DNA of 45,276 nucleotides from positions 1 to 45,276 of the forward strand of contig JAOZVH010000001.1 in assembly GCA_029938235.1 (NCBI GenBank). Reading direction: 5' to 3'. Position 1 is the first letter of the stretch. Each line of letters opens with the position of its first letter. The translations under genes were made by a program, and so were the position numbers. A model generated the notes under the pieces. It did no database searches, had not been told where the DNA came from, and worked only from the letters and a program-made list of their open reading frames with translations. Below, in pieces: positions 1 to 45,276 of the stretch. This stretch comes from Bacteroidales bacterium (GTDB lineage: Bacteria; Bacteroidota; Bacteroidia; Bacteroidales; 4572-128).

Positions 1-60
1 TTTCAACATAATAGCGATGTTTCTTATTAATATTAAAAGTTTAATTTAGTTTTATTTATT

Positions 61-145
61 AATGAAAAACATTAAAATTTTAATGTTTTTAAATTATTAA
101 AAAAAAATTTTTCCAAAAAACGTCAAAATTTTAATGTTTTTTATT
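61..145. repeat. Intergenic ~52-bp AT repeat family, one full and one degenerate unit (CGTC orientation)
   Basis: TTCCAAAAAACGTCAAAATTTTAATG at 111-136 matches the core seen in the other arrays. A degenerate copy GAAAAACATTAAAATTTTAATG lies at 64-85. Confidence 0.7.
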
Positions 146-150
146 TGATT

Positions 151-2283
151 TTAAAAATTAATATTAAAACCAATCAAATAAAGCGCCCCAGTATCATCAG
201 CAAAATTAAATTCTTTCTTTTTATCATTTAAAACATTTCTAATGTTTAAGAACAAAACATTATTTTTATATATTTTGTAAGAAAGTTTTAAATTTATTAT
301 TGCTTTTGGTTCAATAAGGCTTATATCAAAAATATATTCATCATTGTCCTCACTCCTAAATTCCTTATTTTCAGAATATTGACTTCCATAAAAATATAAA
401 TTAGAAAAAATATTAAATTTTTCAAAAGGCAAATAATTTACAATTATTCCACCGTAAAATGATGGAGTATATAAATGTTCTTTATTTATTAAACTATCTC
501 CACGTGGAAAATTATAAACATTTGTATACTGTTGAGTATTAAATATTTTTATTTGTAAATTCTCTTTTACAATAAAATTTAAACTATAAGAAAAACCAAT
601 CTGTTTGGATTTCATATCAATATTTGTATATTGAAAACGTCTTGGAACTTCCACTTGTGTTGGTCCCATTTGTATATTTTGCATCTCTATTAGTTTAACA
701 TCAGAAAAATTTTTCGTTTTATTATAGAAAACTTCAAAATCCAATAAAAATTTATTTGCAATTTTTGTTCTATATCCCATTTCATACATATCCATTTGCA
801 TAAGTTTTAAATTTTCATTTCCAATTAAATACATAGGAAATGGAATTGTTTGCATATCAAAATTAGTATAAAAAGTATAAAGAAAAGGACTGGAATTTGA
901 ACGAGAATAAACTGCCCTAAGAATATTATTTTTATTTATTTTATATGTACTTGCAATTTGATAATTTAAATAATTTTCATCTGGTTTATTATAAATGTCA
1001 AAACGAGCCGAAGCTATAAATCTAAATTTTTCAAAAAAAGTATTTTCTATTCTTAATGTAGGAGCAAGATTTTCTATGTATTTTTCATCTTTTAAAAAGC
1101 CTTCGCCTTTTTCTATATCTATATGTTTCCTATCATCATAAATAGATTTTCTATAAGAAAAACCCGGTCTTATAATTAAATTTTTAATCTTATAATTGTA
1201 TTCAGCATCTAAAGAAAAATTATTTATATCAGACTGAAAACCTGAAGAACCAGTTATAAAATTTTGATCTCCGGATAAAAAATTTGCATTAAGATGAAAA
1301 TCATAAATATCACTGTTCAAATTTATATATCTCGTGTTTGAAGTTCTATTATTCATATATGTCTTTCTTCGTCCCATATGAACAGTTTGAATTTCAGAAT
1401 TTTGCATTCCAAATGACAATTTATTTTTTATAAAATCTGAATGATTATAATAAATAAAACTATTTACTCCAAAATTATCATTTGCAAGATTAATATTTGG
1501 ATGTCTTTCTGCTGTTTCCATAGAGTCTTCTTTTGTTGCATCCAGCGAATAAACATATTCTAATGTAGCATATCTATTTTCTTCAGTAAGAAAATATTCC
1601 TCCTGAAAACGCTCTTTATAATTAAAATTTGCATTTAAACCTCCGCCAAATTTTTCTTTTCTATAATTTAGACTTGCGTCCGCAATTTTAGTATTCAAAC
1701 TTCCAAATTGAAAATTTGAATTTACAGAAAGATCTTCTTTATTCTTATTTTCTTTCATTTTTGTGATAATATTTATCACTCCGGAAACAGCATTTGGACC
1801 ATAAAGCGATGATGATGGCCCTCTAATTATTTCTATTTTTTCTATATCATTTACACTTATTGGAAGAGTTTCCCAAAATGTTCCACCTTGAAAATAATTG
1901 TAAACAACTCTATTATCTATCATCACAAGACTCATAAAGTTTACAGATGATAACAAATTAGAAAATAAATTATCATTTCCTCTTATGTGCATATCGAAAT
2001 TTCCATTTGTTTTCTCTCTAACTATTAATCCAGGAACCATTCTAAATAATTCTGCTATGCTTGTTGCACCAGAACTTTTAATTTCTTTTTCTGTTATGAC
2101 AGAAATTGATAATGGTGATTCTATCATTTTTTCGCTTTTTTTAGAAGCTGTTTCAACTTGCAGATTTATTAAATCTTCAAGAGATAAATCCATTAAATAA
2201 TCCATATTTAAAGAATCTTCCTGAGATTTAATATTGCTGAAAGAAAAAAATGTAATAAAAATAATTGTAAATATTTTTTTCAT
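151..2283 (-). CDS. TonB-dependent outer-membrane receptor
   Basis: 710-aa ORF with a signal peptide (MKKIFTIIFITFFSFSNIKSQ). Plug-domain-like motifs are present (ISVITEKEI, AELFRMVPGL, HIRGN, IEIIRGPSSSLYG). A long beta-barrel-like region ends in a terminal aromatic residue (GFNINF). Confidence 0.85.
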   Translation of the reverse strand: MKKIFTIIFITFFSFSNIKSQEDSLNMDYLMDLSLEDLINLQVETASKKSEKMIESPLSISVITEKEIKSSGATSIAELFRMVPGLIVREKTNGNFDMHIRGNDNLFSNLLSSVNFMSLVMIDNRVVYNYFQGGTFWETLPISVNDIEKIEIIRGPSSSLYGPNAVSGVINIITKMKENKNKEDLSVNSNFQFGSLNTKIADASLNYRKEKFGGGLNANFNYKERFQEEYFLTEENRYATLEYVYSLDATKEDSMETAERHPNINLANDNFGVNSFIYYNHSDFIKNKLSFGMQNSEIQTVHMGRRKTYMNNRTSNTRYINLNSDIYDFHLNANFLSGDQNFITGSSGFQSDINNFSLDAEYNYKIKNLIIRPGFSYRKSIYDDRKHIDIEKGEGFLKDEKYIENLAPTLRIENTFFEKFRFIASARFDIYNKPDENYLNYQIASTYKINKNNILRAVYSRSNSSPFLYTFYTNFDMQTIPFPMYLIGNENLKLMQMDMYEMGYRTKIANKFLLDFEVFYNKTKNFSDVKLIEMQNIQMGPTQVEVPRRFQYTNIDMKSKQIGFSYSLNFIVKENLQIKIFNTQQYTNVYNFPRGDSLINKEHLYTPSFYGGIIVNYLPFEKFNIFSNLYFYGSQYSENKEFRSEDNDEYIFDISLIEPKAIINLKLSYKIYKNNVLFLNIRNVLNDKKKEFNFADDTGALYLIGFNINF

Positions 2284-2340
2284 ATTTTTTTATTAAAATG
2301 TAATTTTTTATTAAGGTATATTTATTTTTTAATGAATAAA

Positions 2341-2600
2341 AAAAAACGGCAATTTTTTAACATTTTTAAATTAAAAATTTTTTTTCAAAAATCGTCCAAA
2401 ATTTCAAATTTTTTAATTTCAAAATAAAAAAAATTTTTTTCAAATTCGTCCAAAATTTTAATGTTTTTTAATTTCAAAATAAAAAAATTTTTTTTTCAAA
2501 ATTCGTCCAAAATTTTAATATTTTTAAAATAAAAAAAAACGTCAAAATTTTAATTTTTAAATTATTAAAAAAAAATGACGTTTTTTTCAAAAAATTTTTT
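2341..2600. repeat. Array of ~6 units of the intergenic AT repeat family; last unit inverted and overlapping the gltX 3' end
   Basis: Cores are CGGC 2347, CGTC 2392, 2447, 2504 and 2540, then an inverted TGACG at 2576-2580. Spacing is 36-57 bp. Confidence 0.8.
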
Positions 2601-4136
2601 TATTAATTTTTTTTTTATAATTTCTATACTTTTTTCAATACGATTGATAACTTCTTCTTTTTTAATTAACTCGCAAATTTCAAAAATAGAAGGTCCAAAA
2701 GAAAGTCCAGTTAAAGCTAAACGAAAAACATTTAAAAGCTGTCCCATTTTTAAATTTTTTTCTTCTAAAAAATTTTTAAAAACTTTTTCTATTTCCATTT
2801 TATTGAAATTTTCTATTTTCTGAACTTTAATTTTCAATTCATTTAAAATTTCTGGAGTTTCTTTTTTCCATTTCTTTTTTATAACTTTTTTATCATATTT
2901 TGTCGGTGATTTAAAAAAGTAACTTGCTTGTTCCCAGAAATCTTTTATGAAAACCGCTCTATCTTTCATAGAATTACAAACCTTAGAAACATATTCATCA
3001 GAAAAATTATGATTTTTTTCTTTCAAAATAACTTGAAATAAATTTGTTAATTCTTCATTAGACTTTCTTTTTAAATAATTTTGATTGAACCATTCAGCTT
3101 TTTTATGGTCAAATTTAGAACCAGATTTTCCAACTCTCTCCAAAGAAAATTCTTTAATTAGCTCTTCCATAGAAAAAAGTTCTTTTGTTGTTCCGGGATT
3201 CCAACCAAGAAAAGCAAGCATATTTACAAAAGCATCAGAAAAATAACCATCTTCTTTGTAACCAGATGAAATTTCTTTTGTTTTTGGGTCTTCCCAGCGC
3301 AAAGGAAAAACAGGAAATCCCATTTTATCTCCGTCTCTTTTACTTAATTTTCCCTTTCCATTTGGTTTTAAAAGAAGTGGAAGATGAGCAAATTCTGGCA
3401 TATCTTTTTCCCATCCAAGATATTGATACAAAAGTTTATGCGTTGGTAAAGAAGGTAACCATTCCTCTCCTCTAATAACGTGAGAAATTTTCATTAAATG
3501 ATCATCTACGACATTTGCAAGATGATAAGTCGGCATACCGTCAGATTTAAAAATAACTTTATCGTCTAATTTTGAAGAATGAAATTCTACCCAACCTCTG
3601 ATAATATCGTAAATTTTAACCTTTTCATTTCTTGGAATTTTTATTCTAATAACATAAGGAACATTATTATCAAGTAATTTTTTTACTTCATCTGCCGACA
3701 AAGTCAAAGAATTTCGCATATTTAATCTGGTAATTCCATTATATTGTGGTGTTTTTACTTTTGCTTTTCTCAAATCTGCACGCATTTTTTCCAGTTCTTC
3801 AGATGTATCGAAAGCGTAGTAAGCAAAATTTTCTTTTAATAATTTATCAGCATATTTTTTATAAATTTTTTTTCTTTCTGACTGTCGGTAAGGAGCAAAA
3901 TCTCCACCTATTCCAACTCCTTCATCGAAATTTATATTACACCATTTTAAAGATTCTATAATATATTTTTCCGCTCCTTCAACATAACGATTTTGGTCAG
4001 TGTCTTCTATTCTCAAAATAAAATCCCCATTATGTTTTTTTGCAAATAAATAATTAAATAAAGCAGTGCGTACACCACCGATATGTAAAGCTCCGGTTGG
4101 ACTTGGAGCAAAACGTAATCTTACTTTTTTTTCCAT
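2565..4136 (-). CDS. gltX: Glutamate--tRNA ligase (GluRS)
   Basis: 523-aa ORF with the class I HIGH motif (PSPTGALHIGGVRTA) and a KMSKS-type motif (KLSKR). The GluRS-like catalytic core and anticodon-binding tail are present. The last ~15 codons are encoded by a repeat unit. Confidence 0.93.
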   Translation of the reverse strand: MEKKVRLRFAPSPTGALHIGGVRTALFNYLFAKKHNGDFILRIEDTDQNRYVEGAEKYIIESLKWCNINFDEGVGIGGDFAPYRQSERKKIYKKYADKLLKENFAYYAFDTSEELEKMRADLRKAKVKTPQYNGITRLNMRNSLTLSADEVKKLLDNNVPYVIRIKIPRNEKVKIYDIIRGWVEFHSSKLDDKVIFKSDGMPTYHLANVVDDHLMKISHVIRGEEWLPSLPTHKLLYQYLGWEKDMPEFAHLPLLLKPNGKGKLSKRDGDKMGFPVFPLRWEDPKTKEISSGYKEDGYFSDAFVNMLAFLGWNPGTTKELFSMEELIKEFSLERVGKSGSKFDHKKAEWFNQNYLKRKSNEELTNLFQVILKEKNHNFSDEYVSKVCNSMKDRAVFIKDFWEQASYFFKSPTKYDKKVIKKKWKKETPEILNELKIKVQKIENFNKMEIEKVFKNFLEEKNLKMGQLLNVFRLALTGLSFGPSIFEICELIKKEEVINRIEKSIEIIKKKLIKKFFEKNVIFF

Positions 4137-4215
4137 TTTAAATAATTTTTTACAAAAATATATTTTTTTTTAAAAAAAAATTTACTTTTATGAATATTTT
4201 AAATTTTATATTTTT

Positions 4216-5343
4216 ATGAAAAAAAATTTTTTTCTCATTTTTACGTTTTTTTTTACATTTTTTTGTTTTGCAAAATCTCAAAAATCTGATACTATTTGTT
4301 TTGCAAAAATTTTAAAAAGAGGTGTAATTAATGTTATTCCGGAGAATTTAAACAAAAAGGAAATTATTTTCAATGCCGAAGCTTCCGGAGTTACTTTTGT
4401 TAATGGAAATTTATTTATTGGAAATGACAAGTCCATTCCAGATGCATCGCCAATTTTCAAAATTCCATGTAATAATAATTTTCAATTGGATAGTATCTTT
4501 TTTATAGAAAATGAAACAATTTTAAATACAAAAAAAATAGAAGATTTAAGCTGTACAATAGATGAAAAATTTATTATAGCAATTTCCGGATTTGACAGAG
4601 TAAGAAAAAAAAATAATTCTTGGGATAATTATAATAATATTATTTTTTGGAAAAATAATTTTGAAAATAATGTAAAAATTATTTCACCCATTGAAAATAA
4701 TAAAATTATTAGTTCTGTAAATTTAAGAGAGCATTTTTTAAAACTCTTGGAAAGCAAAAAATTCCAAAATGGAATAAATTATTTTAAAATAGAAGGTTTA
4801 GCTGTTTTGCCAGAAAATAAATTGCTTTTTGGAATAAGAGAAATTGGAAAAAATTACACAGATTTTGAATATACAATAACGTTAATTTCGGTAGATTATT
4901 TTATTGAAAAAGAAACAATTAAATTAAAAAATAATTTTGAATTATTGTATAAACTTACAAAAAATAATTTTCCAGAAATAAATGAAGAAATTGGTGTTTC
5001 TTCATTAGAATATGATAAATTTAATGATAAAATTTATTTGCTTGTTTCTTATGAATTAGCAGAAATTGATATTGCTATGGGTGGATATTTATTGGAAATT
5101 TCCATGTCTGATTTCAACAAAAAAAAGGATTTTAAAATTGTAAAAGATGAAAATAATAAAGCCATACATTTTGCTCACAAAAGCGAAGGAATTGCAATTA
5201 TTGACAAAAGTACAATTTTTGTCATACACGATGATGATAGAGTTACCGGAAGAAAAAATCCTGTAAATTTAGAAAAAGAATTTTTTAGAAAAAATAATCA
5301 AGCTGCTTTTACGGTAGTAAAAAAAATAAAAATAAAAAAATAA
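4216..5343 (+). CDS. Secreted hypothetical protein (possible beta-propeller-like fold; family not recognised)
   Basis: 375-aa ORF with an N-terminal signal peptide (MKKNFFLIFTFFFTFFCFAKSQ). It has coding-like composition and no competing ORF. No catalytic motif was identified. Confidence 0.6.
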   Translation: MKKNFFLIFTFFFTFFCFAKSQKSDTICFAKILKRGVINVIPENLNKKEIIFNAEASGVTFVNGNLFIGNDKSIPDASPIFKIPCNNNFQLDSIFFIENETILNTKKIEDLSCTIDEKFIIAISGFDRVRKKNNSWDNYNNIIFWKNNFENNVKIISPIENNKIISSVNLREHFLKLLESKKFQNGINYFKIEGLAVLPENKLLFGIREIGKNYTDFEYTITLISVDYFIEKETIKLKNNFELLYKLTKNNFPEINEEIGVSSLEYDKFNDKIYLLVSYELAEIDIAMGGYLLEISMSDFNKKKDFKIVKDENNKAIHFAHKSEGIAIIDKSTIFVIHDDDRVTGRKNPVNLEKEFFRKNNQAAFTVVKKIKIKK

Positions 5344-5382
5344 AAAAAATTATTACTTTTAATAAATTTTTAAAAAGATAAT

Positions 5383-6297
5383 ATGGTTTATAAGTTAAAA
5401 ATAATTTCAATATTGTTTTTTGTAATTTTGATTTTTTCATCAAGCGATTATAAGGCTTATCAAATTTACACAAAAACAGGTAAAAAAGTTGATTTCGAAG
5501 ATCTTATAAAATCGTCTGCAGAAAGCGATTTTGTTTTTTTTGGAGAATTGCATAATAATCCTATTTGTCATTGGTTGGAGCTTGAGCTGACAAAAAAACT
5601 GTACCAAAAGAAAAAAGATAAATTAATTCTTGGTGCAGAAATGTTTGAAACAGACGACCAATTAAAAATAGACGAATATTTTGCTGGTTTAATAAAGCAA
5701 AGAAATTTTGAAAGCGAAGCAAAACTTTGGCCAAACTATTCTACAGATTACAAGCCTTTTTTCGAGTTTGCAAAAGAAAAGAAATTAAAATTTGTTGCGA
5801 CAAATATCCCCAGACGTTATGCTTCTTATGTAGCAAAAAATGGCTTAAAAAGTTTGAAAAATCTAAGCAAAGAAGCGAAAGAATTTTTACCAGATTTGCC
5901 AATAAAAGCAAATATGGAATTAGAAAGCTACAAAAAAATGGAAAATATGAATATGGGAATGAAGAAGAAAAAAAGCAAAATGCCAAAAAAAATGATGATG
6001 AAAAAAAAGTCTCAAAAGATACACATCGCTGAAGCTCAGGCATCAAAAGATGCTTGTATGTCATATTTTATTTTGGAATATTGGAAAAAGAAAAAAACTT
6101 TTCTTCATTTTAATGGAACTTATCACTCTGATAATTACGAGGGAATAGTTTATTTTATAAAAGAAGAAAAACCAAAATCAAAAATCATTACAATAGCAAC
6201 GGTAATGGAAGAAAATATTAATGAATGGAATAAAGAAAATGAAAATTTGGCAGATTTTATTATCGTTGTTCCTAATAATATGACAACATCATATTAA
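5383..6297 (+). CDS. ChaN-like (haem-binding uptake, Tiki superfamily) periplasmic or lipoprotein-like protein
   Basis: 304-aa ORF with a signal peptide. The FVFFGELHNNPICHW segment resembles the GE-H signature of ChaN/Cofac_haem_bdg proteins. It also carries a Met/Lys-rich insert. Confidence 0.55.
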   Translation: MVYKLKIISILFFVILIFSSSDYKAYQIYTKTGKKVDFEDLIKSSAESDFVFFGELHNNPICHWLELELTKKLYQKKKDKLILGAEMFETDDQLKIDEYFAGLIKQRNFESEAKLWPNYSTDYKPFFEFAKEKKLKFVATNIPRRYASYVAKNGLKSLKNLSKEAKEFLPDLPIKANMELESYKKMENMNMGMKKKKSKMPKKMMMKKKSQKIHIAEAQASKDACMSYFILEYWKKKKTFLHFNGTYHSDNYEGIVYFIKEEKPKSKIITIATVMEENINEWNKENENLADFIIVVPNNMTTSY

Positions 6298-6320
6298 AAT
6301 TTTTTCAAAATCATTAAAAC

Positions 6321-6352
6321 AAACATTGGTGTTTTAAAAAAAACCAATGTTT
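6321..6352. terminator. Hairpin downstream of the ChaN-like gene (candidate terminator)
   Basis: Perfect 10-bp arms AAACATTGGT (6321-6330) and ACCAATGTTT (6343-6352) flank a 12-nt loop. The hairpin sits 24 nt after the stop at 6297. It is flanked by A/T runs but has no clean 3' U-tract on the + strand. Confidence 0.4.
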
Positions 6353-6354
6353 AA

Positions 6355-6470
6355 AAAAAAAATTTTTCAAAAATCGTCCAAAATTTTAATATTTTTAAAA
6401 TCAAAATAAAAAAAATTTTTTTCAAAAAACGCCGAAATTTTAACATTTTTAAATTTCAAAATAAAAAAAA
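6355..6470. repeat. Two units of the intergenic AT repeat family (CGTC orientation)
   Basis: TTTTTCAAAAATCGTCCAAAATTTTAATA has its core at 6375-6378. TTTTTTTCAAAAAACGCCGAAATTTTAACA has its core at 6430-6433. Confidence 0.8.
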
Positions 6471-6477
6471 ATCAAAA

Positions 6478-7134
6478 TTATTTACAATATATAAATTTAA
6501 CAGCTTGCAAATTTATATAAATTTGTTTTAAATTTTCAAAATCTAAAGCGTCAAATCCCTTAGAAACAAAATATTCATAATTATTATTCTCTGATTTTTC
6601 TAAAATAATAAATTGCCAAAATCTACCGATTACAAAACTTCCTATAATTTTTTTAGAATTATTCAAATTTATAGCAGCAAGCATCGCTGCAAGAACTTGA
6701 TTTTCTGGATTACCATAAGCGTTGAGCGACTTTTTATATTCTTGCAAAAAGAAAAATGGATTTTTAGGTTTTTCTATTCCTTTTGCAACCAAAAAGTCTG
6801 GTATTCCTTTGAATGTAAAGCCATTAATTTCGGCAATAATTTCATTTTGATACCAATCAAAAACATCTTTAAATTGAAAATTTACCCTAAGCAAAATAGG
6901 AGCAACAAATCGCATAGATAATTTTTGCTCATTATAATAAGATAAATATAACTCATTAACAGAAATGAGTTCTTTCAAAAAATCAATTTCGTTTTCAGTG
7001 ATTTTATAATCATAAGAAAACCATTTTTCAAATTTTTTATAATTAACTATTTTTTTAATATTAACAACTTTCATTAATTCTTCAAGTCCAGCGTTCCTAA
7101 AAGGAATAATCTTTTTATCATTATTTATTAACAT
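6478..7134 (-). CDS. PD-(D/E)xK-like nuclease-fold protein (HsdR-N-terminal-like), paralog of 15604..16383
   Basis: 218-aa ORF, roughly 55-60% identical by eye to the 259-aa ORF at 15604..16383. The conserved string NEQ...GIPDF-x18-LQEYKK...QVLAAMLAA fits an E...PD...(D/E)xK core. Confidence 0.55.
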   Translation of the reverse strand: MLINNDKKIIPFRNAGLEELMKVVNIKKIVNYKKFEKWFSYDYKITENEIDFLKELISVNELYLSYYNEQKLSMRFVAPILLRVNFQFKDVFDWYQNEIIAEINGFTFKGIPDFLVAKGIEKPKNPFFFLQEYKKSLNAYGNPENQVLAAMLAAINLNNSKKIIGSFVIGRFWQFIILEKSENNNYEYFVSKGFDALDFENLKQIYINLQAVKFIYCK

Positions 7135-7189
7135 ATCTATTTTTTTTTTAGATTTAAAAATTTACAATTTATAATATATATTTTTTTTT

Positions 7190-7525
7190 AATTAAAAAAA
7201 TTCGTAAAATTTTGCCATTTTATCAAAAAATTTTTTTTTTATAATTTAAAATCATTAAAAAATTGACGTTTTTTTCAAAAAAATTTTTTTGATAATTTAA
7301 AATCATTAAAAAATTGACGTTTTTTTCGAAAAAATTTTTTTTTATAATTTATAATCATTAAAAAATTGACGTTTTTTTCAAAAAAAAATTTTTTTGATAA
7401 TTTAAAATCATTAAAATTTGCCGATTTTGAAAAAAAATTTATTTTTAATAAAAAAAAATCATTAAAAAATTGACGTTTTTTTGAAAAAAATTTTTTTTTA
7501 ATAAATTAAAATCGTAAAAAAATTA
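7190..7525. repeat. Array of ~6 tandem units of the intergenic AT repeat family (GACG orientation)
   Basis: The unit is GATAATTTAAAATCATTAAAAAATTGACGTTTTTTTCAAAAAAATTTTTTT. G/C anchors lie at about 7214, 7265, 7316, 7368, 7419 and 7472, giving a 51-53 bp period. A perfect 18-bp palindrome TCAAAAAAATTTTTTTGA lies at 7275-7292. Confidence 0.9.
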
Positions 7526-7657
7526 TATTTTTATATTTTTCAAATTTTATATTTTTATAAAATAAATTTTATAATTTTGTGTTTTATATAAAATATATTT
7601 TTTTTGAAAAAAAAATTATAAATAATTTGTATTTTAATTTTATTAAATTTTAAATAA

Positions 7658-7897
7658 ATGGAATATTTATATCATGATATTACTGAAGTAATTGATAATA
7701 AAATCAATTTAATTCTACCAGATTATATAAATACAAAAAAAGTAGAAATTATTATTTTTCCTTTTGAAATTCCGAAAAATCTAAAAAATAAAGTAGATTA
7801 TAATAAATATTTTGGAGTTTCTGACATTGGTGAAAATTTGATTGATAAACACTTAAAAAATATAAGGAATGAATGGAAAAGAAAAATTCTTGATTGA
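7658..7897 (+). CDS. Putative type II antitoxin (VapB-like by position)
   Basis: 79-aa ORF immediately upstream of a PIN-domain gene and overlapping it by 29 nt, which is the classic TA layout. No specific family was recognised. Confidence 0.5.
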   Translation: MEYLYHDITEVIDNKINLILPDYINTKKVEIIIFPFEIPKNLKNKVDYNKYFGVSDIGENLIDKHLKNIRNEWKRKILD

Positions 7898-8266
7898 TAC
7901 CAATATTTTGATTTATTTTTTTGATGGGAAATTAACTCATAAACAAAAGGAAATAGTTATCAAAATTTTTCAAAAATCATTTAATATATCTGTAATATCA
8001 AAAATTGAATTTTTAGGTTTTAAAGATTATATTGATGATATAAAATATGAAAAAGCAAAAGATTTTTTGAATTACGCGAAAATAATACCATTTTCTGATA
8101 ATTTAATATATAAAATTATTGATATTAAACAAAAATATAACTTAAAGATGGAGATGCAATTATTGCTGCTACAGCATTAATTAATAATTTAACCGTTGTA
8201 ACTAGAAATCAAAAAGATTTTGAAAAAATTAAATCTATAAAAATTTTAAATCCATTCAATATTTAA
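7869..8266 (+). pseudogene. vapC: PIN-domain toxin (VapC-like) interrupted by a 1-nt frameshift
   Basis: Frame 0 gives MNGKEKFLIDTNILIYFFDG...ISKIEFLGF...KQKYNLK and then nonsense, ending at 8180. The next frame, open from 8141, gives LKDGDAIIAATALINNLTVVTRNQKDFEKIKSIKILNPFNI with its stop at 8264-8266. That sequence is the canonical PIN C-terminus. The shift lies in the A-run of TTAAAGAT (8142-8149). Confidence 0.7.
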
Positions 8267-8274
8267 AATTTTTT

Positions 8275-8365
8275 TATAAAATTAAATCATTAAAATTTTG
8301 CCATTTTTTGAAAAAAAAAATCATTAAAAAATTGACGTTTTTTTCAAAAAAAAAATTTTTAAAAT
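8275..8365. repeat. Two units of the intergenic AT repeat family (GACG orientation)
   Basis: AATCATTAAAATTTTGCCATTTTTTGAAAAAAAAAA is followed by TCATTAAAAAATTGACGTTTTTTTCAAAAAAAAAA. Confidence 0.8.
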
Positions 8366-8428
8366 ATAAAAAAATTTATATTTTAAAAATTAGAAAATTC
8401 TTAAAATCAAAAGAAATATATTTATTTA

Positions 8429-8833
8429 TTAAATAACAATTATTTCTGATTTAGTTTCGCCCTCTTTAATTGTTACTGCAGTATGTCCTAAAATAACATT
8501 TTCATTTAATTCGTCGAAAACAACAAAATAAAAAGTTTTTTGTGGTGTATTAATTATTTCTAAATCAAATGTTCGCAATTCAAAAGTTGCAATACCGTCA
8601 CTATTTGTAACAACTTCCCTTTTGCTAAAAAGAGGATCATTACCAAATGGACTTGATATTGATTTATCAAACATATAAACAATAATTCCTTTCTGCTTCT
8701 CTCCAGATTGATTTTTTATTATTATGGAAATTTTAGATGATACAATATCATCTTCTTCTTCATCTTTTTTACAACTTGCAAACACAATAAATAATGCCAA
8801 AATACTTATTAATAAAAATTTATTCTCTCTCAT
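8429..8833 (-). CDS. Small lipoprotein, possibly with a carboxypeptidase-regulatory/Ig-like beta-sandwich fold
   Basis: 134-aa ORF with a lipobox (LFIVFASC) followed by an acidic linker. An all-beta-like pattern is visible (VTNSDGIATFEL). It lies 35 nt downstream of the barrel gene on the same strand, so an operon is likely. Confidence 0.65.
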   Translation of the reverse strand: MRENKFLLISILALFIVFASCKKDEEEDDIVSSKISIIIKNQSGEKQKGIIVYMFDKSISSPFGNDPLFSKREVVTNSDGIATFELRTFDLEIINTPQKTFYFVVFDELNENVILGHTAVTIKEGETKSEIIVI

Positions 8834-8867
8834 AAAATTTAATTTTAAATTTATTTTTATAATAATT

Positions 8868-9638
8868 TTAAAGAATTATTCCAAAACTAATCTTTATTAT
8901 AGATACATTCCTTTTGAACCCATCAATTTCTCCATCAATATCAAGACCCAAAACATCACTTTCAATATTACCATCTATATCATGTTCTCCTAAGGCTAAA
9001 TAATTAGCAGCAATTATAAATTTGTCTTTCAAAATTATTCCACCGCCAATGAGAAAACCAAAAGATGCTGAAGGATCATATGTTACTGTAATTTCGGAAA
9101 CCGCATTTTCTATAATAAGATCTGTCATTTTTAGAAAATTTGCTGAAACACCAGCCTTTCCAAAAAATTTAACAGATTGATCAATATCAAATGTATAATT
9201 TAAACCAACTGTAACTGGAATATTAATATACATAGGAAATTCAATATCTGTATCAAATATTACCTCTTCCATTTCATCTTTAGCATCGTCACTAAAACTA
9301 TTAATAAACAAATCTCCTCCCAAAAACAAATTCAATCCAGAAGAATCTACCAATGGTGTCAGATATTCCCATCCTGCATTAAAACCTGTTCCAGATAATC
9401 CATCATCTTCTTCACTTATATCGTCAGCAGCAAAATCTCCAGTTGGAACTCCAGCACCAATATGTAATGAAAATTGGGCAAATAAACTATTGCTTATAAA
9501 AAGCAATATAAACAAAAAACTTGAAAAGTTTATAACTTTTTTCATACAATTTGATTTTTTATTATCAAATAATAAAGTCCCTTTATTAAAGTTTTTAATA
9601 TCAGACTCGTGATTTACTTTTTTAATATTTTTTTCCAT
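8868..9638 (-). CDS. Outer-membrane beta-barrel (porin-family-like) protein; likely true start at Met32 (nt 9545)
   Basis: The 256-aa ORF contains an internal signal peptide MKKVINFSSFLFILLFISNSLFAQ starting at nt 9545. Alternating hydrophobic beta-strand periodicity and Gly/aromatic-rich strands follow. The C-terminal strand is ISFGIIL. Confidence 0.7.
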   Translation of the reverse strand: MEKNIKKVNHESDIKNFNKGTLLFDNKKSNCMKKVINFSSFLFILLFISNSLFAQFSLHIGAGVPTGDFAADDISEEDDGLSGTGFNAGWEYLTPLVDSSGLNLFLGGDLFINSFSDDAKDEMEEVIFDTDIEFPMYINIPVTVGLNYTFDIDQSVKFFGKAGVSANFLKMTDLIIENAVSEITVTYDPSASFGFLIGGGIILKDKFIIAANYLALGEHDIDGNIESDVLGLDIDGEIDGFKRNVSIIKISFGIIL

Positions 9639-9673
9639 AAATTTATTTTAAAATAAAAAATTTTTTATAATAA

Positions 9674-9689
9674 TTCAATTTTAGTGCCA
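9674..9689 (-). promoter_or_regulatory. Sigma-54 (-24/-12)-type promoter candidate reading toward the barrel/lipoprotein operon
   Basis: The minus strand reads TGGCAC-TAAAA-TTGAA, against the consensus TGGCAC-N5-TTGCW. Spacing is correct, but the -12 element is GA rather than GC. It lies in the 122-bp divergent region next to a sigma-54 activator gene. A TGGCAC hexamer is conspicuous in DNA this AT-rich. Confidence 0.45.
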
Positions 9690-9711
9690 TTTTTATACGA
9701 CTGAATATCAG

Positions 9712-9726
9712 GCATTTAAAAAATGC
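9712..9726. promoter_or_regulatory. Palindrome GCATTT-AAA-AAATGC, candidate activator or operator site
   Basis: A perfect 6-bp-arm inverted repeat lies ~25 bp upstream of the -24 element relative to the minus-strand promoter. It is ~35-70 bp upstream of the activator gene start. It is one of very few G/C-containing motifs in this spacer. Confidence 0.3.
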
Positions 9727-9760
9727 TTCAAAACTTTATTGTGAAATAATTTTTCTTTAT

Positions 9761-11587
9761 ATGAAAAATTTTTCTTTTTTTGCAAAAAAAATAATAATGA
9801 AAAATAAAAAAGAAAATATTTATATTACATTTCATTACACCACCCACGGAATAGCATATATGAAACATATATTATCTGTTTTTTATTTGGAGAATTGTAA
9901 AGTTGAAGATGAGAAAATTTATGTCAATAATATTTCTCAGGATGCAATGAATGAAGTTTTTGATAAAAGAAAAAAAGGTTTTTTATTTGATAAAATATAT
10001 TACCTTACTTCTGACCAAAGTACTTTTGATAAGATTTCTCAGCGTCGTTTTAAGTATCGAAAAAATATCTTAATTGATGATTTTGTAATTAAAAAAAGAA
10101 TGAAAAAAATTTACACAGATGTAATAAAGCAAAAAAATGTTAAAATAATTGATGATAAAAACTTTGTGAAAAAAAAATATCCGAAGAAATGCGATTTATT
10201 TATGGAATTAATATGGAGAGATATGCAACATTATCCAATAAAAGAACAAATAATATGGTTTAAAAATTACAGTAATGCAAAAGAAAAATATTCTCATAAT
10301 TTTGAAGAAAAAAATTTAGGAATTAATGACCTAAGGGACACAGAAGAAATTTTTAATAAATTAAATAAGTTTATAAAAGAGATAAAAAATAAGCATAAAA
10401 ACGCAAATTTTATGGTAAATGTTTCTCTTGGAAGTAATGAAACACAGGTTGCTTGGCATATTTTAGCAGAGAATAATTTAATGCCAAAAAATTCTAATTT
10501 TATAAGCACTTATGATAAAAAAGGTATTTACACAGATACTCGTTTTAAAAATTTTCTTATAAAAAAACAGGCATTAAAATTATTTTCAAAAATATCTAAC
10601 AATTTGAGAATTTATGAAAATACAAAATCTCAAAGTCGTATATTAGCAAATATAAAAATGAAAACTTATATTAAACAGGGTTTTACTATACTTTTGATTG
10701 GAGAAAGAGGAACAGGAAAAACACAACTTGTGAACGAAGTAATAGATAAAAAAAATTATGCTGAGGCAAATTGTGCATCTTTTGACGACGATAATAAAAC
10801 TGAAGCAGATTTATTTGGATATGTAAAAGGAGCTTTTACCGGAGCAGATAAAAAAACAGACGGTTTGTTTCACAAAGCAAAAGATGGAATACTTTTCCTC
10901 GATGAAATACATCATCTTTCCAGAAGAGTTCAGGCAAAATTAATGACAGCATTATCAACAGATCGGAATAATAATTTTACCATAAGAAGATTAAAATCTA
11001 ATAAAATAGAAAAAATAAAATGTACAGTCATAATAGCAAGCAACAACACAATAAAAGAGTTGAGAGAAAAATTATATCCAGATTTATTCGATAGAATTAC
11101 ACAATTAATTATAGAATTTCCTCCTTTGCGAGAAACTCCCGGAGACAGAGAAAATGACTGGAAAAGTATATGGAAGCAATTAGGTTTTAAAAAACATTTT
11201 GAAGCGCCAGATGAAAAAGAATTATTAAATTGGCTAAAAAGTTTAGATTTATATGGGAATTTTAGAGATTTGCAAAAAATTGCAATTTATTATCATACTT
11301 TTATGCAATTTTCAAAGGAAGAAAAAAAAGAATTAAATTATAATTCTCCTTTTAAGTTTACCCAAGCAGAATTTTCAAAATATTTCTCAAAGAAAAAGAA
11401 AGAAAAAAATCCATTATTAGATATAGAAAATTTTTCAATTGAAGAAATTAAAAAAAACTTTTTCAAAAAGTTTGCTGAAAAATTATTTTCAAAATTTGGA
11501 ACTGCAAAAAAGATTTCGGATTTTTATGAAACAAAAGGTGAAAGTATTACAACGAGAACGCTTTATAATTGGAGGAATAAAAAATAA
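9761..11587 (+). CDS. RtcR-like sigma-54-dependent transcriptional activator (CARF-like N-terminal domain + AAA+ + C-terminal HTH)
   Basis: The central AAA+ module has Walker A GERGTGKT (10700-10723), GAFTGA (10829-10846), Walker B ILFLDEIH and a GNFRDL sensor motif. The N-terminal segment NVSLGSNETQVAWHILAENNLMP resembles the RtcR N-domain signature (TGTH..Q..W.LLAE...LP, as I recall it for enterobacterial RtcR). The C-terminal end is HTH-like (ISDFYETKGESITTRTLYNWRNK). A likelier start is Met13 at 9797. Confidence 0.75.
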   Translation: MKNFSFFAKKIIMKNKKENIYITFHYTTHGIAYMKHILSVFYLENCKVEDEKIYVNNISQDAMNEVFDKRKKGFLFDKIYYLTSDQSTFDKISQRRFKYRKNILIDDFVIKKRMKKIYTDVIKQKNVKIIDDKNFVKKKYPKKCDLFMELIWRDMQHYPIKEQIIWFKNYSNAKEKYSHNFEEKNLGINDLRDTEEIFNKLNKFIKEIKNKHKNANFMVNVSLGSNETQVAWHILAENNLMPKNSNFISTYDKKGIYTDTRFKNFLIKKQALKLFSKISNNLRIYENTKSQSRILANIKMKTYIKQGFTILLIGERGTGKTQLVNEVIDKKNYAEANCASFDDDNKTEADLFGYVKGAFTGADKKTDGLFHKAKDGILFLDEIHHLSRRVQAKLMTALSTDRNNNFTIRRLKSNKIEKIKCTVIIASNNTIKELREKLYPDLFDRITQLIIEFPPLRETPGDRENDWKSIWKQLGFKKHFEAPDEKELLNWLKSLDLYGNFRDLQKIAIYYHTFMQFSKEEKKELNYNSPFKFTQAEFSKYFSKKKKEKNPLLDIENFSIEEIKKNFFKKFAEKLFSKFGTAKKISDFYETKGESITTRTLYNWRNKK

Positions 11588-11598
11588 TTTTGAAAAAA

Positions 11599-11638
11599 TT
11601 TTTATAAAGATTCCAAAGTTTTGGAATCTTTATAAAAA
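11599..11638. terminator. Bidirectional hairpin terminator between convergent genes
   Basis: Perfect 19-bp arms (11599-11617 and 11620-11638) centre on ATTCCAAAGTTTTGGAAT, with A/T runs on both sides. The hairpin lies between the stop at 11587 (+) and the stop at 11643 (-). Confidence 0.6.
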
Positions 11639-11642
11639 AATT

Positions 11643-12959
11643 TTATGATAATCTAAATGTTATCGGAATAGACATTTTTATTTTAACTTTTTCTCCGTTC
11701 TTTTCTCCAGCTTTCCATTTTGAAAATTTAATTACTCTAATTGCTTCTTTTTTAAACCCTGGGGAAACTTCAACTCTACCTTTAAACTTATTTTCTTTTT
11801 CATTAAAAGCAAGAGTTGCTACAATTTCTACATCTATTATACTTCCATCTTTGTCTATCACAAAAGAAACAAATACTTTTTGCTGTAATCCTTCTGCTTT
11901 CTCTTTTTCAGGAAATTTAATGTTTTTTGAAAGAAAAACATTAAAAGCATTATTATCACCTATAAACTTCGGCATCACTTCTGCAGTATTCAAAACAACT
12001 TCTTCTTTAATGTTATTTTTATTATCTCCCTCACTGATAATTTTTGAAGTTTTTGCTTTTTTTGTTTCATTATTTATAACTTCTCCCTCGTCTGAGCATG
12101 CGGAAAATATAAATAAAACAATTAAAACTGGCAAAGCAAATAAAATTTTGAATTTGCTTTTTTCTGAGGACTTAATTTTTGTCATCATAACTAAACGATT
12201 TTTTATTGTTAATTGATTAAAATAATTTGCGATATTGTAATTTGAATAAAAAACTTCTTCCAAAATTAAACGCTTATAAGAAACAGAATTTTTTGTTTTC
12301 TTCAAAACACCGTCATCTGCAAGATATTCATGAACTTCGGAAATGGATTTTTTATACAAATAAATTAATGGATTGAACCAAAAAATAATTTTAAGAACTT
12401 CTAAAAATAATAAATCTAAAGAATGAAATTGTTTAATATGAACTTTTTCATGTAAAACAATTTTGCTTTTTTTGATGTCAGAAAAAATATCTTTAGAAAT
12501 AAATAAATAATTGAAAAATGAAAATGAGGAACTTTTTTTATCTAATAAAACAAAATTTATATTTTTTAATTTTATGACCTTATTTTTATAAATAATTTTT
12601 TTTATAAAAAATATTTCTTTCATTAAAAAGAAAAAAAATATAAAAGAAATCAAAAAATAAATTAAAAATATAATATCAAATTCATTAAAAAAAGCCTCGT
12701 TTTGAGTAAAATTTTTTTTTGAAATATCTATTTCATTTAAATTGAAATTAAAAATATTTTCATTTTCAATGAAAGTTTCAAAATTTAAAAATGGAATTAC
12801 TAGGGAAAATAAGACAGAAAAAATTAAATAAAAACGGTTTAATTTAAAATTTGTTTCGTTTTTTAAAAACAAAAAATAAATCAAATACATAAAAAACAAA
12901 TTTAAAAATAATTTGTATTGATAAATGAAAAAGCCGTTTTCTAAAATAAAATTAAACAT
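11643..12959 (-). CDS. BlaR1/MecR1-like M56 peptidase signal transducer with C-terminal TonB_C-like domain (copy 1)
   Basis: 438-aa ORF with a multi-TM N-terminus and an HExxH motif (HEKVH, nt 12438-12452). The C-terminus is TonB_C-like (MPKFIGDNNAFNVFLSKNIKFPEKEKAEGLQQKVFVSFVIDKDGSI). It overlaps the upstream blaI-like gene by 8 nt. Confidence 0.8.
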   Translation of the reverse strand: MFNFILENGFFIYQYKLFLNLFFMYLIYFLFLKNETNFKLNRFYLIFSVLFSLVIPFLNFETFIENENIFNFNLNEIDISKKNFTQNEAFFNEFDIIFLIYFLISFIFFFFLMKEIFFIKKIIYKNKVIKLKNINFVLLDKKSSSFSFFNYLFISKDIFSDIKKSKIVLHEKVHIKQFHSLDLLFLEVLKIIFWFNPLIYLYKKSISEVHEYLADDGVLKKTKNSVSYKRLILEEVFYSNYNIANYFNQLTIKNRLVMMTKIKSSEKSKFKILFALPVLIVLFIFSACSDEGEVINNETKKAKTSKIISEGDNKNNIKEEVVLNTAEVMPKFIGDNNAFNVFLSKNIKFPEKEKAEGLQQKVFVSFVIDKDGSIIDVEIVATLAFNEKENKFKGRVEVSPGFKKEAIRVIKFSKWKAGEKNGEKVKIKMSIPITFRLS

Positions 12960-13368
12960 TTTTATTGTTTTTTTTTATTTTAATTTCTTTTTCTACCAGT
13001 TTCATTAATTCTTCTAATTCTTTGACATTCAAATCATTTTCCCTAGAAAAAAACGAAAGTAATTGTCCGAAAGAATTGTCAAAATAATTTCCTATAAATT
13101 TTGAAAGAAAATTTTTTGTATAATCTTTTTTTTCAATTAACGGAAAATATTCATGTGTTTTTCCGTAAACTTTATGAGAAACAAAATTTTTCCTTTCCAA
13201 AATTCTTACTATGGTAGAAACTGTATTATATGCTGGTTTAGGCATTTTAAAATGAGAAATTATGTCTTTTACAAATCCTTTTTTTATCTTCCAAAGGATC
13301 TTCATAATTTGTTCTTCAGCTTTTGTTAAGTCTTTTTTAATCATTTTTTTTAATTTAAAATTATGCAA
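12952..13368 (-). CDS. BlaI/MecI/CopY-family winged-helix transcriptional repressor (copy 1)
   Basis: 138-aa ORF. LTKAEEQIMKILW...YNTVSTIVRILERKNFV is typical of the Penicillinase_R family. It sits upstream of an M56 partner and is translationally coupled to it. Confidence 0.85.
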   Translation of the reverse strand: MHNFKLKKMIKKDLTKAEEQIMKILWKIKKGFVKDIISHFKMPKPAYNTVSTIVRILERKNFVSHKVYGKTHEYFPLIEKKDYTKNFLSKFIGNYFDNSFGQLLSFFSRENDLNVKELEELMKLVEKEIKIKKNNKNV

Positions 13369-13381
13369 ATATAAGTCTTTT

Positions 13382-13397
13382 TTAGTTATGCAACTAA
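13382..13397. promoter_or_regulatory. Candidate BlaI-like operator palindrome TTAGTT-ATGC-AACTAA
   Basis: A perfect 6-bp-arm inverted repeat lies 14 bp upstream of the blaI-like start codon at 13368 on the minus strand. A paralogous site lies at 15226-15241. Confidence 0.4.
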
Positions 13398-13404
13398 TTT
13401 TATA

Positions 13405-13537
13405 GTTAATAATTTACGTTTTTTTTTAAAAAAAATTGTAAAGTGTTGATTGTCAAGTGAAAAAATTTAATTATTAAAATTTTGAACGAATTAAAAAAAA
13501 AAATTTTTTAATTTGAAATTTAAAAATATTAAAATTT
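13405..13537. repeat. About 2 units of the intergenic AT repeat family (GACG orientation, degenerate)
   Basis: TAATTTACGTTTTTTTTTAAAAAAAATTG and ATTAAAATTTTGAACGAATTAAAAAAAAAAATTTTTT are both present. Confidence 0.65.
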
Positions 13538-14803
13538 TTATAATCTAAATTTAACACAAAATCCTGTTATAACATTTACGTTTTCCCCATGGTTTCTTGC
13601 AGGGGTAAATTTTAAATTTTTAGTTAATCTAATAGCTTCATTTTTAAATGCCTGAGAAACTTCTACAACACTATCTATTTGATTTTCATTATCTAAATGA
13701 AAAGCTCTAATAACTTTCACATTTTGAACACTACCGTCTTTCCAAACTATAAAACTAAGAAGTACATCGGCTTGTAAACCAGCTTCTTTTTCTTTCTTTG
13801 GATATCTGATGTATTTTTTAAGTTGATCACTAACATAAATAAAACCATCATTTTCCATTTCTTCTGAATACCTTGGTTGTTCTACTTCATCAAGCTGATA
13901 AATTATAGTATTTTTATCTATTATTTTATCGTTTTCTGAGCATGCAGAAAATATAAATAAAACAATTAAAACTGGCAAAGCAAATAAAATTTTGAATTTG
14001 CTTTTTTCTGAGGACTTAATTTTTGTCATCATAACTAAACGATTTTTTATTGTTAATTGATTAAAATAATTTGCGATATTGTAATTTGAATAAAAAACTT
14101 CTTCCAAAATTAAACGCTTATAAGAAACAGAATTTTTTGTTTTCTTCAAAACACCGTCATCTGCAAGATATTCATGAACTTCGGAAATGGATTTTTTATA
14201 CAAATAAATTAATGGATTGAACCAAAAAATAATTTTAAGAACTTCTAAAAATAATAAATCTAAAGAATGAAATTGTTTAATATGAACTTTTTCATGTAAA
14301 ACAATTTTGCTTTTTTTGATGTCAGAAAAAATATCTTTAGAAATAAATAAATAATTGAAAAATGAAAATGAGGAACTTTTTTTATCTAATAAAACAAAAT
14401 TTATATTTTTTAATTTTATGACCTTATTTTTATAAATAATTTTTTTTATAAAAAATATTTCTTTCATTAAAAAGAAAAAAAATATAAAAGAAATCAAAAA
14501 ATAAATTAAAAATATAATATCAAATTCATTAAAAAAAGCCTCGTTTTGAGTAAAATTTTTTTTTGAAATATCTATTTCATTTAAATTGAAATTAAAAATA
14601 TTTTCATTTTCAATGAAAGTTTCAAAATTTAAAAATGGAATTACTAGGGAAAATAAGACAGAAAAAATTAAATAAAAACGGTTTAATTTAAAATTTGTTT
14701 CGTTTTTTAAAAACAAAAAATAAATCAAATACATAAAAAACAAATTTAAAAATAATTTGTATTGATAAATGAAAAAGCCGTTTTCTAAAATAAAATTAAA
14801 CAT
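13538..14803 (-). CDS. BlaR1/MecR1-like M56 peptidase signal transducer with a divergent TonB_C-like C-terminal domain (copy 2)
   Basis: 421-aa ORF whose first ~288 aa are identical to copy 1, including HEKVH at nt 14282-14296. The C-terminal ~130 aa are different but still TonB_C-like (YPKKEKEAGLQADVLLSFIVWKDGSVQNVKVI). Confidence 0.8.
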   Translation of the reverse strand: MFNFILENGFFIYQYKLFLNLFFMYLIYFLFLKNETNFKLNRFYLIFSVLFSLVIPFLNFETFIENENIFNFNLNEIDISKKNFTQNEAFFNEFDIIFLIYFLISFIFFFFLMKEIFFIKKIIYKNKVIKLKNINFVLLDKKSSSFSFFNYLFISKDIFSDIKKSKIVLHEKVHIKQFHSLDLLFLEVLKIIFWFNPLIYLYKKSISEVHEYLADDGVLKKTKNSVSYKRLILEEVFYSNYNIANYFNQLTIKNRLVMMTKIKSSEKSKFKILFALPVLIVLFIFSACSENDKIIDKNTIIYQLDEVEQPRYSEEMENDGFIYVSDQLKKYIRYPKKEKEAGLQADVLLSFIVWKDGSVQNVKVIRAFHLDNENQIDSVVEVSQAFKNEAIRLTKNLKFTPARNHGENVNVITGFCVKFRL

Positions 14804-15212
14804 TTTTATTGTTTTTTTTTATTTTAATTTCTTTTTCTACCAGTTTCATTAATTCTTCTAATTCTTTGACATTCAAATCATTTTCCCTAGAAAAAAACGA
14901 AAGTAATTGTCCGAAAGAATTGTCAAAATAATTTCCTATAAATTTTGAAAGAAAATTTTTTGTATAATCTTTTTTTTCAATTAACGGAAAATATTCATGT
15001 GTTTTTCCGTAAACTTTATGAGAAACAAAATTTTTCCTTTCCAAAATTCTTACTATGGTAGAAACTGTATTATATGCTGGTTTAGGCATTTTAAAATGAG
15101 AAATTATGTCTTTTACAAATCCTTTTTTTATCTTCCAAAGGATCTTCATAATTTGTTCTTCAGCTTTTGTTAAGTCTTTTTTAATCATTTTTTTTAATTT
15201 AAAATTATGCAA
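14796..15212 (-). CDS. BlaI/MecI/CopY-family repressor (copy 2, identical protein)
   Basis: The 138-aa ORF is identical to 12952..13368. Confidence 0.85.
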   Translation of the reverse strand: MHNFKLKKMIKKDLTKAEEQIMKILWKIKKGFVKDIISHFKMPKPAYNTVSTIVRILERKNFVSHKVYGKTHEYFPLIEKKDYTKNFLSKFIGNYFDNSFGQLLSFFSRENDLNVKELEELMKLVEKEIKIKKNNKNV

Positions 15213-15225
15213 ATATAAGTCTTTT

Positions 15226-15241
15226 TTAGTTATATAACTAA
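15226..15241. promoter_or_regulatory. Candidate operator palindrome TTAGTT-ATAT-AACTAA (paralog of 13382-13397)
   Basis: The arms and position match copy 1. Only the 4-bp centre differs, ATAT versus ATGC. Confidence 0.4.
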
Positions 15242-15254
15242 TTTTGTAGTTAAA

Positions 15255-15600
15255 AAATTTAGTTTTTTTTGAAAAAAATTGTAATCTATTGATTATCAGG
15301 TAAAAAAATTTTTTATTAAAATTTTGGACGAATTTGAAAAAAATTTTTTTTTGATTTTGATTTTAAAATTATTAAAATTTTGAACGAATTTAAAAAAAAA
15401 AATTTTTTTTAAAATTTAAAAATTATTAAAATTTTGGACGAATTTGAAAAAAAATTTTTTTTTGATATAAAAAACATTAAAATTTTGGACGAATTTTGAA
15501 AAAAAATTTTTTTATTTTGAAATTAAAAATATTAAAAAAATTGACGTTTTTTCAAAAATTTTTTTTTATTTAAAAAAATTGACATTTTTTTGAAAAAAAT
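15255..15600. repeat. Array of ~7 units of the intergenic AT repeat family (GACG orientation)
   Basis: ATTAAAATTTTGGACGAATTTGAAAAAAATTTTTTTT-type units have anchors at 15327, 15383, 15437, 15488, 15543 and 15581. Confidence 0.9.
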
Positions 15601-15603
15601 ATT

Positions 15604-16383
15604 ATGAAAAAAGATTTTAAAAAATCATTAGTTTTAAATGATGATGTATTAAAAAGGTTAATGAAAATTATAAGCACAAAATCAGATAAAGAAAAATTTA
15701 ATTCTTGGTTGGATGATGAGTATAAATTATTAACTGAATCTGGAAAAATTTTAAATTTTCGTTCAGCGACATTAGAGAAATTGATGGAAATTGTAAATAT
15801 TGAACAAGCAGATGAAGAAAATAAATTTTTAAAATGGTTCTCATATAAATATGAATTATCAAAAGAAGAAAAAATTTTTTTGAAAAATTTAATAAAAAAA
15901 AATAAATTTTATCTTAACAGTTATAATGAACAAACTTTAATAGCAAAATTTATAGCAATTCTTCTTTATAAAGTAAACTTCAGTAATAAATATATAAAAG
16001 ATTGGTATGAATATGCTATAAATTGCAAATTAAATGGCTGGACATTAGTTGGTTATCCTGATTTTTTTGTTGCAACCGGAATAAATGAGCCGAAAAAGCC
16101 TTATTTTTTTCTTCAAGAATATAAAAAAGGAGTAAATTTCAATGGTAATCCTGAATATCAAGTGCTTGCTGCAATGCTTGCCGCAATTACTTTAAATAAT
16201 ACAAATACTATAAAAGGTGGTTATATAATTGGCGCTTATTGGAAGTTTATGATACTCAACAAATTAGAAAATGGAAATTATGAATATTTTGTCTCGAAAG
16301 GTTTTGATTGTTTGGATTTCTATGAATTGAAAAAAATTTATATTTATTTGCAAGCAGTAAAAATGCTATATTGTAAAAAATAA
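15604..16383 (+). CDS. PD-(D/E)xK-like nuclease-fold protein (HsdR-N-terminal-like), paralog of 6478..7134
   Basis: 259-aa ORF. The PD dipeptide lies at nt 16057-16062, and the E and K of QEYKK lie at 16117-16125. NEQ lies upstream and QVLAAMLAA downstream. Repeat arrays flank the gene on both sides. Confidence 0.55.
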   Translation: MKKDFKKSLVLNDDVLKRLMKIISTKSDKEKFNSWLDDEYKLLTESGKILNFRSATLEKLMEIVNIEQADEENKFLKWFSYKYELSKEEKIFLKNLIKKNKFYLNSYNEQTLIAKFIAILLYKVNFSNKYIKDWYEYAINCKLNGWTLVGYPDFFVATGINEPKKPYFFLQEYKKGVNFNGNPEYQVLAAMLAAITLNNTNTIKGGYIIGAYWKFMILNKLENGNYEYFVSKGFDCLDFYELKKIYIYLQAVKMLYCKK

Positions 16384-16394
16384 TAATATATTTT

Positions 16395-16940
16395 GATTTA
16401 AAAAATATTAAAATTTTCACGAATTTGAAAAAAATTTTTATTTTGGAATTAAAAAATCTTAAAATTTTCACGTTTTTTGAAAAAAATTTTTTTATTTTCA
16501 AATTAAAAAATCTTAAAATTTTCACGTTTTTTGAAAAAAATTTTTTTATTTTGAAATTAAAAAATCTTAAAATTTTCACGAATTTGAAAAAAATTTTTTT
16601 ATTTTGAAATTAAAAAACATTAAAATTTTGGACGAATTTGAAAAAAATTTTTTTTATTTTTAAATTAAAAGATGTTGAAATTTTGGACGTTTTTTGAAAA
16701 AAATTTTTTTTTATTTGAAATTAAAAAATATTAAAATTTTGGACGATTTTTGAAAAAAATTTTTTATTTAAAATTGAAAAATATTAAAATTTTGGACGAT
16801 TTTTGAAAAAAAAATTTTTTTTATTTTAAAATTAAAAAATATTAAAATTTTGGGCGTTTTTTGAAAAAATTTTTTTTATTTAAAATTAAAATGTTAAATT
16901 TTAATTATTTTTTGAAAAAAAAATTTTTTTATTTATTAAA
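16395..16940. repeat. Largest array, ~10-11 tandem units of the intergenic AT repeat family (GACG orientation)
   Basis: Anchors are CACG at 16418, 16469, 16523 and 16577, GACG at 16631, 16686, 16742 and 16795, and GGCG at 16853. The period is 51-58 bp. There are two sub-blocks, TCTTAAAATTTTCACG units followed by ATTAAAATTTTGGACG units. Confidence 0.92.
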
Positions 16941-16984
16941 AATAAATTTTTTATTAATTTTAAGAAATTTTTTTTTATATTTTT

Positions 16985-19711
16985 ATGAAATTCAAATTTA
17001 CAATAACAAAAAAATTAGGAATTGGTTTTATAATATTATTAATAGCTGTTGTTATTAATGCTTATTTAATTTATATAACAGCAGAAGAAAATCGTGAAAC
17101 CAGCATTATGATAACACAAATCTATATGCCTTCTGTTTCTTATCTTCACGATTTATCATATATTATTAATAATTCTAAATTTTTAATTAAAAGCTGGGTG
17201 CTTGTTGATAGAAAAGAAGATACACCTGAAAAAAAACTTTTAAAAAATTTACATAATATAAAATATGTAAATTTAGAAAAAAAAATATCAAATAAATTCG
17301 TTTTCTTATGGAAAGAAAAAGATAAAAAAATATTTTTCAAAACAAAAATATTGATAGAGAAACTCTTTAAAAAACACAAAATTATAATGAGTCAACTAAA
17401 AGATTTTGAAAGCTATGAAAACCCACTTGTATTTTTTGAAATTAACCCACAAGTAGAAACTAATGGAGAAATTATAGAACTGACAGATGAAATTTTGAAA
17501 AAATTAAATATTTTAATAGAAAATCAAGAAAAAATTGTTGATAAATTAAATAGTCAAATTATTAAAGATTTTTCGTGGTTTGAAAGGCTGGTTGTTTATA
17601 TGGGGAATATAATGGGTATTATTGTTCTTTTGACAGGAATTGTTACAATAAGAGCAATAAAAATTCCACTGGAGTTTATAAAAAATATTGTTCTTGATAT
17701 GGGGAAAGGCATACTTCCAAAAAAAGAAATAAAAGTAAGCAATGACGAAATTGGAGAAATGAGTATCGCTTTAAATATACTTGTAAAAAATTTAAAAAAA
17801 ACCTCAGAATTTTCCGAAGAAATAGGAAAAGGAAATTTTAAAATAGAGTTTACCTCTCTTAGTAAAAATGATTTACTAGGAAATTCTTTAATAAAAATGA
17901 AAAATGAACTTTATAATGCTTCTAATGAAGAATCATTAAGAAAAAAAGAAAACGAAGAAAGACGATGGACAACTAACGGTATAGCAATGTTTAGTGATAT
18001 TTTACAAAAAAATGATGATAATATTAATAATTTTTCTTTCGATATAATTAAAAATCTAATAAAATATGTTGAAGTAAATCAAGGAGGATTATTTATTATT
18101 AATGATGAAGATAAAAATGATGTTTTTTTAGAACTAATGGCAAGCTATGCTTATGGTAGAAAAAAAATATTAGAAAAACGAATAGAAATAGGAGAAGGAC
18201 TTCTCGGAAGATGTATGCAAGAGCAAGAAATAATTTATATCACAGATCTGCCAAAAACATACATTAATATTGGTTCTGGACTTGGAGATTCTAAGCCTCG
18301 TTCTTTACTTATTGCTCCTTTAAAAGTAAATGAAAAAATTTATGGAGTTATAGAAATTGCGTCTTTTTTCCATTTGAAAAATTATAAAATAGAATTTGTA
18401 GAAAAAATAGGTGAAAATATTGCATCAGCAATTGCTACTCTGAAAACAAATTTAAATACTGTCAGATTATTAAAAGATGCAAAATTTAAAGAGGAAGAAC
18501 TTGCCATAAGAGATGAAGAAATGCGTCAAAATTTAGAAGAATTACAAGTTACCAAAGAAAGTCTTGCAAAACGAGAAAAAGAACAACAAAGAGCAATTAA
18601 AATTTTAAACATAGAAAATAAAAAACGCATAGGAGAAATTATGGAAAAAGATTTAGAAATGAGAGGACAATTAAACGCTGTAGATAATACCACAGCGGTT
18701 GTTGAGTTTGATATGAAAGGAAAAATTAAAAGAGTAAATAAATTATTTGAGGAATTAATTGGATATTCGGATGAAGAAATGGTTGGTAATAGCTACAATT
18801 TATTTATTTCTGAAGAGAAAGAAGAAATAAAGTTTCATAAAAAATTGTGGGACGATTTGAATGAAGGAGAAATATATTCCGGAGAATTTGTTAATATAGA
18901 TAAATTTGGAAAGGAAATATGGTTAAAATCAACTTATGTACCTGTTTTAGATAAAAATAAAAAACCTTATAAAATCATTGCGTCTTCTTTAGATATAACA
19001 TCTGATAAATTAACTTTCTTAGATTTAAAAGGAAAAATCAAGGGGATAGAACGTTCAAATGCAATTATTGAAATGGATATTAATGGTAAAATTATATCTA
19101 TTAATGAGTTGTTTGCTGATTTATTAGAATATCCAATGAAAGAAATTATCGGAATGAATCACGATAATATCGTAAATAAAGAATATGTAACAACAAAATT
19201 TTATGCTGATTTTTGGAATAAACTAAAAAAGGGAGAATTCATAAAAGGTGCATTTAAAAGAATTAAAAAAAATGGTGATGCAATATGGGTTAGTGCATCT
19301 TATAATCCAATTTTTAATATTAGGAATAATATTTATAAAATAATTATTTTCGCTCACGATATTACAAAACAAAGAAGAACATTTAAAAATTTAGAAATTA
19401 ATAATAAAAAATTATTAGAGCAAGAAGATAAATTCCAACAAAAAATAGAAAAAATAAGAACTTTAAATGAAAAATTAAAAGTTCAAGTTTCCGAAGAAAA
19501 TAAGAAAAATATTAAATTAAAAGAAAAAGAAGAACAGAATTTTAATTCTATGAAAGAAATGAAAATTTTAAATGATAAATTAAAAATTAAAGTTTCCGAA
19601 GAAAACAGAAAAAACGATGAATTAAATGAAAAAATGGAGCAAATTTCCGCTTCTATGGAAGAAATGAAATCTTTATATGAACAGATTGAAAAAAATAGAG
19701 AAAAAAATTAG
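16985..19711 (+). CDS. Membrane sensor: 4HB-like periplasmic module, TM, HAMP, GAF, PAS, PAS and a C-terminal coiled coil; no recognisable catalytic output
   Basis: 908-aa ORF with an N-terminal TM (GIGFIILLIAVVINAYLIY) and a second TM followed by HAMP (IKIPLEF...SNDEIGEMSIALN). GAF is visible (NQGGLFIINDED...GEGLLGRCMQEQE...YGVIEIASF). Two PAS-like blocks are present (AVVEFDMKGKIKRVNKLFEELIGYS and AIIEMDINGKIISINELFADLLEY). A duplicated coiled-coil tail ends in EQISASMEEMKSL. Confidence 0.75.
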   Translation: MKFKFTITKKLGIGFIILLIAVVINAYLIYITAEENRETSIMITQIYMPSVSYLHDLSYIINNSKFLIKSWVLVDRKEDTPEKKLLKNLHNIKYVNLEKKISNKFVFLWKEKDKKIFFKTKILIEKLFKKHKIIMSQLKDFESYENPLVFFEINPQVETNGEIIELTDEILKKLNILIENQEKIVDKLNSQIIKDFSWFERLVVYMGNIMGIIVLLTGIVTIRAIKIPLEFIKNIVLDMGKGILPKKEIKVSNDEIGEMSIALNILVKNLKKTSEFSEEIGKGNFKIEFTSLSKNDLLGNSLIKMKNELYNASNEESLRKKENEERRWTTNGIAMFSDILQKNDDNINNFSFDIIKNLIKYVEVNQGGLFIINDEDKNDVFLELMASYAYGRKKILEKRIEIGEGLLGRCMQEQEIIYITDLPKTYINIGSGLGDSKPRSLLIAPLKVNEKIYGVIEIASFFHLKNYKIEFVEKIGENIASAIATLKTNLNTVRLLKDAKFKEEELAIRDEEMRQNLEELQVTKESLAKREKEQQRAIKILNIENKKRIGEIMEKDLEMRGQLNAVDNTTAVVEFDMKGKIKRVNKLFEELIGYSDEEMVGNSYNLFISEEKEEIKFHKKLWDDLNEGEIYSGEFVNIDKFGKEIWLKSTYVPVLDKNKKPYKIIASSLDITSDKLTFLDLKGKIKGIERSNAIIEMDINGKIISINELFADLLEYPMKEIIGMNHDNIVNKEYVTTKFYADFWNKLKKGEFIKGAFKRIKKNGDAIWVSASYNPIFNIRNNIYKIIIFAHDITKQRRTFKNLEINNKKLLEQEDKFQQKIEKIRTLNEKLKVQVSEENKKNIKLKEKEEQNFNSMKEMKILNDKLKIKVSEENRKNDELNEKMEQISASMEEMKSLYEQIEKNREKN

Positions 19712-19735
19712 ATATAAAATTTTTTTTGAAAATTC

Positions 19736-19786
19736 ATTTATAAATAAAAAATGAAATTTTTAAAATTTCATTTTTTATTTATAAAT
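19736..19786. terminator. 51-bp perfect palindrome (25-bp arms) between convergent genes; bidirectional terminator candidate
   Basis: Positions 19736-19760 pair perfectly with 19762-19786 around T19761. The core is ATGAAATTTT-T-AAAATTTCAT. The right arm overlaps the last 6 sense codons and the stop of the minus-strand gene ending at 19768. Confidence 0.55.
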
Positions 19787-21069
19787 TTTATCGTTTCTTC
19801 CAAAACATTCCTCCAATTTTTCCATTCATATTTATCACTTAAACTTTCATTGTGCCATAAACTAATGAAAGTGCCGCCATATTTTTTTACGTATAAAATC
19901 ATCTCATAAATTTTTTTTTTTGAAAAATTCGGCGAATATTTTAAATAATTTTTTAAACTAACTTCCATAAAAGCAAAAGAATAAATTTTTAAATTGCTTC
20001 TTTTTTCTTTATACAAATTATAAAAATAAAAAGCTGTAGAAGTACTTGCACGAAAACCAATTTCATCGGCATAACCCATAGTATAATCTTCTTTTATTCC
20101 AAATTTTTCCAAATTTTCATAAGTCTTTGGAAATTCCAATTTTAAATAATGTTGTCTACTTTTGGTAATTTTTTTTTTAATTAATTTTGATAAATTTAAA
20201 ATCTCTTCATTTAAAATTTCTTTTTTTTCGTTGGAAAAATAAGTTGGATGAATTCCTATTTCATTATTTTTTTCCAAATTTTTAATTAATTTTTGAAAAG
20301 TTTTATTTCTTATGGAAATATTCCTATCAAATTTTTTATATTTTCCAAATAAAAAGAAATAAATTATTTTTAAATTATATTTTTTTCTTAGATTTTCTAA
20401 GTAATCAAAATTATCAAATTTGTCTTTTTGAAAACCAAAAATAGTTTTAAATCTTTGAAAATTATTATTGAAATCAAATTTTAAAAAACTCTTAAAAAAA
20501 CTGCCAAAAATCAAAAAAAATTTTTTATTTAGGTATGCGTAAGCATTATCAACATCAATGGTACAAATATATTCAAAATGTATTTTTTTCTTTTTTAAAT
20601 TTGGAAAATATAATTTTAATTTTTCAAAAAATTCATTTGCCCAAATGTTAATTATTGGTTTTTGCAAAAAATTATTTTTGTAGGCAGTGCTATTTTTCGC
20701 AGAATAACGATTATGAATATCTTTTTCAAAGGGCAAATATTCTTCATAACGAGAAATAAGATAAAAACTTGCGGCAAAAATATCAAAATGAAAAAAAGAT
20801 TTTTTCCAAAAAACTCCATTTTTTTCAAAAAAAAATTTTTTGAAATTTTGATTTTTAATTTCTTTTTCAAAAAGTAAATTTTTTGAATATAGAAATAAAA
20901 TATTTGAAAATTCTTTTTTCGAATAATTTATTTTTTGATGATTTTTATTTTCAATAAAAGAATTTTTATTTTCCGTAATTTCAAAATTAATCCCAAGAAT
21001 TTCATTAAAAATAAAATCAAAAATATATTCTAATCGTGATGTAATTTTTTCCGTATAAATTAAAAGCAT
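19768..21069 (-). CDS. Probable polysaccharide deacetylase-family protein (carbohydrate esterase-like) in a glycosyltransferase operon
   Basis: 433-aa ORF. The N-terminus MLLIYTEKITSRLEYIFDFIF resembles the conserved N-domain seen in Bacteroidota deacetylase-family proteins. His/Asp-containing motifs are present (DVDNAYAY, GIHPTY, SRQHYL). The start overlaps the stop of the upstream GT gene by 1 nt. Confidence 0.45.
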   Translation of the reverse strand: MLLIYTEKITSRLEYIFDFIFNEILGINFEITENKNSFIENKNHQKINYSKKEFSNILFLYSKNLLFEKEIKNQNFKKFFFEKNGVFWKKSFFHFDIFAASFYLISRYEEYLPFEKDIHNRYSAKNSTAYKNNFLQKPIINIWANEFFEKLKLYFPNLKKKKIHFEYICTIDVDNAYAYLNKKFFLIFGSFFKSFLKFDFNNNFQRFKTIFGFQKDKFDNFDYLENLRKKYNLKIIYFFLFGKYKKFDRNISIRNKTFQKLIKNLEKNNEIGIHPTYFSNEKKEILNEEILNLSKLIKKKITKSRQHYLKLEFPKTYENLEKFGIKEDYTMGYADEIGFRASTSTAFYFYNLYKEKRSNLKIYSFAFMEVSLKNYLKYSPNFSKKKIYEMILYVKKYGGTFISLWHNESLSDKYEWKNWRNVLEETIKFINKK

Positions 21070-22274
21070 TATAAATTTTCTTTATAAAATTGCATTAATT
21101 TTTTTGCAATATTTTCATTATCAAAATTCTTTTTCACAAAAACAATAGCATTTTTCCCAATTTCTTGGAAAAGCAATTTATCGTCTAAAACTTTCTGAAT
21201 TTCTTTTTCAAATTTTTTTGGAGAATTTGCTATTAAAATATTTTTTTTATGTGTACTATTAATTCCTTCTGTCCCAATTGAAGTTGTGATAATAGTTTTT
21301 CCCAGAGCCATACCTTCAATAATTTTTATTCGCATTCCGCTTCCGGAAAAAAGTGGAACTATCATAATTGCATGAGAATTAATAAAATCTTTTGCAACTT
21401 TTATCTCGCCGAGAAAAATTAGATTTTTAATATTTTTAAATTTTTTCCTAATAAAATCAGGAGCATTTCTTCCGGCAAGATAAAATTTTAAATTTGGATT
21501 TTTTTTTATAAGATTTTTCCAAATTTTATCAAAAAACCATATCAAACCCTCTTGGTTTGGCAACCAATCCAAAGCACCAAGATGAAAAATAGATGGATAT
21601 TTTATTTTTGTAAAATCTGGATGTAATTCTTTTGAATTTATTCCGGTTGGAGTGACGAGAATTTTACATTTATGTTCAAATTTTTTAAAAATTTTTTCAT
21701 CTCTTTTTGTAATTGGCAAAAGAAAATCATACTTTTTTAAAGATTTAAACTCTAAGTTTCTTATGCGTTTGGATAAAATTTTCAAATAAAATTTTTTGAA
21801 AATATTTTTTTCCATTTTAGAACTTCGTTCCCAAATTTCGTCTTCTATATTGTGCGAACGCATAGAAATTTTTGATGTAGAATATTTTCGTATAATTGAA
21901 ATATACAAAGCAAGAGGCAAACCTTCCAATTGAATAATATCAAATTTTTCTTTTTTTAGGATTTTTATTAAATCCATTTTATAATTTTCATTAAGAAATC
22001 TCTCCGCACTATATGGCAATTTTGAAAAAAATAAATTTTTTAAAGCATCTTTTTTATTAATACTTGCTTTTACATAAACAGAAATTGTTTTAATATTTTT
22101 TGTAAAAAAAAGCGGTAATTTTTCCAATTCAAAATAATGTTTTTCTGTGTTCATTGTCAGTAAAACAATTTTATTTCCTAAATTAGATAAGGATTTTAAT
22201 AAATTTAAAGTTGCAATTGACCCTCCATCTTTCGGAGGATATGGAATTTTATTTGATAAAATCAATATTTTCAT
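21069..22274 (-). CDS. Glycosyltransferase family 4 (GT-B fold)
   Basis: 401-aa ORF. The N-terminus is MKILILSNKIPYPPKDGGS. The C-terminal nucleotide-sugar binding motif is VPLFSGSGMRIKIIEGMALGKTIITTSIGTEGI. Confidence 0.85.
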   Translation of the reverse strand: MKILILSNKIPYPPKDGGSIATLNLLKSLSNLGNKIVLLTMNTEKHYFELEKLPLFFTKNIKTISVYVKASINKKDALKNLFFSKLPYSAERFLNENYKMDLIKILKKEKFDIIQLEGLPLALYISIIRKYSTSKISMRSHNIEDEIWERSSKMEKNIFKKFYLKILSKRIRNLEFKSLKKYDFLLPITKRDEKIFKKFEHKCKILVTPTGINSKELHPDFTKIKYPSIFHLGALDWLPNQEGLIWFFDKIWKNLIKKNPNLKFYLAGRNAPDFIRKKFKNIKNLIFLGEIKVAKDFINSHAIMIVPLFSGSGMRIKIIEGMALGKTIITTSIGTEGINSTHKKNILIANSPKKFEKEIQKVLDDKLLFQEIGKNAIVFVKKNFDNENIAKKLMQFYKENL

Positions 22275-22680
22275 TAAAAAAATTTTTCAAAAAAAACGAT
22301 ATTTTTTTATAAAAAAAAATTTAAATCAAAAAAAGCAAATGTTTTTCAATATTAAAACGTCTTTTATATATTTTTAATTTTCATATTTATTACATTTGAC
22401 ATTTAAAATCATTAAAATTTTGACATTTTTCCAAAAAAAAAATTTTTTTGATAATTTAAAATCATTAAAAAATATCGTTTTTTTGAAAAAAAAATTTTTT
22501 TGATAATTTAAAATCATTAAAAATTTGACATTTTTTTTGAAAAAAAATTTTTAAAATCATAAAAAAATACCGTTTTTTGAAAAAAAAATTTTTTTTTAAT
22601 TATAAAAAAATGCTGTTTTTTTGAAAAAATTTTTTTTAATTAAAAAATGTCATTTTTTTTCAAATAAAATTCAAAATAAA
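22275..22680. repeat. Array of ~7 units of the intergenic AT repeat family (mostly GACG orientation, degenerate G/C cores)
   Basis: Repeated GATAATTTAAAATCATTAAAA...TTTTTTGAAAAAAAAATTTTTTT units carry the cores TGACAT, TATCG, TGACAT, TACCG, TGCTG and TGTCA. One opposite-orientation unit lies at about 22280-22310. Confidence 0.85.
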
Positions 22681-22712
22681 ATTAATTTTCATAATTAATA
22701 TAACTTTTTTAA

Positions 22713-23027
22713 TTAGTTCAAAATTAATTCCATATCATCTATGCTTTTTAAAGGTATAATTTGATAATATTTTGCGAAATTCATAATATTTTGAACACTT
22801 TTATTTTGTGGTTTTAATTTTGTTTCGTTTAACATTTCAAAAACATCATCAAATTCGTCAAAATTTTCATCTATAAAAAAATCATCCTCTTGTTTTTCTA
22901 AAATTTCCTTCAAAAAATTATCTTCTTCTTTATGTATTTCATTTTCAAATCTTTGCAAATCCTCAATTTGAAATTTTTTGCTTTCCAAATTGTTTATAAA
23001 ATATAATAAAGTAAATTTTTCCTTCAT
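22713..23027 (-). CDS. Small acidic hypothetical protein
   Basis: 104-aa ORF downstream of the MlaEF-like genes on the same strand. It has an acidic core (EDDFFIDENFDEFDDVFE). No family was recognised. Confidence 0.45.
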   Translation of the reverse strand: MKEKFTLLYFINNLESKKFQIEDLQRFENEIHKEEDNFLKEILEKQEDDFFIDENFDEFDDVFEMLNETKLKPQNKSVQNIMNFAKYYQIIPLKSIDDMELILN

Positions 23028-23111
23028 AATAAAAATATTATTTTATATTTAAAATACAAAACATAAAACGTAAGATATAAAATTTTATTATTAAAAATAA
23101 TAAAATGAAAA

Positions 23112-23867
23112 TTATTTATTTTTTTCTTTTATTTTTTTAAAGAGTTCCGAAGCAAAAACAAAATCATTTAATTCTTTATTATTTGTATTGAAAATTTCTT
23201 CTTTCGTTCCGACCCACCATTTTTCGCCTTTATGAAAATAATAAATTTTTTCTCCAATTTCCATAACAGAATTCATATCATGAGTATTAATTAAAGTTGT
23301 AATATTAAATTCCCTAGTAATTTCTTTTATCAAGTTATCTATTACCATCGCTGTTTTTGGGTCTAAACCAGAATTTGGTTCATCGCAAAATAAATATTTG
23401 GGATTTAAAGCAATTGCTCTTGCTATGGAAACTCGCTTTTGCATACCTCCGCTAATCTCTGACGGAAACAATTTATTCGCATTAATAATATTAACTCTAT
23501 CTAAACAAAAATCCACTCTATTTTTTTTTTCATTAGCTGACATATTTGTAAACATTTCAAGAGGATAACGGACATTTTCTTCAACATTTAAAGAATCAAA
23601 TAAAGCTCCTCCTTGAAAAACCATTCCAATTTCTGTTCTGATTTTTTTTTTATTTTTTAAATTTAATTGAGAAAAAACAACATCGTCATAAATAATTTCC
23701 CCCTTTGTAATTTCATGCAAACCAACTATAGATTTTAATAGAACAGTTTTTCCAGAACCACTTTGTCCAATAATTAAATTTGTTTTTCCCTGTTCGAAGT
23801 TGGCAGAGATATTTTTTAAAACTTCTTTATCTCCAAAAGATTTATAAACATTTCTTAATTTTATCAT
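23112..23867 (-). CDS. ABC transporter ATP-binding protein, MlaF-like
   Basis: Walker A is GQSGSGKT, the signature is SGGMQKRVSIARA, and Walker B is LFCDEPNSGLD. It lies immediately downstream of the MlaE-like permease. Confidence 0.9.
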   Translation of the reverse strand: MIKLRNVYKSFGDKEVLKNISANFEQGKTNLIIGQSGSGKTVLLKSIVGLHEITKGEIIYDDVVFSQLNLKNKKKIRTEIGMVFQGGALFDSLNVEENVRYPLEMFTNMSANEKKNRVDFCLDRVNIINANKLFPSEISGGMQKRVSIARAIALNPKYLFCDEPNSGLDPKTAMVIDNLIKEITREFNITTLINTHDMNSVMEIGEKIYYFHKGEKWWVGTKEEIFNTNNKELNDFVFASELFKKIKEKNK

Positions 23868-23870
23868 AAT

Positions 23871-24614
23871 TTAAACTAATAAAAGTTGAGTTAAAATCAT
23901 ATTAAATAACAATATTAAAACACTACTATAAACAACTGCATTTGTACTAGATTTTCCAACTTCAAGCGCACCTCCCTTAGTATAATATCCGTGATAAGAG
24001 GAAACCGAAGCAATAATAAATGCAAAAATTACCGCTTTTATCATGGCATAAATTAAATAATATGGTCTGAAAGAATATTGTAATCCTACTATATAATCTT
24101 CCGGACTAACTACACCAGTGAAAATTCCTGCAAGATAGCCGCCAAATATTCCTATTGACATGCTCATAATTACAAGAAACGGATTGAAAAATACAGATGC
24201 TATAATTTTCGGCATTATTAAATATGAAGCTGAATTTACACCCATAATTTCAAGAGCATCAATTTGTTCGCTGACTCGCATAGTTCCAATTTCTGAAGCA
24301 ATATTAGAACCAACTTTTCCTGCAAGTATTAAACTTAAAATGGTCGATGAAAATTCTAAAACCATAGAATCACGAGCAGCAACACCAATTAAATATTTCG
24401 GAACAAAAGGATTATCTATTCCATAAGCAGTTTGAATTGTTATTACAGCACCCATAAAAATTGAAATTATTGCAGTAATACCAATAGAACTAACTCCAAG
24501 ATTATCTATTTCTCTAATAATTTGTTTAAAATAAATACTATGTTTTTCTGGTTTTGAAATTATAACTCTCTGCATTAAAAGAAGATAACGTCCTATATGA
24601 TAAAAAATTTTCAT
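23871..24614 (-). CDS. MlaE-like ABC transporter permease
   Basis: 247-aa polytopic protein with the MlaE-family motif GTMRVSEQIDALEIMG. Confidence 0.85.
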   Translation of the reverse strand: MKIFYHIGRYLLLMQRVIISKPEKHSIYFKQIIREIDNLGVSSIGITAIISIFMGAVITIQTAYGIDNPFVPKYLIGVAARDSMVLEFSSTILSLILAGKVGSNIASEIGTMRVSEQIDALEIMGVNSASYLIMPKIIASVFFNPFLVIMSMSIGIFGGYLAGIFTGVVSPEDYIVGLQYSFRPYYLIYAMIKAVIFAFIIASVSSYHGYYTKGGALEVGKSSTNAVVYSSVLILLFNMILTQLLLV

Positions 24615-24729
24615 TATTTTATTTTTATAAAAATATTTTTTGTAAAATTAATAAAATATATGAAAGCAAATTTTAAGAAAAAATTTTGAATTTATTAATT
24701 GAATATAGAAACCAATAAAATTTTATTTC

Positions 24730-25809
24730 TTAATTATCAATTAATTTAATAAATTCTTTAAAATTTTTTTTTGCATCAAATTTTGAAATAACTCTATTTT
24801 TTCCATTTTTTCCAAAATCTTTTAAAAGATTTTTATTTGAAATTAGAACTTCTATTTTTTCTGTAAAAATATCAATGTCAAATGGTTTTACGAGAAAACC
24901 TGTAACATTGTTTTTTACCACTTCCGGATTGCTGCTAATATCAAAAGCAATTACCGGTTTTTCTAAAATCATACTTTCTGCAAGAACATAACCAAAACCT
25001 TCCCACAAAGAAGTCAATAAAAAAATATCTATATTTTGAATAAAAGATTTTACATCTTCAACAAAACCAAGAAAAATAATTTCTTTTTCTAAGCCATTTT
25101 CTTTTGAATAATTTTTTAATTCTTTTTCTAACTCTCCGCTTCCAGCTATTAAAATTTTAAATTTTATATTTTTTGATTTTAGTTTTTTTGCAATTTCTAT
25201 CAAATATTTTTGTCCTTTTTGTTTTGTTAATCTTCCTATATTTCCTAAAATAATTTCATCGTCCTTTTTTTTATAAAAAATTTTAAAATTACTTCTTTCA
25301 TAATTTTCTAAATTTAAACCATTATAAATTACAGTAAATTTATTTTTATCCGCTAAATTATGATTTTTTTCTAAAAATTTATTTTTCGTTTCATAAGAAT
25401 TTACAAGAATTTTATCTACTATCTTTCTGAAAAGAAACCTATTTAAAAATGAATTTTTTACCGGAAGAGCAGTTCCTCTTCTATAAATAATGCTTTTTAC
25501 TTTCGCCAATTTAGCGGCAATCCCAACCACTTTTACATCAGCAGGTAGATTTAAAATTACAATTTTTACATTATTTCTTTTCAAGAAATTTTTTATTTCT
25601 ATTATTTTAATAATATTTAAAAAACTTAAATTAGATATTTTAAATGTAAAAACTTTTATGTTTACAGATTTTAATTTTAAAAATAATTCGCTATTTTCAT
25701 TAGTTGCAACAATTGTTGCAATTTTTTTTTTTTGCAAATTTATTGCAGTTTCATAATGCCATTTTTCACCACCTCCCCAATCTTTATTACTATTAAATAA
25801 ACAAACCAT
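24730..25809 (-). CDS. Glycosyltransferase family 4 (GT-B fold)
   Basis: 359-aa ORF with GGGEKWHYE at the N-terminus and TSLWEGFGYVLAESMILEKPVIAFDISSNPEVV in the C-terminal domain. Confidence 0.85.
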   Translation of the reverse strand: MVCLFNSNKDWGGGEKWHYETAINLQKKKIATIVATNENSELFLKLKSVNIKVFTFKISNLSFLNIIKIIEIKNFLKRNNVKIVILNLPADVKVVGIAAKLAKVKSIIYRRGTALPVKNSFLNRFLFRKIVDKILVNSYETKNKFLEKNHNLADKNKFTVIYNGLNLENYERSNFKIFYKKKDDEIILGNIGRLTKQKGQKYLIEIAKKLKSKNIKFKILIAGSGELEKELKNYSKENGLEKEIIFLGFVEDVKSFIQNIDIFLLTSLWEGFGYVLAESMILEKPVIAFDISSNPEVVKNNVTGFLVKPFDIDIFTEKIEVLISNKNLLKDFGKNGKNRVISKFDAKKNFKEFIKLIDN

Positions 25810-25814
25810 AATAT

Positions 25815-25950
25815 AAAATTTATTGAAAAAAAAATTTTTTTCAAAAAACGTTTAAATTTTTTAATTTTAAATTTGTTTTTTATTTTTAATAAATTAAAAA
25901 ACATTAAAATTTTGGTCATTTTTTGAAAAAAAATTTTTTCATTTTAATAA
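25815..25950. repeat. Head-to-head pair of intergenic AT repeat units
   Basis: TTTTTTTCAAAAAACGTTTAAATTTTTTAAT has its core near 25849. It faces CATTAAAATTTTGGTCATTTTTTGAAAAAAAA, whose core is near 25915. Confidence 0.75.
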
Positions 25951-26001
25951 TTTTTTTAATTTTGGAATTTAAAAATTTAAATTAATTCAAAAATTAATAA
26001 A

Positions 26002-29000
26002 ATGAAAAAACTTTTTTTATTAAATGTCTTATTTTTTTTAACTTTTGCTTTTTTTTTATCAGCAGAAGAAAAAAATAAAACTTTTACAAAATCAATAAAT
26101 TCAGAAATAACGATTTCTGTAGAAAATTTGGATTTTGGAATTGTTAAAGTTGGTGAAACAAAATCTCTAACAGCTATTATTTCAAGTACTTCTGCGACAG
26201 ATATTATTATAGAAAGTATTGAAGTCTACGCACCTTTTTCTTGTGATTATTCCGGAACAATTTCTTCTGGTGAACTTGTAACTATAGATATTAATTTTTC
26301 GCCAACAACTGTAGGCGAACATATATCAGAATTAAAAGTTTTGCCTTTTGCAGATGGAGACCCAATTATTAATTTAAATGGTTTTTCTTATGCAGAAAAT
26401 TATTTATATCAAGATTTTGAAGATTATGGTTTTCCTTATGATGGTTGGAATTTAAATGGAGAAATAGCTAATTGGTCAAGGACTTATAGTTATTTAGATG
26501 ATGGATATAATCTTAATTTATATTCTGGATATAATTTTGACATTGATATTAGCTCAGAATTTATTACTCCTAAACTTGCAATTACAAATCAAGATAATAT
26601 AACTTTTGATGCAAGAGTAACTAACTCTGACGAAAACTCACCTCACATAAATGTAAAATATGCAACAGAAATCGGAGGAACTTACACATTGTTAAATACT
26701 TTTTATTTGTTAGAAGATTATCAAACATTTGAAGTTGATTTTTCTGAAATAGAAGATGGAAATTATTATATAATTTTCGAAGGTGTTATGAATACTTCAA
26801 ATTATTTGGATATTTATTTAGATAATATTACTATGCCTGAGTATGTTTATGATGAAATTCCAGAAAGTACAACTTATATTTCCCCGGAAAATGAAGAAAC
26901 AAACACATCAATTACAGAAATTAATTTTTCTTGGAACTCTGTTTTTTCTGCTTTTGCTTATAAATTTTATCTCGGAACGAATGAAAATCCTGAAATTACA
27001 GATTTTGTAGATTTAGAAAATGAAACTTCTTATTTATCAAGTGAAATTTTGGAATATTCAACAACTTATTATTGGTCTGTTATTCCTAATAATGAAAACG
27101 GAGATGCTGAAAATTGTCCAATTTTTTCATTTACAACTATGGACGACCCTACTTTAATTCCACCAATTTTAGAAGAATTTTCTTCTGTACCACCTACAAA
27201 TTGGATACTAAAACAAGGACTTTTAACAGAAAATACACAATTATCTGAGATGAATTATAGTACATGGACTTCTGATGGTTTTTTAAATGATGGTTATTCT
27301 GGAGCAGCAAGGATAAATATTTATGGGACAAATAAAAATGATTGGATAATAAGTCCGCCTATAAATTTAGAAAATAATGGAAATTATCGCATAGAATTTG
27401 ATTTAGGATTAATTAGTAATAACAATGAGACTGATTTTTTTAGTGAAGATGATAAATTCGCTTTGATTATTTCTACAGATAACGGTCAAACTTGGAATCA
27501 AAATAATGTTATAAGAATGTGGGATAACGAAGATGAAATTTCTAACGAAGGAGAAAATATTGTAATTAATATTACAGAATACACAGGGGTGGTAAAAGTT
27601 GCTTTTTATGTAGAAAGTACAATAAATAATTCTAATTTAGATTTATTTGTTGATAATTTTATAGTAAAAGAAATTCCTGCAACGCCAGTTCTTAAAATTT
27701 TAAATGACAGCATAAATTTTGAAAATTTAACTATAAATGAAATCGCTGTTCCGAAAGTTGCTGCTTTTAAAAATAACGGTATTGGAACATTAATTATTGA
27801 TAGTGTAGTTTTAGAAAGCGAAAATGAATTTTCTTTATTAGAAAATGAAAATGTTTTTCCTGTAAATTTAATTACAGAAGAAGAAGCTTATACAACTATT
27901 TATTTTCAGCCAATTACAGATGGATTAAAAACTGCTGATTTAATTATTTATAGTGATTATGGAAATGATACTGTAAAACTTTATGGTACAGGAATAGATC
28001 CAGTTTTATATCCAGATACTTTGATAACTTTTGACGAATTTCCAATGGATAATTGGCAATTAAAAAATGGAATTTTAAATGACCCAATGATATTTGAAGA
28101 AAATCTTACAAGTCCTTATTGGGTTGCTGACGGTTTTGCAAATGAAGGATATTCTGGAAGTATGAAATTAAATATCTGGGGTACAAATTGTAAAGCTTGG
28201 GCAATTTCGCCAACGATAGATTTAGGAGACGGAAATACAATATATAATTTAGAATTTGATTTGGCTTTGACACATTTTGCCAATACAAATCAAGATGAAT
28301 TAGGAGCAGATGACAATCTAATTTTATTTATTTCTACAGACAACGGTGAAACTTGGAATCAAAATAATGCTTTAAAATCTTGGGGAAGCCAAACTCAAAT
28401 TTCTAACACAGGAGAACATCATCTTATAAATCTTAGTGAATATACTGGAAATGTAAAAGTTGCTTTCTATGGAGAATCGACATTATCTAACGAAGATAAT
28501 GATATTTTTATTGATAATTTTGAAATCAAAGAAGCAAGTTTAGAACCAATAATTTCTGTAAATATGAACGAGATAAATTTCAATTTAATTGAAAATGGAA
28601 ACTCTGATACTTTGGAAATTACAATTTCTAATAATGGAGTTTCAGAACTCGTAATCGGAGAAATAAATTTAGATATACCTTTTTACTGTAATACAGAAAC
28701 ATTAATATTGCAATCTTTTCAAGATACAATTATAGAAATTATTTTTTCACCATCGGAAGTAGGAAATTTTTCCAGTGATTTAACATTTGTTTCAAATGCA
28801 GAAAACTCTGTTAATGTTATTTTAAATGCTTCTGCTTTTCAAGCAGGTTTAGTTTTGCAAGATTTTGAAAATGAAGAATTTCCTCCGGCAGGTTGGGCGA
28901 TGACTTCCGGATGGATAAGAAATATTTATACAACTCATATTTATGAAGGTTCTGGATCAGCGAGAGTTGAAGGAGATAATGAAAGTTGGTTATTTTCTCC

Positions 29001-31368
29001 AAAATTACAAATTTCCGAAGGCGATATGTTAACATTTTATTATAAAACAGAAAATGTAAATTATCCGTCTGGTTTAGAAATTAGAATGGCAAGTGGTAAT
29101 TCTTCGCAAACGGATACTAATTCTTATACAGAGACATTAGAAATTTTAAATATTGATACTGTTGAAAATACAGAATGGTTGCAGGCTACTTATACTTTTG
29201 AAAATTTAAGTGGAGATAAATTTTATTTAGCATTTCATAGAAGTTGGCAAACAGCAACAAATTGGTATCTTTATATAGATAATGTCTTTCATCCGGCTCT
29301 TGTTGAAAATGAAGCACCAGACCAAGCAACTAATCCAAGTCCAGAAAATAATAATACAAATGTAAATATTGATTTGGAAGAACTAAGTTGGAATTCACCT
29401 TTAAATACGACCTCTTACAAAGTTTATTTTGGCACAAATGAAAATCCAGAAACAACAGATTTTATAGATACAGAAAGTGATATTACATCTTTTTCTTTAA
29501 CTGATGAAATTTTAGAATATTCAACGACTTATTATTGGTCTGTTATTCCAATTAATGAAATTGGAGATTCTGAAAATTGTCCAATTTGGTCATTTACAAC
29601 TGTGGACGATCCTATTTTAATTCCAAATTTAATAGAAGATTTTGAAAATCCTTCTTTTGCTCCGATAAACTGGACAGAAAGTGCTGGATTTTTAGCCGAT
29701 GAAGTTATTTTTACATCTACTACTTATTCCGGATGGATAGCTGATGATTTTGCAAATATTTCTGAAAATTCTACATCTGCAAAATTAAATATTTATGGAA
29801 CATCAAAAAAAGACTGGTTAATTACTCCACCAATAAATATTGGAAATGGTGATACTTCAACTTATATTTTAGAATTTGATTTAGCTTTAACTGAGTTTGA
29901 TAATGCTAATTCTTCTTCTTTTGATGAAGATGATAAATTTGCTGTTTTAATTTCTACGGATAATGGAGAAACCTGGAGTCAAAATAATGTTTTAAGAATG
30001 TGGACAAATGAAGATGAAATTTCTAACGAAAGTGAACATATTACAATAGATATTTCTCAATATTCTGGAATAGTAAAATTTGCTTTCTATGGCGAAAGTA
30101 CAGAAAGTGGTGTAGATAATGATATATTTGTTGATAATTTTGAAGTTAAAAAAGTAAATTGTGAAAACTTCTCTGTTGAACTTGGTGAAAATCAAGAATA
30201 TTGTTTTGGGACGAATTTAAATTATTTAATTTCTGTTGAAAATAATTTCCAAACTTATGTGTGGTCTGAAAACGGTAATATTTTAGATGATAATGATAAT
30301 GAAATAGATGGAATTACAGAAATTGGAACTCATATTTATTCTTTAAATGTTACTGATGAATTTAATTGTGAAGCTACAGATGAAATTCAAATTACAATTA
30401 ACGAATTACCTACATTAAATTTGGGAGATGAGCAAACACATTGTGCAGGAACAGAATATAATATTTCTGTTGAAAATAATTTCCAAACTTATGTATGGTA
30501 TGAAGATGGAAATGTGTTATCTGAAACAACGAATGAAATAAATGGAAATACACAAGCAGGAAATTATATTTATTCTTTGATGGTTACAGATGAGAATAAT
30601 TGTCAAAATGCCGATGATGTTAATATTTTAATTAATGAATCTCCAGAATTAGAACTTGGTGAAAATCAAGAATTTTGTCAAGCAGAACAGGCATATATTT
30701 TAAATGTTTCTAATTCTTTTGAAACTTATGAATGGTCAGAAAATGGAACTATTTTAACAGATACTGATAACGAAATAAATATAAATTCTGAAACTGGAAC
30801 TTATACTTATTCTTTGACGGTAACTAATGAGTTTTGTTCAAAAACTGATGAATTACAAATTACAATTAATGAAAATCCAATTTTAGATTTAGGAGATGAT
30901 ATTTTAGATTACGAAGGAGAAAATATTGAATTAAATGCAAATCCTGAAAATGATAATTCTATAATTTCTTATTTATGGAATGATAATTCTACAGAGCAAA
31001 CATTAAATATTACTGAAAATGGAACTTATTCTGTTACAATTACAAATGAAAATAGCTGTGAAGGAAGCGACGAAATTATAATTACTTTTGACGTTGGTAT
31101 TTCTGAAATTAAGAAAAATAATATTTTTGAGATTTTCCCAAATCCTGCAAAAAATGAAGTTAATTTTATAATTAAAAATGAAATAATTTTTGAGAATTGC
31201 AATATTTCAATAGTTGATTTACAAGGTAAAATTTTGTTTAATGAAAATATTGAAAGAAATATTTATAAAAAACAAATTGATATTTCTAATTTTGAAAAAG
31301 GTGTTTATTTTATAAAATTTAATTATGATAATAATTTTGAATATAAAAAGTTTATTATAATTAAATAA
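26002..31368 (+). CDS. Giant modular T9SS-secreted surface protein (Ig-like, Fn3-like and choice-of-anchor-J/MAM-like modules, four tandem Cys-containing repeats, C-terminal T9SS sorting domain)
   Basis: 1788-aa ORF with a signal peptide (MKKLFLLNVLFFLTFAFFLSAEE). The C-terminal ~75 aa look like a Por secretion tail (IFPNPAKNEVNF...LQGKILF...GVYFIKF). Repeated module sets are detailed in the findings. Confidence 0.9.
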   Translation: MKKLFLLNVLFFLTFAFFLSAEEKNKTFTKSINSEITISVENLDFGIVKVGETKSLTAIISSTSATDIIIESIEVYAPFSCDYSGTISSGELVTIDINFSPTTVGEHISELKVLPFADGDPIINLNGFSYAENYLYQDFEDYGFPYDGWNLNGEIANWSRTYSYLDDGYNLNLYSGYNFDIDISSEFITPKLAITNQDNITFDARVTNSDENSPHINVKYATEIGGTYTLLNTFYLLEDYQTFEVDFSEIEDGNYYIIFEGVMNTSNYLDIYLDNITMPEYVYDEIPESTTYISPENEETNTSITEINFSWNSVFSAFAYKFYLGTNENPEITDFVDLENETSYLSSEILEYSTTYYWSVIPNNENGDAENCPIFSFTTMDDPTLIPPILEEFSSVPPTNWILKQGLLTENTQLSEMNYSTWTSDGFLNDGYSGAARINIYGTNKNDWIISPPINLENNGNYRIEFDLGLISNNNETDFFSEDDKFALIISTDNGQTWNQNNVIRMWDNEDEISNEGENIVINITEYTGVVKVAFYVESTINNSNLDLFVDNFIVKEIPATPVLKILNDSINFENLTINEIAVPKVAAFKNNGIGTLIIDSVVLESENEFSLLENENVFPVNLITEEEAYTTIYFQPITDGLKTADLIIYSDYGNDTVKLYGTGIDPVLYPDTLITFDEFPMDNWQLKNGILNDPMIFEENLTSPYWVADGFANEGYSGSMKLNIWGTNCKAWAISPTIDLGDGNTIYNLEFDLALTHFANTNQDELGADDNLILFISTDNGETWNQNNALKSWGSQTQISNTGEHHLINLSEYTGNVKVAFYGESTLSNEDNDIFIDNFEIKEASLEPIISVNMNEINFNLIENGNSDTLEITISNNGVSELVIGEINLDIPFYCNTETLILQSFQDTIIEIIFSPSEVGNFSSDLTFVSNAENSVNVILNASAFQAGLVLQDFENEEFPPAGWAMTSGWIRNIYTTHIYEGSGSARVEGDNESWLFSPKLQISEGDMLTFYYKTENVNYPSGLEIRMASGNSSQTDTNSYTETLEILNIDTVENTEWLQATYTFENLSGDKFYLAFHRSWQTATNWYLYIDNVFHPALVENEAPDQATNPSPENNNTNVNIDLEELSWNSPLNTTSYKVYFGTNENPETTDFIDTESDITSFSLTDEILEYSTTYYWSVIPINEIGDSENCPIWSFTTVDDPILIPNLIEDFENPSFAPINWTESAGFLADEVIFTSTTYSGWIADDFANISENSTSAKLNIYGTSKKDWLITPPINIGNGDTSTYILEFDLALTEFDNANSSSFDEDDKFAVLISTDNGETWSQNNVLRMWTNEDEISNESEHITIDISQYSGIVKFAFYGESTESGVDNDIFVDNFEVKKVNCENFSVELGENQEYCFGTNLNYLISVENNFQTYVWSENGNILDDNDNEIDGITEIGTHIYSLNVTDEFNCEATDEIQITINELPTLNLGDEQTHCAGTEYNISVENNFQTYVWYEDGNVLSETTNEINGNTQAGNYIYSLMVTDENNCQNADDVNILINESPELELGENQEFCQAEQAYILNVSNSFETYEWSENGTILTDTDNEININSETGTYTYSLTVTNEFCSKTDELQITINENPILDLGDDILDYEGENIELNANPENDNSIISYLWNDNSTEQTLNITENGTYSVTITNENSCEGSDEIIITFDVGISEIKKNNIFEIFPNPAKNEVNFIIKNEIIFENCNISIVDLQGKILFNENIERNIYKKQIDISNFEKGVYFIKFNYDNNFEYKKFIIIK
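30181..31092 (+). repeat. Four in-frame tandem ~78-80-aa repeats inside the T9SS protein gene
   Basis: Units start with LG(E/D)xQ at 30181, 30421, 30655 and 30889, a 234-240 nt period. Each carries NNFQTYVW-like and Y.YSL.VT(D/N)E..C motifs. Confidence 0.85.
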
Positions 31369-31386
31369 TTTATAAAATTTTAAAAT

Positions 31387-31422
31387 AAAAAAAAACGTAT
31401 AAAATTTTTATGCGTTTTTTTT
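31387..31422. terminator. Intrinsic terminator hairpin after the T9SS protein gene
   Basis: A9-CGTATAAAA / TTTTTATGCG-T8. The stem pairs 31396-31403 with 31407-31414 (one G-U pair) and is extendable through the A and T runs. It starts 19 nt after the stop at 31368 and is symmetric, so it could act bidirectionally. Confidence 0.6.
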
Positions 31423-31434
31423 ATTTTAAAATTT

Positions 31435-31705
31435 CAATATTAAAAAAATTTTTTCCAAAAAACGCCGAAATTTTACGAATTTATAAAAAAAATTTTCCAA
31501 AAAACGCCAATTTTTTACGAATTTTATAATTTATAAAAAAATTTTTCAAAAAAACATTAATTTTTTTGGTTTGTACAGGTTGAATTTTTTTTTGATAATT
31601 TCAAATCATTAAAATTTGGTCGTTTTTTGAAAAAAATTTTTTTTTGATAATTTCAAATCATTAAAATTTGGTCGTTTTTTGAAAAAAAATTTTTTTTATT
31701 AATAA
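31435..31705. repeat. Convergent block of the intergenic AT repeat family: ~3 units in CGCC orientation, then 2 units in the opposite orientation
   Basis: TTTTCCAAAAAACGCCGAAATTTTACG, TTTTCCAAAAAACGCCAATTTTTTACG and TTTTTCAAAAAAACATTAATTTTTTT come first. Two copies of GATAATTTCAAATCATTAAAATTTGGTCGTTTTTTGAAAAAAA follow. Confidence 0.85.
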
Positions 31706-31712
31706 AAAAAAT

Positions 31713-33848
31713 TTAAATTTTTATTCCCATTAATAAAATATCATCTATTTGAATTTCTTTTCCTTTCCATTTAAAAAATGTTTTTTCCAAAAAATCTTTT
31801 TGCTCACTCATTTTTTCTTTGTGAATTTTCAGTAATAATTTTTTTAATCTCCTTGTTAAAAATTTTCGTCCTTTTGTTCCTCCGAATTGGTCTGGATAAC
31901 CATCAGAAAATAAATAAATTTTATCATTTTTTTCTAAATGAATAATTTCTTTAGAAAAAGGCTTTTCTTTTGGAAAAATTCCTATTGGCATTTTATCTGC
32001 TTTATAATGATTTAATTTACCATCTCTAATTAAATAAATAGGATTATTTGCTCCGGAATATTGCATTTCATGATTTTCAAAATCTATTATACAAAGCGCT
32101 AAATCCATACCATCACTTGCTTCATTTCTTTTTCCTGTTTGATGTAGAGAATTTTTTATTTTGTTTCTCAACTCATTTAAAATTTCATCAGAGTTCAATT
32201 CAAAAATTTTATTTACTATTTCGTTCAAAGACGAAAGTCCAAGCATACTCATAAATGCTCCGGGAACCCCATGTCCTGTACAATCTGCAACCACAATAAT
32301 TATTTTATTATTTTTTTGAGTAACCCAATAAAAATCTCCGGAAACAATATCTTTTGGAAGATACAAAATGAAATTTTCACTTAAAAGACTATTTATTAAA
32401 TTTTGTGGAGATAAAATCGCTGTTTGTATTCTACTTGCATAATGTATGCTGTCAGTAATTTCTTTATTTTGTTTTAAAAGTAAATTTGTTTGCTCTGTAA
32501 TTTCATCTTTTTGAGATAAAATTTCTTCCGTTTTTTGCTCTAATTCTTGGTTCTTATATATAATTTCTTTTTTCTGTATCTCTAAAATTCTATTCGCTTT
32601 CTTTTTTTCTTTAATGTTAAAAAATAAAAAGATTGAAATAACTATCATAAATAATAATGCTACAGAAAAAGAAATTGTGAAATTTCTTAATAAAGAATAT
32701 TCTTTTTCTTGTACTTTTCTTTTTTGTTCATATTTATAAGAAACTTCCATTTGTGTGATTTTTTTATAACTTTCCTTTTGATTTAGTTCATCATCTAAAT
32801 TTTTAAATTTTAAATAATATTCATAAGCTGATTTATAATTTCTTTTATTAGATGAAGCCTTGCTCATAGATTCAAATATACTATGTTTAACTTCAACTAA
32901 ATTTAATTTTTCGGCAATTTTTAAAGATTTTTCAAAAAATTCTATTGCTTCATTATGTTTTTTTTGAATTAAATAAACTTCTCCTATATTATTGTAAGAA
33001 ATAGAAATTCCTTTTTGATAATCTATTTTTTCTTTTTCTTTTATACTTTTATGATAATACTTTATTGATTTCTCATAATCTTTTTTTTCTCTGTAAAGTT
33101 CCCCTATGTTGTTTAATATCAAAGCAGAAAATTTTATATATTTTTTTTTATGTTTAATAATTTCAAGCGCTTTTTCACAAGTTTTTAATGATTTTTCATA
33201 ATTTTTTGTGTACAGATGTATATTTCCAATATTCGCATAAATTACAATCATATCAGATGTGTCTTTTATTTCATAAGCAATTTTTAATGCTTTTTCATAA
33301 TATTCTAAGGATGCATTATAATTTTTTTGTTTTTTATGTAAAATTCCTATATTCCAATAGCTTTTTGAAATACCTTTTTTATTTTTTATTTTTTTATTTA
33401 TTTCTAAAGATTTTAAATAATATTCTAAAGATTTGACATATTCTTTTTTGCCTGATAAGGTTTTTCCTATGTTTGTGTAAGAATCAGCAATTTCTTGCTC
33501 ATCTTCTAATTCTTTTGCTATTTTTAAACTATTAGAATAATAGTTTTCTGCCTGTTGAAATAAACTTTGATGTTTATAAATATGTGCAATATTTTTATAC
33601 GCTATCATTTTACCTTTTTCAAAATCTATTTCCTTTGATAATTTCAAAGCTTTTTCCGCATATTCTAATGCTTTTTCGCTATGCCTATGTCTAAATTTAA
33701 AGGCTGAATTATTTAATGCTCTAACTCTTACAGTATCATCTATTTCATTTATTGTGTCTTTTTGTTTTTCAATACAAAAAATGAAATTTGTAGAAAATAT
33801 TATAAAAGATAAAAAAATAAAAAAAAATTTTTTTTTGAAATAAGGCAT
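31713..33848 (-). CDS. TPR-repeat, single-TM, coiled-coil, PP2C/SpoIIE-family serine phosphatase
   Basis: 711-aa ORF with a signal/anchor, ~8 TPR-like units, a TM (FTISFSVALLFMIVISIFLFF) and a coiled coil. The SpoIIE-type phosphatase motifs are SGDFYW, ADCTGHGVPGAFMS and SDGYPDQFGG. Confidence 0.8.
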   Translation of the reverse strand: MPYFKKKFFFIFLSFIIFSTNFIFCIEKQKDTINEIDDTVRVRALNNSAFKFRHRHSEKALEYAEKALKLSKEIDFEKGKMIAYKNIAHIYKHQSLFQQAENYYSNSLKIAKELEDEQEIADSYTNIGKTLSGKKEYVKSLEYYLKSLEINKKIKNKKGISKSYWNIGILHKKQKNYNASLEYYEKALKIAYEIKDTSDMIVIYANIGNIHLYTKNYEKSLKTCEKALEIIKHKKKYIKFSALILNNIGELYREKKDYEKSIKYYHKSIKEKEKIDYQKGISISYNNIGEVYLIQKKHNEAIEFFEKSLKIAEKLNLVEVKHSIFESMSKASSNKRNYKSAYEYYLKFKNLDDELNQKESYKKITQMEVSYKYEQKRKVQEKEYSLLRNFTISFSVALLFMIVISIFLFFNIKEKKKANRILEIQKKEIIYKNQELEQKTEEILSQKDEITEQTNLLLKQNKEITDSIHYASRIQTAILSPQNLINSLLSENFILYLPKDIVSGDFYWVTQKNNKIIIVVADCTGHGVPGAFMSMLGLSSLNEIVNKIFELNSDEILNELRNKIKNSLHQTGKRNEASDGMDLALCIIDFENHEMQYSGANNPIYLIRDGKLNHYKADKMPIGIFPKEKPFSKEIIHLEKNDKIYLFSDGYPDQFGGTKGRKFLTRRLKKLLLKIHKEKMSEQKDFLEKTFFKWKGKEIQIDDILLMGIKI

Positions 33849-33852
33849 TTTT

Positions 33853-34770
33853 TTAAGAAATTATATCATTAGATATTTTTAATTTTTTTTCTAAACTTAG
33901 ATTTCCATCTATCCAATTAATTTTATAATTTTGTTTTTCCATACGTCTAAACCAAGTCATTTGTCGTTTTGCAAATCTATGAATGGCAGTATTTAATTCT
34001 TCGAACATTTTATTATAAGAAATTTTTTTTAAAAGAAAAAGTGTTATAAATTTATATTCTAAACCGTAATAAATTAAATCCATAGGATCTATACCTGTTT
34101 TTAAAATAGATTGAACCTCTTCTATCATTCCTTCTTTTAATCTTTTTTCCAATCTCTTTGTAATTCGTTCTCTTCTATTTTTTCGGTCAAATTTTATTCC
34201 TATGTATTTTGCTTTTATTTCTGGATATGAAAAATCTTTTATGTCATTTCTTTGATAATAAGTTTCTATTTCTATGGCTCTAATAATTCTTTTTTTTGTA
34301 TCGCTATCACTGACATTGTGAGTTTTTTTTATACTTTTTAAAATTTCAATTAATTCATTCATTTCTTTTTCTTCCATTTCATTTCTTAATATTTCATTTT
34401 TCGGAACATAAATTAATTTAAAACCTCCCAAAACAGCTTCTATATAAAGTCCAGAACCACCAACTATTATAGGAATTTTATTTCTATTTTTTAAATCTGC
34501 AAAAACTTTTAAGAAATCTTTTTGATATCTATAAACATTATATTTTTCTCCGGCTTCTAAAATATTTATTAGGTGATAAGGAATTTGTTTATTTTTAATA
34601 TAAAAATCATCTATATCTTTTCCTGTTCCTATATCCATATTCTTATAAACTTGTCTGGAATCAGCACTGATAATTTCTGTGTCTAATTGATAAGCTAAAT
34701 TAGTCGCTAATTTTGTTTTTCCTGTTGCGGTTGCTCCAAGTACACAAATTATGTTACAATTATTTTTCAT
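33853..34770 (-). CDS. miaA: tRNA dimethylallyltransferase
   Basis: The P-loop is GATATGKTKLA, with ISADSRQVYKNMDIGTGK and GGSGLYI also present. The 305-aa length is typical. Confidence 0.92.
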   Translation of the reverse strand: MKNNCNIICVLGATATGKTKLATNLAYQLDTEIISADSRQVYKNMDIGTGKDIDDFYIKNKQIPYHLINILEAGEKYNVYRYQKDFLKVFADLKNRNKIPIIVGGSGLYIEAVLGGFKLIYVPKNEILRNEMEEKEMNELIEILKSIKKTHNVSDSDTKKRIIRAIEIETYYQRNDIKDFSYPEIKAKYIGIKFDRKNRRERITKRLEKRLKEGMIEEVQSILKTGIDPMDLIYYGLEYKFITLFLLKKISYNKMFEELNTAIHRFAKRQMTWFRRMEKQNYKINWIDGNLSLEKKLKISNDIIS

Positions 34771-34775
34771 AATTA

Positions 34776-35030
34776 TTATTTTTTGTTTTTTTTATCTTTT
34801 ACTTCTTCGAAGTCAATATATTCTCCTTTTTTAAATTTTTCCTTAAACTCTTTTTCTTTACGAGAATATTTTTTTTGATTTAGATTTTCTTCTTTTGTTT
34901 TTTGAAAATTTTTTTTCTGAAAATTTTCAAGATATTTTTTCAAAAAAAAAGGAAATAAATATCTTACAAGAACTTTTACTCCATAATAAAAAATAATAAC
35001 AAAAAGAATTAAATTAATTAATGCACTCAT
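34776..35030 (-). CDS. Small membrane protein, DUF4834-like
   Basis: 84-aa ORF with an N-terminal TM, a Lys-rich linker and a C-terminal GEYIDFEEV motif. That motif is typical of the Bacteroidota DUF4834 family, as I recall it. Confidence 0.55.
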   Translation of the reverse strand: MSALINLILFVIIFYYGVKVLVRYLFPFFLKKYLENFQKKNFQKTKEENLNQKKYSRKEKEFKEKFKKGEYIDFEEVKDKKNKK

Positions 35031-35869
35031 AATTTTTTTATTTAAAATAAAAATATAATTTTTTCAAAAATAAAAAAAACATTTAAAAAAAAAAATTCCA
35101 TTAAATTCAAAAAATATATTATTTTTGCTTAAATATTTTGTATTTTTGAAAAAAAATTAAAATTTTATTTTCAAATTTAAAAATCAATTTTATAAAATTA
35201 GATTTAAATACATGTATTTTTTTCATAGACATAAGTTTAATATTAGGATAAAAAATAAAAATTAATGGTTGGCTTAATAATTATTGGGCAAGTAAATTAA
35301 CTTATTTTAATAATTCTAAAGCGGTAAATTTTTTAATTTTAATTAAGTTTATGTTTTTAATATTTTTTTAGAAAATGAATTTTCGTAAAAAAATTACTTT
35401 GTTTCACGAAAATTTGAACGAAAAATTAAATGTAATGTTTCCATTTGCATATAAATCATTTTTTCACATAAAAAATGAAATTTTCACGATAAAAAAAGCA
35501 ATTATTTTGATACAAATTTTAATTATATAATTCAAGATTTTATTATTCCTTTTAATGATAAAATTGATTTTTCAAAATCAAAAAATTATGCTTTCGTTTT
35601 TATCCAAAGGTAGAAATTCAAAAATTGTCAGGTTCTTGGAACCTTTTATGAAATATAAATTTTTTTATTAAAAAAATAATTATTATAATTCATCGTCCAC
35701 GATGATTTCCTTGCATCGTATATAAAGCATTGAATTTAATGTTTTAATGACCATTCGAAATAAAGTTTTTGAAAAATATTTTGAAAAAAAGCGTAAATTT
35801 TTCACATTTTTTTTATGAAAAAAACTATCACCACAAAAAGGTTCTATAGCCATTTTTTTTTATTAATTA

Positions 35870-35915
35870 TAAAAAATCATTAAAATTTCATCGTTTTTTT
35901 GAAAAAATTTTTTTT
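35870..35915. repeat. Single unit of the intergenic AT repeat family abutting a gene 3' end
   Basis: AAAAAATCATTAAAATTTCATCGTTTTTTTGAAAAAATTTTTTTTTT ends at the stop codon (35916-35918) of the minus-strand gene. Confidence 0.7.
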
Positions 35916-38900
35916 TTAAATAATTTCTATAAAACCTTCTGGATTAATATTTCCTATTAATTTTGTTATAAAATAGTCGTCAAAAAATCTTTCACCATTT
36001 AATTTTGGATTTTCTGGATAAGATGCAATTACATTTTTTCCTTTTATCAAAATCATTCCATTTTCATTTTCTTTTAATTCTTTATAAAAATCATTCTTAT
36101 CAACTATTTTTATAAAATTACTTATCAAAGCTTTTCCAATTTTATTTTCTCTAAAAGAGTGTTGAGTTATTTTTGCTCCGGAAACATCTTTTCCTGTAAA
36201 ATTCATTGTTCCAATCGCCGCAAAAGTCGTACATTCCAAAATATCTAAACTATTTGTAATAAAAATTTTCAAATCTTTTTTTATAAAATTTTCTAAATTT
36301 TCATCTAATTTTCTTTTATCTATAACTATATGTTTTAAAAAAATCGTTTTTTCTTCTTTAATTTCAGAAAAATAATTTTCAATCATTTTTTTATTTGAAA
36401 TCAATAAACTAATTTTTTCTTTTTCAAGAAAATCTATAAATTTATTTTTTTCAAAAATATTTTTTTTCGTAAAAACGACATTTATTTTGAAAAATAAAGG
36501 AAACCAAATATCTATTAAATAATTATTTACATCATTATTTGAATTAAATAAAATATCTTTTTTTCCGAAAATAGCAATTTGTTTTAATGAAAGCAAAGAA
36601 GATAAAATATTTTCATTTGTAAATTCTATTTTTATTAAATTTTTCTTTTTTTCCTTCTTATAAATAACCGTTGAAATATCTGTTTTTTTATTTAAAAATA
36701 ATTTCTTTTTGGAAGAAATAAAAGCGTATTCAAAACTTTTATCTAAACCTTCTAGAAAAATTAATTCTCTTTTTTTATTAAGATTATAAAAACTTTCTTC
36801 TGTAAAAATATATTTTATTTTATTCTCATCAAGAATAAATTCTAAATCTTCCTTAGAAAATTTTTCATTTAAAATGAAAACTTTTTTATCAAGAAAATGT
36901 AAAATCAAATTGCTTTCTATAAAATAAATTCCTTTTGGTAAATAAATTGCAATATTTTTTTCGTCAATTAATTTTTTTCTTAGAAAATGTGCAATTTTTT
37001 TTGATTTCCTAAATAAATGGTCAAAATAAATTTTCGTTTTATCTTCTTTAATAAAAGAAGTTTTATTTTTCATTTTATTTTTTATAATAAAAGAGATTAA
37101 ATTTTCATTTTCACCTATCCTATTTTCAAAAATATCAGCAGCCATTTCTAAAGTTTTTTGTCTAATTTGAAAAGCTGTAGAATTATTTTCCTGTGCTTTT
37201 CCAATTTTTACGCTTACTTTTCGCCTTAAATTTTTAAATTTAAAATTCTGTAATTTTTCAGTTCTTGTGATGAAAGTCAAAGGCGAACCAAAAGCATTAT
37301 CCATATAAAAAGGAATTATCGGAGAATTTGTTTCCTTTGCAATTCTTTCTAAACCTCTTTTATAACCAAGAGTATGTCCAGTTCTGGACATCATACTTTC
37401 AGCAAAAATTACAACAATATTTCCTTTTTTTATTTCATCTTGACAACTTTCATAAAAATACATTAAATTAGATTTCCTACCTTTTTCGTTCACTGGAACA
37501 AGAAGCAAATGTTTCAATAACCAATGTAAAGATTTATGAAAAAACATTTCTTTCATAATAATAAAACGAGGAATTCTTTGCATACTCGCAACTATCAAAA
37601 AAGCATCTAAAAAACCTATATGATTAGAAACCAGAAGCGCTCCATCTTTTAAAGGTATATTTTCTTTGCCATCAATTTTCAAATTAAAAATAAATTTTGT
37701 AACAAAATTCATCGCAAGACGAAGAGCCATTTGAAAAATATTTGGAAATTTTGCTATTAAAAAAATTGTAATTCCAAAAGAAATAAAAGAAATAAAAGCA
37801 AAAACCCAATAAGTATTTAAAGTTTTTTCTATAATAAAAAAAGCTCCAGCTGACAATAAAATAAAAGTAAAAACTAATAAATTATTATAAGCAATTATTT
37901 GTCCGAGCAATCTTCCTTTAACTTTTTCTTGTATATAAGTGTTCAAAGGAACTTTGAAAAAACCGCCCGATAAGGCAGAAAAAAATAAATATATTATAAA
38001 ATATGTCAAACTAAGTTCAAAAACTGAAATTAAAAATAAACTGATTCCCAGTCCAATTCCTCCGAAAATTACTAAACCAGTTTCTGCTTTTTTTCCAGAA
38101 ACGATGGCAGTTATCCAGCATCCAAGACCTATTCCAATTGCAATTATTGACATTAATAAACCTGTTTGTGTACTATTTAAGTCATAAATTTCCTCAGCAT
38201 GAACTATCAAATTCATTTGAATAATTGAACCAATAAACCAAAAAACCGCAAGCGAAAAAACAGAATAATTTACGCCTTTTATTTTTTTTGCATCTTTATA
38301 ACTTTGGAAAAAAAATGAAATCGGATTAATATTATCTTTTAAATTTTTTTCTAATTCTGGCTCATTAGCTTTTATCTTCAAACTGGCAAAATAACCAATA
38401 ATTGCAAGAAAAATTAAAATTATACTTAAAATTAAAAATCTGTTACTTTCAAGATCAGCAACTATTCCTGCAAAAAAAGTTCCTAAAAGTACCGAGAGGA
38501 AAGTTAGCATTTCCATATTTCCTGTACCATAAGATAGATTTTCTTCACCGCCAACATCTTTTATTAAACCATACTTTGAAGGAGAATAAATTGCTGATTG
38601 TAAACCCATTAGAAATAATGAAACCATCACAAAAACTATAGATTGAATATAAAAACCAATTACTGCAATTAACATAATTGGAATTTCTGCTAATTTTGCT
38701 ATTATAACTATTTTCCTTTTTGAAAAAATTTTTGCCCATTTCCCCGCTAAAGCAGAAAACAAAATAAATGGAACAACTAACATTCCAGAAGCCATAGAAA
38801 TTATTAATGCTTTTTCATCTTTCATCCAAAAAGCGGAAATAAAAACTATTAAATATTTTAAAAAATTATCATTTAAAACTCCAAAAAATTGAGTTGCAAA

Positions 38901-38933
38901 TAAAGGTATCCAATTTGTTTTTTTTACATTCAT
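35916..38933 (-). CDS. Fusion protein: LplT-like MFS transporter + PlsC-type acyltransferase + degenerate Aas-like adenylation domain
   Basis: In this 1005-aa ORF, ~400 aa form a 12-TM-like MFS region. The acyltransferase HX4D motif is NHIGFLD (nt 37605-37622). The C-terminal ~380 aa have an AMP-binding-like layout (NENILSSL, ILECTT) but lack the P-loop and the TGD motif. Confidence 0.7.
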   Translation of the reverse strand: MNVKKTNWIPLFATQFFGVLNDNFLKYLIVFISAFWMKDEKALIISMASGMLVVPFILFSALAGKWAKIFSKRKIVIIAKLAEIPIMLIAVIGFYIQSIVFVMVSLFLMGLQSAIYSPSKYGLIKDVGGEENLSYGTGNMEMLTFLSVLLGTFFAGIVADLESNRFLILSIILIFLAIIGYFASLKIKANEPELEKNLKDNINPISFFFQSYKDAKKIKGVNYSVFSLAVFWFIGSIIQMNLIVHAEEIYDLNSTQTGLLMSIIAIGIGLGCWITAIVSGKKAETGLVIFGGIGLGISLFLISVFELSLTYFIIYLFFSALSGGFFKVPLNTYIQEKVKGRLLGQIIAYNNLLVFTFILLSAGAFFIIEKTLNTYWVFAFISFISFGITIFLIAKFPNIFQMALRLAMNFVTKFIFNLKIDGKENIPLKDGALLVSNHIGFLDAFLIVASMQRIPRFIIMKEMFFHKSLHWLLKHLLLVPVNEKGRKSNLMYFYESCQDEIKKGNIVVIFAESMMSRTGHTLGYKRGLERIAKETNSPIIPFYMDNAFGSPLTFITRTEKLQNFKFKNLRRKVSVKIGKAQENNSTAFQIRQKTLEMAADIFENRIGENENLISFIIKNKMKNKTSFIKEDKTKIYFDHLFRKSKKIAHFLRKKLIDEKNIAIYLPKGIYFIESNLILHFLDKKVFILNEKFSKEDLEFILDENKIKYIFTEESFYNLNKKRELIFLEGLDKSFEYAFISSKKKLFLNKKTDISTVIYKKEKKKNLIKIEFTNENILSSLLSLKQIAIFGKKDILFNSNNDVNNYLIDIWFPLFFKINVVFTKKNIFEKNKFIDFLEKEKISLLISNKKMIENYFSEIKEEKTIFLKHIVIDKRKLDENLENFIKKDLKIFITNSLDILECTTFAAIGTMNFTGKDVSGAKITQHSFRENKIGKALISNFIKIVDKNDFYKELKENENGMILIKGKNVIASYPENPKLNGERFFDDYFITKLIGNINPEGFIEII

Positions 38934-39100
38934 AAAATTTATGATAAAAAAATTTTTTCAAAAAATACATTTTTTTTATTAAAAAAAATTTTTTTTGAAA
39001 AAAATGAAAATAATTTATATTTTTTTTTTTAAATTTTATAAAAATGTTTTTTAAAAAATATTTTTATTTTTGTATAAAAAAATATTTTAAATTTTGAAAA

Positions 39101-40942
39101 ATGACTAAAATAAAATCGTTTGTTTATTATTTGTTTTTTCTATCTATAATTACATTTCTTGGTATTAGTTGTGGTGGGGTAAAAGATATGGAGGAAAAAG
39201 CTTCTAATATTCAATATAAAGTAAATCCAAATCCTTTGGAACTTCATAAAGGTAAAGTTGCTATAAATGTAACGGTAGAAATTCCCGGAGGATATATGAA
39301 TGTAGATGCAATAGTAGAGGCTCGACTTATCATGACTGGTTTAAATGAGTTTAAACATAAGTTTGAAAAAATTACTGTGCAAGGCGAAAATATTCAAGAC
39401 GATTATGATGTAATTAGTTTTGAAAACGGAGGCACTATTAATTTTTCCGAAAAAATTGATTATAATGATGATATGAAAGTTTCTGAATTATATGCTGTTA
39501 TTGATGTAATTTATAAAGGTAAAACTTTAGCACTTCCTGTTAAAAAATTAGCTGACGGAGTAATTACTACTTCTGAGTTTATGAATGCAGGTTCTATGTT
39601 TGATTATTCTATCTTCGCAAAAAAAGAAGGTTCTGAAAGTTCTTCTAATAAAGCGATGAAAAAAGCACGTTTAAAAAACAAGCAATTAATGGCAAAAACT
39701 ATTAATGCCAAAGTAAAAGTTAAAAAAACTGTCATTGAGAAAGTCTCTGCATATATTTATTATGAAAAAAATAGGTATAAAATTAGAAATTCTGAATTAA
39801 AAAAGGAAGATATTAAAAATTTAGAAGAAAAAATAAGAACAATTTATGATATTGAAAATAGAAAAATTGTTAATGTTAATATTAATTCTTCCACGTCTCC
39901 CGAAGGTGGTGAGCGTTTAAATGAAAACTTAGTTAATAATAGAGGCGATGCTGGAAAAAATTTTCTAAGTAAAATTTTTAAAAGTGTAGAAATTGATGAT
40001 GAAATAAACGGTTTTTATAATGAAATTAGAGACAGAAAAGGCTGGTCAGATACAGAATTTGTAGAACTTTTGAAAAGATCTGAAATGTCTGATAAGGATG
40101 CGATACTTGGAGTTTTGAAAATGTATAATGACCCAGAAGTAATAAATAAAGAAATTGACAATATTGTTCACATTTATAAAGACGAGTTAGAAGAAATGGT
40201 ATTACCAAAATTAAGAAAATCTCTTTATGAAATAGTTATTGAAACAGGTGGAATGTCAGACGAAAGAATTTCTGAATTATCCATTTCAAATGCTAATGCT
40301 TTGAATAAAAAGCAATTAATTTATGCAGCGACTTTGACTTCTGATTTATCGGAAAAAAAGAAAATTTATAAAATTTGTATTAAAATTTATTCTGATGATT
40401 GGCAAGCATATAATAATTTAGGAAATATCTATTTATTAGAAGATGATCTAAATAAAGCAGAAGAAATGTATAATAAGGCAAGAGAAAAAAATTCTAATGA
40501 GCCAATTATTGCGAATAATTTAGGGGTTATTGCTTTGATGAAAAATAATCTTGAAATGGCAGAAGAAGAATTTAAAAAAGCCTCTGGTTCCGGAGAAAAT
40601 TCAAATTATAATCTCGGATTAATTAATTTGAAAAAAGGAAATTATGCTGCAGCAAGCCGTTATTTTGGTACTACTCCATCTTTTAATGCCGCCTTATCTA
40701 AATTACTAATTGGAAATCCAAATACTGCTCTAACAATTCTAAATAAATTAGACGGAAAAAATGTTGGGATTTTTTATTATCTAAAAGCAATTTTAGCGGC
40801 CAGAACAAAAGATACTGATTCTATGTTTAAAAATTTAAGAATGGCAATAGATAAAGATCCATTATTAGGGAAATATGCTAAGAATGACATAGAATTTGGT
40901 ACGTTTTTCGAAGATGATACTTTCAAAACCATAGTAAAATAG
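39101..40942 (+). CDS. Lipoprotein with C-terminal TPR repeats
   Basis: 613-aa ORF with a lipobox (FLGISCGG). C-terminal TPR units are visible (AYNNLGNIYLLEDDLNKAEEMYNKAREKN and IANNLGVIALMKNNLEMAEEEFKKA). Confidence 0.65.
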   Translation: MTKIKSFVYYLFFLSIITFLGISCGGVKDMEEKASNIQYKVNPNPLELHKGKVAINVTVEIPGGYMNVDAIVEARLIMTGLNEFKHKFEKITVQGENIQDDYDVISFENGGTINFSEKIDYNDDMKVSELYAVIDVIYKGKTLALPVKKLADGVITTSEFMNAGSMFDYSIFAKKEGSESSSNKAMKKARLKNKQLMAKTINAKVKVKKTVIEKVSAYIYYEKNRYKIRNSELKKEDIKNLEEKIRTIYDIENRKIVNVNINSSTSPEGGERLNENLVNNRGDAGKNFLSKIFKSVEIDDEINGFYNEIRDRKGWSDTEFVELLKRSEMSDKDAILGVLKMYNDPEVINKEIDNIVHIYKDELEEMVLPKLRKSLYEIVIETGGMSDERISELSISNANALNKKQLIYAATLTSDLSEKKKIYKICIKIYSDDWQAYNNLGNIYLLEDDLNKAEEMYNKAREKNSNEPIIANNLGVIALMKNNLEMAEEEFKKASGSGENSNYNLGLINLKKGNYAAASRYFGTTPSFNAALSKLLIGNPNTALTILNKLDGKNVGIFYYLKAILAARTKDTDSMFKNLRMAIDKDPLLGKYAKNDIEFGTFFEDDTFKTIVK

Positions 40943-41029
40943 ATTTTAATAAAATAAAAAAATTTTTTATAAAAAATTTTTTTATTAAAAAATATTACTT
41001 TTGAAAAAAATTATAAAAATATAAAAATA

Positions 41030-42814
41030 ATGAAGAGTTTTTTTAAATATACTTTGGCAACCATACTTGGAGTAATTATTTCCTCGTTTTTTGTCATTAT
41101 TATTTTCGTGGCAACAATTGCTGCTTTTGTTTCTACATCTGTCAATGAAATTCAAGATGCAAAACCTCTGGAGTTAGAATCTCATACCATATTGGAAATC
41201 AAATTAAATCAACCTATTATGGATAGAGCTTCAAACAATCCTATGGATAATTTTAATTTTCAATCTTTTGAAACAAATAAAAAATTAGACCTTAGTAATA
41301 TTTTAGAAAATTTGAAAAAAGCAAAAGATGATGAAAATATAGATGGAATTTATTTGAATTTATCTTCTATTTCTACTGGAATTGCAAGTTTAGAAGAAAT
41401 AAGAAATGCTTTAATTGATTTTAAAAAATCTGATAAATTTATTATCTCTTATGCTGATTATTACACACAAGGAACTTATTATCTTGCAAGTATTGCTAAT
41501 AAAATATTTCTGAACCCACAAGGAGGCTTAGATTTTAGAGGACTTAGTGCAGAAATAATGTTTTATAAAAGTGCTCTTGAAAAAGTTGGTATTGAAGCAC
41601 AAATTATTCGCCATGGGAAATTTAAAAGTGCTGTTGAGCCGTTTATGTTAGATAAAATGAGTGAATCAAACCGTAAACAAACCTCTGTATTTTTAAAATC
41701 TATCTGGGATAGAATGGTAAAAGGAATTTCTGAGGAAAGAAAAATTAGTGTTATAGACTTAAATTCTTACGCAGATAAAATGTCATTAAAAAATGCTCAG
41801 GCTTCTGTTGATTTAAAAATGGTTGATGCTTTAAAATTCAAAGATGAAATTATTTCTGAACTAAAAAGATTAAGTGAGAAAAAAGAAAACGAAGATTTAG
41901 AATTTGTTAGTTTAAGTTCTTATACTGCTGTTCCTAAAAAGAAATCTGGCGATGGACTAATAAAAGAAAAAATTGCTGTAATTTTTGCTCAGGGCGAAAT
42001 TCAAATGGGACAAGGTAGTGAAGGTGTTATTGGTTCTGAAAGAATTTCAAAAGCAATTCGTGAGGCACGTTTGGACAGTAGTATAAAAGCTATTGTTTTA
42101 CGTGTAAATTCTCCCGGCGGAAGTGCTTTGGCTTCGGAAATTATTTTAAGAGAAGTAATTTTGGCAAAGGAAGTTAAACCAGTAATTGCGTCTATGGGGA
42201 ATTATGCTGCTTCTGGTGGTTATTATATTGCTTGTGCTGCTGATACTATAGTTGCAAGTCCAACAACTATTACTGGTTCTATAGGGGTTTTCGGTTTAAT
42301 GTTTCAAGGAAAGAAATTTTTGAATGATATTGGAATTACTGTTGATAATGTAAAAACAAATGAGCATTCAGATATAGGTTCTATGTTTCGTCCGATGAGT
42401 GATTCTGAGCGAGCAGTAATACAAGAAAGTGTAGAGGAAATTTATGATGTTTTTATTTCTCATGTTGCTAAGGGTAGAGCTATGGAAAAAAATGCTGTAG
42501 ATAGTATTGGACAAGGTAGAGTTTGGACAGGTGCAAATGCAAGAGACATTGGTTTAGTAGATGTTTTAGGTGGTCTTGATGTGGCTATAAATATAGCACA
42601 AGAAAAAGCAAAACTAAAAAAATATAGAGTTATTTCTTTACCAAAACAAAAAAGTCCATTTGAAAACATATTTTCAGATTTTTCAACAAAATTGCAAAAT
42701 GAAATTATGGAATATAATCTTGGCGAAAATTATAAATATTATAATCGTTTGCAAAAAATAAAAACTATGAAAGGTGCTCAGGCGCGTATGCCTTATCATA
42801 TGGATATTTATTAA
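41030..42814 (+). CDS. sppA: Signal peptide peptidase SppA, 67K type
   Basis: 594-aa ORF with an N-terminal TM and a two-lobed S49 architecture. Motifs include VLRVNSPGGSALASE, GNYAASGGYYIA and GSIGV. Confidence 0.9.
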   Translation: MKSFFKYTLATILGVIISSFFVIIIFVATIAAFVSTSVNEIQDAKPLELESHTILEIKLNQPIMDRASNNPMDNFNFQSFETNKKLDLSNILENLKKAKDDENIDGIYLNLSSISTGIASLEEIRNALIDFKKSDKFIISYADYYTQGTYYLASIANKIFLNPQGGLDFRGLSAEIMFYKSALEKVGIEAQIIRHGKFKSAVEPFMLDKMSESNRKQTSVFLKSIWDRMVKGISEERKISVIDLNSYADKMSLKNAQASVDLKMVDALKFKDEIISELKRLSEKKENEDLEFVSLSSYTAVPKKKSGDGLIKEKIAVIFAQGEIQMGQGSEGVIGSERISKAIREARLDSSIKAIVLRVNSPGGSALASEIILREVILAKEVKPVIASMGNYAASGGYYIACAADTIVASPTTITGSIGVFGLMFQGKKFLNDIGITVDNVKTNEHSDIGSMFRPMSDSERAVIQESVEEIYDVFISHVAKGRAMEKNAVDSIGQGRVWTGANARDIGLVDVLGGLDVAINIAQEKAKLKKYRVISLPKQKSPFENIFSDFSTKLQNEIMEYNLGENYKYYNRLQKIKTMKGAQARMPYHMDIY

Positions 42815-42829
42815 AATAAAATAAAAAAG

Positions 42830-43960
42830 GTGAGTTATAAAATATTCACCTTAAAAAAAAAAATTGTGAGAAAAAAGAAAATTTGGTATTTATATCCATT
42901 ATCATTAATTTATGGTTTAATTACAATTATAAGAAATCTTTTATTTGATTTAAAAATTTTACAAAGTAAAACTTTTGAAATACCAATTATTTGTATAGGA
43001 AATATAACTGTTGGAGGAACAGGAAAAACTCCACACACAGAATTTCTAGTAGATTTTTTGCAAGAAGAGTTTAAAATTGCTGTTTTAAGTCGTGGTTACA
43101 AAAGAAAAACATCTGGATTTAAACTGGCAAATGAAAATTCTAAAGTAAATGAAATTGGAGATGAGCCTAAACAAATTTTGAATAAGTTTCCAAAAATTAA
43201 AGTTGCGGTGGATAAAAATAGAATAAGAGGGATAAAAGAACTATTAAAATCTGATAAAGAATTGAAATTAATTTTATTAGATGATGGTTTTCAACACCGT
43301 TATGTAAAAGCTGGTTTAAATATTTTATTAATTGATTATAACAGACTAATTTATGAAGATAATTTTTTACCTTATGGAGAACTCAGAGAAAGTGCAGAAG
43401 AAAGAAAAAGAGCAGAAATAATAATTATTTCAAAAACTCCAAATAATATAAAACCAATAGAACAAAGAATAATCTCTAAAGATTTAAAGTTAAAACCTTA
43501 TCAAGATTTATTCTTTACTTATTTTGAGTATCAAAAAATTGTTCATGTTTTTAATAAAAAAGAAGCAGATTTTAAATTCAAAGAATTAAATATTTTTTTA
43601 ATTACTGGAATAGCAGATAACTTTCAAATAATTAATTATTTACAAAAAAATAATAATATTATAGAACATTTTACATTTGAAGATCATTATTCTTATAAAA
43701 ATAATGATATTGATAAAATTATTTCTAATTATAATGAATTAAAGGAAAATAATGAAAATGGAAAAACAATAATTATAACTACAGAAAAAGATGCAACACG
43801 CTTACAAGATATGGAATATGCAGAAAAATTATCAAAATTGCCAATTTATTATTTACCGATTAATATTAAATTTATAAATAATGATAGGAAAACTTTTAAT
43901 AAAAGAGTTTTCAATTATTTAAGAAAAGTATATAAAGATAAATCATTTTTTAGGCTGTAA
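42830..43960 (+). CDS. lpxK: Tetraacyldisaccharide 4'-kinase
   Basis: The P-loop is GNITVGGTGKTP, followed by LSRGYKRK and DDGFQH. The ORF begins with GTG in the ORF track, so the exact start is uncertain. Confidence 0.88.
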   Translation: MSYKIFTLKKKIVRKKKIWYLYPLSLIYGLITIIRNLLFDLKILQSKTFEIPIICIGNITVGGTGKTPHTEFLVDFLQEEFKIAVLSRGYKRKTSGFKLANENSKVNEIGDEPKQILNKFPKIKVAVDKNRIRGIKELLKSDKELKLILLDDGFQHRYVKAGLNILLIDYNRLIYEDNFLPYGELRESAEERKRAEIIIISKTPNNIKPIEQRIISKDLKLKPYQDLFFTYFEYQKIVHVFNKKEADFKFKELNIFLITGIADNFQIINYLQKNNNIIEHFTFEDHYSYKNNDIDKIISNYNELKENNENGKTIIITTEKDATRLQDMEYAEKLSKLPIYYLPINIKFINNDRKTFNKRVFNYLRKVYKDKSFFRL

Positions 43961-44761
43961 AATCGTTACATTTGGACTGTTTTTTCGTTTATTATTTGGT
44001 TTATTTAAAAAAATAGGATATTTACTTTTTTTCATTATCCAGGAAGCAACACTATCAGTCCACATTTTAGAACTTTCTTTTTTCGGATGTGCACCGTCTT
44101 TATATCTTTTAAAATTTGGATTATTTAATGATATATTTTTTGTGAAAAAAAATTGTGTATCATCTAAGTATTTTTGTATTAAATTATTAATTCCGGTGTC
44201 TTCTTTCCAGTTTGGAGGACCTATCCATACAAATTTTAAACTATCTTTTCCAAGTTGTTTTAAAATATTTTTCACATATTTATCTCGTTTTTTTTCAATA
44301 TTTCTTACAAATAATTCATTCGCACCAAGAACTAAAATAATATAATTTGCATTATATTTATTTATAAAATAGCTTAAAGTATCACAACTTCCAAACCATT
44401 TTGTTTGAGAACTGTACCATATTACAGTTTTTAAATAGTGATTATTTTCTTCGCAATAATCTTTCATTCTTAACATAAAACCTTCCAACATAGAATCTCC
44501 AATTAATAATATTCTTTTTGAAAGACTGTCTAATTCTATAGATTCTTTTTTTATTATGGAATCCTTTTTTACCATTAAAAAAAGAGAATCTATCTTCTTA
44601 TCATTTAAAAATGTAGAAGTAATAATCTCTTTAATTTCTGTTTTTTCTATTTCTACATTAAAAATTTTAATTGTTTTTTCATAAAAAGAATAAATTGTCA
44701 AAGTAGAAAAAACAAAAATCAGAAGAAATATTATTTTCCAGAGCGGAGTGTTTAAATTCAT
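43943..44761 (-). CDS. SGNH/GDSL-family hydrolase with an N-terminal membrane anchor
   Basis: Block I is LLIGDSMLEG, a Gly/Asn block (VLGANE) follows, and block V is DGAHP. The 3' end overlaps the lpxK 3' end by 18 nt. Confidence 0.75.
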   Translation of the reverse strand: MNLNTPLWKIIFLLIFVFSTLTIYSFYEKTIKIFNVEIEKTEIKEIITSTFLNDKKIDSLFLMVKKDSIIKKESIELDSLSKRILLIGDSMLEGFMLRMKDYCEENNHYLKTVIWYSSQTKWFGSCDTLSYFINKYNANYIILVLGANELFVRNIEKKRDKYVKNILKQLGKDSLKFVWIGPPNWKEDTGINNLIQKYLDDTQFFFTKNISLNNPNFKRYKDGAHPKKESSKMWTDSVASWIMKKSKYPIFLNKPNNKRKNSPNVTILQPKK

Positions 44762-44774
44762 AATTTTTATTAAT

Positions 44775-45065
44775 AATTTTTTTCAAAAAATGTCAATTTT
44801 ATAATATTTTTTATAATTAAAAATAAATTTTTTCAAAAAACGTCAAAATTTTCAATATTCTTTTTATAATTAAAAAAAAAAATTTTTCAAAAAACGTTAA
44901 AATTTTCAACATTTTTTATAATTAAAAAAAAACAAATTTCAAAAAACGTCAAAATTTTCAATATTCTTTTTATAATTAAAAAAAAATTTTTTCAAAAAAC
45001 GTCAAAATTTTCAACATTTTTTATAATTAAAAAATTTTTTTTCAAATTCATCCAAAATTTTAAGA
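44775..45065. repeat. Array of ~6 units of the intergenic AT repeat family (CGTC orientation) with an alternating A-B-A-B higher-order structure
   Basis: Anchors are TGTC 44791, CGTC 44841, CGTT 44895, CGTC 44947, CGTC 45000 and CATC 45049. The variants ...TTTTCAATATTCTTTTTATAATT and ...TTTTCAACATTTTTTATAATT alternate. Confidence 0.9.
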
Positions 45066-45276
45066 CTTTTTAATACCCTATGCGTCATTGTCCACGCTTG
45101 ACATGGTAAGTACTCTTTTAAAAGTTTTTCCGTATAAAATATTATCTTTGCATTTACAATGAAAAATTCAATCATTTATCAAAAAAAGACCAAAAATTTC
45201 TTAACAATTTATATCATTATGACTGATGTTACGCAATGATTTTGTTTTGAATTTGCAAAAATTTTAAATCGTCATT

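What the first reader, a model, noticed from the sequence alone, without database searches (positions are those of the whole stretch)
61..45065. Pervasive ~51-56 bp A/T-palindromic repeat family occupies about half of all intergenic DNA
At least 13 intergenic regions carry 1-11 tandem units of one element. I counted about 55-60 units, roughly 3 kb, by eye. The consensus in one orientation is GATAATTTAAAATCATTAAAAAATTGACGTTTTTTTCAAAAAAATTTTTTT. Each unit has three parts: (i) an A(n)T(n) palindrome such as TCAAAAAAATTTTTTTGA (7275-7292), (ii) an AAAATTTT block, and (iii) the only G/C island, TTGACG, TTGGACG or TTCACG. Anchor spacing is regular, for example 7265/7316/7368/7419/7472, 16418 to 16853 in 51-58 bp steps, and 44841/44895/44947/45000. 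Units occur at gene 5' ends, at 3' ends, and between convergent and divergent genes, in both orientations. They are therefore not simply promoters or terminators. They lack unique spacers, so they are not CRISPR, and they encode nothing. I do not recognise the unit as any described REP/BIME/ERIC/MITE family. A repeat of this density in a compact genome suggests either an active spreading mechanism or a structural or regulatory role.
Basis: seen in the sequence. Interest (0 to 1): 0.8.

Follow-up and report, generated by a model that had tools for sequence, protein, structure and literature searches.

The report
Lineage-specific A/T-rich intergenic minisatellite family
An uncultured, very AT-rich Bacteroidota lineage carries head-to-tail arrays of one roughly 45-55 bp non-coding unit in most of its larger gene spacers; the arrays change fast between close relatives and sit where gene order breaks, so they look like a new bacterial minisatellite family and not a regulatory signal.

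Summary
An iterated nhmmer profile finds 47-55 units at 13 sites in the window. At E<=0.01 they cover 39% of its 5.8 kb of intergenic DNA and occur in 10 of 14 spacers of at least 100 bp. Core patterns match 7-9 times against 0 in shuffles.

The window belongs to an uncultured Bacteroidota population (22.8% GC; 99.9% identical to GCA_029935755.1). True arrays were found only in this lineage: its ~94% relative 'Bacteroidetes bacterium 4572_128' and low-GC contigs of three metagenomes. A 25%-GC relative (GltX 77% identical) showed none in the one 10.6 kb contig examined.

Tests rejected:
- CRISPR, coding sequence and a Bacteroidota promoter;
- a GC-stem terminator;
- structured RNA (fold z 0.5-1; apparent hairpin covariation 4.82 vs 4.80 in controls);
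- REP/BIME.

What the data show:
- Arrays are one-directional and locally homogenised (88% identity within arrays, 77% between).
- Spacing has two modes, 44-46 and 51-56 bp.
- Arrays are predicted to be intrinsically curved.
- Turnover is rapid (5 vs 17 units at the same locus).
- Every synteny-block end seen against relatives lies in or beside an array.

Best reading: a new family of a known kind, a dispersed minisatellite that behaves like MIRU/VNTR loci, growing by slippage and unequal recombination. An architectural role is not excluded.

The parts
61..141 (-). One good unit (core 100-135) plus a degenerate neighbour, downstream of the TonB-dependent receptor gene (151-2283, minus strand).
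   Evidence: nhmmer 27.4 bits; sequence.
2341..2600 (-). Array of 5 minus-oriented units (GGACG type, 54-56 bp) plus one plus-oriented unit (2569-2600) that overlaps the gltX stop. It lies between the gltX 3' end and the TonB receptor start.
   Evidence: At the orthologous locus the MAG has 1+17 units of another subtype, and only the two units nearest gltX are conserved.
6352..6471 (-). Two units in the convergent spacer between the ChaN-like gene and the 218-aa gene.
   Evidence: Relatives carry 1 unit (L168) or 4 units (L177), in the opposite orientation and with different neighbours.
7193..7524 (+). Array of 6 units (TTGACG type, 51-52 bp) in a divergent spacer.
   Evidence: In L177 (98.5% identical) the same array is split by a 205-aa ORF.
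8268..8367 (+). Two units in the convergent spacer after the PIN-domain gene.
15303..15602 (+). Array of 6 units in the divergent spacer between the blaI-like gene and a 259-aa ORF. The last unit abuts the ATG at 15604.
16389..16934 (+). Largest array in the window: 10 units (CACG and GGACG types, 54 bp), starting 6 bp after the stop codon of the upstream gene and ending about 50 bp before the PAS/GAF sensor gene.
   Evidence: TRF 10.1 copies, score 665. The MAG has only 2-3 degenerate units here and a different upstream gene.
22277..22671 (+). One minus-oriented unit next to the glycosyltransferase ATG (22277-22308), then 5 heterogeneous plus-oriented units (22401-22671).
   Evidence: At the same locus the MAG has at least 11 homogeneous units of another subtype.
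25828..25939 (.). A pair of units pointing away from each other (25828-25861 minus, 25903-25939 plus) in a divergent spacer.
   Evidence: Synteny with L173 ends at 25919.
31441..31720 (.). Two minus-oriented units (31443-31517) and two plus-oriented units (31608-31695) in the convergent spacer after the T9SS-tailed giant protein gene.
35867..35915 (+). Solo unit abutting the stop codon of the 1005-aa MFS/acyltransferase gene.
   Evidence: 23.7 bits. Synteny with L175 and L176 ends at 35895.
38953..39006 (-). Degenerate, weak unit-like A/T palindrome. Membership in the family is doubtful.
   Evidence: 12.1 bits only; TRF period 19.
44775..45065 (-). Array of 5-6 units (GACG type, 52-54 bp) upstream of the 272-aa gene (43943-44761, minus strand).
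6322..6351 (.). Not part of the family: a degenerate copy of a second repeat, the hairpin AACATTGGTG...CACCAATGTT, directly after the ChaN-like gene and next to the units.

Best explanation
The units are a lineage-specific, non-coding, A/T-tract minisatellite: a tandem repeat found at many intergenic sites.

Inferred mechanism:
- Arrays grow, shrink and are homogenised locally by slipped-strand mispairing and unequal recombination between head-to-tail units.
- Because hundreds of near-identical arrays lie in different spacers, they also recombine with one another. That moves array segments next to new genes, flips their orientation, deletes or inserts genes between arrays, and breaks gene order.

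Shown directly:
- The units carry no detectable sequence-specific signal: no promoter, no terminator, no structured RNA and no ORF.
- They fill the space selection leaves free, from the stop codon of one gene to roughly 40-150 bp before the next start.

Predicted only: a physical by-product, which may or may not be used by the cell, is that arrays of A/T tracts spaced by eye at about 11 bp, in units of about 45 or 55 bp, are intrinsically curved and very easily melted DNA.
For: Family and periodicity:
- 593 units were found in 370 kb, and only 6 fall in the 75% that codes.
- Arrays of up to 22 units are nearly always one-directional and head-to-tail, with spacing modes at 44-46 and 51-56 bp.

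Local homogenisation: identity is 0.886 between adjacent units and 0.876 within an array, against 0.771 between arrays and 0.575 for shuffled units.

Rapid turnover at orthologous loci in genomes 93-98.5% identical:
- 3' of gltX: 1+5 units in the window against 1+17 of another subtype in the MAG, with only the two gene-proximal units shared.
- 5' of the glycosyltransferase gene: 5 heterogeneous units against at least 11 homogeneous ones.
- 5' of the PAS/GAF gene: 10 units against 2-3 degenerate ones.
- 3' of the 218-aa gene: 2 units in one orientation against 4 in the other.
- A 205-aa ORF lies between two same-direction array halves in L177, where the window has one continuous array.

Rearrangement: every synteny-block end observed lies in or within about 50 bp of a unit. 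These are window positions 2340, 6303-6311, 15351, 16806, 22495-22647, 25919, 35895 and 44880+.

Absence of specific signals:
- No Rfam match.
- RNA folding is no better than shuffles: z +0.5 to +1.0 for five of six sequences, -0.18 for one unit and -1.4 for one dimer.
- Hairpin complementarity is not above the shuffled-partner control: 4.82 vs 4.80 +/- 0.03.
- None of the 5 promoter-consensus matches in the window lies in an array.
- Units occur in convergent, tandem and divergent spacers.
- Orientation relative to genes is biased but not fixed: 140 co-directional against 54 opposite units.

Lineage restriction:
- 47 of 51 genome hits come from one MAG.
- True arrays occur only in low-GC contigs of three metagenomes.
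- The 77%-GltX relative's 10.6 kb contig has none, and viral contigs have none.

Curvature: the end-to-end/contour ratio is 0.77-0.86 for arrays against 0.88-0.97 for four kinds of control, under three wedge models.
Against: - Slippage and ectopic recombination are inferred from patterns, not observed.
- Most comparisons rest on short-read metagenome assemblies, which can collapse or mis-join tandem arrays. One scaffold has an N-gap inside an array, so absolute copy numbers are uncertain.
- Breakpoints in arrays are partly expected by chance, since 10 of 14 larger spacers carry units: (10/14)^6 is about 0.13.
- The unit architecture is kept across diverged subtypes in DNA that is otherwise 11.6% GC: the terminal CG of the island, the G/C between the T-run and A-run, and the two length classes that differ by about 10 bp. 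This could mean selection on the units and not mere tolerance.
- How the first unit reaches a new spacer is not explained by slippage alone.
Confidence: 0.55

Rival explanations
1. The arrays are selected architectural DNA. Phased A/T tracts would make each array a curved or superhelical segment that binds a nucleoid-associated protein. Alternatively it would act as a topological or transcriptional insulator between neighbouring transcription units in a genome whose spacers are otherwise featureless at about 12% GC.
For: - Arrays are predicted to be more curved than shuffled arrays, shuffled-unit tandems, other spacers and coding DNA under three models.
- The strongest AA/TT periodicity in arrays is at 10.5-10.75 bp.
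- Spacing modes at 44-46 and 51-56 bp differ by about one helical turn: the short class lacks ATTTTGAAATT.
- The tract layout and G/C punctuation are conserved across subtypes, whereas the island sequence itself varies.
- Arrays are most frequent in convergent spacers (59%).
- They tolerate either orientation, as expected for a shape signal.
- A-tract phasing linked to curvature is documented in prokaryotes (PMC3940949, PMC3431218, PMC516772).
Against: - The model parameters were recalled from memory, and the effect is only about 1-1.5 SD of the arrays.
- The periodicity peak is weak (power 1.5).
- Unit lengths vary continuously from 51 to 57 bp because of homopolymer length, so phasing is not sharply tuned.
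- Orthologous arrays differ greatly in copy number, subtype and even presence between genomes 94-98.5% identical. That is unlike a conserved functional site.
- No binding protein is known.
Confidence: 0.2
2. The unit is a non-autonomous mobile element, analogous to REP or MITE elements. A transposase encoded elsewhere in the genome would copy it to new spacers, for example a RAYT/IS200-type Y1 enzyme acting on single-stranded hairpins, and arrays would then arise secondarily.
For: - Units occur at hundreds of dispersed sites, including 37 solo units with fairly sharp limits.
- Each unit holds nested A-run/T-run palindromes able to form hairpins in single-stranded DNA.
- An IS605-family tnpB is present in the lineage (L174 9736-10587).
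- Dispersal to new spacers is otherwise unexplained.
Against: - There are no terminal inverted repeats beyond A/T runs, no recognisable target-site duplication and no conserved GTAG-like head.
- Units are head-to-tail and not in inverted pairs.
- Hairpin arms show no compensatory variation.
- No Y1 transposase appears among the called genes of the loci fetched.
- The tnpB copy has no units next to it.
- My first guess that the duplicated ORF pairs at 11643-15212 were IS200/IS605 was wrong: they are blaR1/blaI-like.
Confidence: 0.12
3. The units work at the RNA level, as weak all-A/U hairpin terminators or transcript stabilisers. Stacked in arrays, they would stop read-through in either direction.
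For: - In both orientations each unit reads A-run, loop, U-run.
- Many arrays begin 0-25 bp after a stop codon.
- Frequency is highest in convergent spacers.
Against: - Hairpins are only -3.3 to -3.9 kcal/mol and no more stable than dinucleotide shuffles (z +0.5 to +0.8 for the TTGACG-type unit on both strands and the GGACG-type unit on the plus strand, -0.18 for that unit's minus strand).
- The terminator scan finds none in arrays.
- Units are also common in divergent spacers (34%) and directly upstream of start codons.
- A separate GC-containing hairpin repeat followed by a T-run looks like the real terminator type in this lineage.
Confidence: 0.06
4. The arrays are an artefact of short-read metagenome assembly of low-complexity A/T DNA.
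For: - Some relatives' contigs end in arrays, and one scaffold has an N-gap inside an array.
- Homopolymer lengths vary from unit to unit.
Against: - The same loci with the same unit count recur in independent assemblies: L052 is 99.94% identical with 17 of 17 units, and L053 and L054 agree.
- Related arrays occur in a MAG from a different study and in several metagenomes.
- Units within an array differ by point changes in a way assemblers do not invent.
Confidence: 0.02

Closest known systems
MIRU / VNTR loci of Mycobacterium tuberculosis (mycobacterial interspersed repetitive units; from my own knowledge of Supply et al. 1997 and 2000)
   Same: - Direct head-to-tail repeats of about 40-100 bp, scattered over many intergenic spacers of one lineage.
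- Copy number differs between close strains.
- Presumably driven by slippage and recombination.
- No cognate transposase.
   Different: - No sequence similarity.
- MIRUs are GC-rich and sit inside operons, with small ORFs overlapping the flanking stop and start codons. Here the units are about 90% A/T, show no multiple-of-3 length preference and occur in all spacer types.
- Density is far higher: more than 1 unit per kb and 39% of spacer DNA, against 41 loci in a 4.4 Mb genome.
REP / BIME / REPIN elements with RAYT transposases (E. coli, Pseudomonas)
   Same: Short, abundant, strictly extragenic repeats with internal dyad symmetry. They are often clustered and are known to be sites of rearrangement.
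   Different: - REPs are GC-stem imperfect palindromes with a conserved GTAG-like head, arranged in alternating or inverted orientation and linked to RAYT genes.
- Here the only dyads are A-run/T-run, arm complementarity is no better than a shuffled-partner control, units are head-to-tail, and no RAYT gene was seen.
Phased A-tract (about 10-11 bp) periodicity and intrinsically bent DNA in prokaryotic genomes (PMC3940949, PMC3431218, PMC516772)
   Same: A/T tracts recur at roughly helical spacing, are concentrated in non-coding DNA, and give predicted curvature.
   Different: The known signal is a diffuse statistical bias. Here it is carried by a discrete, amplified repeat unit, and the periodicity peak itself is weak.
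CRISPR arrays
   Same: Regularly spaced short repeats in non-coding DNA.
   Different: There are no unique spacers, since units abut one another. Arrays occur at many sites of the window instead of one or a few loci. No cas genes are seen in the window.
Wolbachia and other endosymbiont intergenic VNTRs (periods of about 105-141 bp; from my own knowledge)
   Same: AT-rich intergenic tandem repeats that vary between close strains.
   Different: Those are a handful of loci with locus-specific units, not one family shared by most spacers.

Membership tests
REP/BIME (REPIN-RAYT system) | Imperfect palindrome whose arms pair. Pairing is maintained across copies and stems are usually GC-containing. 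| tested here: not met
   Only A-run/T-run complementarity is present. The within-unit best stem is 4.82 against 4.80 +/- 0.03 when arms are paired between random units. Fold z is +0.5 to +1.0 for five of the six sequences folded.
REP/BIME (REPIN-RAYT system) | Conserved GTAG-like tetranucleotide at the 5' end, with copies in inverted or alternating orientation. | tested here: not met
   There is no such head in the consensus. Arrays are one-directional and head-to-tail.
REP/BIME (REPIN-RAYT system) | A RAYT (Y1 transposase) gene in the genome, flanked by the repeats. | tested here: inconclusive
   No Y1_Tnp appears among the Pfam calls of genes in the fetched loci or among the window ORFs scanned. 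The whole genome could not be scanned.
MITE | Terminal inverted repeats and target-site duplications flanking single insertions. | tested here: inconclusive
   The flanks of 37 solo units show no TIR beyond A/T runs and no recognisable duplication. In about 88% A/T DNA a short duplication could not be seen, and no clean filled-versus-empty site was found.
CRISPR | Repeats separated by unique spacers of similar length, with cas genes nearby. | tested here: not met
   Successive units abut at 44-56 bp with no unique sequence between them. No cas domains appear in the window ORFs.
MIRU-type dispersed minisatellite (behavioural class) | Direct tandem repeats of 40-100 bp at many intergenic loci of one lineage. 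| tested here: met
MIRU-type dispersed minisatellite (behavioural class) | Copy number at a given locus differs between closely related genomes. | tested here: met
   5 vs 17 units, 5 vs at least 11, 10 vs 2-3, and 2 vs 4 at orthologous loci. All come from short-read assemblies.
MIRU proper (Mycobacterium) | Sequence homology to MIRU units, and small ORFs in the units that overlap the flanking genes' stop and start codons. | tested here: not met
   Homology was not formally searched; the units are about 90% A/T, whereas MIRUs are GC-rich. Unit lengths of 51, 52, 53, 54, 55 and 56 bp occur 33, 39, 45, 47, 44 and 46 times, with no multiple-of-3 preference.
Intrinsic (Rho-independent) terminator | Stable GC-containing stem-loop followed by a U-tract. 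| tested here: not met
   No terminator-like site lies in the arrays in 15000-32000. Unit hairpins are -3.3 to -3.9 kcal/mol, no better than shuffles.
Bacteroidota sigma-A promoter | TTTG at -33 and TAnnTTTG at -7, with 17-21 bp between them. | tested here: not met
   There are 5 matches in the window (5.8 expected), none in an array. Units are also frequent in convergent spacers.
Any Rfam RNA family | Covariance-model match at or near the gathering score. | tested here: not met
   No hits at gathering threshold over the window. In 15200-17000 at E<=1 the only hit lies outside the arrays.

The most novel reading that the evidence does not exclude
The arrays are not junk. They would be a selected genome-architecture device peculiar to this ultra-AT-rich lineage. 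Amplifiable cassettes of helically phased A/T tracts would form curved or superhelical DNA between genes. These would recruit a nucleoid protein or absorb supercoils, insulating neighbouring transcription units. Their copy number would be tuned quickly by slippage. Alternatively, they would be mobilised by a transposition mechanism not yet described.
Probability: 0.15. Interest if true: 0.7.

Novelty: new member of a known kind. Interest (0 to 1): 0.42.

Why it matters
If the main reading is right, this lineage is an unusually clear natural case of one minisatellite family taking over bacterial spacer DNA. In the window the family exceeds 1 unit per kb and covers about 40% of intergenic DNA. 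It coincides with the points where gene order differs between genomes only 2-6% apart.

Practical consequences:
- The arrays explain why some assemblies of this group break or carry gaps at these spacers.
- They offer ready-made VNTR markers for strain tracking in the source sediments.
- Annotators should not call ORFs or promoters in these arrays.

Conceptually, the finding gives a test bed for whether phased A-tract DNA in bacteria is selected or is a by-product of AT-biased mutation plus slippage. It does not by itself reveal a new molecular mechanism.

Tried and rejected
1. IS200/IS605 origin. The duplicated 438-aa + 138-aa ORF pairs (11643-13368 and 13538-15212) looked like tnpB + tnpA. 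Pfam shows BlaR1 M56 peptidase/TonB_C plus a BlaI-type repressor instead. Rejected.

2. Conserved hairpin with a G/C loop. By eye, AAAATT..AATTTT, AAAAT..ATTTT and AAAAAA..TTTTTT looked like compensatory change. On 497 units, the within-unit stem length equals that of randomly re-paired arms (4.82 vs 4.80). Rejected.

3. Structured RNA or terminator. Folding z-scores are not negative, the terminator scan finds nothing in arrays, and Rfam gives nothing.

4. Promoters. The sigma-70-type scan is not enriched (141 sites against 130 +/- 11), and the Bacteroidota consensus is absent from arrays.

5. Fixed orientation rule. My early impression that units always point toward the adjacent gene did not hold across 68 spacers. 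Only a 72% co-directional bias remains.

6. Phage or plasmid origin. The giant ORF has no phage match, the largest array has no plasmid match, and viral contigs give only single chance pattern matches.

7. Literature. Searches for the MAG name and the assembly accessions found nothing relevant.

8. Exact-protein look-up of the window's GltX ORF failed at first. Homologue and cluster look-ups succeeded.

9. Copy-number comparison of L168 with L169 was abandoned, because L169 has an N-gap inside the array.

Full report
OBSERVATION

The window is 22.8% GC. Coding DNA is 24.5% GC and intergenic DNA only 11.6%.

An nhmmer profile, seeded from five units and iterated three times, converges on a 38-position core: ATTAAAATTTTGACGTTTTTTTGAAAAAAATTTTTTTT. 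It finds 55 hits at E<=0.01 in 13 spacers when the window is searched alone, and 47 when it is searched together with the loci. Two degenerate core patterns match 7 and 9 times against 0.00 in 100 dinucleotide-preserving shuffles.

Units cover 2.27 kb of intergenic DNA, which is 39% of the window's 5831 intergenic bases. They are present in 10 of 14 spacers of at least 100 bp.

WHERE THE WINDOW COMES FROM

The genes are ordinary bacterial genes of Bacteroidota type:
- a TonB-dependent receptor;
- GltX;
- a T9SS C-terminal sorting domain on a 1788-aa protein;
- a sigma-54 activator;
- a PAS/GAF sensor;
- MlaE/MlaF and LpxK.

There are no tRNAs and no Rfam hits.

A scan of 185,579 species-representative genomes with the core pattern returned 51 loci. 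Of these, 47 come from one MAG, 'Bacteroidetes bacterium 4572_128' (NBLL01). The other four are single matches with no profile hit, so they are chance.

The window is not that MAG. It is about 94% identical to it in shared genes. It is 99.94% identical over 14.1 kb to GCA_029935755.1 contig JAPOGX010000280.1, with all 17 units in the same places. A still closer relative of another assembly, GCA_029934155.1, is 98.5% identical.

In the metagenome collection, true arrays (at least 2 profile hits) occur in 61 contigs. All are low in GC, and all those with listed names belong to three metagenomes (Ga0190283, Ga0164315, Ga0190358). The remaining 51 loci are mostly chance single pattern matches, although 9 of them, nearly all low-GC, carry one profile hit. 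Viral contigs hold only single chance matches, and plasmids hold none.

The nearest more distant relative I could fetch has GltX 77% identical and 24.9% GC. Its one 10.6 kb contig has no unit and no comparable tandem repeat. The family therefore appears specific to one narrow lineage.

ANATOMY

Pooling the window with the 47 MAG loci (370 kb) gives 593 units, of which only 6 lie in the 75% that codes.

- Arrangement. Units abut head-to-tail with no unique spacers. Arrays reach 22 units and are almost always one-directional.
- Spacing. There are two modes, 44-46 bp and 51-56 bp. The short class lacks the segment ATTTTGAAATT, about one helical turn.
- Coding. Lengths of 51-57 bp are about equally common, so there is no multiple-of-3 signature.
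- Layout. The unit is a run of alternating A- and T-tracts punctuated by a few G/C positions: A4-6 T2-4, the island, T6, G or C, A7, T8, then a linker.
- Island. It varies (GGACG 112, GGCG 88, GACG 51, GCCG 38, GGGCG 30, CACG 28 and others) but nearly always ends in CG.
- Homogenisation. Adjacent units are 88.6% identical and units within an array 87.6%, against 77.1% between arrays and 57.5% for shuffled units. Arrays are therefore homogenised locally.

WHAT IT IS NOT

- CRISPR. There are no spacers and no cas genes.
- Coding sequence. See the length distribution above.
- Promoters. Units occur in 59% of convergent spacers, 39% of tandem spacers and 34% of divergent spacers. The Bacteroidota consensus TTTG-N17-21-TAnnTTTG has 5 matches in the window (5.8 expected), none in an array. 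The sigma-70-type scan is not enriched.
- Classical terminators or structured RNAs. Unit hairpins are all-A/U, at -3.3 to -3.9 kcal/mol. Their z-scores against shuffles are +0.5 to +1.0 for five of the six sequences folded; one unit gave -0.18 and one dimer -1.4. No GC-stem terminator lies in the arrays.
- A conserved hairpin. I thought I saw compensatory changes in a hairpin whose loop is the G/C island. On 497 units, the best stem within a unit (4.82 bp) equals that obtained when left and right arms are paired between random units (4.80 +/- 0.03). The complementarity is simply A-run against T-run.
- IS200/IS605. The duplicated ORF pairs next to one array are blaR1/blaI-like, not IS200/IS605.
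- A strictly oriented element. Orientation relative to genes is biased (140 co-directional against 54 opposite units in tandem-gene spacers) but not fixed.

DYNAMICS

Orthologous loci were recovered through homologue and cluster look-ups.

1. 3' of gltX. The window has one minus-oriented and five plus-oriented units. The MAG has one and seventeen, of another subtype. Only the two units nearest gltX are shared, and the next gene differs.
2. 5' of the glycosyltransferase gene (21069-22274). The window has five heterogeneous units. The MAG has at least eleven near-identical units of another subtype.
3. 5' of the PAS/GAF gene. The window has ten units and the MAG two or three degenerate ones, with a different upstream gene. 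The last ~50 bp before the ATG are conserved, so the real promoter presumably lies there.
4. The 98.5% relative L177. A 205-aa ORF with its own leader sits between two same-direction array halves, where the window has one uninterrupted six-unit array. This is the pattern expected from deletion or insertion by recombination between direct repeats.
5. 3' of the 218-aa gene. The window has two units in one orientation. L177 has four in the other orientation and a different neighbour.

Every synteny-block end seen between the window and its relatives lies in a unit or within about 50 bp of one. The window positions are 2340, 6303-6311, 15351, 16806, 22495-22647, 25919, 35895 and 44880+. About six of these are genuine changes of neighbour, and the rest are contig ends.

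Two caveats apply. Most larger spacers carry units, so this coincidence is only suggestive: (10/14)^6 is about 0.13. All copy numbers come from short-read assemblies, and one scaffold has an N-gap inside an array.

PHYSICAL PROPERTIES (predicted only)

By eye, tract centres recur about every 11 bp along the unit. The strongest AA/TT periodicity in arrays is at 10.5-10.75 bp, but it is weak.

I implemented three dinucleotide wedge models (Bolshoy-Trifonov, De Santis, AA-wedge). The parameters were recalled from memory and should be checked. For arrays of at least 230 bp, the smoothed end-to-end/contour ratio over 210 bp is 0.77, 0.86 and 0.77 under the three models. The controls give:
- 0.90-0.95 for shuffled arrays;
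- 0.88-0.97 for tandems of shuffled units;
- 0.88-0.92 for repeat-free spacers;
- 0.90-0.93 for coding DNA.

The arrays are thus predicted to be intrinsically curved, in line with published work on phased A-tracts in prokaryotes (PMC3940949, PMC3431218, PMC516772).

INTERPRETATION

The best-supported account is a lineage-specific A/T-tract minisatellite family.

- Shown: dispersal restricted to non-coding DNA; head-to-tail structure; local homogenisation; large differences at orthologous loci; coincidence with rearrangement junctions; absence of the tested regulatory or RNA signatures.
- Inferred: growth by slippage and unequal recombination; spread and rearrangement by recombination between arrays.
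- Left open: how a first unit seeds a new spacer; whether the conserved tract layout, the G/C punctuation and the two length classes reflect selection for DNA shape (the architectural rival, about 0.2); whether an unseen transposase is involved (about 0.12).

COMPARISON AND NOVELTY

In behaviour the closest known systems are the mycobacterial MIRU/VNTR loci. It is not a MIRU: composition is opposite and there is no ORF coupling. It fails the defining features of REP/BIME, CRISPR, terminators, Bacteroidota promoters and Rfam families. MITE features were inconclusive.

I rate it a new family of a known kind. It is notable for its density and its all-A/T-tract design, but it does not reveal a new mechanism. 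Interest 0.42. The most novel reading still open is selected architectural DNA or a new mobilisation mechanism, at a probability of about 0.15.

Noticed in passing
window 6322-6351; MAG loci e.g. L012 2461-2494, L025 6423-6640, L024 250-513: A second repeat family. The hairpin AACATTGGAGGTT-N8-AACCTCCAATGTT is often followed by a T-run and often lies directly beside the A/T units. It has exact arm matches in 17 of 51 loci. The window has one degenerate copy, right after the ChaN-like gene. It looks like the lineage's real terminator-type or REP-like element.
   Followed up: partly
window 11643-13368 and 13538-15212: Tandem duplication of a blaR1-like (M56 peptidase + TonB_C) and blaI-like (Penicillinase_R) gene pair. 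The copies are about 97-98% identical, and the duplication is also present in L052 and L177.
   Followed up: partly
window 19448-19681 (inside the PAS/GAF sensor ORF 16985-19711): An in-frame 105 bp (35-aa) tandem repeat of 2.2 copies. The MAG orthologue is 870 aa against 908 aa, and the alignment to L044 shows the offset here, so the coding repeat also varies in copy number.
   Followed up: partly
L177 8279-8896 (GCA_029934155.1); absent from window 7193-7524: A 205-aa ORF sits inside the repeat array in a 98.5% identical relative. It has a coiled-coil N-terminus and a weak PD-(D/E)XK nuclease-like match (PF07788, E=0.12, below threshold).
   Followed up: partly
L174 9736-10587 and L173 11103-12570, against window 24615-24729: Relatives carry a roughly 1.5 kb insertion between the glycosyltransferase and mlaE genes. 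It contains an IS605-family tnpB (OrfB_IS605 + Cas12f1-like TNB; 283 aa in L174, a remnant in the MAG). The window has only a 115 bp spacer there, and no A/T units adjoin the insertion.
   Followed up: partly
L168 9465-10888: In the MAG 4572_128 contig, gltX is called as two ORFs (174 + 295 aa), whereas it is intact (509-523 aa) in the window and other assemblies. This is either a frameshift or an assembly error.
   Followed up: no
whole window: The composition is extreme for a genome with a free-living-type gene set (T9SS cargo, TonB receptors, a sigma-54 activator, a PAS/GAF sensor, a SpoIIE phosphatase). Overall GC is 22.8% and spacer GC 11.6%. Convergent spacers are the longest class (median 344 bp), the reverse of the usual bacterial pattern.
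   Followed up: partly
window 16256-16579 (minus strand): A 107-aa GTG-start ORF runs through the largest array. It is a by-product of 54 bp units keeping a frame open and should not be annotated as a gene.
   Followed up: no
L055 2236-2345: The 77%-GltX relative, which lacks the A/T units, has a long GC-containing inverted repeat downstream of gltX (TCCGTGT..ATCAGTTGTATCCGTGTCATCAG / CTGATGACACGGATACAACTGAT). It is a different kind of extragenic palindrome.
   Followed up: no

Follow-up and report, generated by a model that had tools for sequence, protein, structure and literature searches.

In the REP/RAYT systems, a gene lies among copies of an abundant intergenic repeat; REPs are hairpin palindromes, and RAYTs are HUH/Y1 enzymes. 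The intergenic mosaic elements (dRS3/RS arrays) and 'minimal mobile elements' of Neisseria are repeat arrays near accessory cassettes such as restriction-modification genes, and are thought to be recombination substrates for cassette exchange. Among multi-copy PD-(D/E)xK families, Rpn/YhgA-like, Mrr-type type IV and Shedu proteins are single-gene nucleases without a cognate methyltransferase, often paralogous and found in variable regions or defence islands. The Bacteroidales locus reported here resembles each of these systems in some respects and differs from each of them in others.

The window, that is the whole stretch of 45,276 nucleotides that was analysed, comes from a member of a very AT-rich lineage (~22% GC). 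Repeat arrays were called by TRF together with an nhmmer model of the repeat unit. The features of the segment under study are as follows:

6352..6471, (-) strand: repeat array, 2 units of ~54 nt (TRF period 55, 2.2 copies; nhmmer units at 6354 and 6401/6409)
6478..7134, (-) strand: PD-(D/E)xK paralog 1, short form, 218 aa
7197..7524, (+) strand: repeat array, 6 units, TTGACG variant (TRF period 51-52, 5.9 copies; nhmmer 6)
7658..8180, (+) strand: VapBC-like toxin-antitoxin module, a 79-aa ORF overlapping a 103-aa PIN ORF
8285..8367, (+) strand: degenerate small array, 2 weak units (nhmmer E 0.006-0.017; TRF 8268-8367)
8429..9638, (-) strand: 134-aa lipoprotein-like ORF and 256-aa outer-membrane beta-barrel protein (Pfam OMP_b-brl, E 1.1e-5)
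9761..11587, (+) strand: RtcR-like sigma-54 AAA+ activator with a CARF-type N-terminus (Sigma54_activat, E 5e-31; RtcR, E 3.4e-5)
11643..15212, (-) strand: two tandem blaR1-like (M56+TonB_C) / blaI-like pairs (Pfam)
15313..15597, (+) strand: repeat array, 5 units (TRF period 54-56, 4.2-4.8 copies; nhmmer 5)
15604..16383, (+) strand: PD-(D/E)xK paralog 2, long form, 259 aa, with a ~45-aa two-helix N-terminal extension
16389..16946, (+) strand: repeat array, 9-10 units (TRF period 54, 10.1 copies, score 665; nhmmer 9)

An initial annotation of this DNA had described the two PD-(D/E)xK genes as outward-facing paralogs, ~55-60% identical by eye. The orientation is as described, and BLASTP gave 57% identity and 73% positives over 217 aa without gaps (E 3e-85). 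The E...PD-x18-ExK core that had been read in both proteins is present as well (GIPDF...LQEYKK and GYPDF...LQEYKK, with exactly 18 residues from D to E), and the longer motif E...PD-x18-ExK...Q is intact in paralog 1. Across 46 aligned sequences E109 and K174 never vary, and at least 90% of the sequences share D153, E172 and Q186; D..(E/Q)xK..Q is retained in all 70 of the full-length family copies examined. The AF2 model of paralog 2 (pLDDT 89.4, pTM 0.79) contains a helix (109-124), strands at 146-150, 154-158 and 166-173, a second helix (183-198) and further strands. The alpha-beta-beta-beta-alpha-beta core fold is present in this model, with the conserved residues placed on the helix, strand 2, strand 3 and the next helix. 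Foldseek matched paralog 2 to Cas4, lambda-exonuclease, AdnAB, Exo5 and mitoribosomal PD-(D/E)xK-like chains, and PD-(D/E)xK proteins were matched in both PDB and BFVD. The PADLOC PD_DExK profile matched paralog 1 (E 5.5e-10) and paralog 2 (E 7.2e-7), with scores that span E 7e-7 to 9e-13 overall, while Pfam PDDEXK_1, PDDEXK_9 and PDDEXK_12 gave sub-threshold matches only. The nuclease fold proposed for these proteins was thus borne out by structure prediction, Foldseek and profile search alike. Motif, structure model and profile match concur in predicting that both ORFs belong to the PD-(D/E)xK nuclease fold, and both proteins are most likely Mg2+-dependent DNA endonucleases.

The best enzymatic fold matches were Cas4 (8d3l), LHK-Exo (3syy), lambda exonuclease (3slp), AdnAB and Exo5, all with low TM-scores (0.2-0.3). 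This RecB/Cas4/lambda-exonuclease branch has the same catalytic order of E, D and ExK, followed by Q on the next helix. However, the family alignments (A1 and A2) contain no conserved Cys quartet of the kind that holds the four-Cys Fe-S cluster of Cas4 and RecB-like nucleases, and Q186 is conserved without the Tyr of the QxxxY motif (QVLAAML). The only library profile that matched significantly was this PD_DExK profile (PADLOC PDLC01472), which corresponds to the type III CRISPR accessory cluster 45 of Shah et al. 2018 (representative Marme_0670), an uncharacterised 'possible nuclease', as is the family here. The match covers ~110-135 of 146 positions, the catalytic core only, whereas the N-terminal helical region with its invariant Trp lies outside it and is specific to the present family. 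Unlike the type III CRISPR accessory proteins, these genes have neither cas genes nor a CRISPR array near them, be it in the window or at any of the examined loci. Transposase_31, Mrr_cat and Shedu had no match in Pfam, NCBIfam or PADLOC searches, and the family proteins differ from Rpn/YhgA-like, Mrr and Shedu proteins in their smaller size (~215 aa) and in their N-terminal region. The proteins constitute a new family within the known PD-(D/E)xK superfamily; no Pfam or NCBIfam model captures it, and its members are annotated 'hypothetical' in every source.

This family is large, with 1,176 clusters at 50% identity and more than 574 loci across many phyla, the taxa including Bacteroidales, Cytophagales, Saprospiraceae, Chloroflexota, Thioploca, Marithrix, Achromatium, Electrothrix, Thiovulum and Campylobacterales. 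The distribution across phyla is patchy. Its members are stand-alone proteins, and none was found on plasmids, phages or viral contigs. No conserved partner gene was found in 78 loci, where the commonest neighbour cluster occurs in only 6. Nor do the 78 loci show the adjacent cognate methyltransferase expected of a type II restriction-modification endonuclease; a methyltransferase adjoins a family gene only sporadically, as in L078. Expansions are seen in giant sulfur bacteria, cable bacteria, Cytophagales and mat-dwelling Bacteroidales, with 15-20 old, diversified paralogs per genome, a number atypical for defence genes. Median identity between paralogs within a genome is 44-66%; of 345 pairs, just 2 are more than 90% identical. 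Such age, with the catalytic residues kept throughout, is not what one sees in an active transposase or at the ends of composite elements. The toxin-antitoxin and restriction-modification modules that recur beside family genes suggest that the family may have a defence-type role. With an intact PD-(D/E)xK active site and ~1,200 clusters at 50% identity, the family newly defined here offers biochemical and defence screens a concrete target.

The initial annotation had also placed each paralog between two repeat arrays, and had counted three of the window's seven largest arrays as touching these two genes. TRF and nhmmer confirm all four arrays, and by unit count three of them rank first, second and tied third. 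The array at 6352..6471 lies immediately downstream of paralog 1 and is in sense relative to it, and that at 7197..7524 is placed between paralog 1 and the VapB-like ORF. Paralog 2 is more tightly enclosed, as the upstream array stops 7 nt before its start codon and the downstream array, the window's largest, begins 6 nt past its stop codon. Because the same annotation had cautioned that repeats are present in most spacers, coincidence has to be considered, i.e. that any gene would have some units nearby, and many spacers unrelated to the family do carry arrays. However, the median spacer holds zero units. In the window alone, the 4 family-adjacent spacers differ from the 26 others (p=0.0004, Mann-Whitney). 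When data were pooled for seven loci, which come from three to four genomes with the repeat (a small sample of ~150 kb, every comparison locus having been fetched for its family gene), family-adjacent spacers had a median of 5 units compared to 0 elsewhere (p=5e-7), and the enrichment persisted with the window excluded (p=1.3e-4) and when only convergent and divergent spacers were compared (p=0.0017). The locus's largest array touches a family gene in 6 of the 7 loci. The adjacency of gene and array is statistically sound and is seen again at independent loci of related genomes, which makes mere coincidence extremely improbable.

This adjacency to the longest arrays, strong and replicated, with arrays abutting family ORFs to within ~6-60 nt of start or stop codons, is what favours the analogy with RAYTs that had been drawn for this locus, in which the PD-(D/E)xK proteins would be what creates, disperses or preserves the 54-nt repeat family. 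The analogy fails at the point that had been named as decisive, the co-occurrence of protein family and repeat family. Only the window organism, Bacteroidetes bacterium 4572_128 and the JAOZMS01 MAG yielded the repeat. Of the 78 family loci drawn from GTDB representatives, only L075 and L078, both from MAG 4572_128, carry it; contigs of L116 and of the window organism have it too. The family occurs without the repeat at more than 570 loci in other taxa and in hundreds of genomes, and there the family-adjacent spacers are of ordinary length (median 66 bp vs 68 bp background) and almost free of tandem arrays. Conversely, no family gene adjoins 14 of the 26 arrays, and the direction in which an array points shows no relation to that of the gene. 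The units are tandem rather than dispersed palindromes, and one or two units of either strand, folded as single-stranded DNA, gain no stability over shuffled sequence (z +0.5 to +1.5), so the unit forms no hairpin and the repeat is not REP-like. The enzymes differ in fold and chemistry as well, with no match to Pfam Y1_Tnp, and slippage can expand tandem arrays without a dedicated enzyme. A repeat-making role for these proteins is therefore very unlikely.

Arrays also border accessory genes other than the nucleases. In L075 they separate UPF0175, an AAA_21 ATPase, VapBC, an MmeI-type restriction-modification gene, RelE and a family gene, and methyltransferases are among the other array-bordered modules. 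In the window the VapBC-like module, whose 103-aa VapC-like ORF has a PIN domain (Pfam E 6e-5, 24.1 bits), has the 7197-7524 array on one side and the degenerate 8285-8367 array downstream of the VapC-like ORF on the other. Spacers beside non-family accessory genes are also enriched in arrays (p=0.012), with somewhat stronger enrichment beside family genes (p=0.04). Since the repeats border other accessory genes too, the nuclease is probably cargo and not a repeat maker.

The explanation that we consider best, and to which we give about an even chance, is that these are accessory stand-alone genes for predicted endonucleases that lie within recombination-prone arrays bordering accessory modules. 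The family would be horizontally exchanged accessory DNA of defence or addiction type, and the repeat would have accumulated at the borders of accessory modules in one AT-rich Bacteroidales lineage, most strongly around nuclease genes. The arrays may grow and shrink via slippage and unequal recombination; as dispersed homology blocks, they would be sites at which accessory genes are inserted, duplicated or lost, with the nuclease genes as cargo within arrays that they do not produce. We infer that recombination at the arrays causes the association between gene and array. Consistent with this, unit number varies between assemblies of one locus (9 vs 7, and 5 vs 4). If the arrays are a recombination substrate, Bacteroidota would have their own equivalent of the repeat-bounded cassette sites of Neisseria, although sequence, unit size and phylum are unrelated and recombination is suggested here by copy-number variation and context.

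The ~9-kb interval between the paralogs does hold genes of accessory type, as had been noted from the sequence, with Pfam identifying the PIN/VapBC-like module, the RtcR/sigma-54 regulator (with no rtcAB genes near it), the outer-membrane barrel and two BlaR1/BlaI pairs. This cargo, and the inverted, outward-facing copies that each have an array outside them and so form a 263-nt inverted repeat with 73% DNA identity, could suggest a composite island or transposon, with the paralogs delimiting a mobile segment. However, arms that are 57% identical as proteins are far too diverged for functional composite ends. The window contains no integrase, transposase or tRNA, the GC content of the block equals that of its surroundings, and the flanks of the paralogs have no conserved terminal sequences. 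Family genes of other genomes lie in tandem clusters of 2-5 copies on one strand, and no consistent bracket geometry was found among nearby family pairs. The idea that the paralogs mark the ends of a composite element thus has hardly any credibility left, and the interval would be better described as array-punctuated accessory genes between two old paralogs. As to the presence of the block elsewhere, other assemblies of the window organism have either the same arrangement or contigs broken inside arrays, and relatives of the ChaN anchor gene are at most 52% identical and not syntenic.

Against the reading of the nucleases as cargo stand the somewhat stronger enrichment beside family genes and the constant presence of a downstream array described below. 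A more specific link between gene and array is hinted at by P0002, the closest homologue of paralog 2 (73% identical), which is in another genomic context and again array-embedded in the same orientation. This hints that gene and arrays move together, or that the gene homes into arrays. In the latter case a selfish nuclease would cut the repeat unit, and repair from a gene-containing array would copy its gene into empty arrays that serve as both target and homology arms. Some of the geometry fits: in repeat-bearing genomes an array is found downstream at 8 of 8 family gene clusters (in sense orientation at 7) and on both sides at 5 of 8, four of which (paralog 2, L075, L078 and L116) have flanking arrays in one shared orientation. 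Additionally, removal of the paralog 2 ORF leaves a junction that reads by eye as about one continuous unit, though in low-complexity sequence. However, the arrays flanking paralog 1 are oppositely oriented, and L082, L085 and L088 have no upstream array or a single unit only. The copies that share a genome are old, at 57-68% identity here, and none that is near-identical and recently spread was seen; no empty/occupied polymorphism was seen among assemblies, the family thrives in array-free genomes, and other accessory modules are flanked by arrays as well. Homing is therefore unlikely. Somewhat less likely still is an integrase-free cassette system taken as a whole, in which nucleases, toxin-antitoxin modules and restriction-modification genes would swap arrays by homologous recombination while the paralogs cut or nick the unit, initiating both exchange and their own homing.

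In one lineage, then, the edges of accessory modules are marked by a simple tandem repeat, with a practical consequence, as contig breaks fall inside the arrays and metagenomic assemblies are broken precisely at accessory genes. It should also be noted that the bla pairs of the window were recently duplicated (12091-13538 = 13935-15381, 98% identity over 1449 bp by blastn), and that the junction of this duplication holds one repeat unit (13470-13520).

The account best supported overall by these data is that the two paralogs bounding the 9-kb accessory block of the window are stand-alone accessory genes for predicted endonucleases, probably of a defence or addiction type, which in this lineage lie within repeat arrays marking the borders of accessory modules. 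Such arrays may expand through slippage and could serve as dispersed homology for the insertion, duplication and loss of accessory genes. The window is a complete contig (45,276 bp, GC ~22%), and its annotation places ordinary chromosomal genes on either side of the block. The cargo described between the paralogs in the initial annotation is backed by Pfam: a PIN ORF overlapped by the ORF upstream of it, an outer-membrane beta-barrel protein, an RtcR-like sigma-54 activator and two BlaR1/BlaI pairs. The four arrays around the paralogs are also real, and their edges lie 6-60 nt from the start and stop codons of the paralogs. The features are listed here, with unit counts from an nhmmer model of the ~54-nt repeat unit (consensus AAAATATTAAAATTTTGGACGATTTTTGAAAAAAATTTTTTTAT); other spacers in the window hold 0-5 units each.

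Low-coordinate flank: TonB-dependent receptor, class I Glu/Gln-tRNA synthetase, ChaN-like protein
6352-6471: array of 2 units
6478-7134 (-): paralog 1, 218 aa
7197-7524: array of 6 units
7869-8180: PIN (VapC-like) ORF, short, 103 aa
9761-11587: RtcR-like regulator, CARF-type N-terminus and sigma-54 AAA+ domain
12091-13538: blaI and N-terminal two-thirds of blaR1, first copy
13470-13520: single repeat unit
13935-15381: tandem duplicate of the blaI/blaR1 segment
15313-15597: array of 5 units
15604-16383 (+): paralog 2, 259 aa
16389-16946: array of 9 units
High-coordinate flank: PAS/GAF sensor, glycosyltransferases, MlaEF, MiaA, SppA, LpxK

The PIN ORF covers positions 2-90 of a 120-position profile, scores barely above the Pfam cut-off (24.1 vs 23.6 bits) and may be C-terminally truncated. 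The RtcR-like regulator has no rtcA or rtcB nearby and is divergent from the outer-membrane beta-barrel gene and a lipoprotein-like gene. The blaI/blaR1 duplication is recent; its two copies are 98% identical over 1449 bp, and differences between the BlaR1 copies are confined to the C-terminal TonB_C-type domains. The single repeat unit lies at the right end of this duplicated segment and corresponds to the first unit of the array at 15313-15597.

The reading of the two bounding ORFs as paralogs that share a PD-x18-ExK stretch was confirmed, with a gap-free alignment of 57% identity over 217 aa (E 3e-85) and the quoted stretch present in both. The fold prediction that had been proposed as a check was positive for PD-(D/E)xK, on the following evidence. 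The AlphaFold2 model was confident (pLDDT 89.4, pTM 0.79) and placed the conserved residues in the canonical layout, on helix 109-124, core strands 2 and 3 and the next helix. In an alignment of 46 sequences E109 and K174 were invariant and D153, E172 and Q186 were at least 90% conserved, and a much more diverse 48-sequence alignment kept the same residues at this level except for E172. Foldseek against the PDB gave PD-(D/E)xK-like mitoribosomal subunits as top matches (TM ~0.5), followed by Cas4, LHK-Exo, lambda exonuclease, AdnAB and Exo5, while viral models returned Cas4, RecB and YqaJ-type nucleases. Finally, the two window proteins matched the PADLOC profile 'PD_DExK' at E 5.5e-10 and 7.2e-7, and distant family members did so down to 9e-13. 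The source of this profile is a cluster near some type III CRISPR loci, a 'possible nuclease' that is itself uncharacterised. Pfam and NCBIfam gave no match to either window protein, with PDDEXK_12, _9 and _1 reached only below threshold, and profile searches of PDB sequences gave only noise (CdiI at E 0.4; tuberin). Unlike Cas4, the family has neither the Fe-S cysteines nor the Tyr of QxxxY. The window proteins are predicted nucleases of the PD-(D/E)xK fold, and their family, which has no name, is a new member of a well-known superfamily.

This uncharacterised family is large. Among 5.8 billion proteins searched, 77 relatives turned up, none with a name; in their sources family members are all 'hypothetical protein'. 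When 1.84 billion representatives were searched with a profile, 1,176 clusters matched at E<=1e-3, of which 658 reached E<=1e-10, and almost every member is a single-domain protein of ~215 aa. More than 574 loci were found in GTDB representative genomes, many of which carry several, and the taxa include Bacteroidales, Cytophagales, Raineyaceae, Saprospiraceae, Chloroflexota, Thioploca, Marithrix, Achromatium, Electrothrix, Thiovulum and other Campylobacterales. The family was not found by tblastn against PLSDB plasmids and INPHARED phages, by a pattern scan of IMG/VR or in PHROGs. No conserved partner gene was detected at 78 loci, where the best neighbour cluster, a polysaccharide-locus ABC transporter, occurred in 6. 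Paralogs within one genome are old, with median identities of 44-66% and more than 90% identity in only 2/345 pairs, and the catalytic motif is retained in 70/70 full-length copies. When paralog flanks from seven multi-copy genomes were searched for conserved DNA ends or terminal inverted repeats, only short matches near start codons were found, which are probably coding or RBS sequence. Such a pattern characterises an accessory gene that is exchanged horizontally, diversifies and, by prediction, encodes an active enzyme; it is not what an element in active transposition would show.

Family genes frequently stand in tandem on one strand, in clusters of 2-5 copies. This geometry bears on the earlier suggestion that the two window genes mark the ends of a composite island, which is disfavoured because the two copies have diverged to 57% identity, the window holds no recombinase or tRNA (the window gave no match in Rfam or in a tRNA scan) and the family is usually arranged in tandem in other genomes. 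Syntenic relatives were sought to see whether the 9-kb block is an indel. A metagenome scan with the flanking ChaN gene returned only non-syntenic relatives with identities up to 52%, or 58% across a single partial fragment, and searches for exact copies of both flanking proteins gave either the same arrangement or contigs broken within arrays. Some clusters elsewhere consist of 4-5 diverged paralogs placed head to tail almost without spacers (L055:7275-10621; L036:215-2874; L009:3-2395; L002:1428-4002, all fetched family loci); pairs from one locus have median identities of 56-75%.

Among all fetched loci the 54-nt repeat was found only in other assemblies of the window organism, in Bacteroidetes bacterium 4572_128 and in the low-GC MAG JAOZMS01. 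In these repeat-bearing genomes the association between arrays and family genes is strong. When 16 family-adjacent spacers from 7 loci were compared with 87 others (Mann-Whitney), the median was 5 units against 0 (p 5e-7; p 1.3e-4 without the window), and a family gene adjoined the largest array in 6/7 loci. The association persisted (p=0.0017) in convergent and divergent spacers alone, which never lie within an operon. Because of this enrichment and its persistence, the flanking is not coincidental, as the initial annotation had cautioned it might be. However, the association is restricted to one lineage: at 72 other family loci, family-adjacent spacers were not longer than background (median 66 vs 68 bp) and almost never held tandem arrays. 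The idea that these proteins are RAYT-like makers of the repeat fails on the test proposed with it, the family being present without the repeat; the PD-(D/E)xK fold, the non-folding unit and the lack of co-occurrence across genomes also speak against it.

Nor is the association exclusive to nuclease genes. No family gene was present at 14/26 arrays of at least 2 units, the VapBC module of the window is bordered by arrays, and spacers beside non-family accessory genes were richer in units than the remainder (p=0.012). At L078, a locus of Bacteroidetes bacterium 4572_128, a methyltransferase has 4 units on each side. An island at L075 in the same MAG runs UPF0175, AAA_21 ATPase, VapBC, MmeI-type restriction-modification gene, RelE and family gene, with 2-10 units between modules. 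In this island (L075:395-11231, 4572_128 scaffold_11920) the UPF0175 gene is antitoxin-like, the ATPase matches AAA_21/AAA_15 and the MmeI-type IIG gene is split. The trio of MmeI-type gene, PIN toxin-antitoxin and family gene occurs in two genomes (L119:5333-10798 and L075:4268-10636), of which L119 (GC 0.29) has no repeat, and the window family gene likewise adjoins a PIN module.

A more specific link, in which the family gene homes into arrays, would fit the arrays found downstream at 8/8 family clusters (sense orientation in 7/8), the both-sided arrays of single orientation at four clusters and the closest homologue of paralog 2, which has a different genomic context and the same array setting. 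However, homing is judged improbable since the paralogs are old and the compared assemblies showed no empty/occupied polymorphism. As far as the evidence goes, array adjacency of these predicted accessory endonuclease genes is a lineage-specific genomic habit that involves no new mechanism. No result on the family or the arrays overturns current understanding.

The repeat unit itself had no match in Rfam. Folding it gave z +0.5 to +1.5 against shuffled sequence, so it forms no hairpin and is not REP-like. The orientation of arrays relative to neighbouring genes, examined for a promoter or terminator role, showed no link (15/26 and 13/26). The arrays are unstable. Independent assemblies of one locus held 9, 7 and 9 units (L088/L089/L090, ~9011-9408), another pair held 5 vs 4 (L082 vs L084, ~6112-6326), and several window-organism contigs terminate inside arrays; these differences and breaks are due either to true polymorphism within the population or to collapse during assembly.

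Three ORFs of 60-107 aa with repetitive peptides, 16256-16579(-), 16425-16607(+) and 16861-17058(+), lie wholly within a repeat array of the window and are almost certainly non-genes that naive ORF finders would call. A second family of ~200 aa lies a few genes from PD-(D/E)xK genes in 5 loci (L045:8335-8940, L004:6992-7600, L052:4253-4885, L058:3192-3833, L067:5541-6149). Judged by eye, its layout (N-terminal 'F..L..LE..FG', E...D...EAK...Q and a W.F..LE strand) resembles that of the PD-(D/E)xK family, of which it is possibly a distant sister.

Each unit, for example at 16389-16946, carries AAAATTTT and AAAAAAATTTTTTT tracts ~23 and ~31 nt apart, near helical phase, and the 54-nt period equals ~5 helical turns. 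AnTn phasing of this kind would be expected to produce intrinsically curved DNA. Such curvature, if present, could matter for the binding of nucleoid proteins or for silencing in the vicinity of accessory genes.

Follow-up and report, generated by a model that had tools for sequence, protein, structure and literature searches.

The window, by which we mean the whole analysed stretch of 45,276 nt (contig JAOZVH010000001.1 of the Bacteroidales assembly GCA_029938235.1), carries two tandem units, each with a gene for a BlaI-type repressor followed by a gene for an M56 (BlaR1-like) sensor that ends in a TonB_C domain. The two units, copy b on the left and copy a on the right, share a near-identical core and differ in their C-terminal cassettes. 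The features are as follows.

11599-11638 (no strand): AT-rich hairpin separating the copy b sensor gene from the convergent sigma-54 activator gene, AAAGATTCCAAA-GTTT-TGGAATCTTT; likely the terminator of the left unit
11643-12959 (-): copy b sensor gene, an ORF of 438 aa; M56 (BlaR1-like) zinc protease with four TM helices plus TonB_C
11643-12090 (-): cassette b, the diverged part; disordered linker and TonB_C domain, 149 aa
12091-13389 (-): core copy b, 1299 nt, 1298/1299 identical to 13935-15233
12952-13368 (-): blaI copy b, BlaI/MecI/CopY-type repressor (Pfam Penicillinase_R, E=5e-29)
13383-13396 (no strand): operator-like palindrome b, TAGTT-ATGC-AACTA, directly upstream of a TAnnTTTG-type -7 box
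13390-13537 (-): copy b promoter/intergenic region, 82% identical to its counterpart at 15234-15381
13538-14803 (-): copy a sensor gene, an ORF of 421 aa; M56 protease fused to a TonB_C domain
13538-13934 (-): cassette a, linker and fast-evolved TonB_C domain, 132 aa
13935-15233 (-): core copy a, 1299 nt, from sequence comparison with core copy b
14796-15212 (-): blaI copy a, identical to copy b
15227-15240 (no strand): operator-like palindrome a, TAGTT-ATAT-AACTA
15234-15381 (-): copy a promoter/intergenic region, leading into an array of ~54-nt repeats

Sensor and repressor proteins

Both copies matched Penicillinase_R, Peptidase_M56 and TonB_C in Pfam, all above the cut-offs. The BlaI match to Penicillinase_R (PF03965; cut-off 22.6 bits) scored 101 bits (E=5.1e-29) and spanned profile positions 1-114 of 115. 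For Peptidase_M56, with a cut-off of 31 bits, the copy b and copy a sensors scored 57.5 and 58.4 bits, and for TonB_C 50.2 and 38.5 bits, the latter over profile positions 2-79 of 79 (TonB_C E=3.5e-13 and 1.6e-9 in the two sensors). The copy b repressor is 138 aa long if translation starts at TTG and 130 aa if it starts at the ATG at 13344, the start and length given by public gene calls at the same locus, and its gene overlaps the sensor gene by 8 nt. The residues of the M56 zinc site (HExxH; H170, E171, H174, H210 and E211) were invariant in 72 homologues. AF2 models (pLDDT 85 for the copy b sensor and 84 for copy a) placed TM helices at residues 2-32, 38-57, 93-125 and 266-287, predicting a four-TM topology with the cytoplasmic protease domain between TM3 and TM4. 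Foldseek matched the TM and protease part of both sensors to BlaR1 (8EXQ and 8EXR, probability 1.0) and both TonB_C domains to the TonB CTD 6I97_D (target-normalised TM-score 0.73-0.82). A reading of the locus from its letters alone (hereafter the sequence-only reading) had allowed that the C-terminal cassettes might be frame-disrupted remnants; by Pfam, AF2 and Foldseek both are intact, confidently folded TonB_C domains.

The arrangement resembles S. aureus BlaI/BlaR1 and MecI/MecR1, in which a winged-helix repressor gene lies beside a four-TM M56 sensor gene (here the two overlap). As in BlaR1, the HExxH and downstream HE motifs are conserved, and the predicted fold matches its TM and protease part (BlaR1 cryo-EM structures 8EXP/8EXQ/8EXR). 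Unlike BlaR1/MecR1, the penicillin-binding (class D beta-lactamase-like) sensor domain is absent, the C-terminus being TonB_C by Pfam and by fold, and unlike bla and mec the locus has no neighbouring beta-lactamase or PBP gene. The sensors are thus M56-family proteins and not beta-lactam sensors of the BlaR1 type. Also absent are the TonB-type single N-terminal TM anchor that pairs with ExbB/ExbD, the N-terminus being the four-TM M56 protease, and the proline-rich periplasmic spacer, the linker (residues 290-320) being acidic/lysine-rich and disordered. The same combination of Peptidase_M56 and C-terminal TonB_C in about 440 aa is found in TonB1 (BT0813) and TonB10 (BT3898) of B. thetaiotaomicron, which are functionally uncharacterised (PMC10350073). 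M56-TonB_C homologues number in the hundreds at 30-40% identity, and such proteins rank with the commonest BlaR1-like ones in Bacteroidota, gut Bacteroides included. Unlike BT0813 and BT3898, the gene pair here is tandem-duplicated, its core is homogenised and its TonB_C domains carry a lineage-specific insertion.

A near-identical core between diverged flanks

The sequence-only reading described two copies offset by exactly 1844 bp, which holds for 12091-13389 against 13935-15233. Throughout these 1299 nt, comprising the right half of the operator-like palindrome, the 5' UTR, the whole of blaI and M56 codons 1-289 through TM4, the single difference that it reported (12102 G, 13946 A) is indeed the only one; read from the sequence, it is a synonymous change at the third position of Ser286, and it leaves an exact match of 1287 nt (12103-13389 against 13947-15233). 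Its statements that the repressors are identical at 138/138 aa (from TTG) and the sensors up to ...FIFSACS (residues 1-289) were likewise confirmed, as was the observation that the C-terminal parts differ and are still TonB_C-like: they are 132 and 149 aa long, end in FRL and FRLS, and share 40% amino acid identity over the alignable part (59% in nucleotides). At the other edge, perfect identity stops at the centre of palindrome b, beyond which the promoter side drops to 121/148 (82%; the earlier estimate was ~85%); in the copy b promoter region the ~54-nt AT-rich repeat occurs once, at 13477-13523. A chance origin is impossible because 1287 identical bases sit between flanks that are 18-41% diverged. 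Across 419 codons the core has one synonymous difference; over 95 codons of the cassettes dS is 0.5-0.8 and dN about 0.45 (dN/dS 0.56-0.83, fairly high). Judged by this divergence (82% identity upstream; cassette dS 0.5-0.8), both flanks of the core are old.

A survey of related strains, proposed by the sequence-only reading, recovered the same tandem in four other public assemblies (L026, L027, L028 and L031). Within strains the two cores differ at 0-1 sites in the window, L026 and L027 and at 8 in L028, counts to be read with the fact that all assemblies are short-read metagenomes or MAGs, where the graph usually merges the copies of a near-identical 1.3-kb repeat into one path that is output twice, so that isolated inter-copy SNPs may have been erased. 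The 8 sites that distinguish the copies in L028 and L031 lie in core columns 1-111, and copy b of L031 has in addition an in-frame patch that is 7-8% diverged (columns 686-925); since these cores can be told apart, the tandem is real and not an assembly artefact, and homogenisation is patchy. Between strain groups the cores differ at 11-20 sites, the strains differing by 1-1.5%, and at the sites that mark the groups (columns 168, 213, 412, 586-613, 829, 932 and 992) both copies of a strain have the same state. Column 1288 is copy-specific in all strains, and the 5' edge of identity varies between strain groups. Each cassette and spacer is specific to its copy and hardly varies from strain to strain, with differences of 0-2 nt in cassette b (n=6 assemblies) and 0/397 nt in cassette a (n=5). 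The window and L027 are separated by only 8 SNPs in 21 kb; columns 177 and 829 of the core, each counted in both copies, account for four of these. The core states specific to three of the strains recur in independent Logan contigs; one Logan contig ends exactly before column 829, the pattern that would be expected from collapsed paralog SNPs or mixed strains. In four samples, contigs carry a single hybrid copy (promoter a, core, cassette b) with no fork, the expected product of a crossover inside the core. Outgroups do not bracket the age of the duplication because the locus was not found in the one other genome of the genus compared (73% completeness).

Probable gene conversion and its alternatives

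The best reading of these data, at a probability of about 0.75, is that an old tandem duplicate has undergone partial gene conversion, which keeps the core near-identical. The sequence-only reading had offered conversion that homogenises the regulatory and transducer part and keeps two extracytoplasmic modules as one of two explanations, and it is supported by the old flanks, by the strain-specific core variants that both copies share and by the 5' edge of identity, which is not the same in all strain groups. As in concerted evolution, paralogs within a genome are closer than orthologs inside the tract and the reverse holds outside it, and the homogeneity covers synonymous and non-coding sites between anciently diverged flanks. 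We propose that an old tandem duplication in the lineage gave two blaI/M56-TonB_C operons, that the periplasmic linker, the TonB_C modules and the promoter-distal DNA would afterwards have diverged, and that intrachromosomal gene conversion between the direct repeats would keep a 1.3-kb tract (almost) identical, from the operator half-site through blaI to TM4 of the M56 protein. Crossing-over in the same repeat could occasionally delete one unit, producing the hybrid of promoter a, core and cassette b. The tract stops at the end of TM4, where homology yields to the indel-rich disordered linker, and selection may also oppose conversion into the sensor domains.

The other explanation offered was that the tandem arose very recently and that one C-terminal cassette was then exchanged for a TonB_C module of foreign origin or from another locus. 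Identity does stop abruptly, exactly at the domain boundary after TM4, and genomes of the order have many standalone TonB_C genes beside M56 genes that are possible donors. A recent duplication leaves unexplained that the upstream flank has diverged too (82%), and the genome itself holds no donor, its other TonB_C matches being 36-45% identical to the copy b query protein. The best relative of cassette a anywhere is cassette b: they were sisters (84/42 support) in a cassette tree that contains a very long branch, the placement resting mainly on a shared insertion of ~15 aa. This insertion is common to cassettes a and b and a third M56 paralog (on contig C292) only, and was not found in 70 homologues or in the standalone TonB proteins of the genome. 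Cassette b, with a branch length of 0.84 against 2.6 for cassette a, keeps the MPxFxG strand and KWxxG motif of the family; cassette a is without the conserved MPEFPGG strand. Cassettes that were 'swapped', as the sequence-only reading had it, are therefore not supported, and replacement after a very recent duplication is largely refuted already; we regard it as improbable.

Could the tandem be an assembly artefact, produced by unrolling a collapsed repeat as a loop or by joining two strain alleles of one locus via AT-rich repeats? The draft is fragmented (328 contigs, N50 13 kb, 7600 N) and has other suspicious repeats (an exact repeat of 1536 nt occupies each end of contig C92, and over 6117 nt C267 matches C274 without a difference), and a dispersed repeat lies inside the spacer between the units. 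We nevertheless consider this highly improbable, as five assemblies from different samples and projects have the same order of cassette a, spacer, core and cassette b, the distinguishable cores of L028 and L031 are not one graph edge used twice, and the spacer is homologous to the copy a promoter along its whole length. Moreover, Logan contigs from three runs have the copy b spacer ahead of the core, and two of them end at the cassette fork, as expected if two cassettes share a core. A further suggestion would dispense with conversion, the core being under extreme purifying selection and the sensor domains evolving fast. Conservation in the family does lie in BlaI and the M56 catalytic region, and the cassette dN/dS is fairly high, but the 5' UTR, the gene overlap and the synonymous sites are identical as well, with one synonymous change beside cassettes of dS 0.5-0.8, and the core differs by 1-1.5% between strains and not between the copies within a strain. 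This is refuted by the synonymous-site pattern and hardly merits credence.

Predicted circuit and comparison with known converted loci

BlaI was found by tblastn only at the two tandem sites of the genome. Both tandem promoters have a TAGTT-N4-AACTA palindrome beside a TAnnTTTG box; the 10-nt motif was not enriched genome-wide (18 found, 21 expected). The third M56-TonB_C paralog, on C292, is without blaI but has a homologous promoter with the palindrome, and probably belongs to the same circuit. The function of the locus is inferred throughout. Following BlaR1, an event at the periplasmic domain would activate the cytoplasmic zinc protease, and BlaI would then be cleaved and the operons derepressed. 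The two sensors, with different TonB_C modules and the same protease and transducer, would act on one BlaI species that binds near-identical operators, and the pair would thus work as an OR gate, in a predicted circuit of two or three sensors and one repressor. Our guess is that the TonB_C modules bind a TonB-box-like strand of an outer-membrane protein. The bla and mec systems are paralogous, can occur in one cell and may cross-talk; unlike theirs, the two repressors here are identical and not diverged paralogs.

In our view the locus is not a new kind of system; it clearly exemplifies, in bacteria, an established evolutionary process acting on an uncharacterised sensor family. In the tandem paralogs TLR1/TLR6 of mammals, conversion holds the TM and signalling portions similar and the ligand-binding portions diverge, and independent events in different lineages have nearly the same boundaries (PMC2077338). 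A boundary also recurs here: G027 and G020, from two other families of the order, have tandem M56-TonB_C paralogs with a comparable mosaic, and in G027 dS is about 0.1 for codons 1-260 and >0.8 beyond, near-identity ending, as in the window, at codon ~289 just after TM4. Unlike TLR1/TLR6, which are eukaryotic receptors with no regulator gene in the tract, the tract here includes a repressor gene and half an operator. Among bacterial paralogs, tufA/tufB and H. pylori babA/babB and homA/homB evolve in concert (PMC6053082, PMC4552749, PMC2795765), and there too RecA-type conversion homogenises copies, wholly or in segments; unlike the present locus, the tuf copies lie apart in the genome and undergo conversion from end to end, and the bab and hom genes encode outer-membrane adhesins involved in antigenic variation. 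The list of 26 prokaryotic genes under concerted evolution in PMC6053082 contains no M56, TonB or BlaI gene.

Perhaps, and we suggest this only tentatively, recurrent conversion up to the end of TM4 is a general rule for tandem M56-TonB_C arrays of Bacteroidota, giving a common transducer and free TonB_C modules; where they are duplicated, repressor and operator would be kept common too. If true, multi-input, single-output circuits would evolve through plug-in sensor modules, and the arrays would be the bacterial equivalent of TLR1/TLR6. At this locus the transducer and repressor form one evolutionary unit and the periplasmic part another, with a natural splice point directly after TM4 that is useful for chimera design; the boundary lies at a signal-peptide-like or lipobox-like TM4 end, and the cassette could be a separately processed module. 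Two-copy, shorter-tract and unconverted-patch strains, together with one-copy deletion derivatives, provide a natural population series for conversion tracts in a bacterial regulatory locus.

The repeated core and its boundaries

The two units lie head to tail on the minus strand of window 11643-15381, in a fragmented draft genome (3.36 Mb in 328 contigs, N50 13 kb, 23.7% G+C). In each, a promoter region is followed by a blaI-type repressor gene, which overlaps a sensor gene encoding a four-TM zinc protease of the M56 (BlaR1-like) type with a TonB_C domain fused to it.

Genes of units a and b, and a third paralog in the same genome
11643-12959, minus strand: unit b sensor, 438 aa; the unit adjoining the sigma-54 activator gene
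12952-13368, minus strand: blaI, unit b
13538-14803, minus strand: unit a sensor, 421 aa
14796-15212, minus strand: blaI, unit a
Contig C292 (locus L003), 12706-15618: third M56-TonB_C paralog of 583-602 aa, sharing 60% identity with the core protein in its N-terminal part

Positions 12103-13389 and 13947-15233 are exactly identical over 1287 nt at an offset of 1844 nt, and lie within a common core of 1299 nt (12091-13389 and 13935-15233; columns 1-1299) in which the sole difference, at 12102/13946, is synonymous. The 5' edge of the core falls in the middle of an operator-like palindrome (TAGTT-ATGC-AACTA vs TAGTT-ATAT-AACTA), from where it takes in all of blaI and then M56 to codon 289 (...FIFSACS), where TM4 ends. 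The units remain homologous upstream of the core, at 82% identity (121/148). Downstream lie the cassettes, the linker and TonB_C parts of the sensors (132 aa in a, 149 aa in b), with 51 gapped positions in their DNA alignment and an identity of 59% in nucleotides and 40% in amino acids. The sequence-only reading had described the locus correctly in its offset, its one-nucleotide difference, the identity as far as FIFSACS and the divergence of both C-termini and promoter sides.

The boundary between core and cassette follows directly after a lipobox-like end of TM4 (KSKFKILFALPVLIVLFIFSAC/S), with acidic residues next (window 12091-12100, codons 286-289). A Cys is found at this position in 30/72 homologues and an AxAQ-like motif in many others; from these ends TM4 resembles a cleavable signal peptide, of which the cassette would be the mature exported module.

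Arrays of a ~54-nt AT-rich repeat (AAATTTTGGACGAATTTGAAAAAAATTTTTT...) are located at window 13477-13523, 15316-15590 and 16375-16990, and one repeat copy lies in the spacer between units a and b. Contigs of related assemblies break within these arrays, and a second strain group carries another repeat family at their position (L029:1-250).

Origin of the cassettes and probable exchange between the cores

The cassettes are intact domains and not the frame-disrupted remnants that had been considered as an alternative. TonB_C scores above the Pfam cut-off in both copies, and AlphaFold models built on 72-sequence alignments reached a pLDDT of 85 and 84, exceeding 90 in the C-terminal domains. Foldseek matched the N-terminal part to Staphylococcus aureus BlaR1 (8EXQ, 8EXR); for the C-terminal part the matches were TonB C-terminal domains, for example 6I97_D. 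A sequence search of the PDB gave a marginal TonB match only, the fold relation being seen by structure search. Cassette a is invariant among five assemblies (0/397 nt), and cassette b differs at 0-2/448 nt among six.

The best match of cassette a anywhere is cassette b (68 bits). Distant homologues match cassette b even better than cassette a does, at up to 89 bits, which makes b look like the canonical form. A tree of 99 C-terminal domains pairs a and b as sisters (support 84/42), with a very long branch for cassette a (2.6 vs 0.84 for b), which has lost the conserved MPEFPGG strand of the family. On sequence comparison, the clearest argument for a common origin is an insertion of ~15 residues in a beta-hairpin that cassettes a and b share with the C292 paralog, and that is absent from 70 homologues and from the three standalone TonB_C proteins of the genome. 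Over 95 alignable codons dN is ~0.45 and dS 0.5-0.8, with the same codon used in 24/38 identical amino acids. Best match, tree, shared insertion and dN/dS together indicate that the cassettes and promoter flanks are old in-lineage paralogs, and import of a cassette was rejected on the first three of these. The proposal that the cassettes had been swapped is not borne out by their phylogeny. Hypermutation, for example by a diversity-generating retroelement, was also rejected given the invariance of cassette a, the presence of indels and the divergence of the promoter flank.

A recent duplication followed by cassette replacement, one of two explanations offered by the sequence-only reading, is not supported: it does not account for flanks that have diverged on both sides of an identical core, and the cassettes are in-lineage sisters. 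Selection alone is excluded because synonymous and non-coding sites are identical as well. What remains is homologous exchange limited to the core, and the second explanation offered, gene conversion that keeps the core alike while two extracytoplasmic modules persist, is supported by the old flanks, the identical synonymous and non-coding core sites and the strain-specific variants shared by the copies.

Related strains and the exactness of the identity

Exact-protein look-ups located the locus in other public assemblies, and the survey of related strains that had been suggested found two-copy and one-copy forms. Both units are present in the same order in L026 (GCA_029935775.1), L027 (GCA_029935755.1), L028 (GCA_029934155.1) and L031 (an ENA metagenome scaffold); flank divergence from the window is 0.46%, 0.04% and 1.3% in the first three respectively. 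When all twelve core copies were aligned, the columns that separate strains (168, 177, 213, 412, 586-613, 829, 932 and 992) agreed between the two copies of each strain, and column 1288 (= 12102) distinguished copy a from copy b throughout. Columns 177, 829, 932 and 992 correspond to window 13213/15057, 12561/14405, 12458/14302 and 12398/14242. Eight sites in columns 1-111 separate the copies of L028 and L031, in which the copy-a promoter is another allele, 25% diverged from that of the window. The 5' edge of identity therefore lies at column 1 in the window's group; in the L028/L031 group it falls between columns 111 and 168. As L028 and L031 resolve the copies as different sequences, the tandem is real; these two also show that homogenisation is patchy and took place more than once.

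Copy b of L031 also contains an in-frame patch (columns 686-925; L031:2924-3223 spans columns 686-980) that is 7-8% diverged from all other core copies, with 11 amino-acid changes; the scaffold ends inside it. The C292 paralog was rejected as its source, and the patch may be a relic that escaped conversion or may have come in from a diverged lineage. Mismatches between the window and L028 are unevenly spread, at 0-10 per 400 nt in most bins, so no claim of unusual conservation of the cassettes or unusual variability of the core among strains is justified. In L122, a 1425-nt contig of GCA_029935815.1, the core match stops at column 906 and unrelated sequence runs from position 1277; the contig may be chimeric, or the tail may mark an insertion that another strain has in its sensor gene.

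All of the assemblies are from short reads; a near-identical repeat of 1.3 kb then forms a single edge of the assembly graph that is written out twice, and isolated copy differences may be lost. Of the eight SNPs between the window and L027, half fall at core columns 177 and 829, each in both copies, and one Logan contig stops just short of column 829; both observations fit erased copy differences. Two others speak against a strong effect. The MAG-specific states recurred in Logan contigs of three runs (L114 as in the window, L115 as L026 at columns 932 and 992, L116 as L027 at column 177), on which random resolution of equal-coverage bubbles would rarely agree, and all of the four or more independent group-specific sites are uniform within each assembly. 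The runs named by Logan contigs with this locus are SRR21545380, SRR21545382, SRR21545385, SRR21545387, SRR7051036 and SRR6301446. An identity of at least 99% between the core copies, with variants that are strain-specific and shared by both, can be taken as established; exact identity holds for the assembled sequence.

Four contigs from four samples (L029, L030, L120 and Logan L121) run from the copy-a promoter through one core to cassette b with no fork, as a crossover between the cores would be expected to leave. The name of L120 suggests a MEGAHIT contig. Read pairs are not used by MEGAHIT or Logan, so the unforked contigs are probably real one-copy variants, with loop-skipping a possible alternative for the scaffolded L029 and L030. 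Within the window's own assembly, the first 1536 nt of contig C92 are repeated exactly at the contig end (offset 1953) and C267 and C274 are identical over 6117 nt, which are signs of redundancy or unrolled repeats.

Predicted regulatory circuit, known parallels and recurrence

BlaI genes occur in the genome only at the two places in the window; the repressor is common to both units, and their operators are near-identical. The C292 paralog is without a blaI gene, and its promoter, with a TAGTT-ATTA-AACTA palindrome and a TAnnTTTG box, is homologous to both window promoters. Genome-wide, TAGTT-N4-AACTA was found at 18 sites vs 21 expected, giving no regulon beyond the three homologous promoters. 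By analogy with BlaR1, a trigger at the periplasmic module would activate the zinc protease of the sensor, leading to cleavage of BlaI; with a single repressor species, all three promoters would be derepressed by either input. Ahead of the C292 paralog lie ~54-nt repeats and a PD-(D/E)xK-like gene with homology to window 15604-16383.

The tandem genes are members of the M56 and BlaI families but lack the penicillin-binding sensor that defines BlaR1, and likewise the single TM anchor and proline-rich spacer of TonB. The M56-TonB_C proteins TonB1 and TonB10 of Bacteroides thetaiotaomicron have been treated as uncharacterised (PMC10350073). The evolutionary pattern is that described for the tandem paralogs TLR1/TLR6, in which conversion is confined to the transmembrane and signalling part with recurrent boundaries (PMC2077338), and is related to the segmental conversion of Helicobacter pylori outer-membrane paralogs. 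A published list of concertedly evolving prokaryotic genes includes no M56, TonB or BlaI gene (PMC6053082). The M56-TonB_C/blaI tandem is therefore a well-documented new case of known kinds, in both its families and its evolutionary pattern, rather than a kind of its own.

Adjacent M56 pairs are rare in the order: a Pfam search of 121 genomes found them only in the window's genome and in G020, a genome of another family. A third, from another family again (G027), came from a separate protein search, and the claim of recurrence is thus based on three arrays. Both other arrays are mosaics similar to that of the window. In G027 one blaI is followed by two sensors, near-identical (96.5%) from -99 to +866 relative to the start codon, with dS rising from ~0.1 over codons 1-260 to >0.8 beyond; near-identity stops after ...FAFACNKE, codon ~289, the same structural point as in the window. 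In front of the second sensor, the -99 stretch is what is left of a blaI 3' end (L126, G027:C4:857500-864500, 3459-3557); translated, it gives the C-terminal ~30 residues of the BlaI whose gene precedes the first sensor. This array, too, therefore arose from a duplication that took in blaI, or the remnant is carried along by conversion. The G020 array is complex, with three genes and one repeat unit that is out of register, two of its three sensors having a dS of 0.05-0.29 over ~340 codons and 1.3-1.5 at the end. The C-terminal domains in both genomes are lineage-specific sisters, with 65-76% identity vs 95-97% in the N-terminal part.
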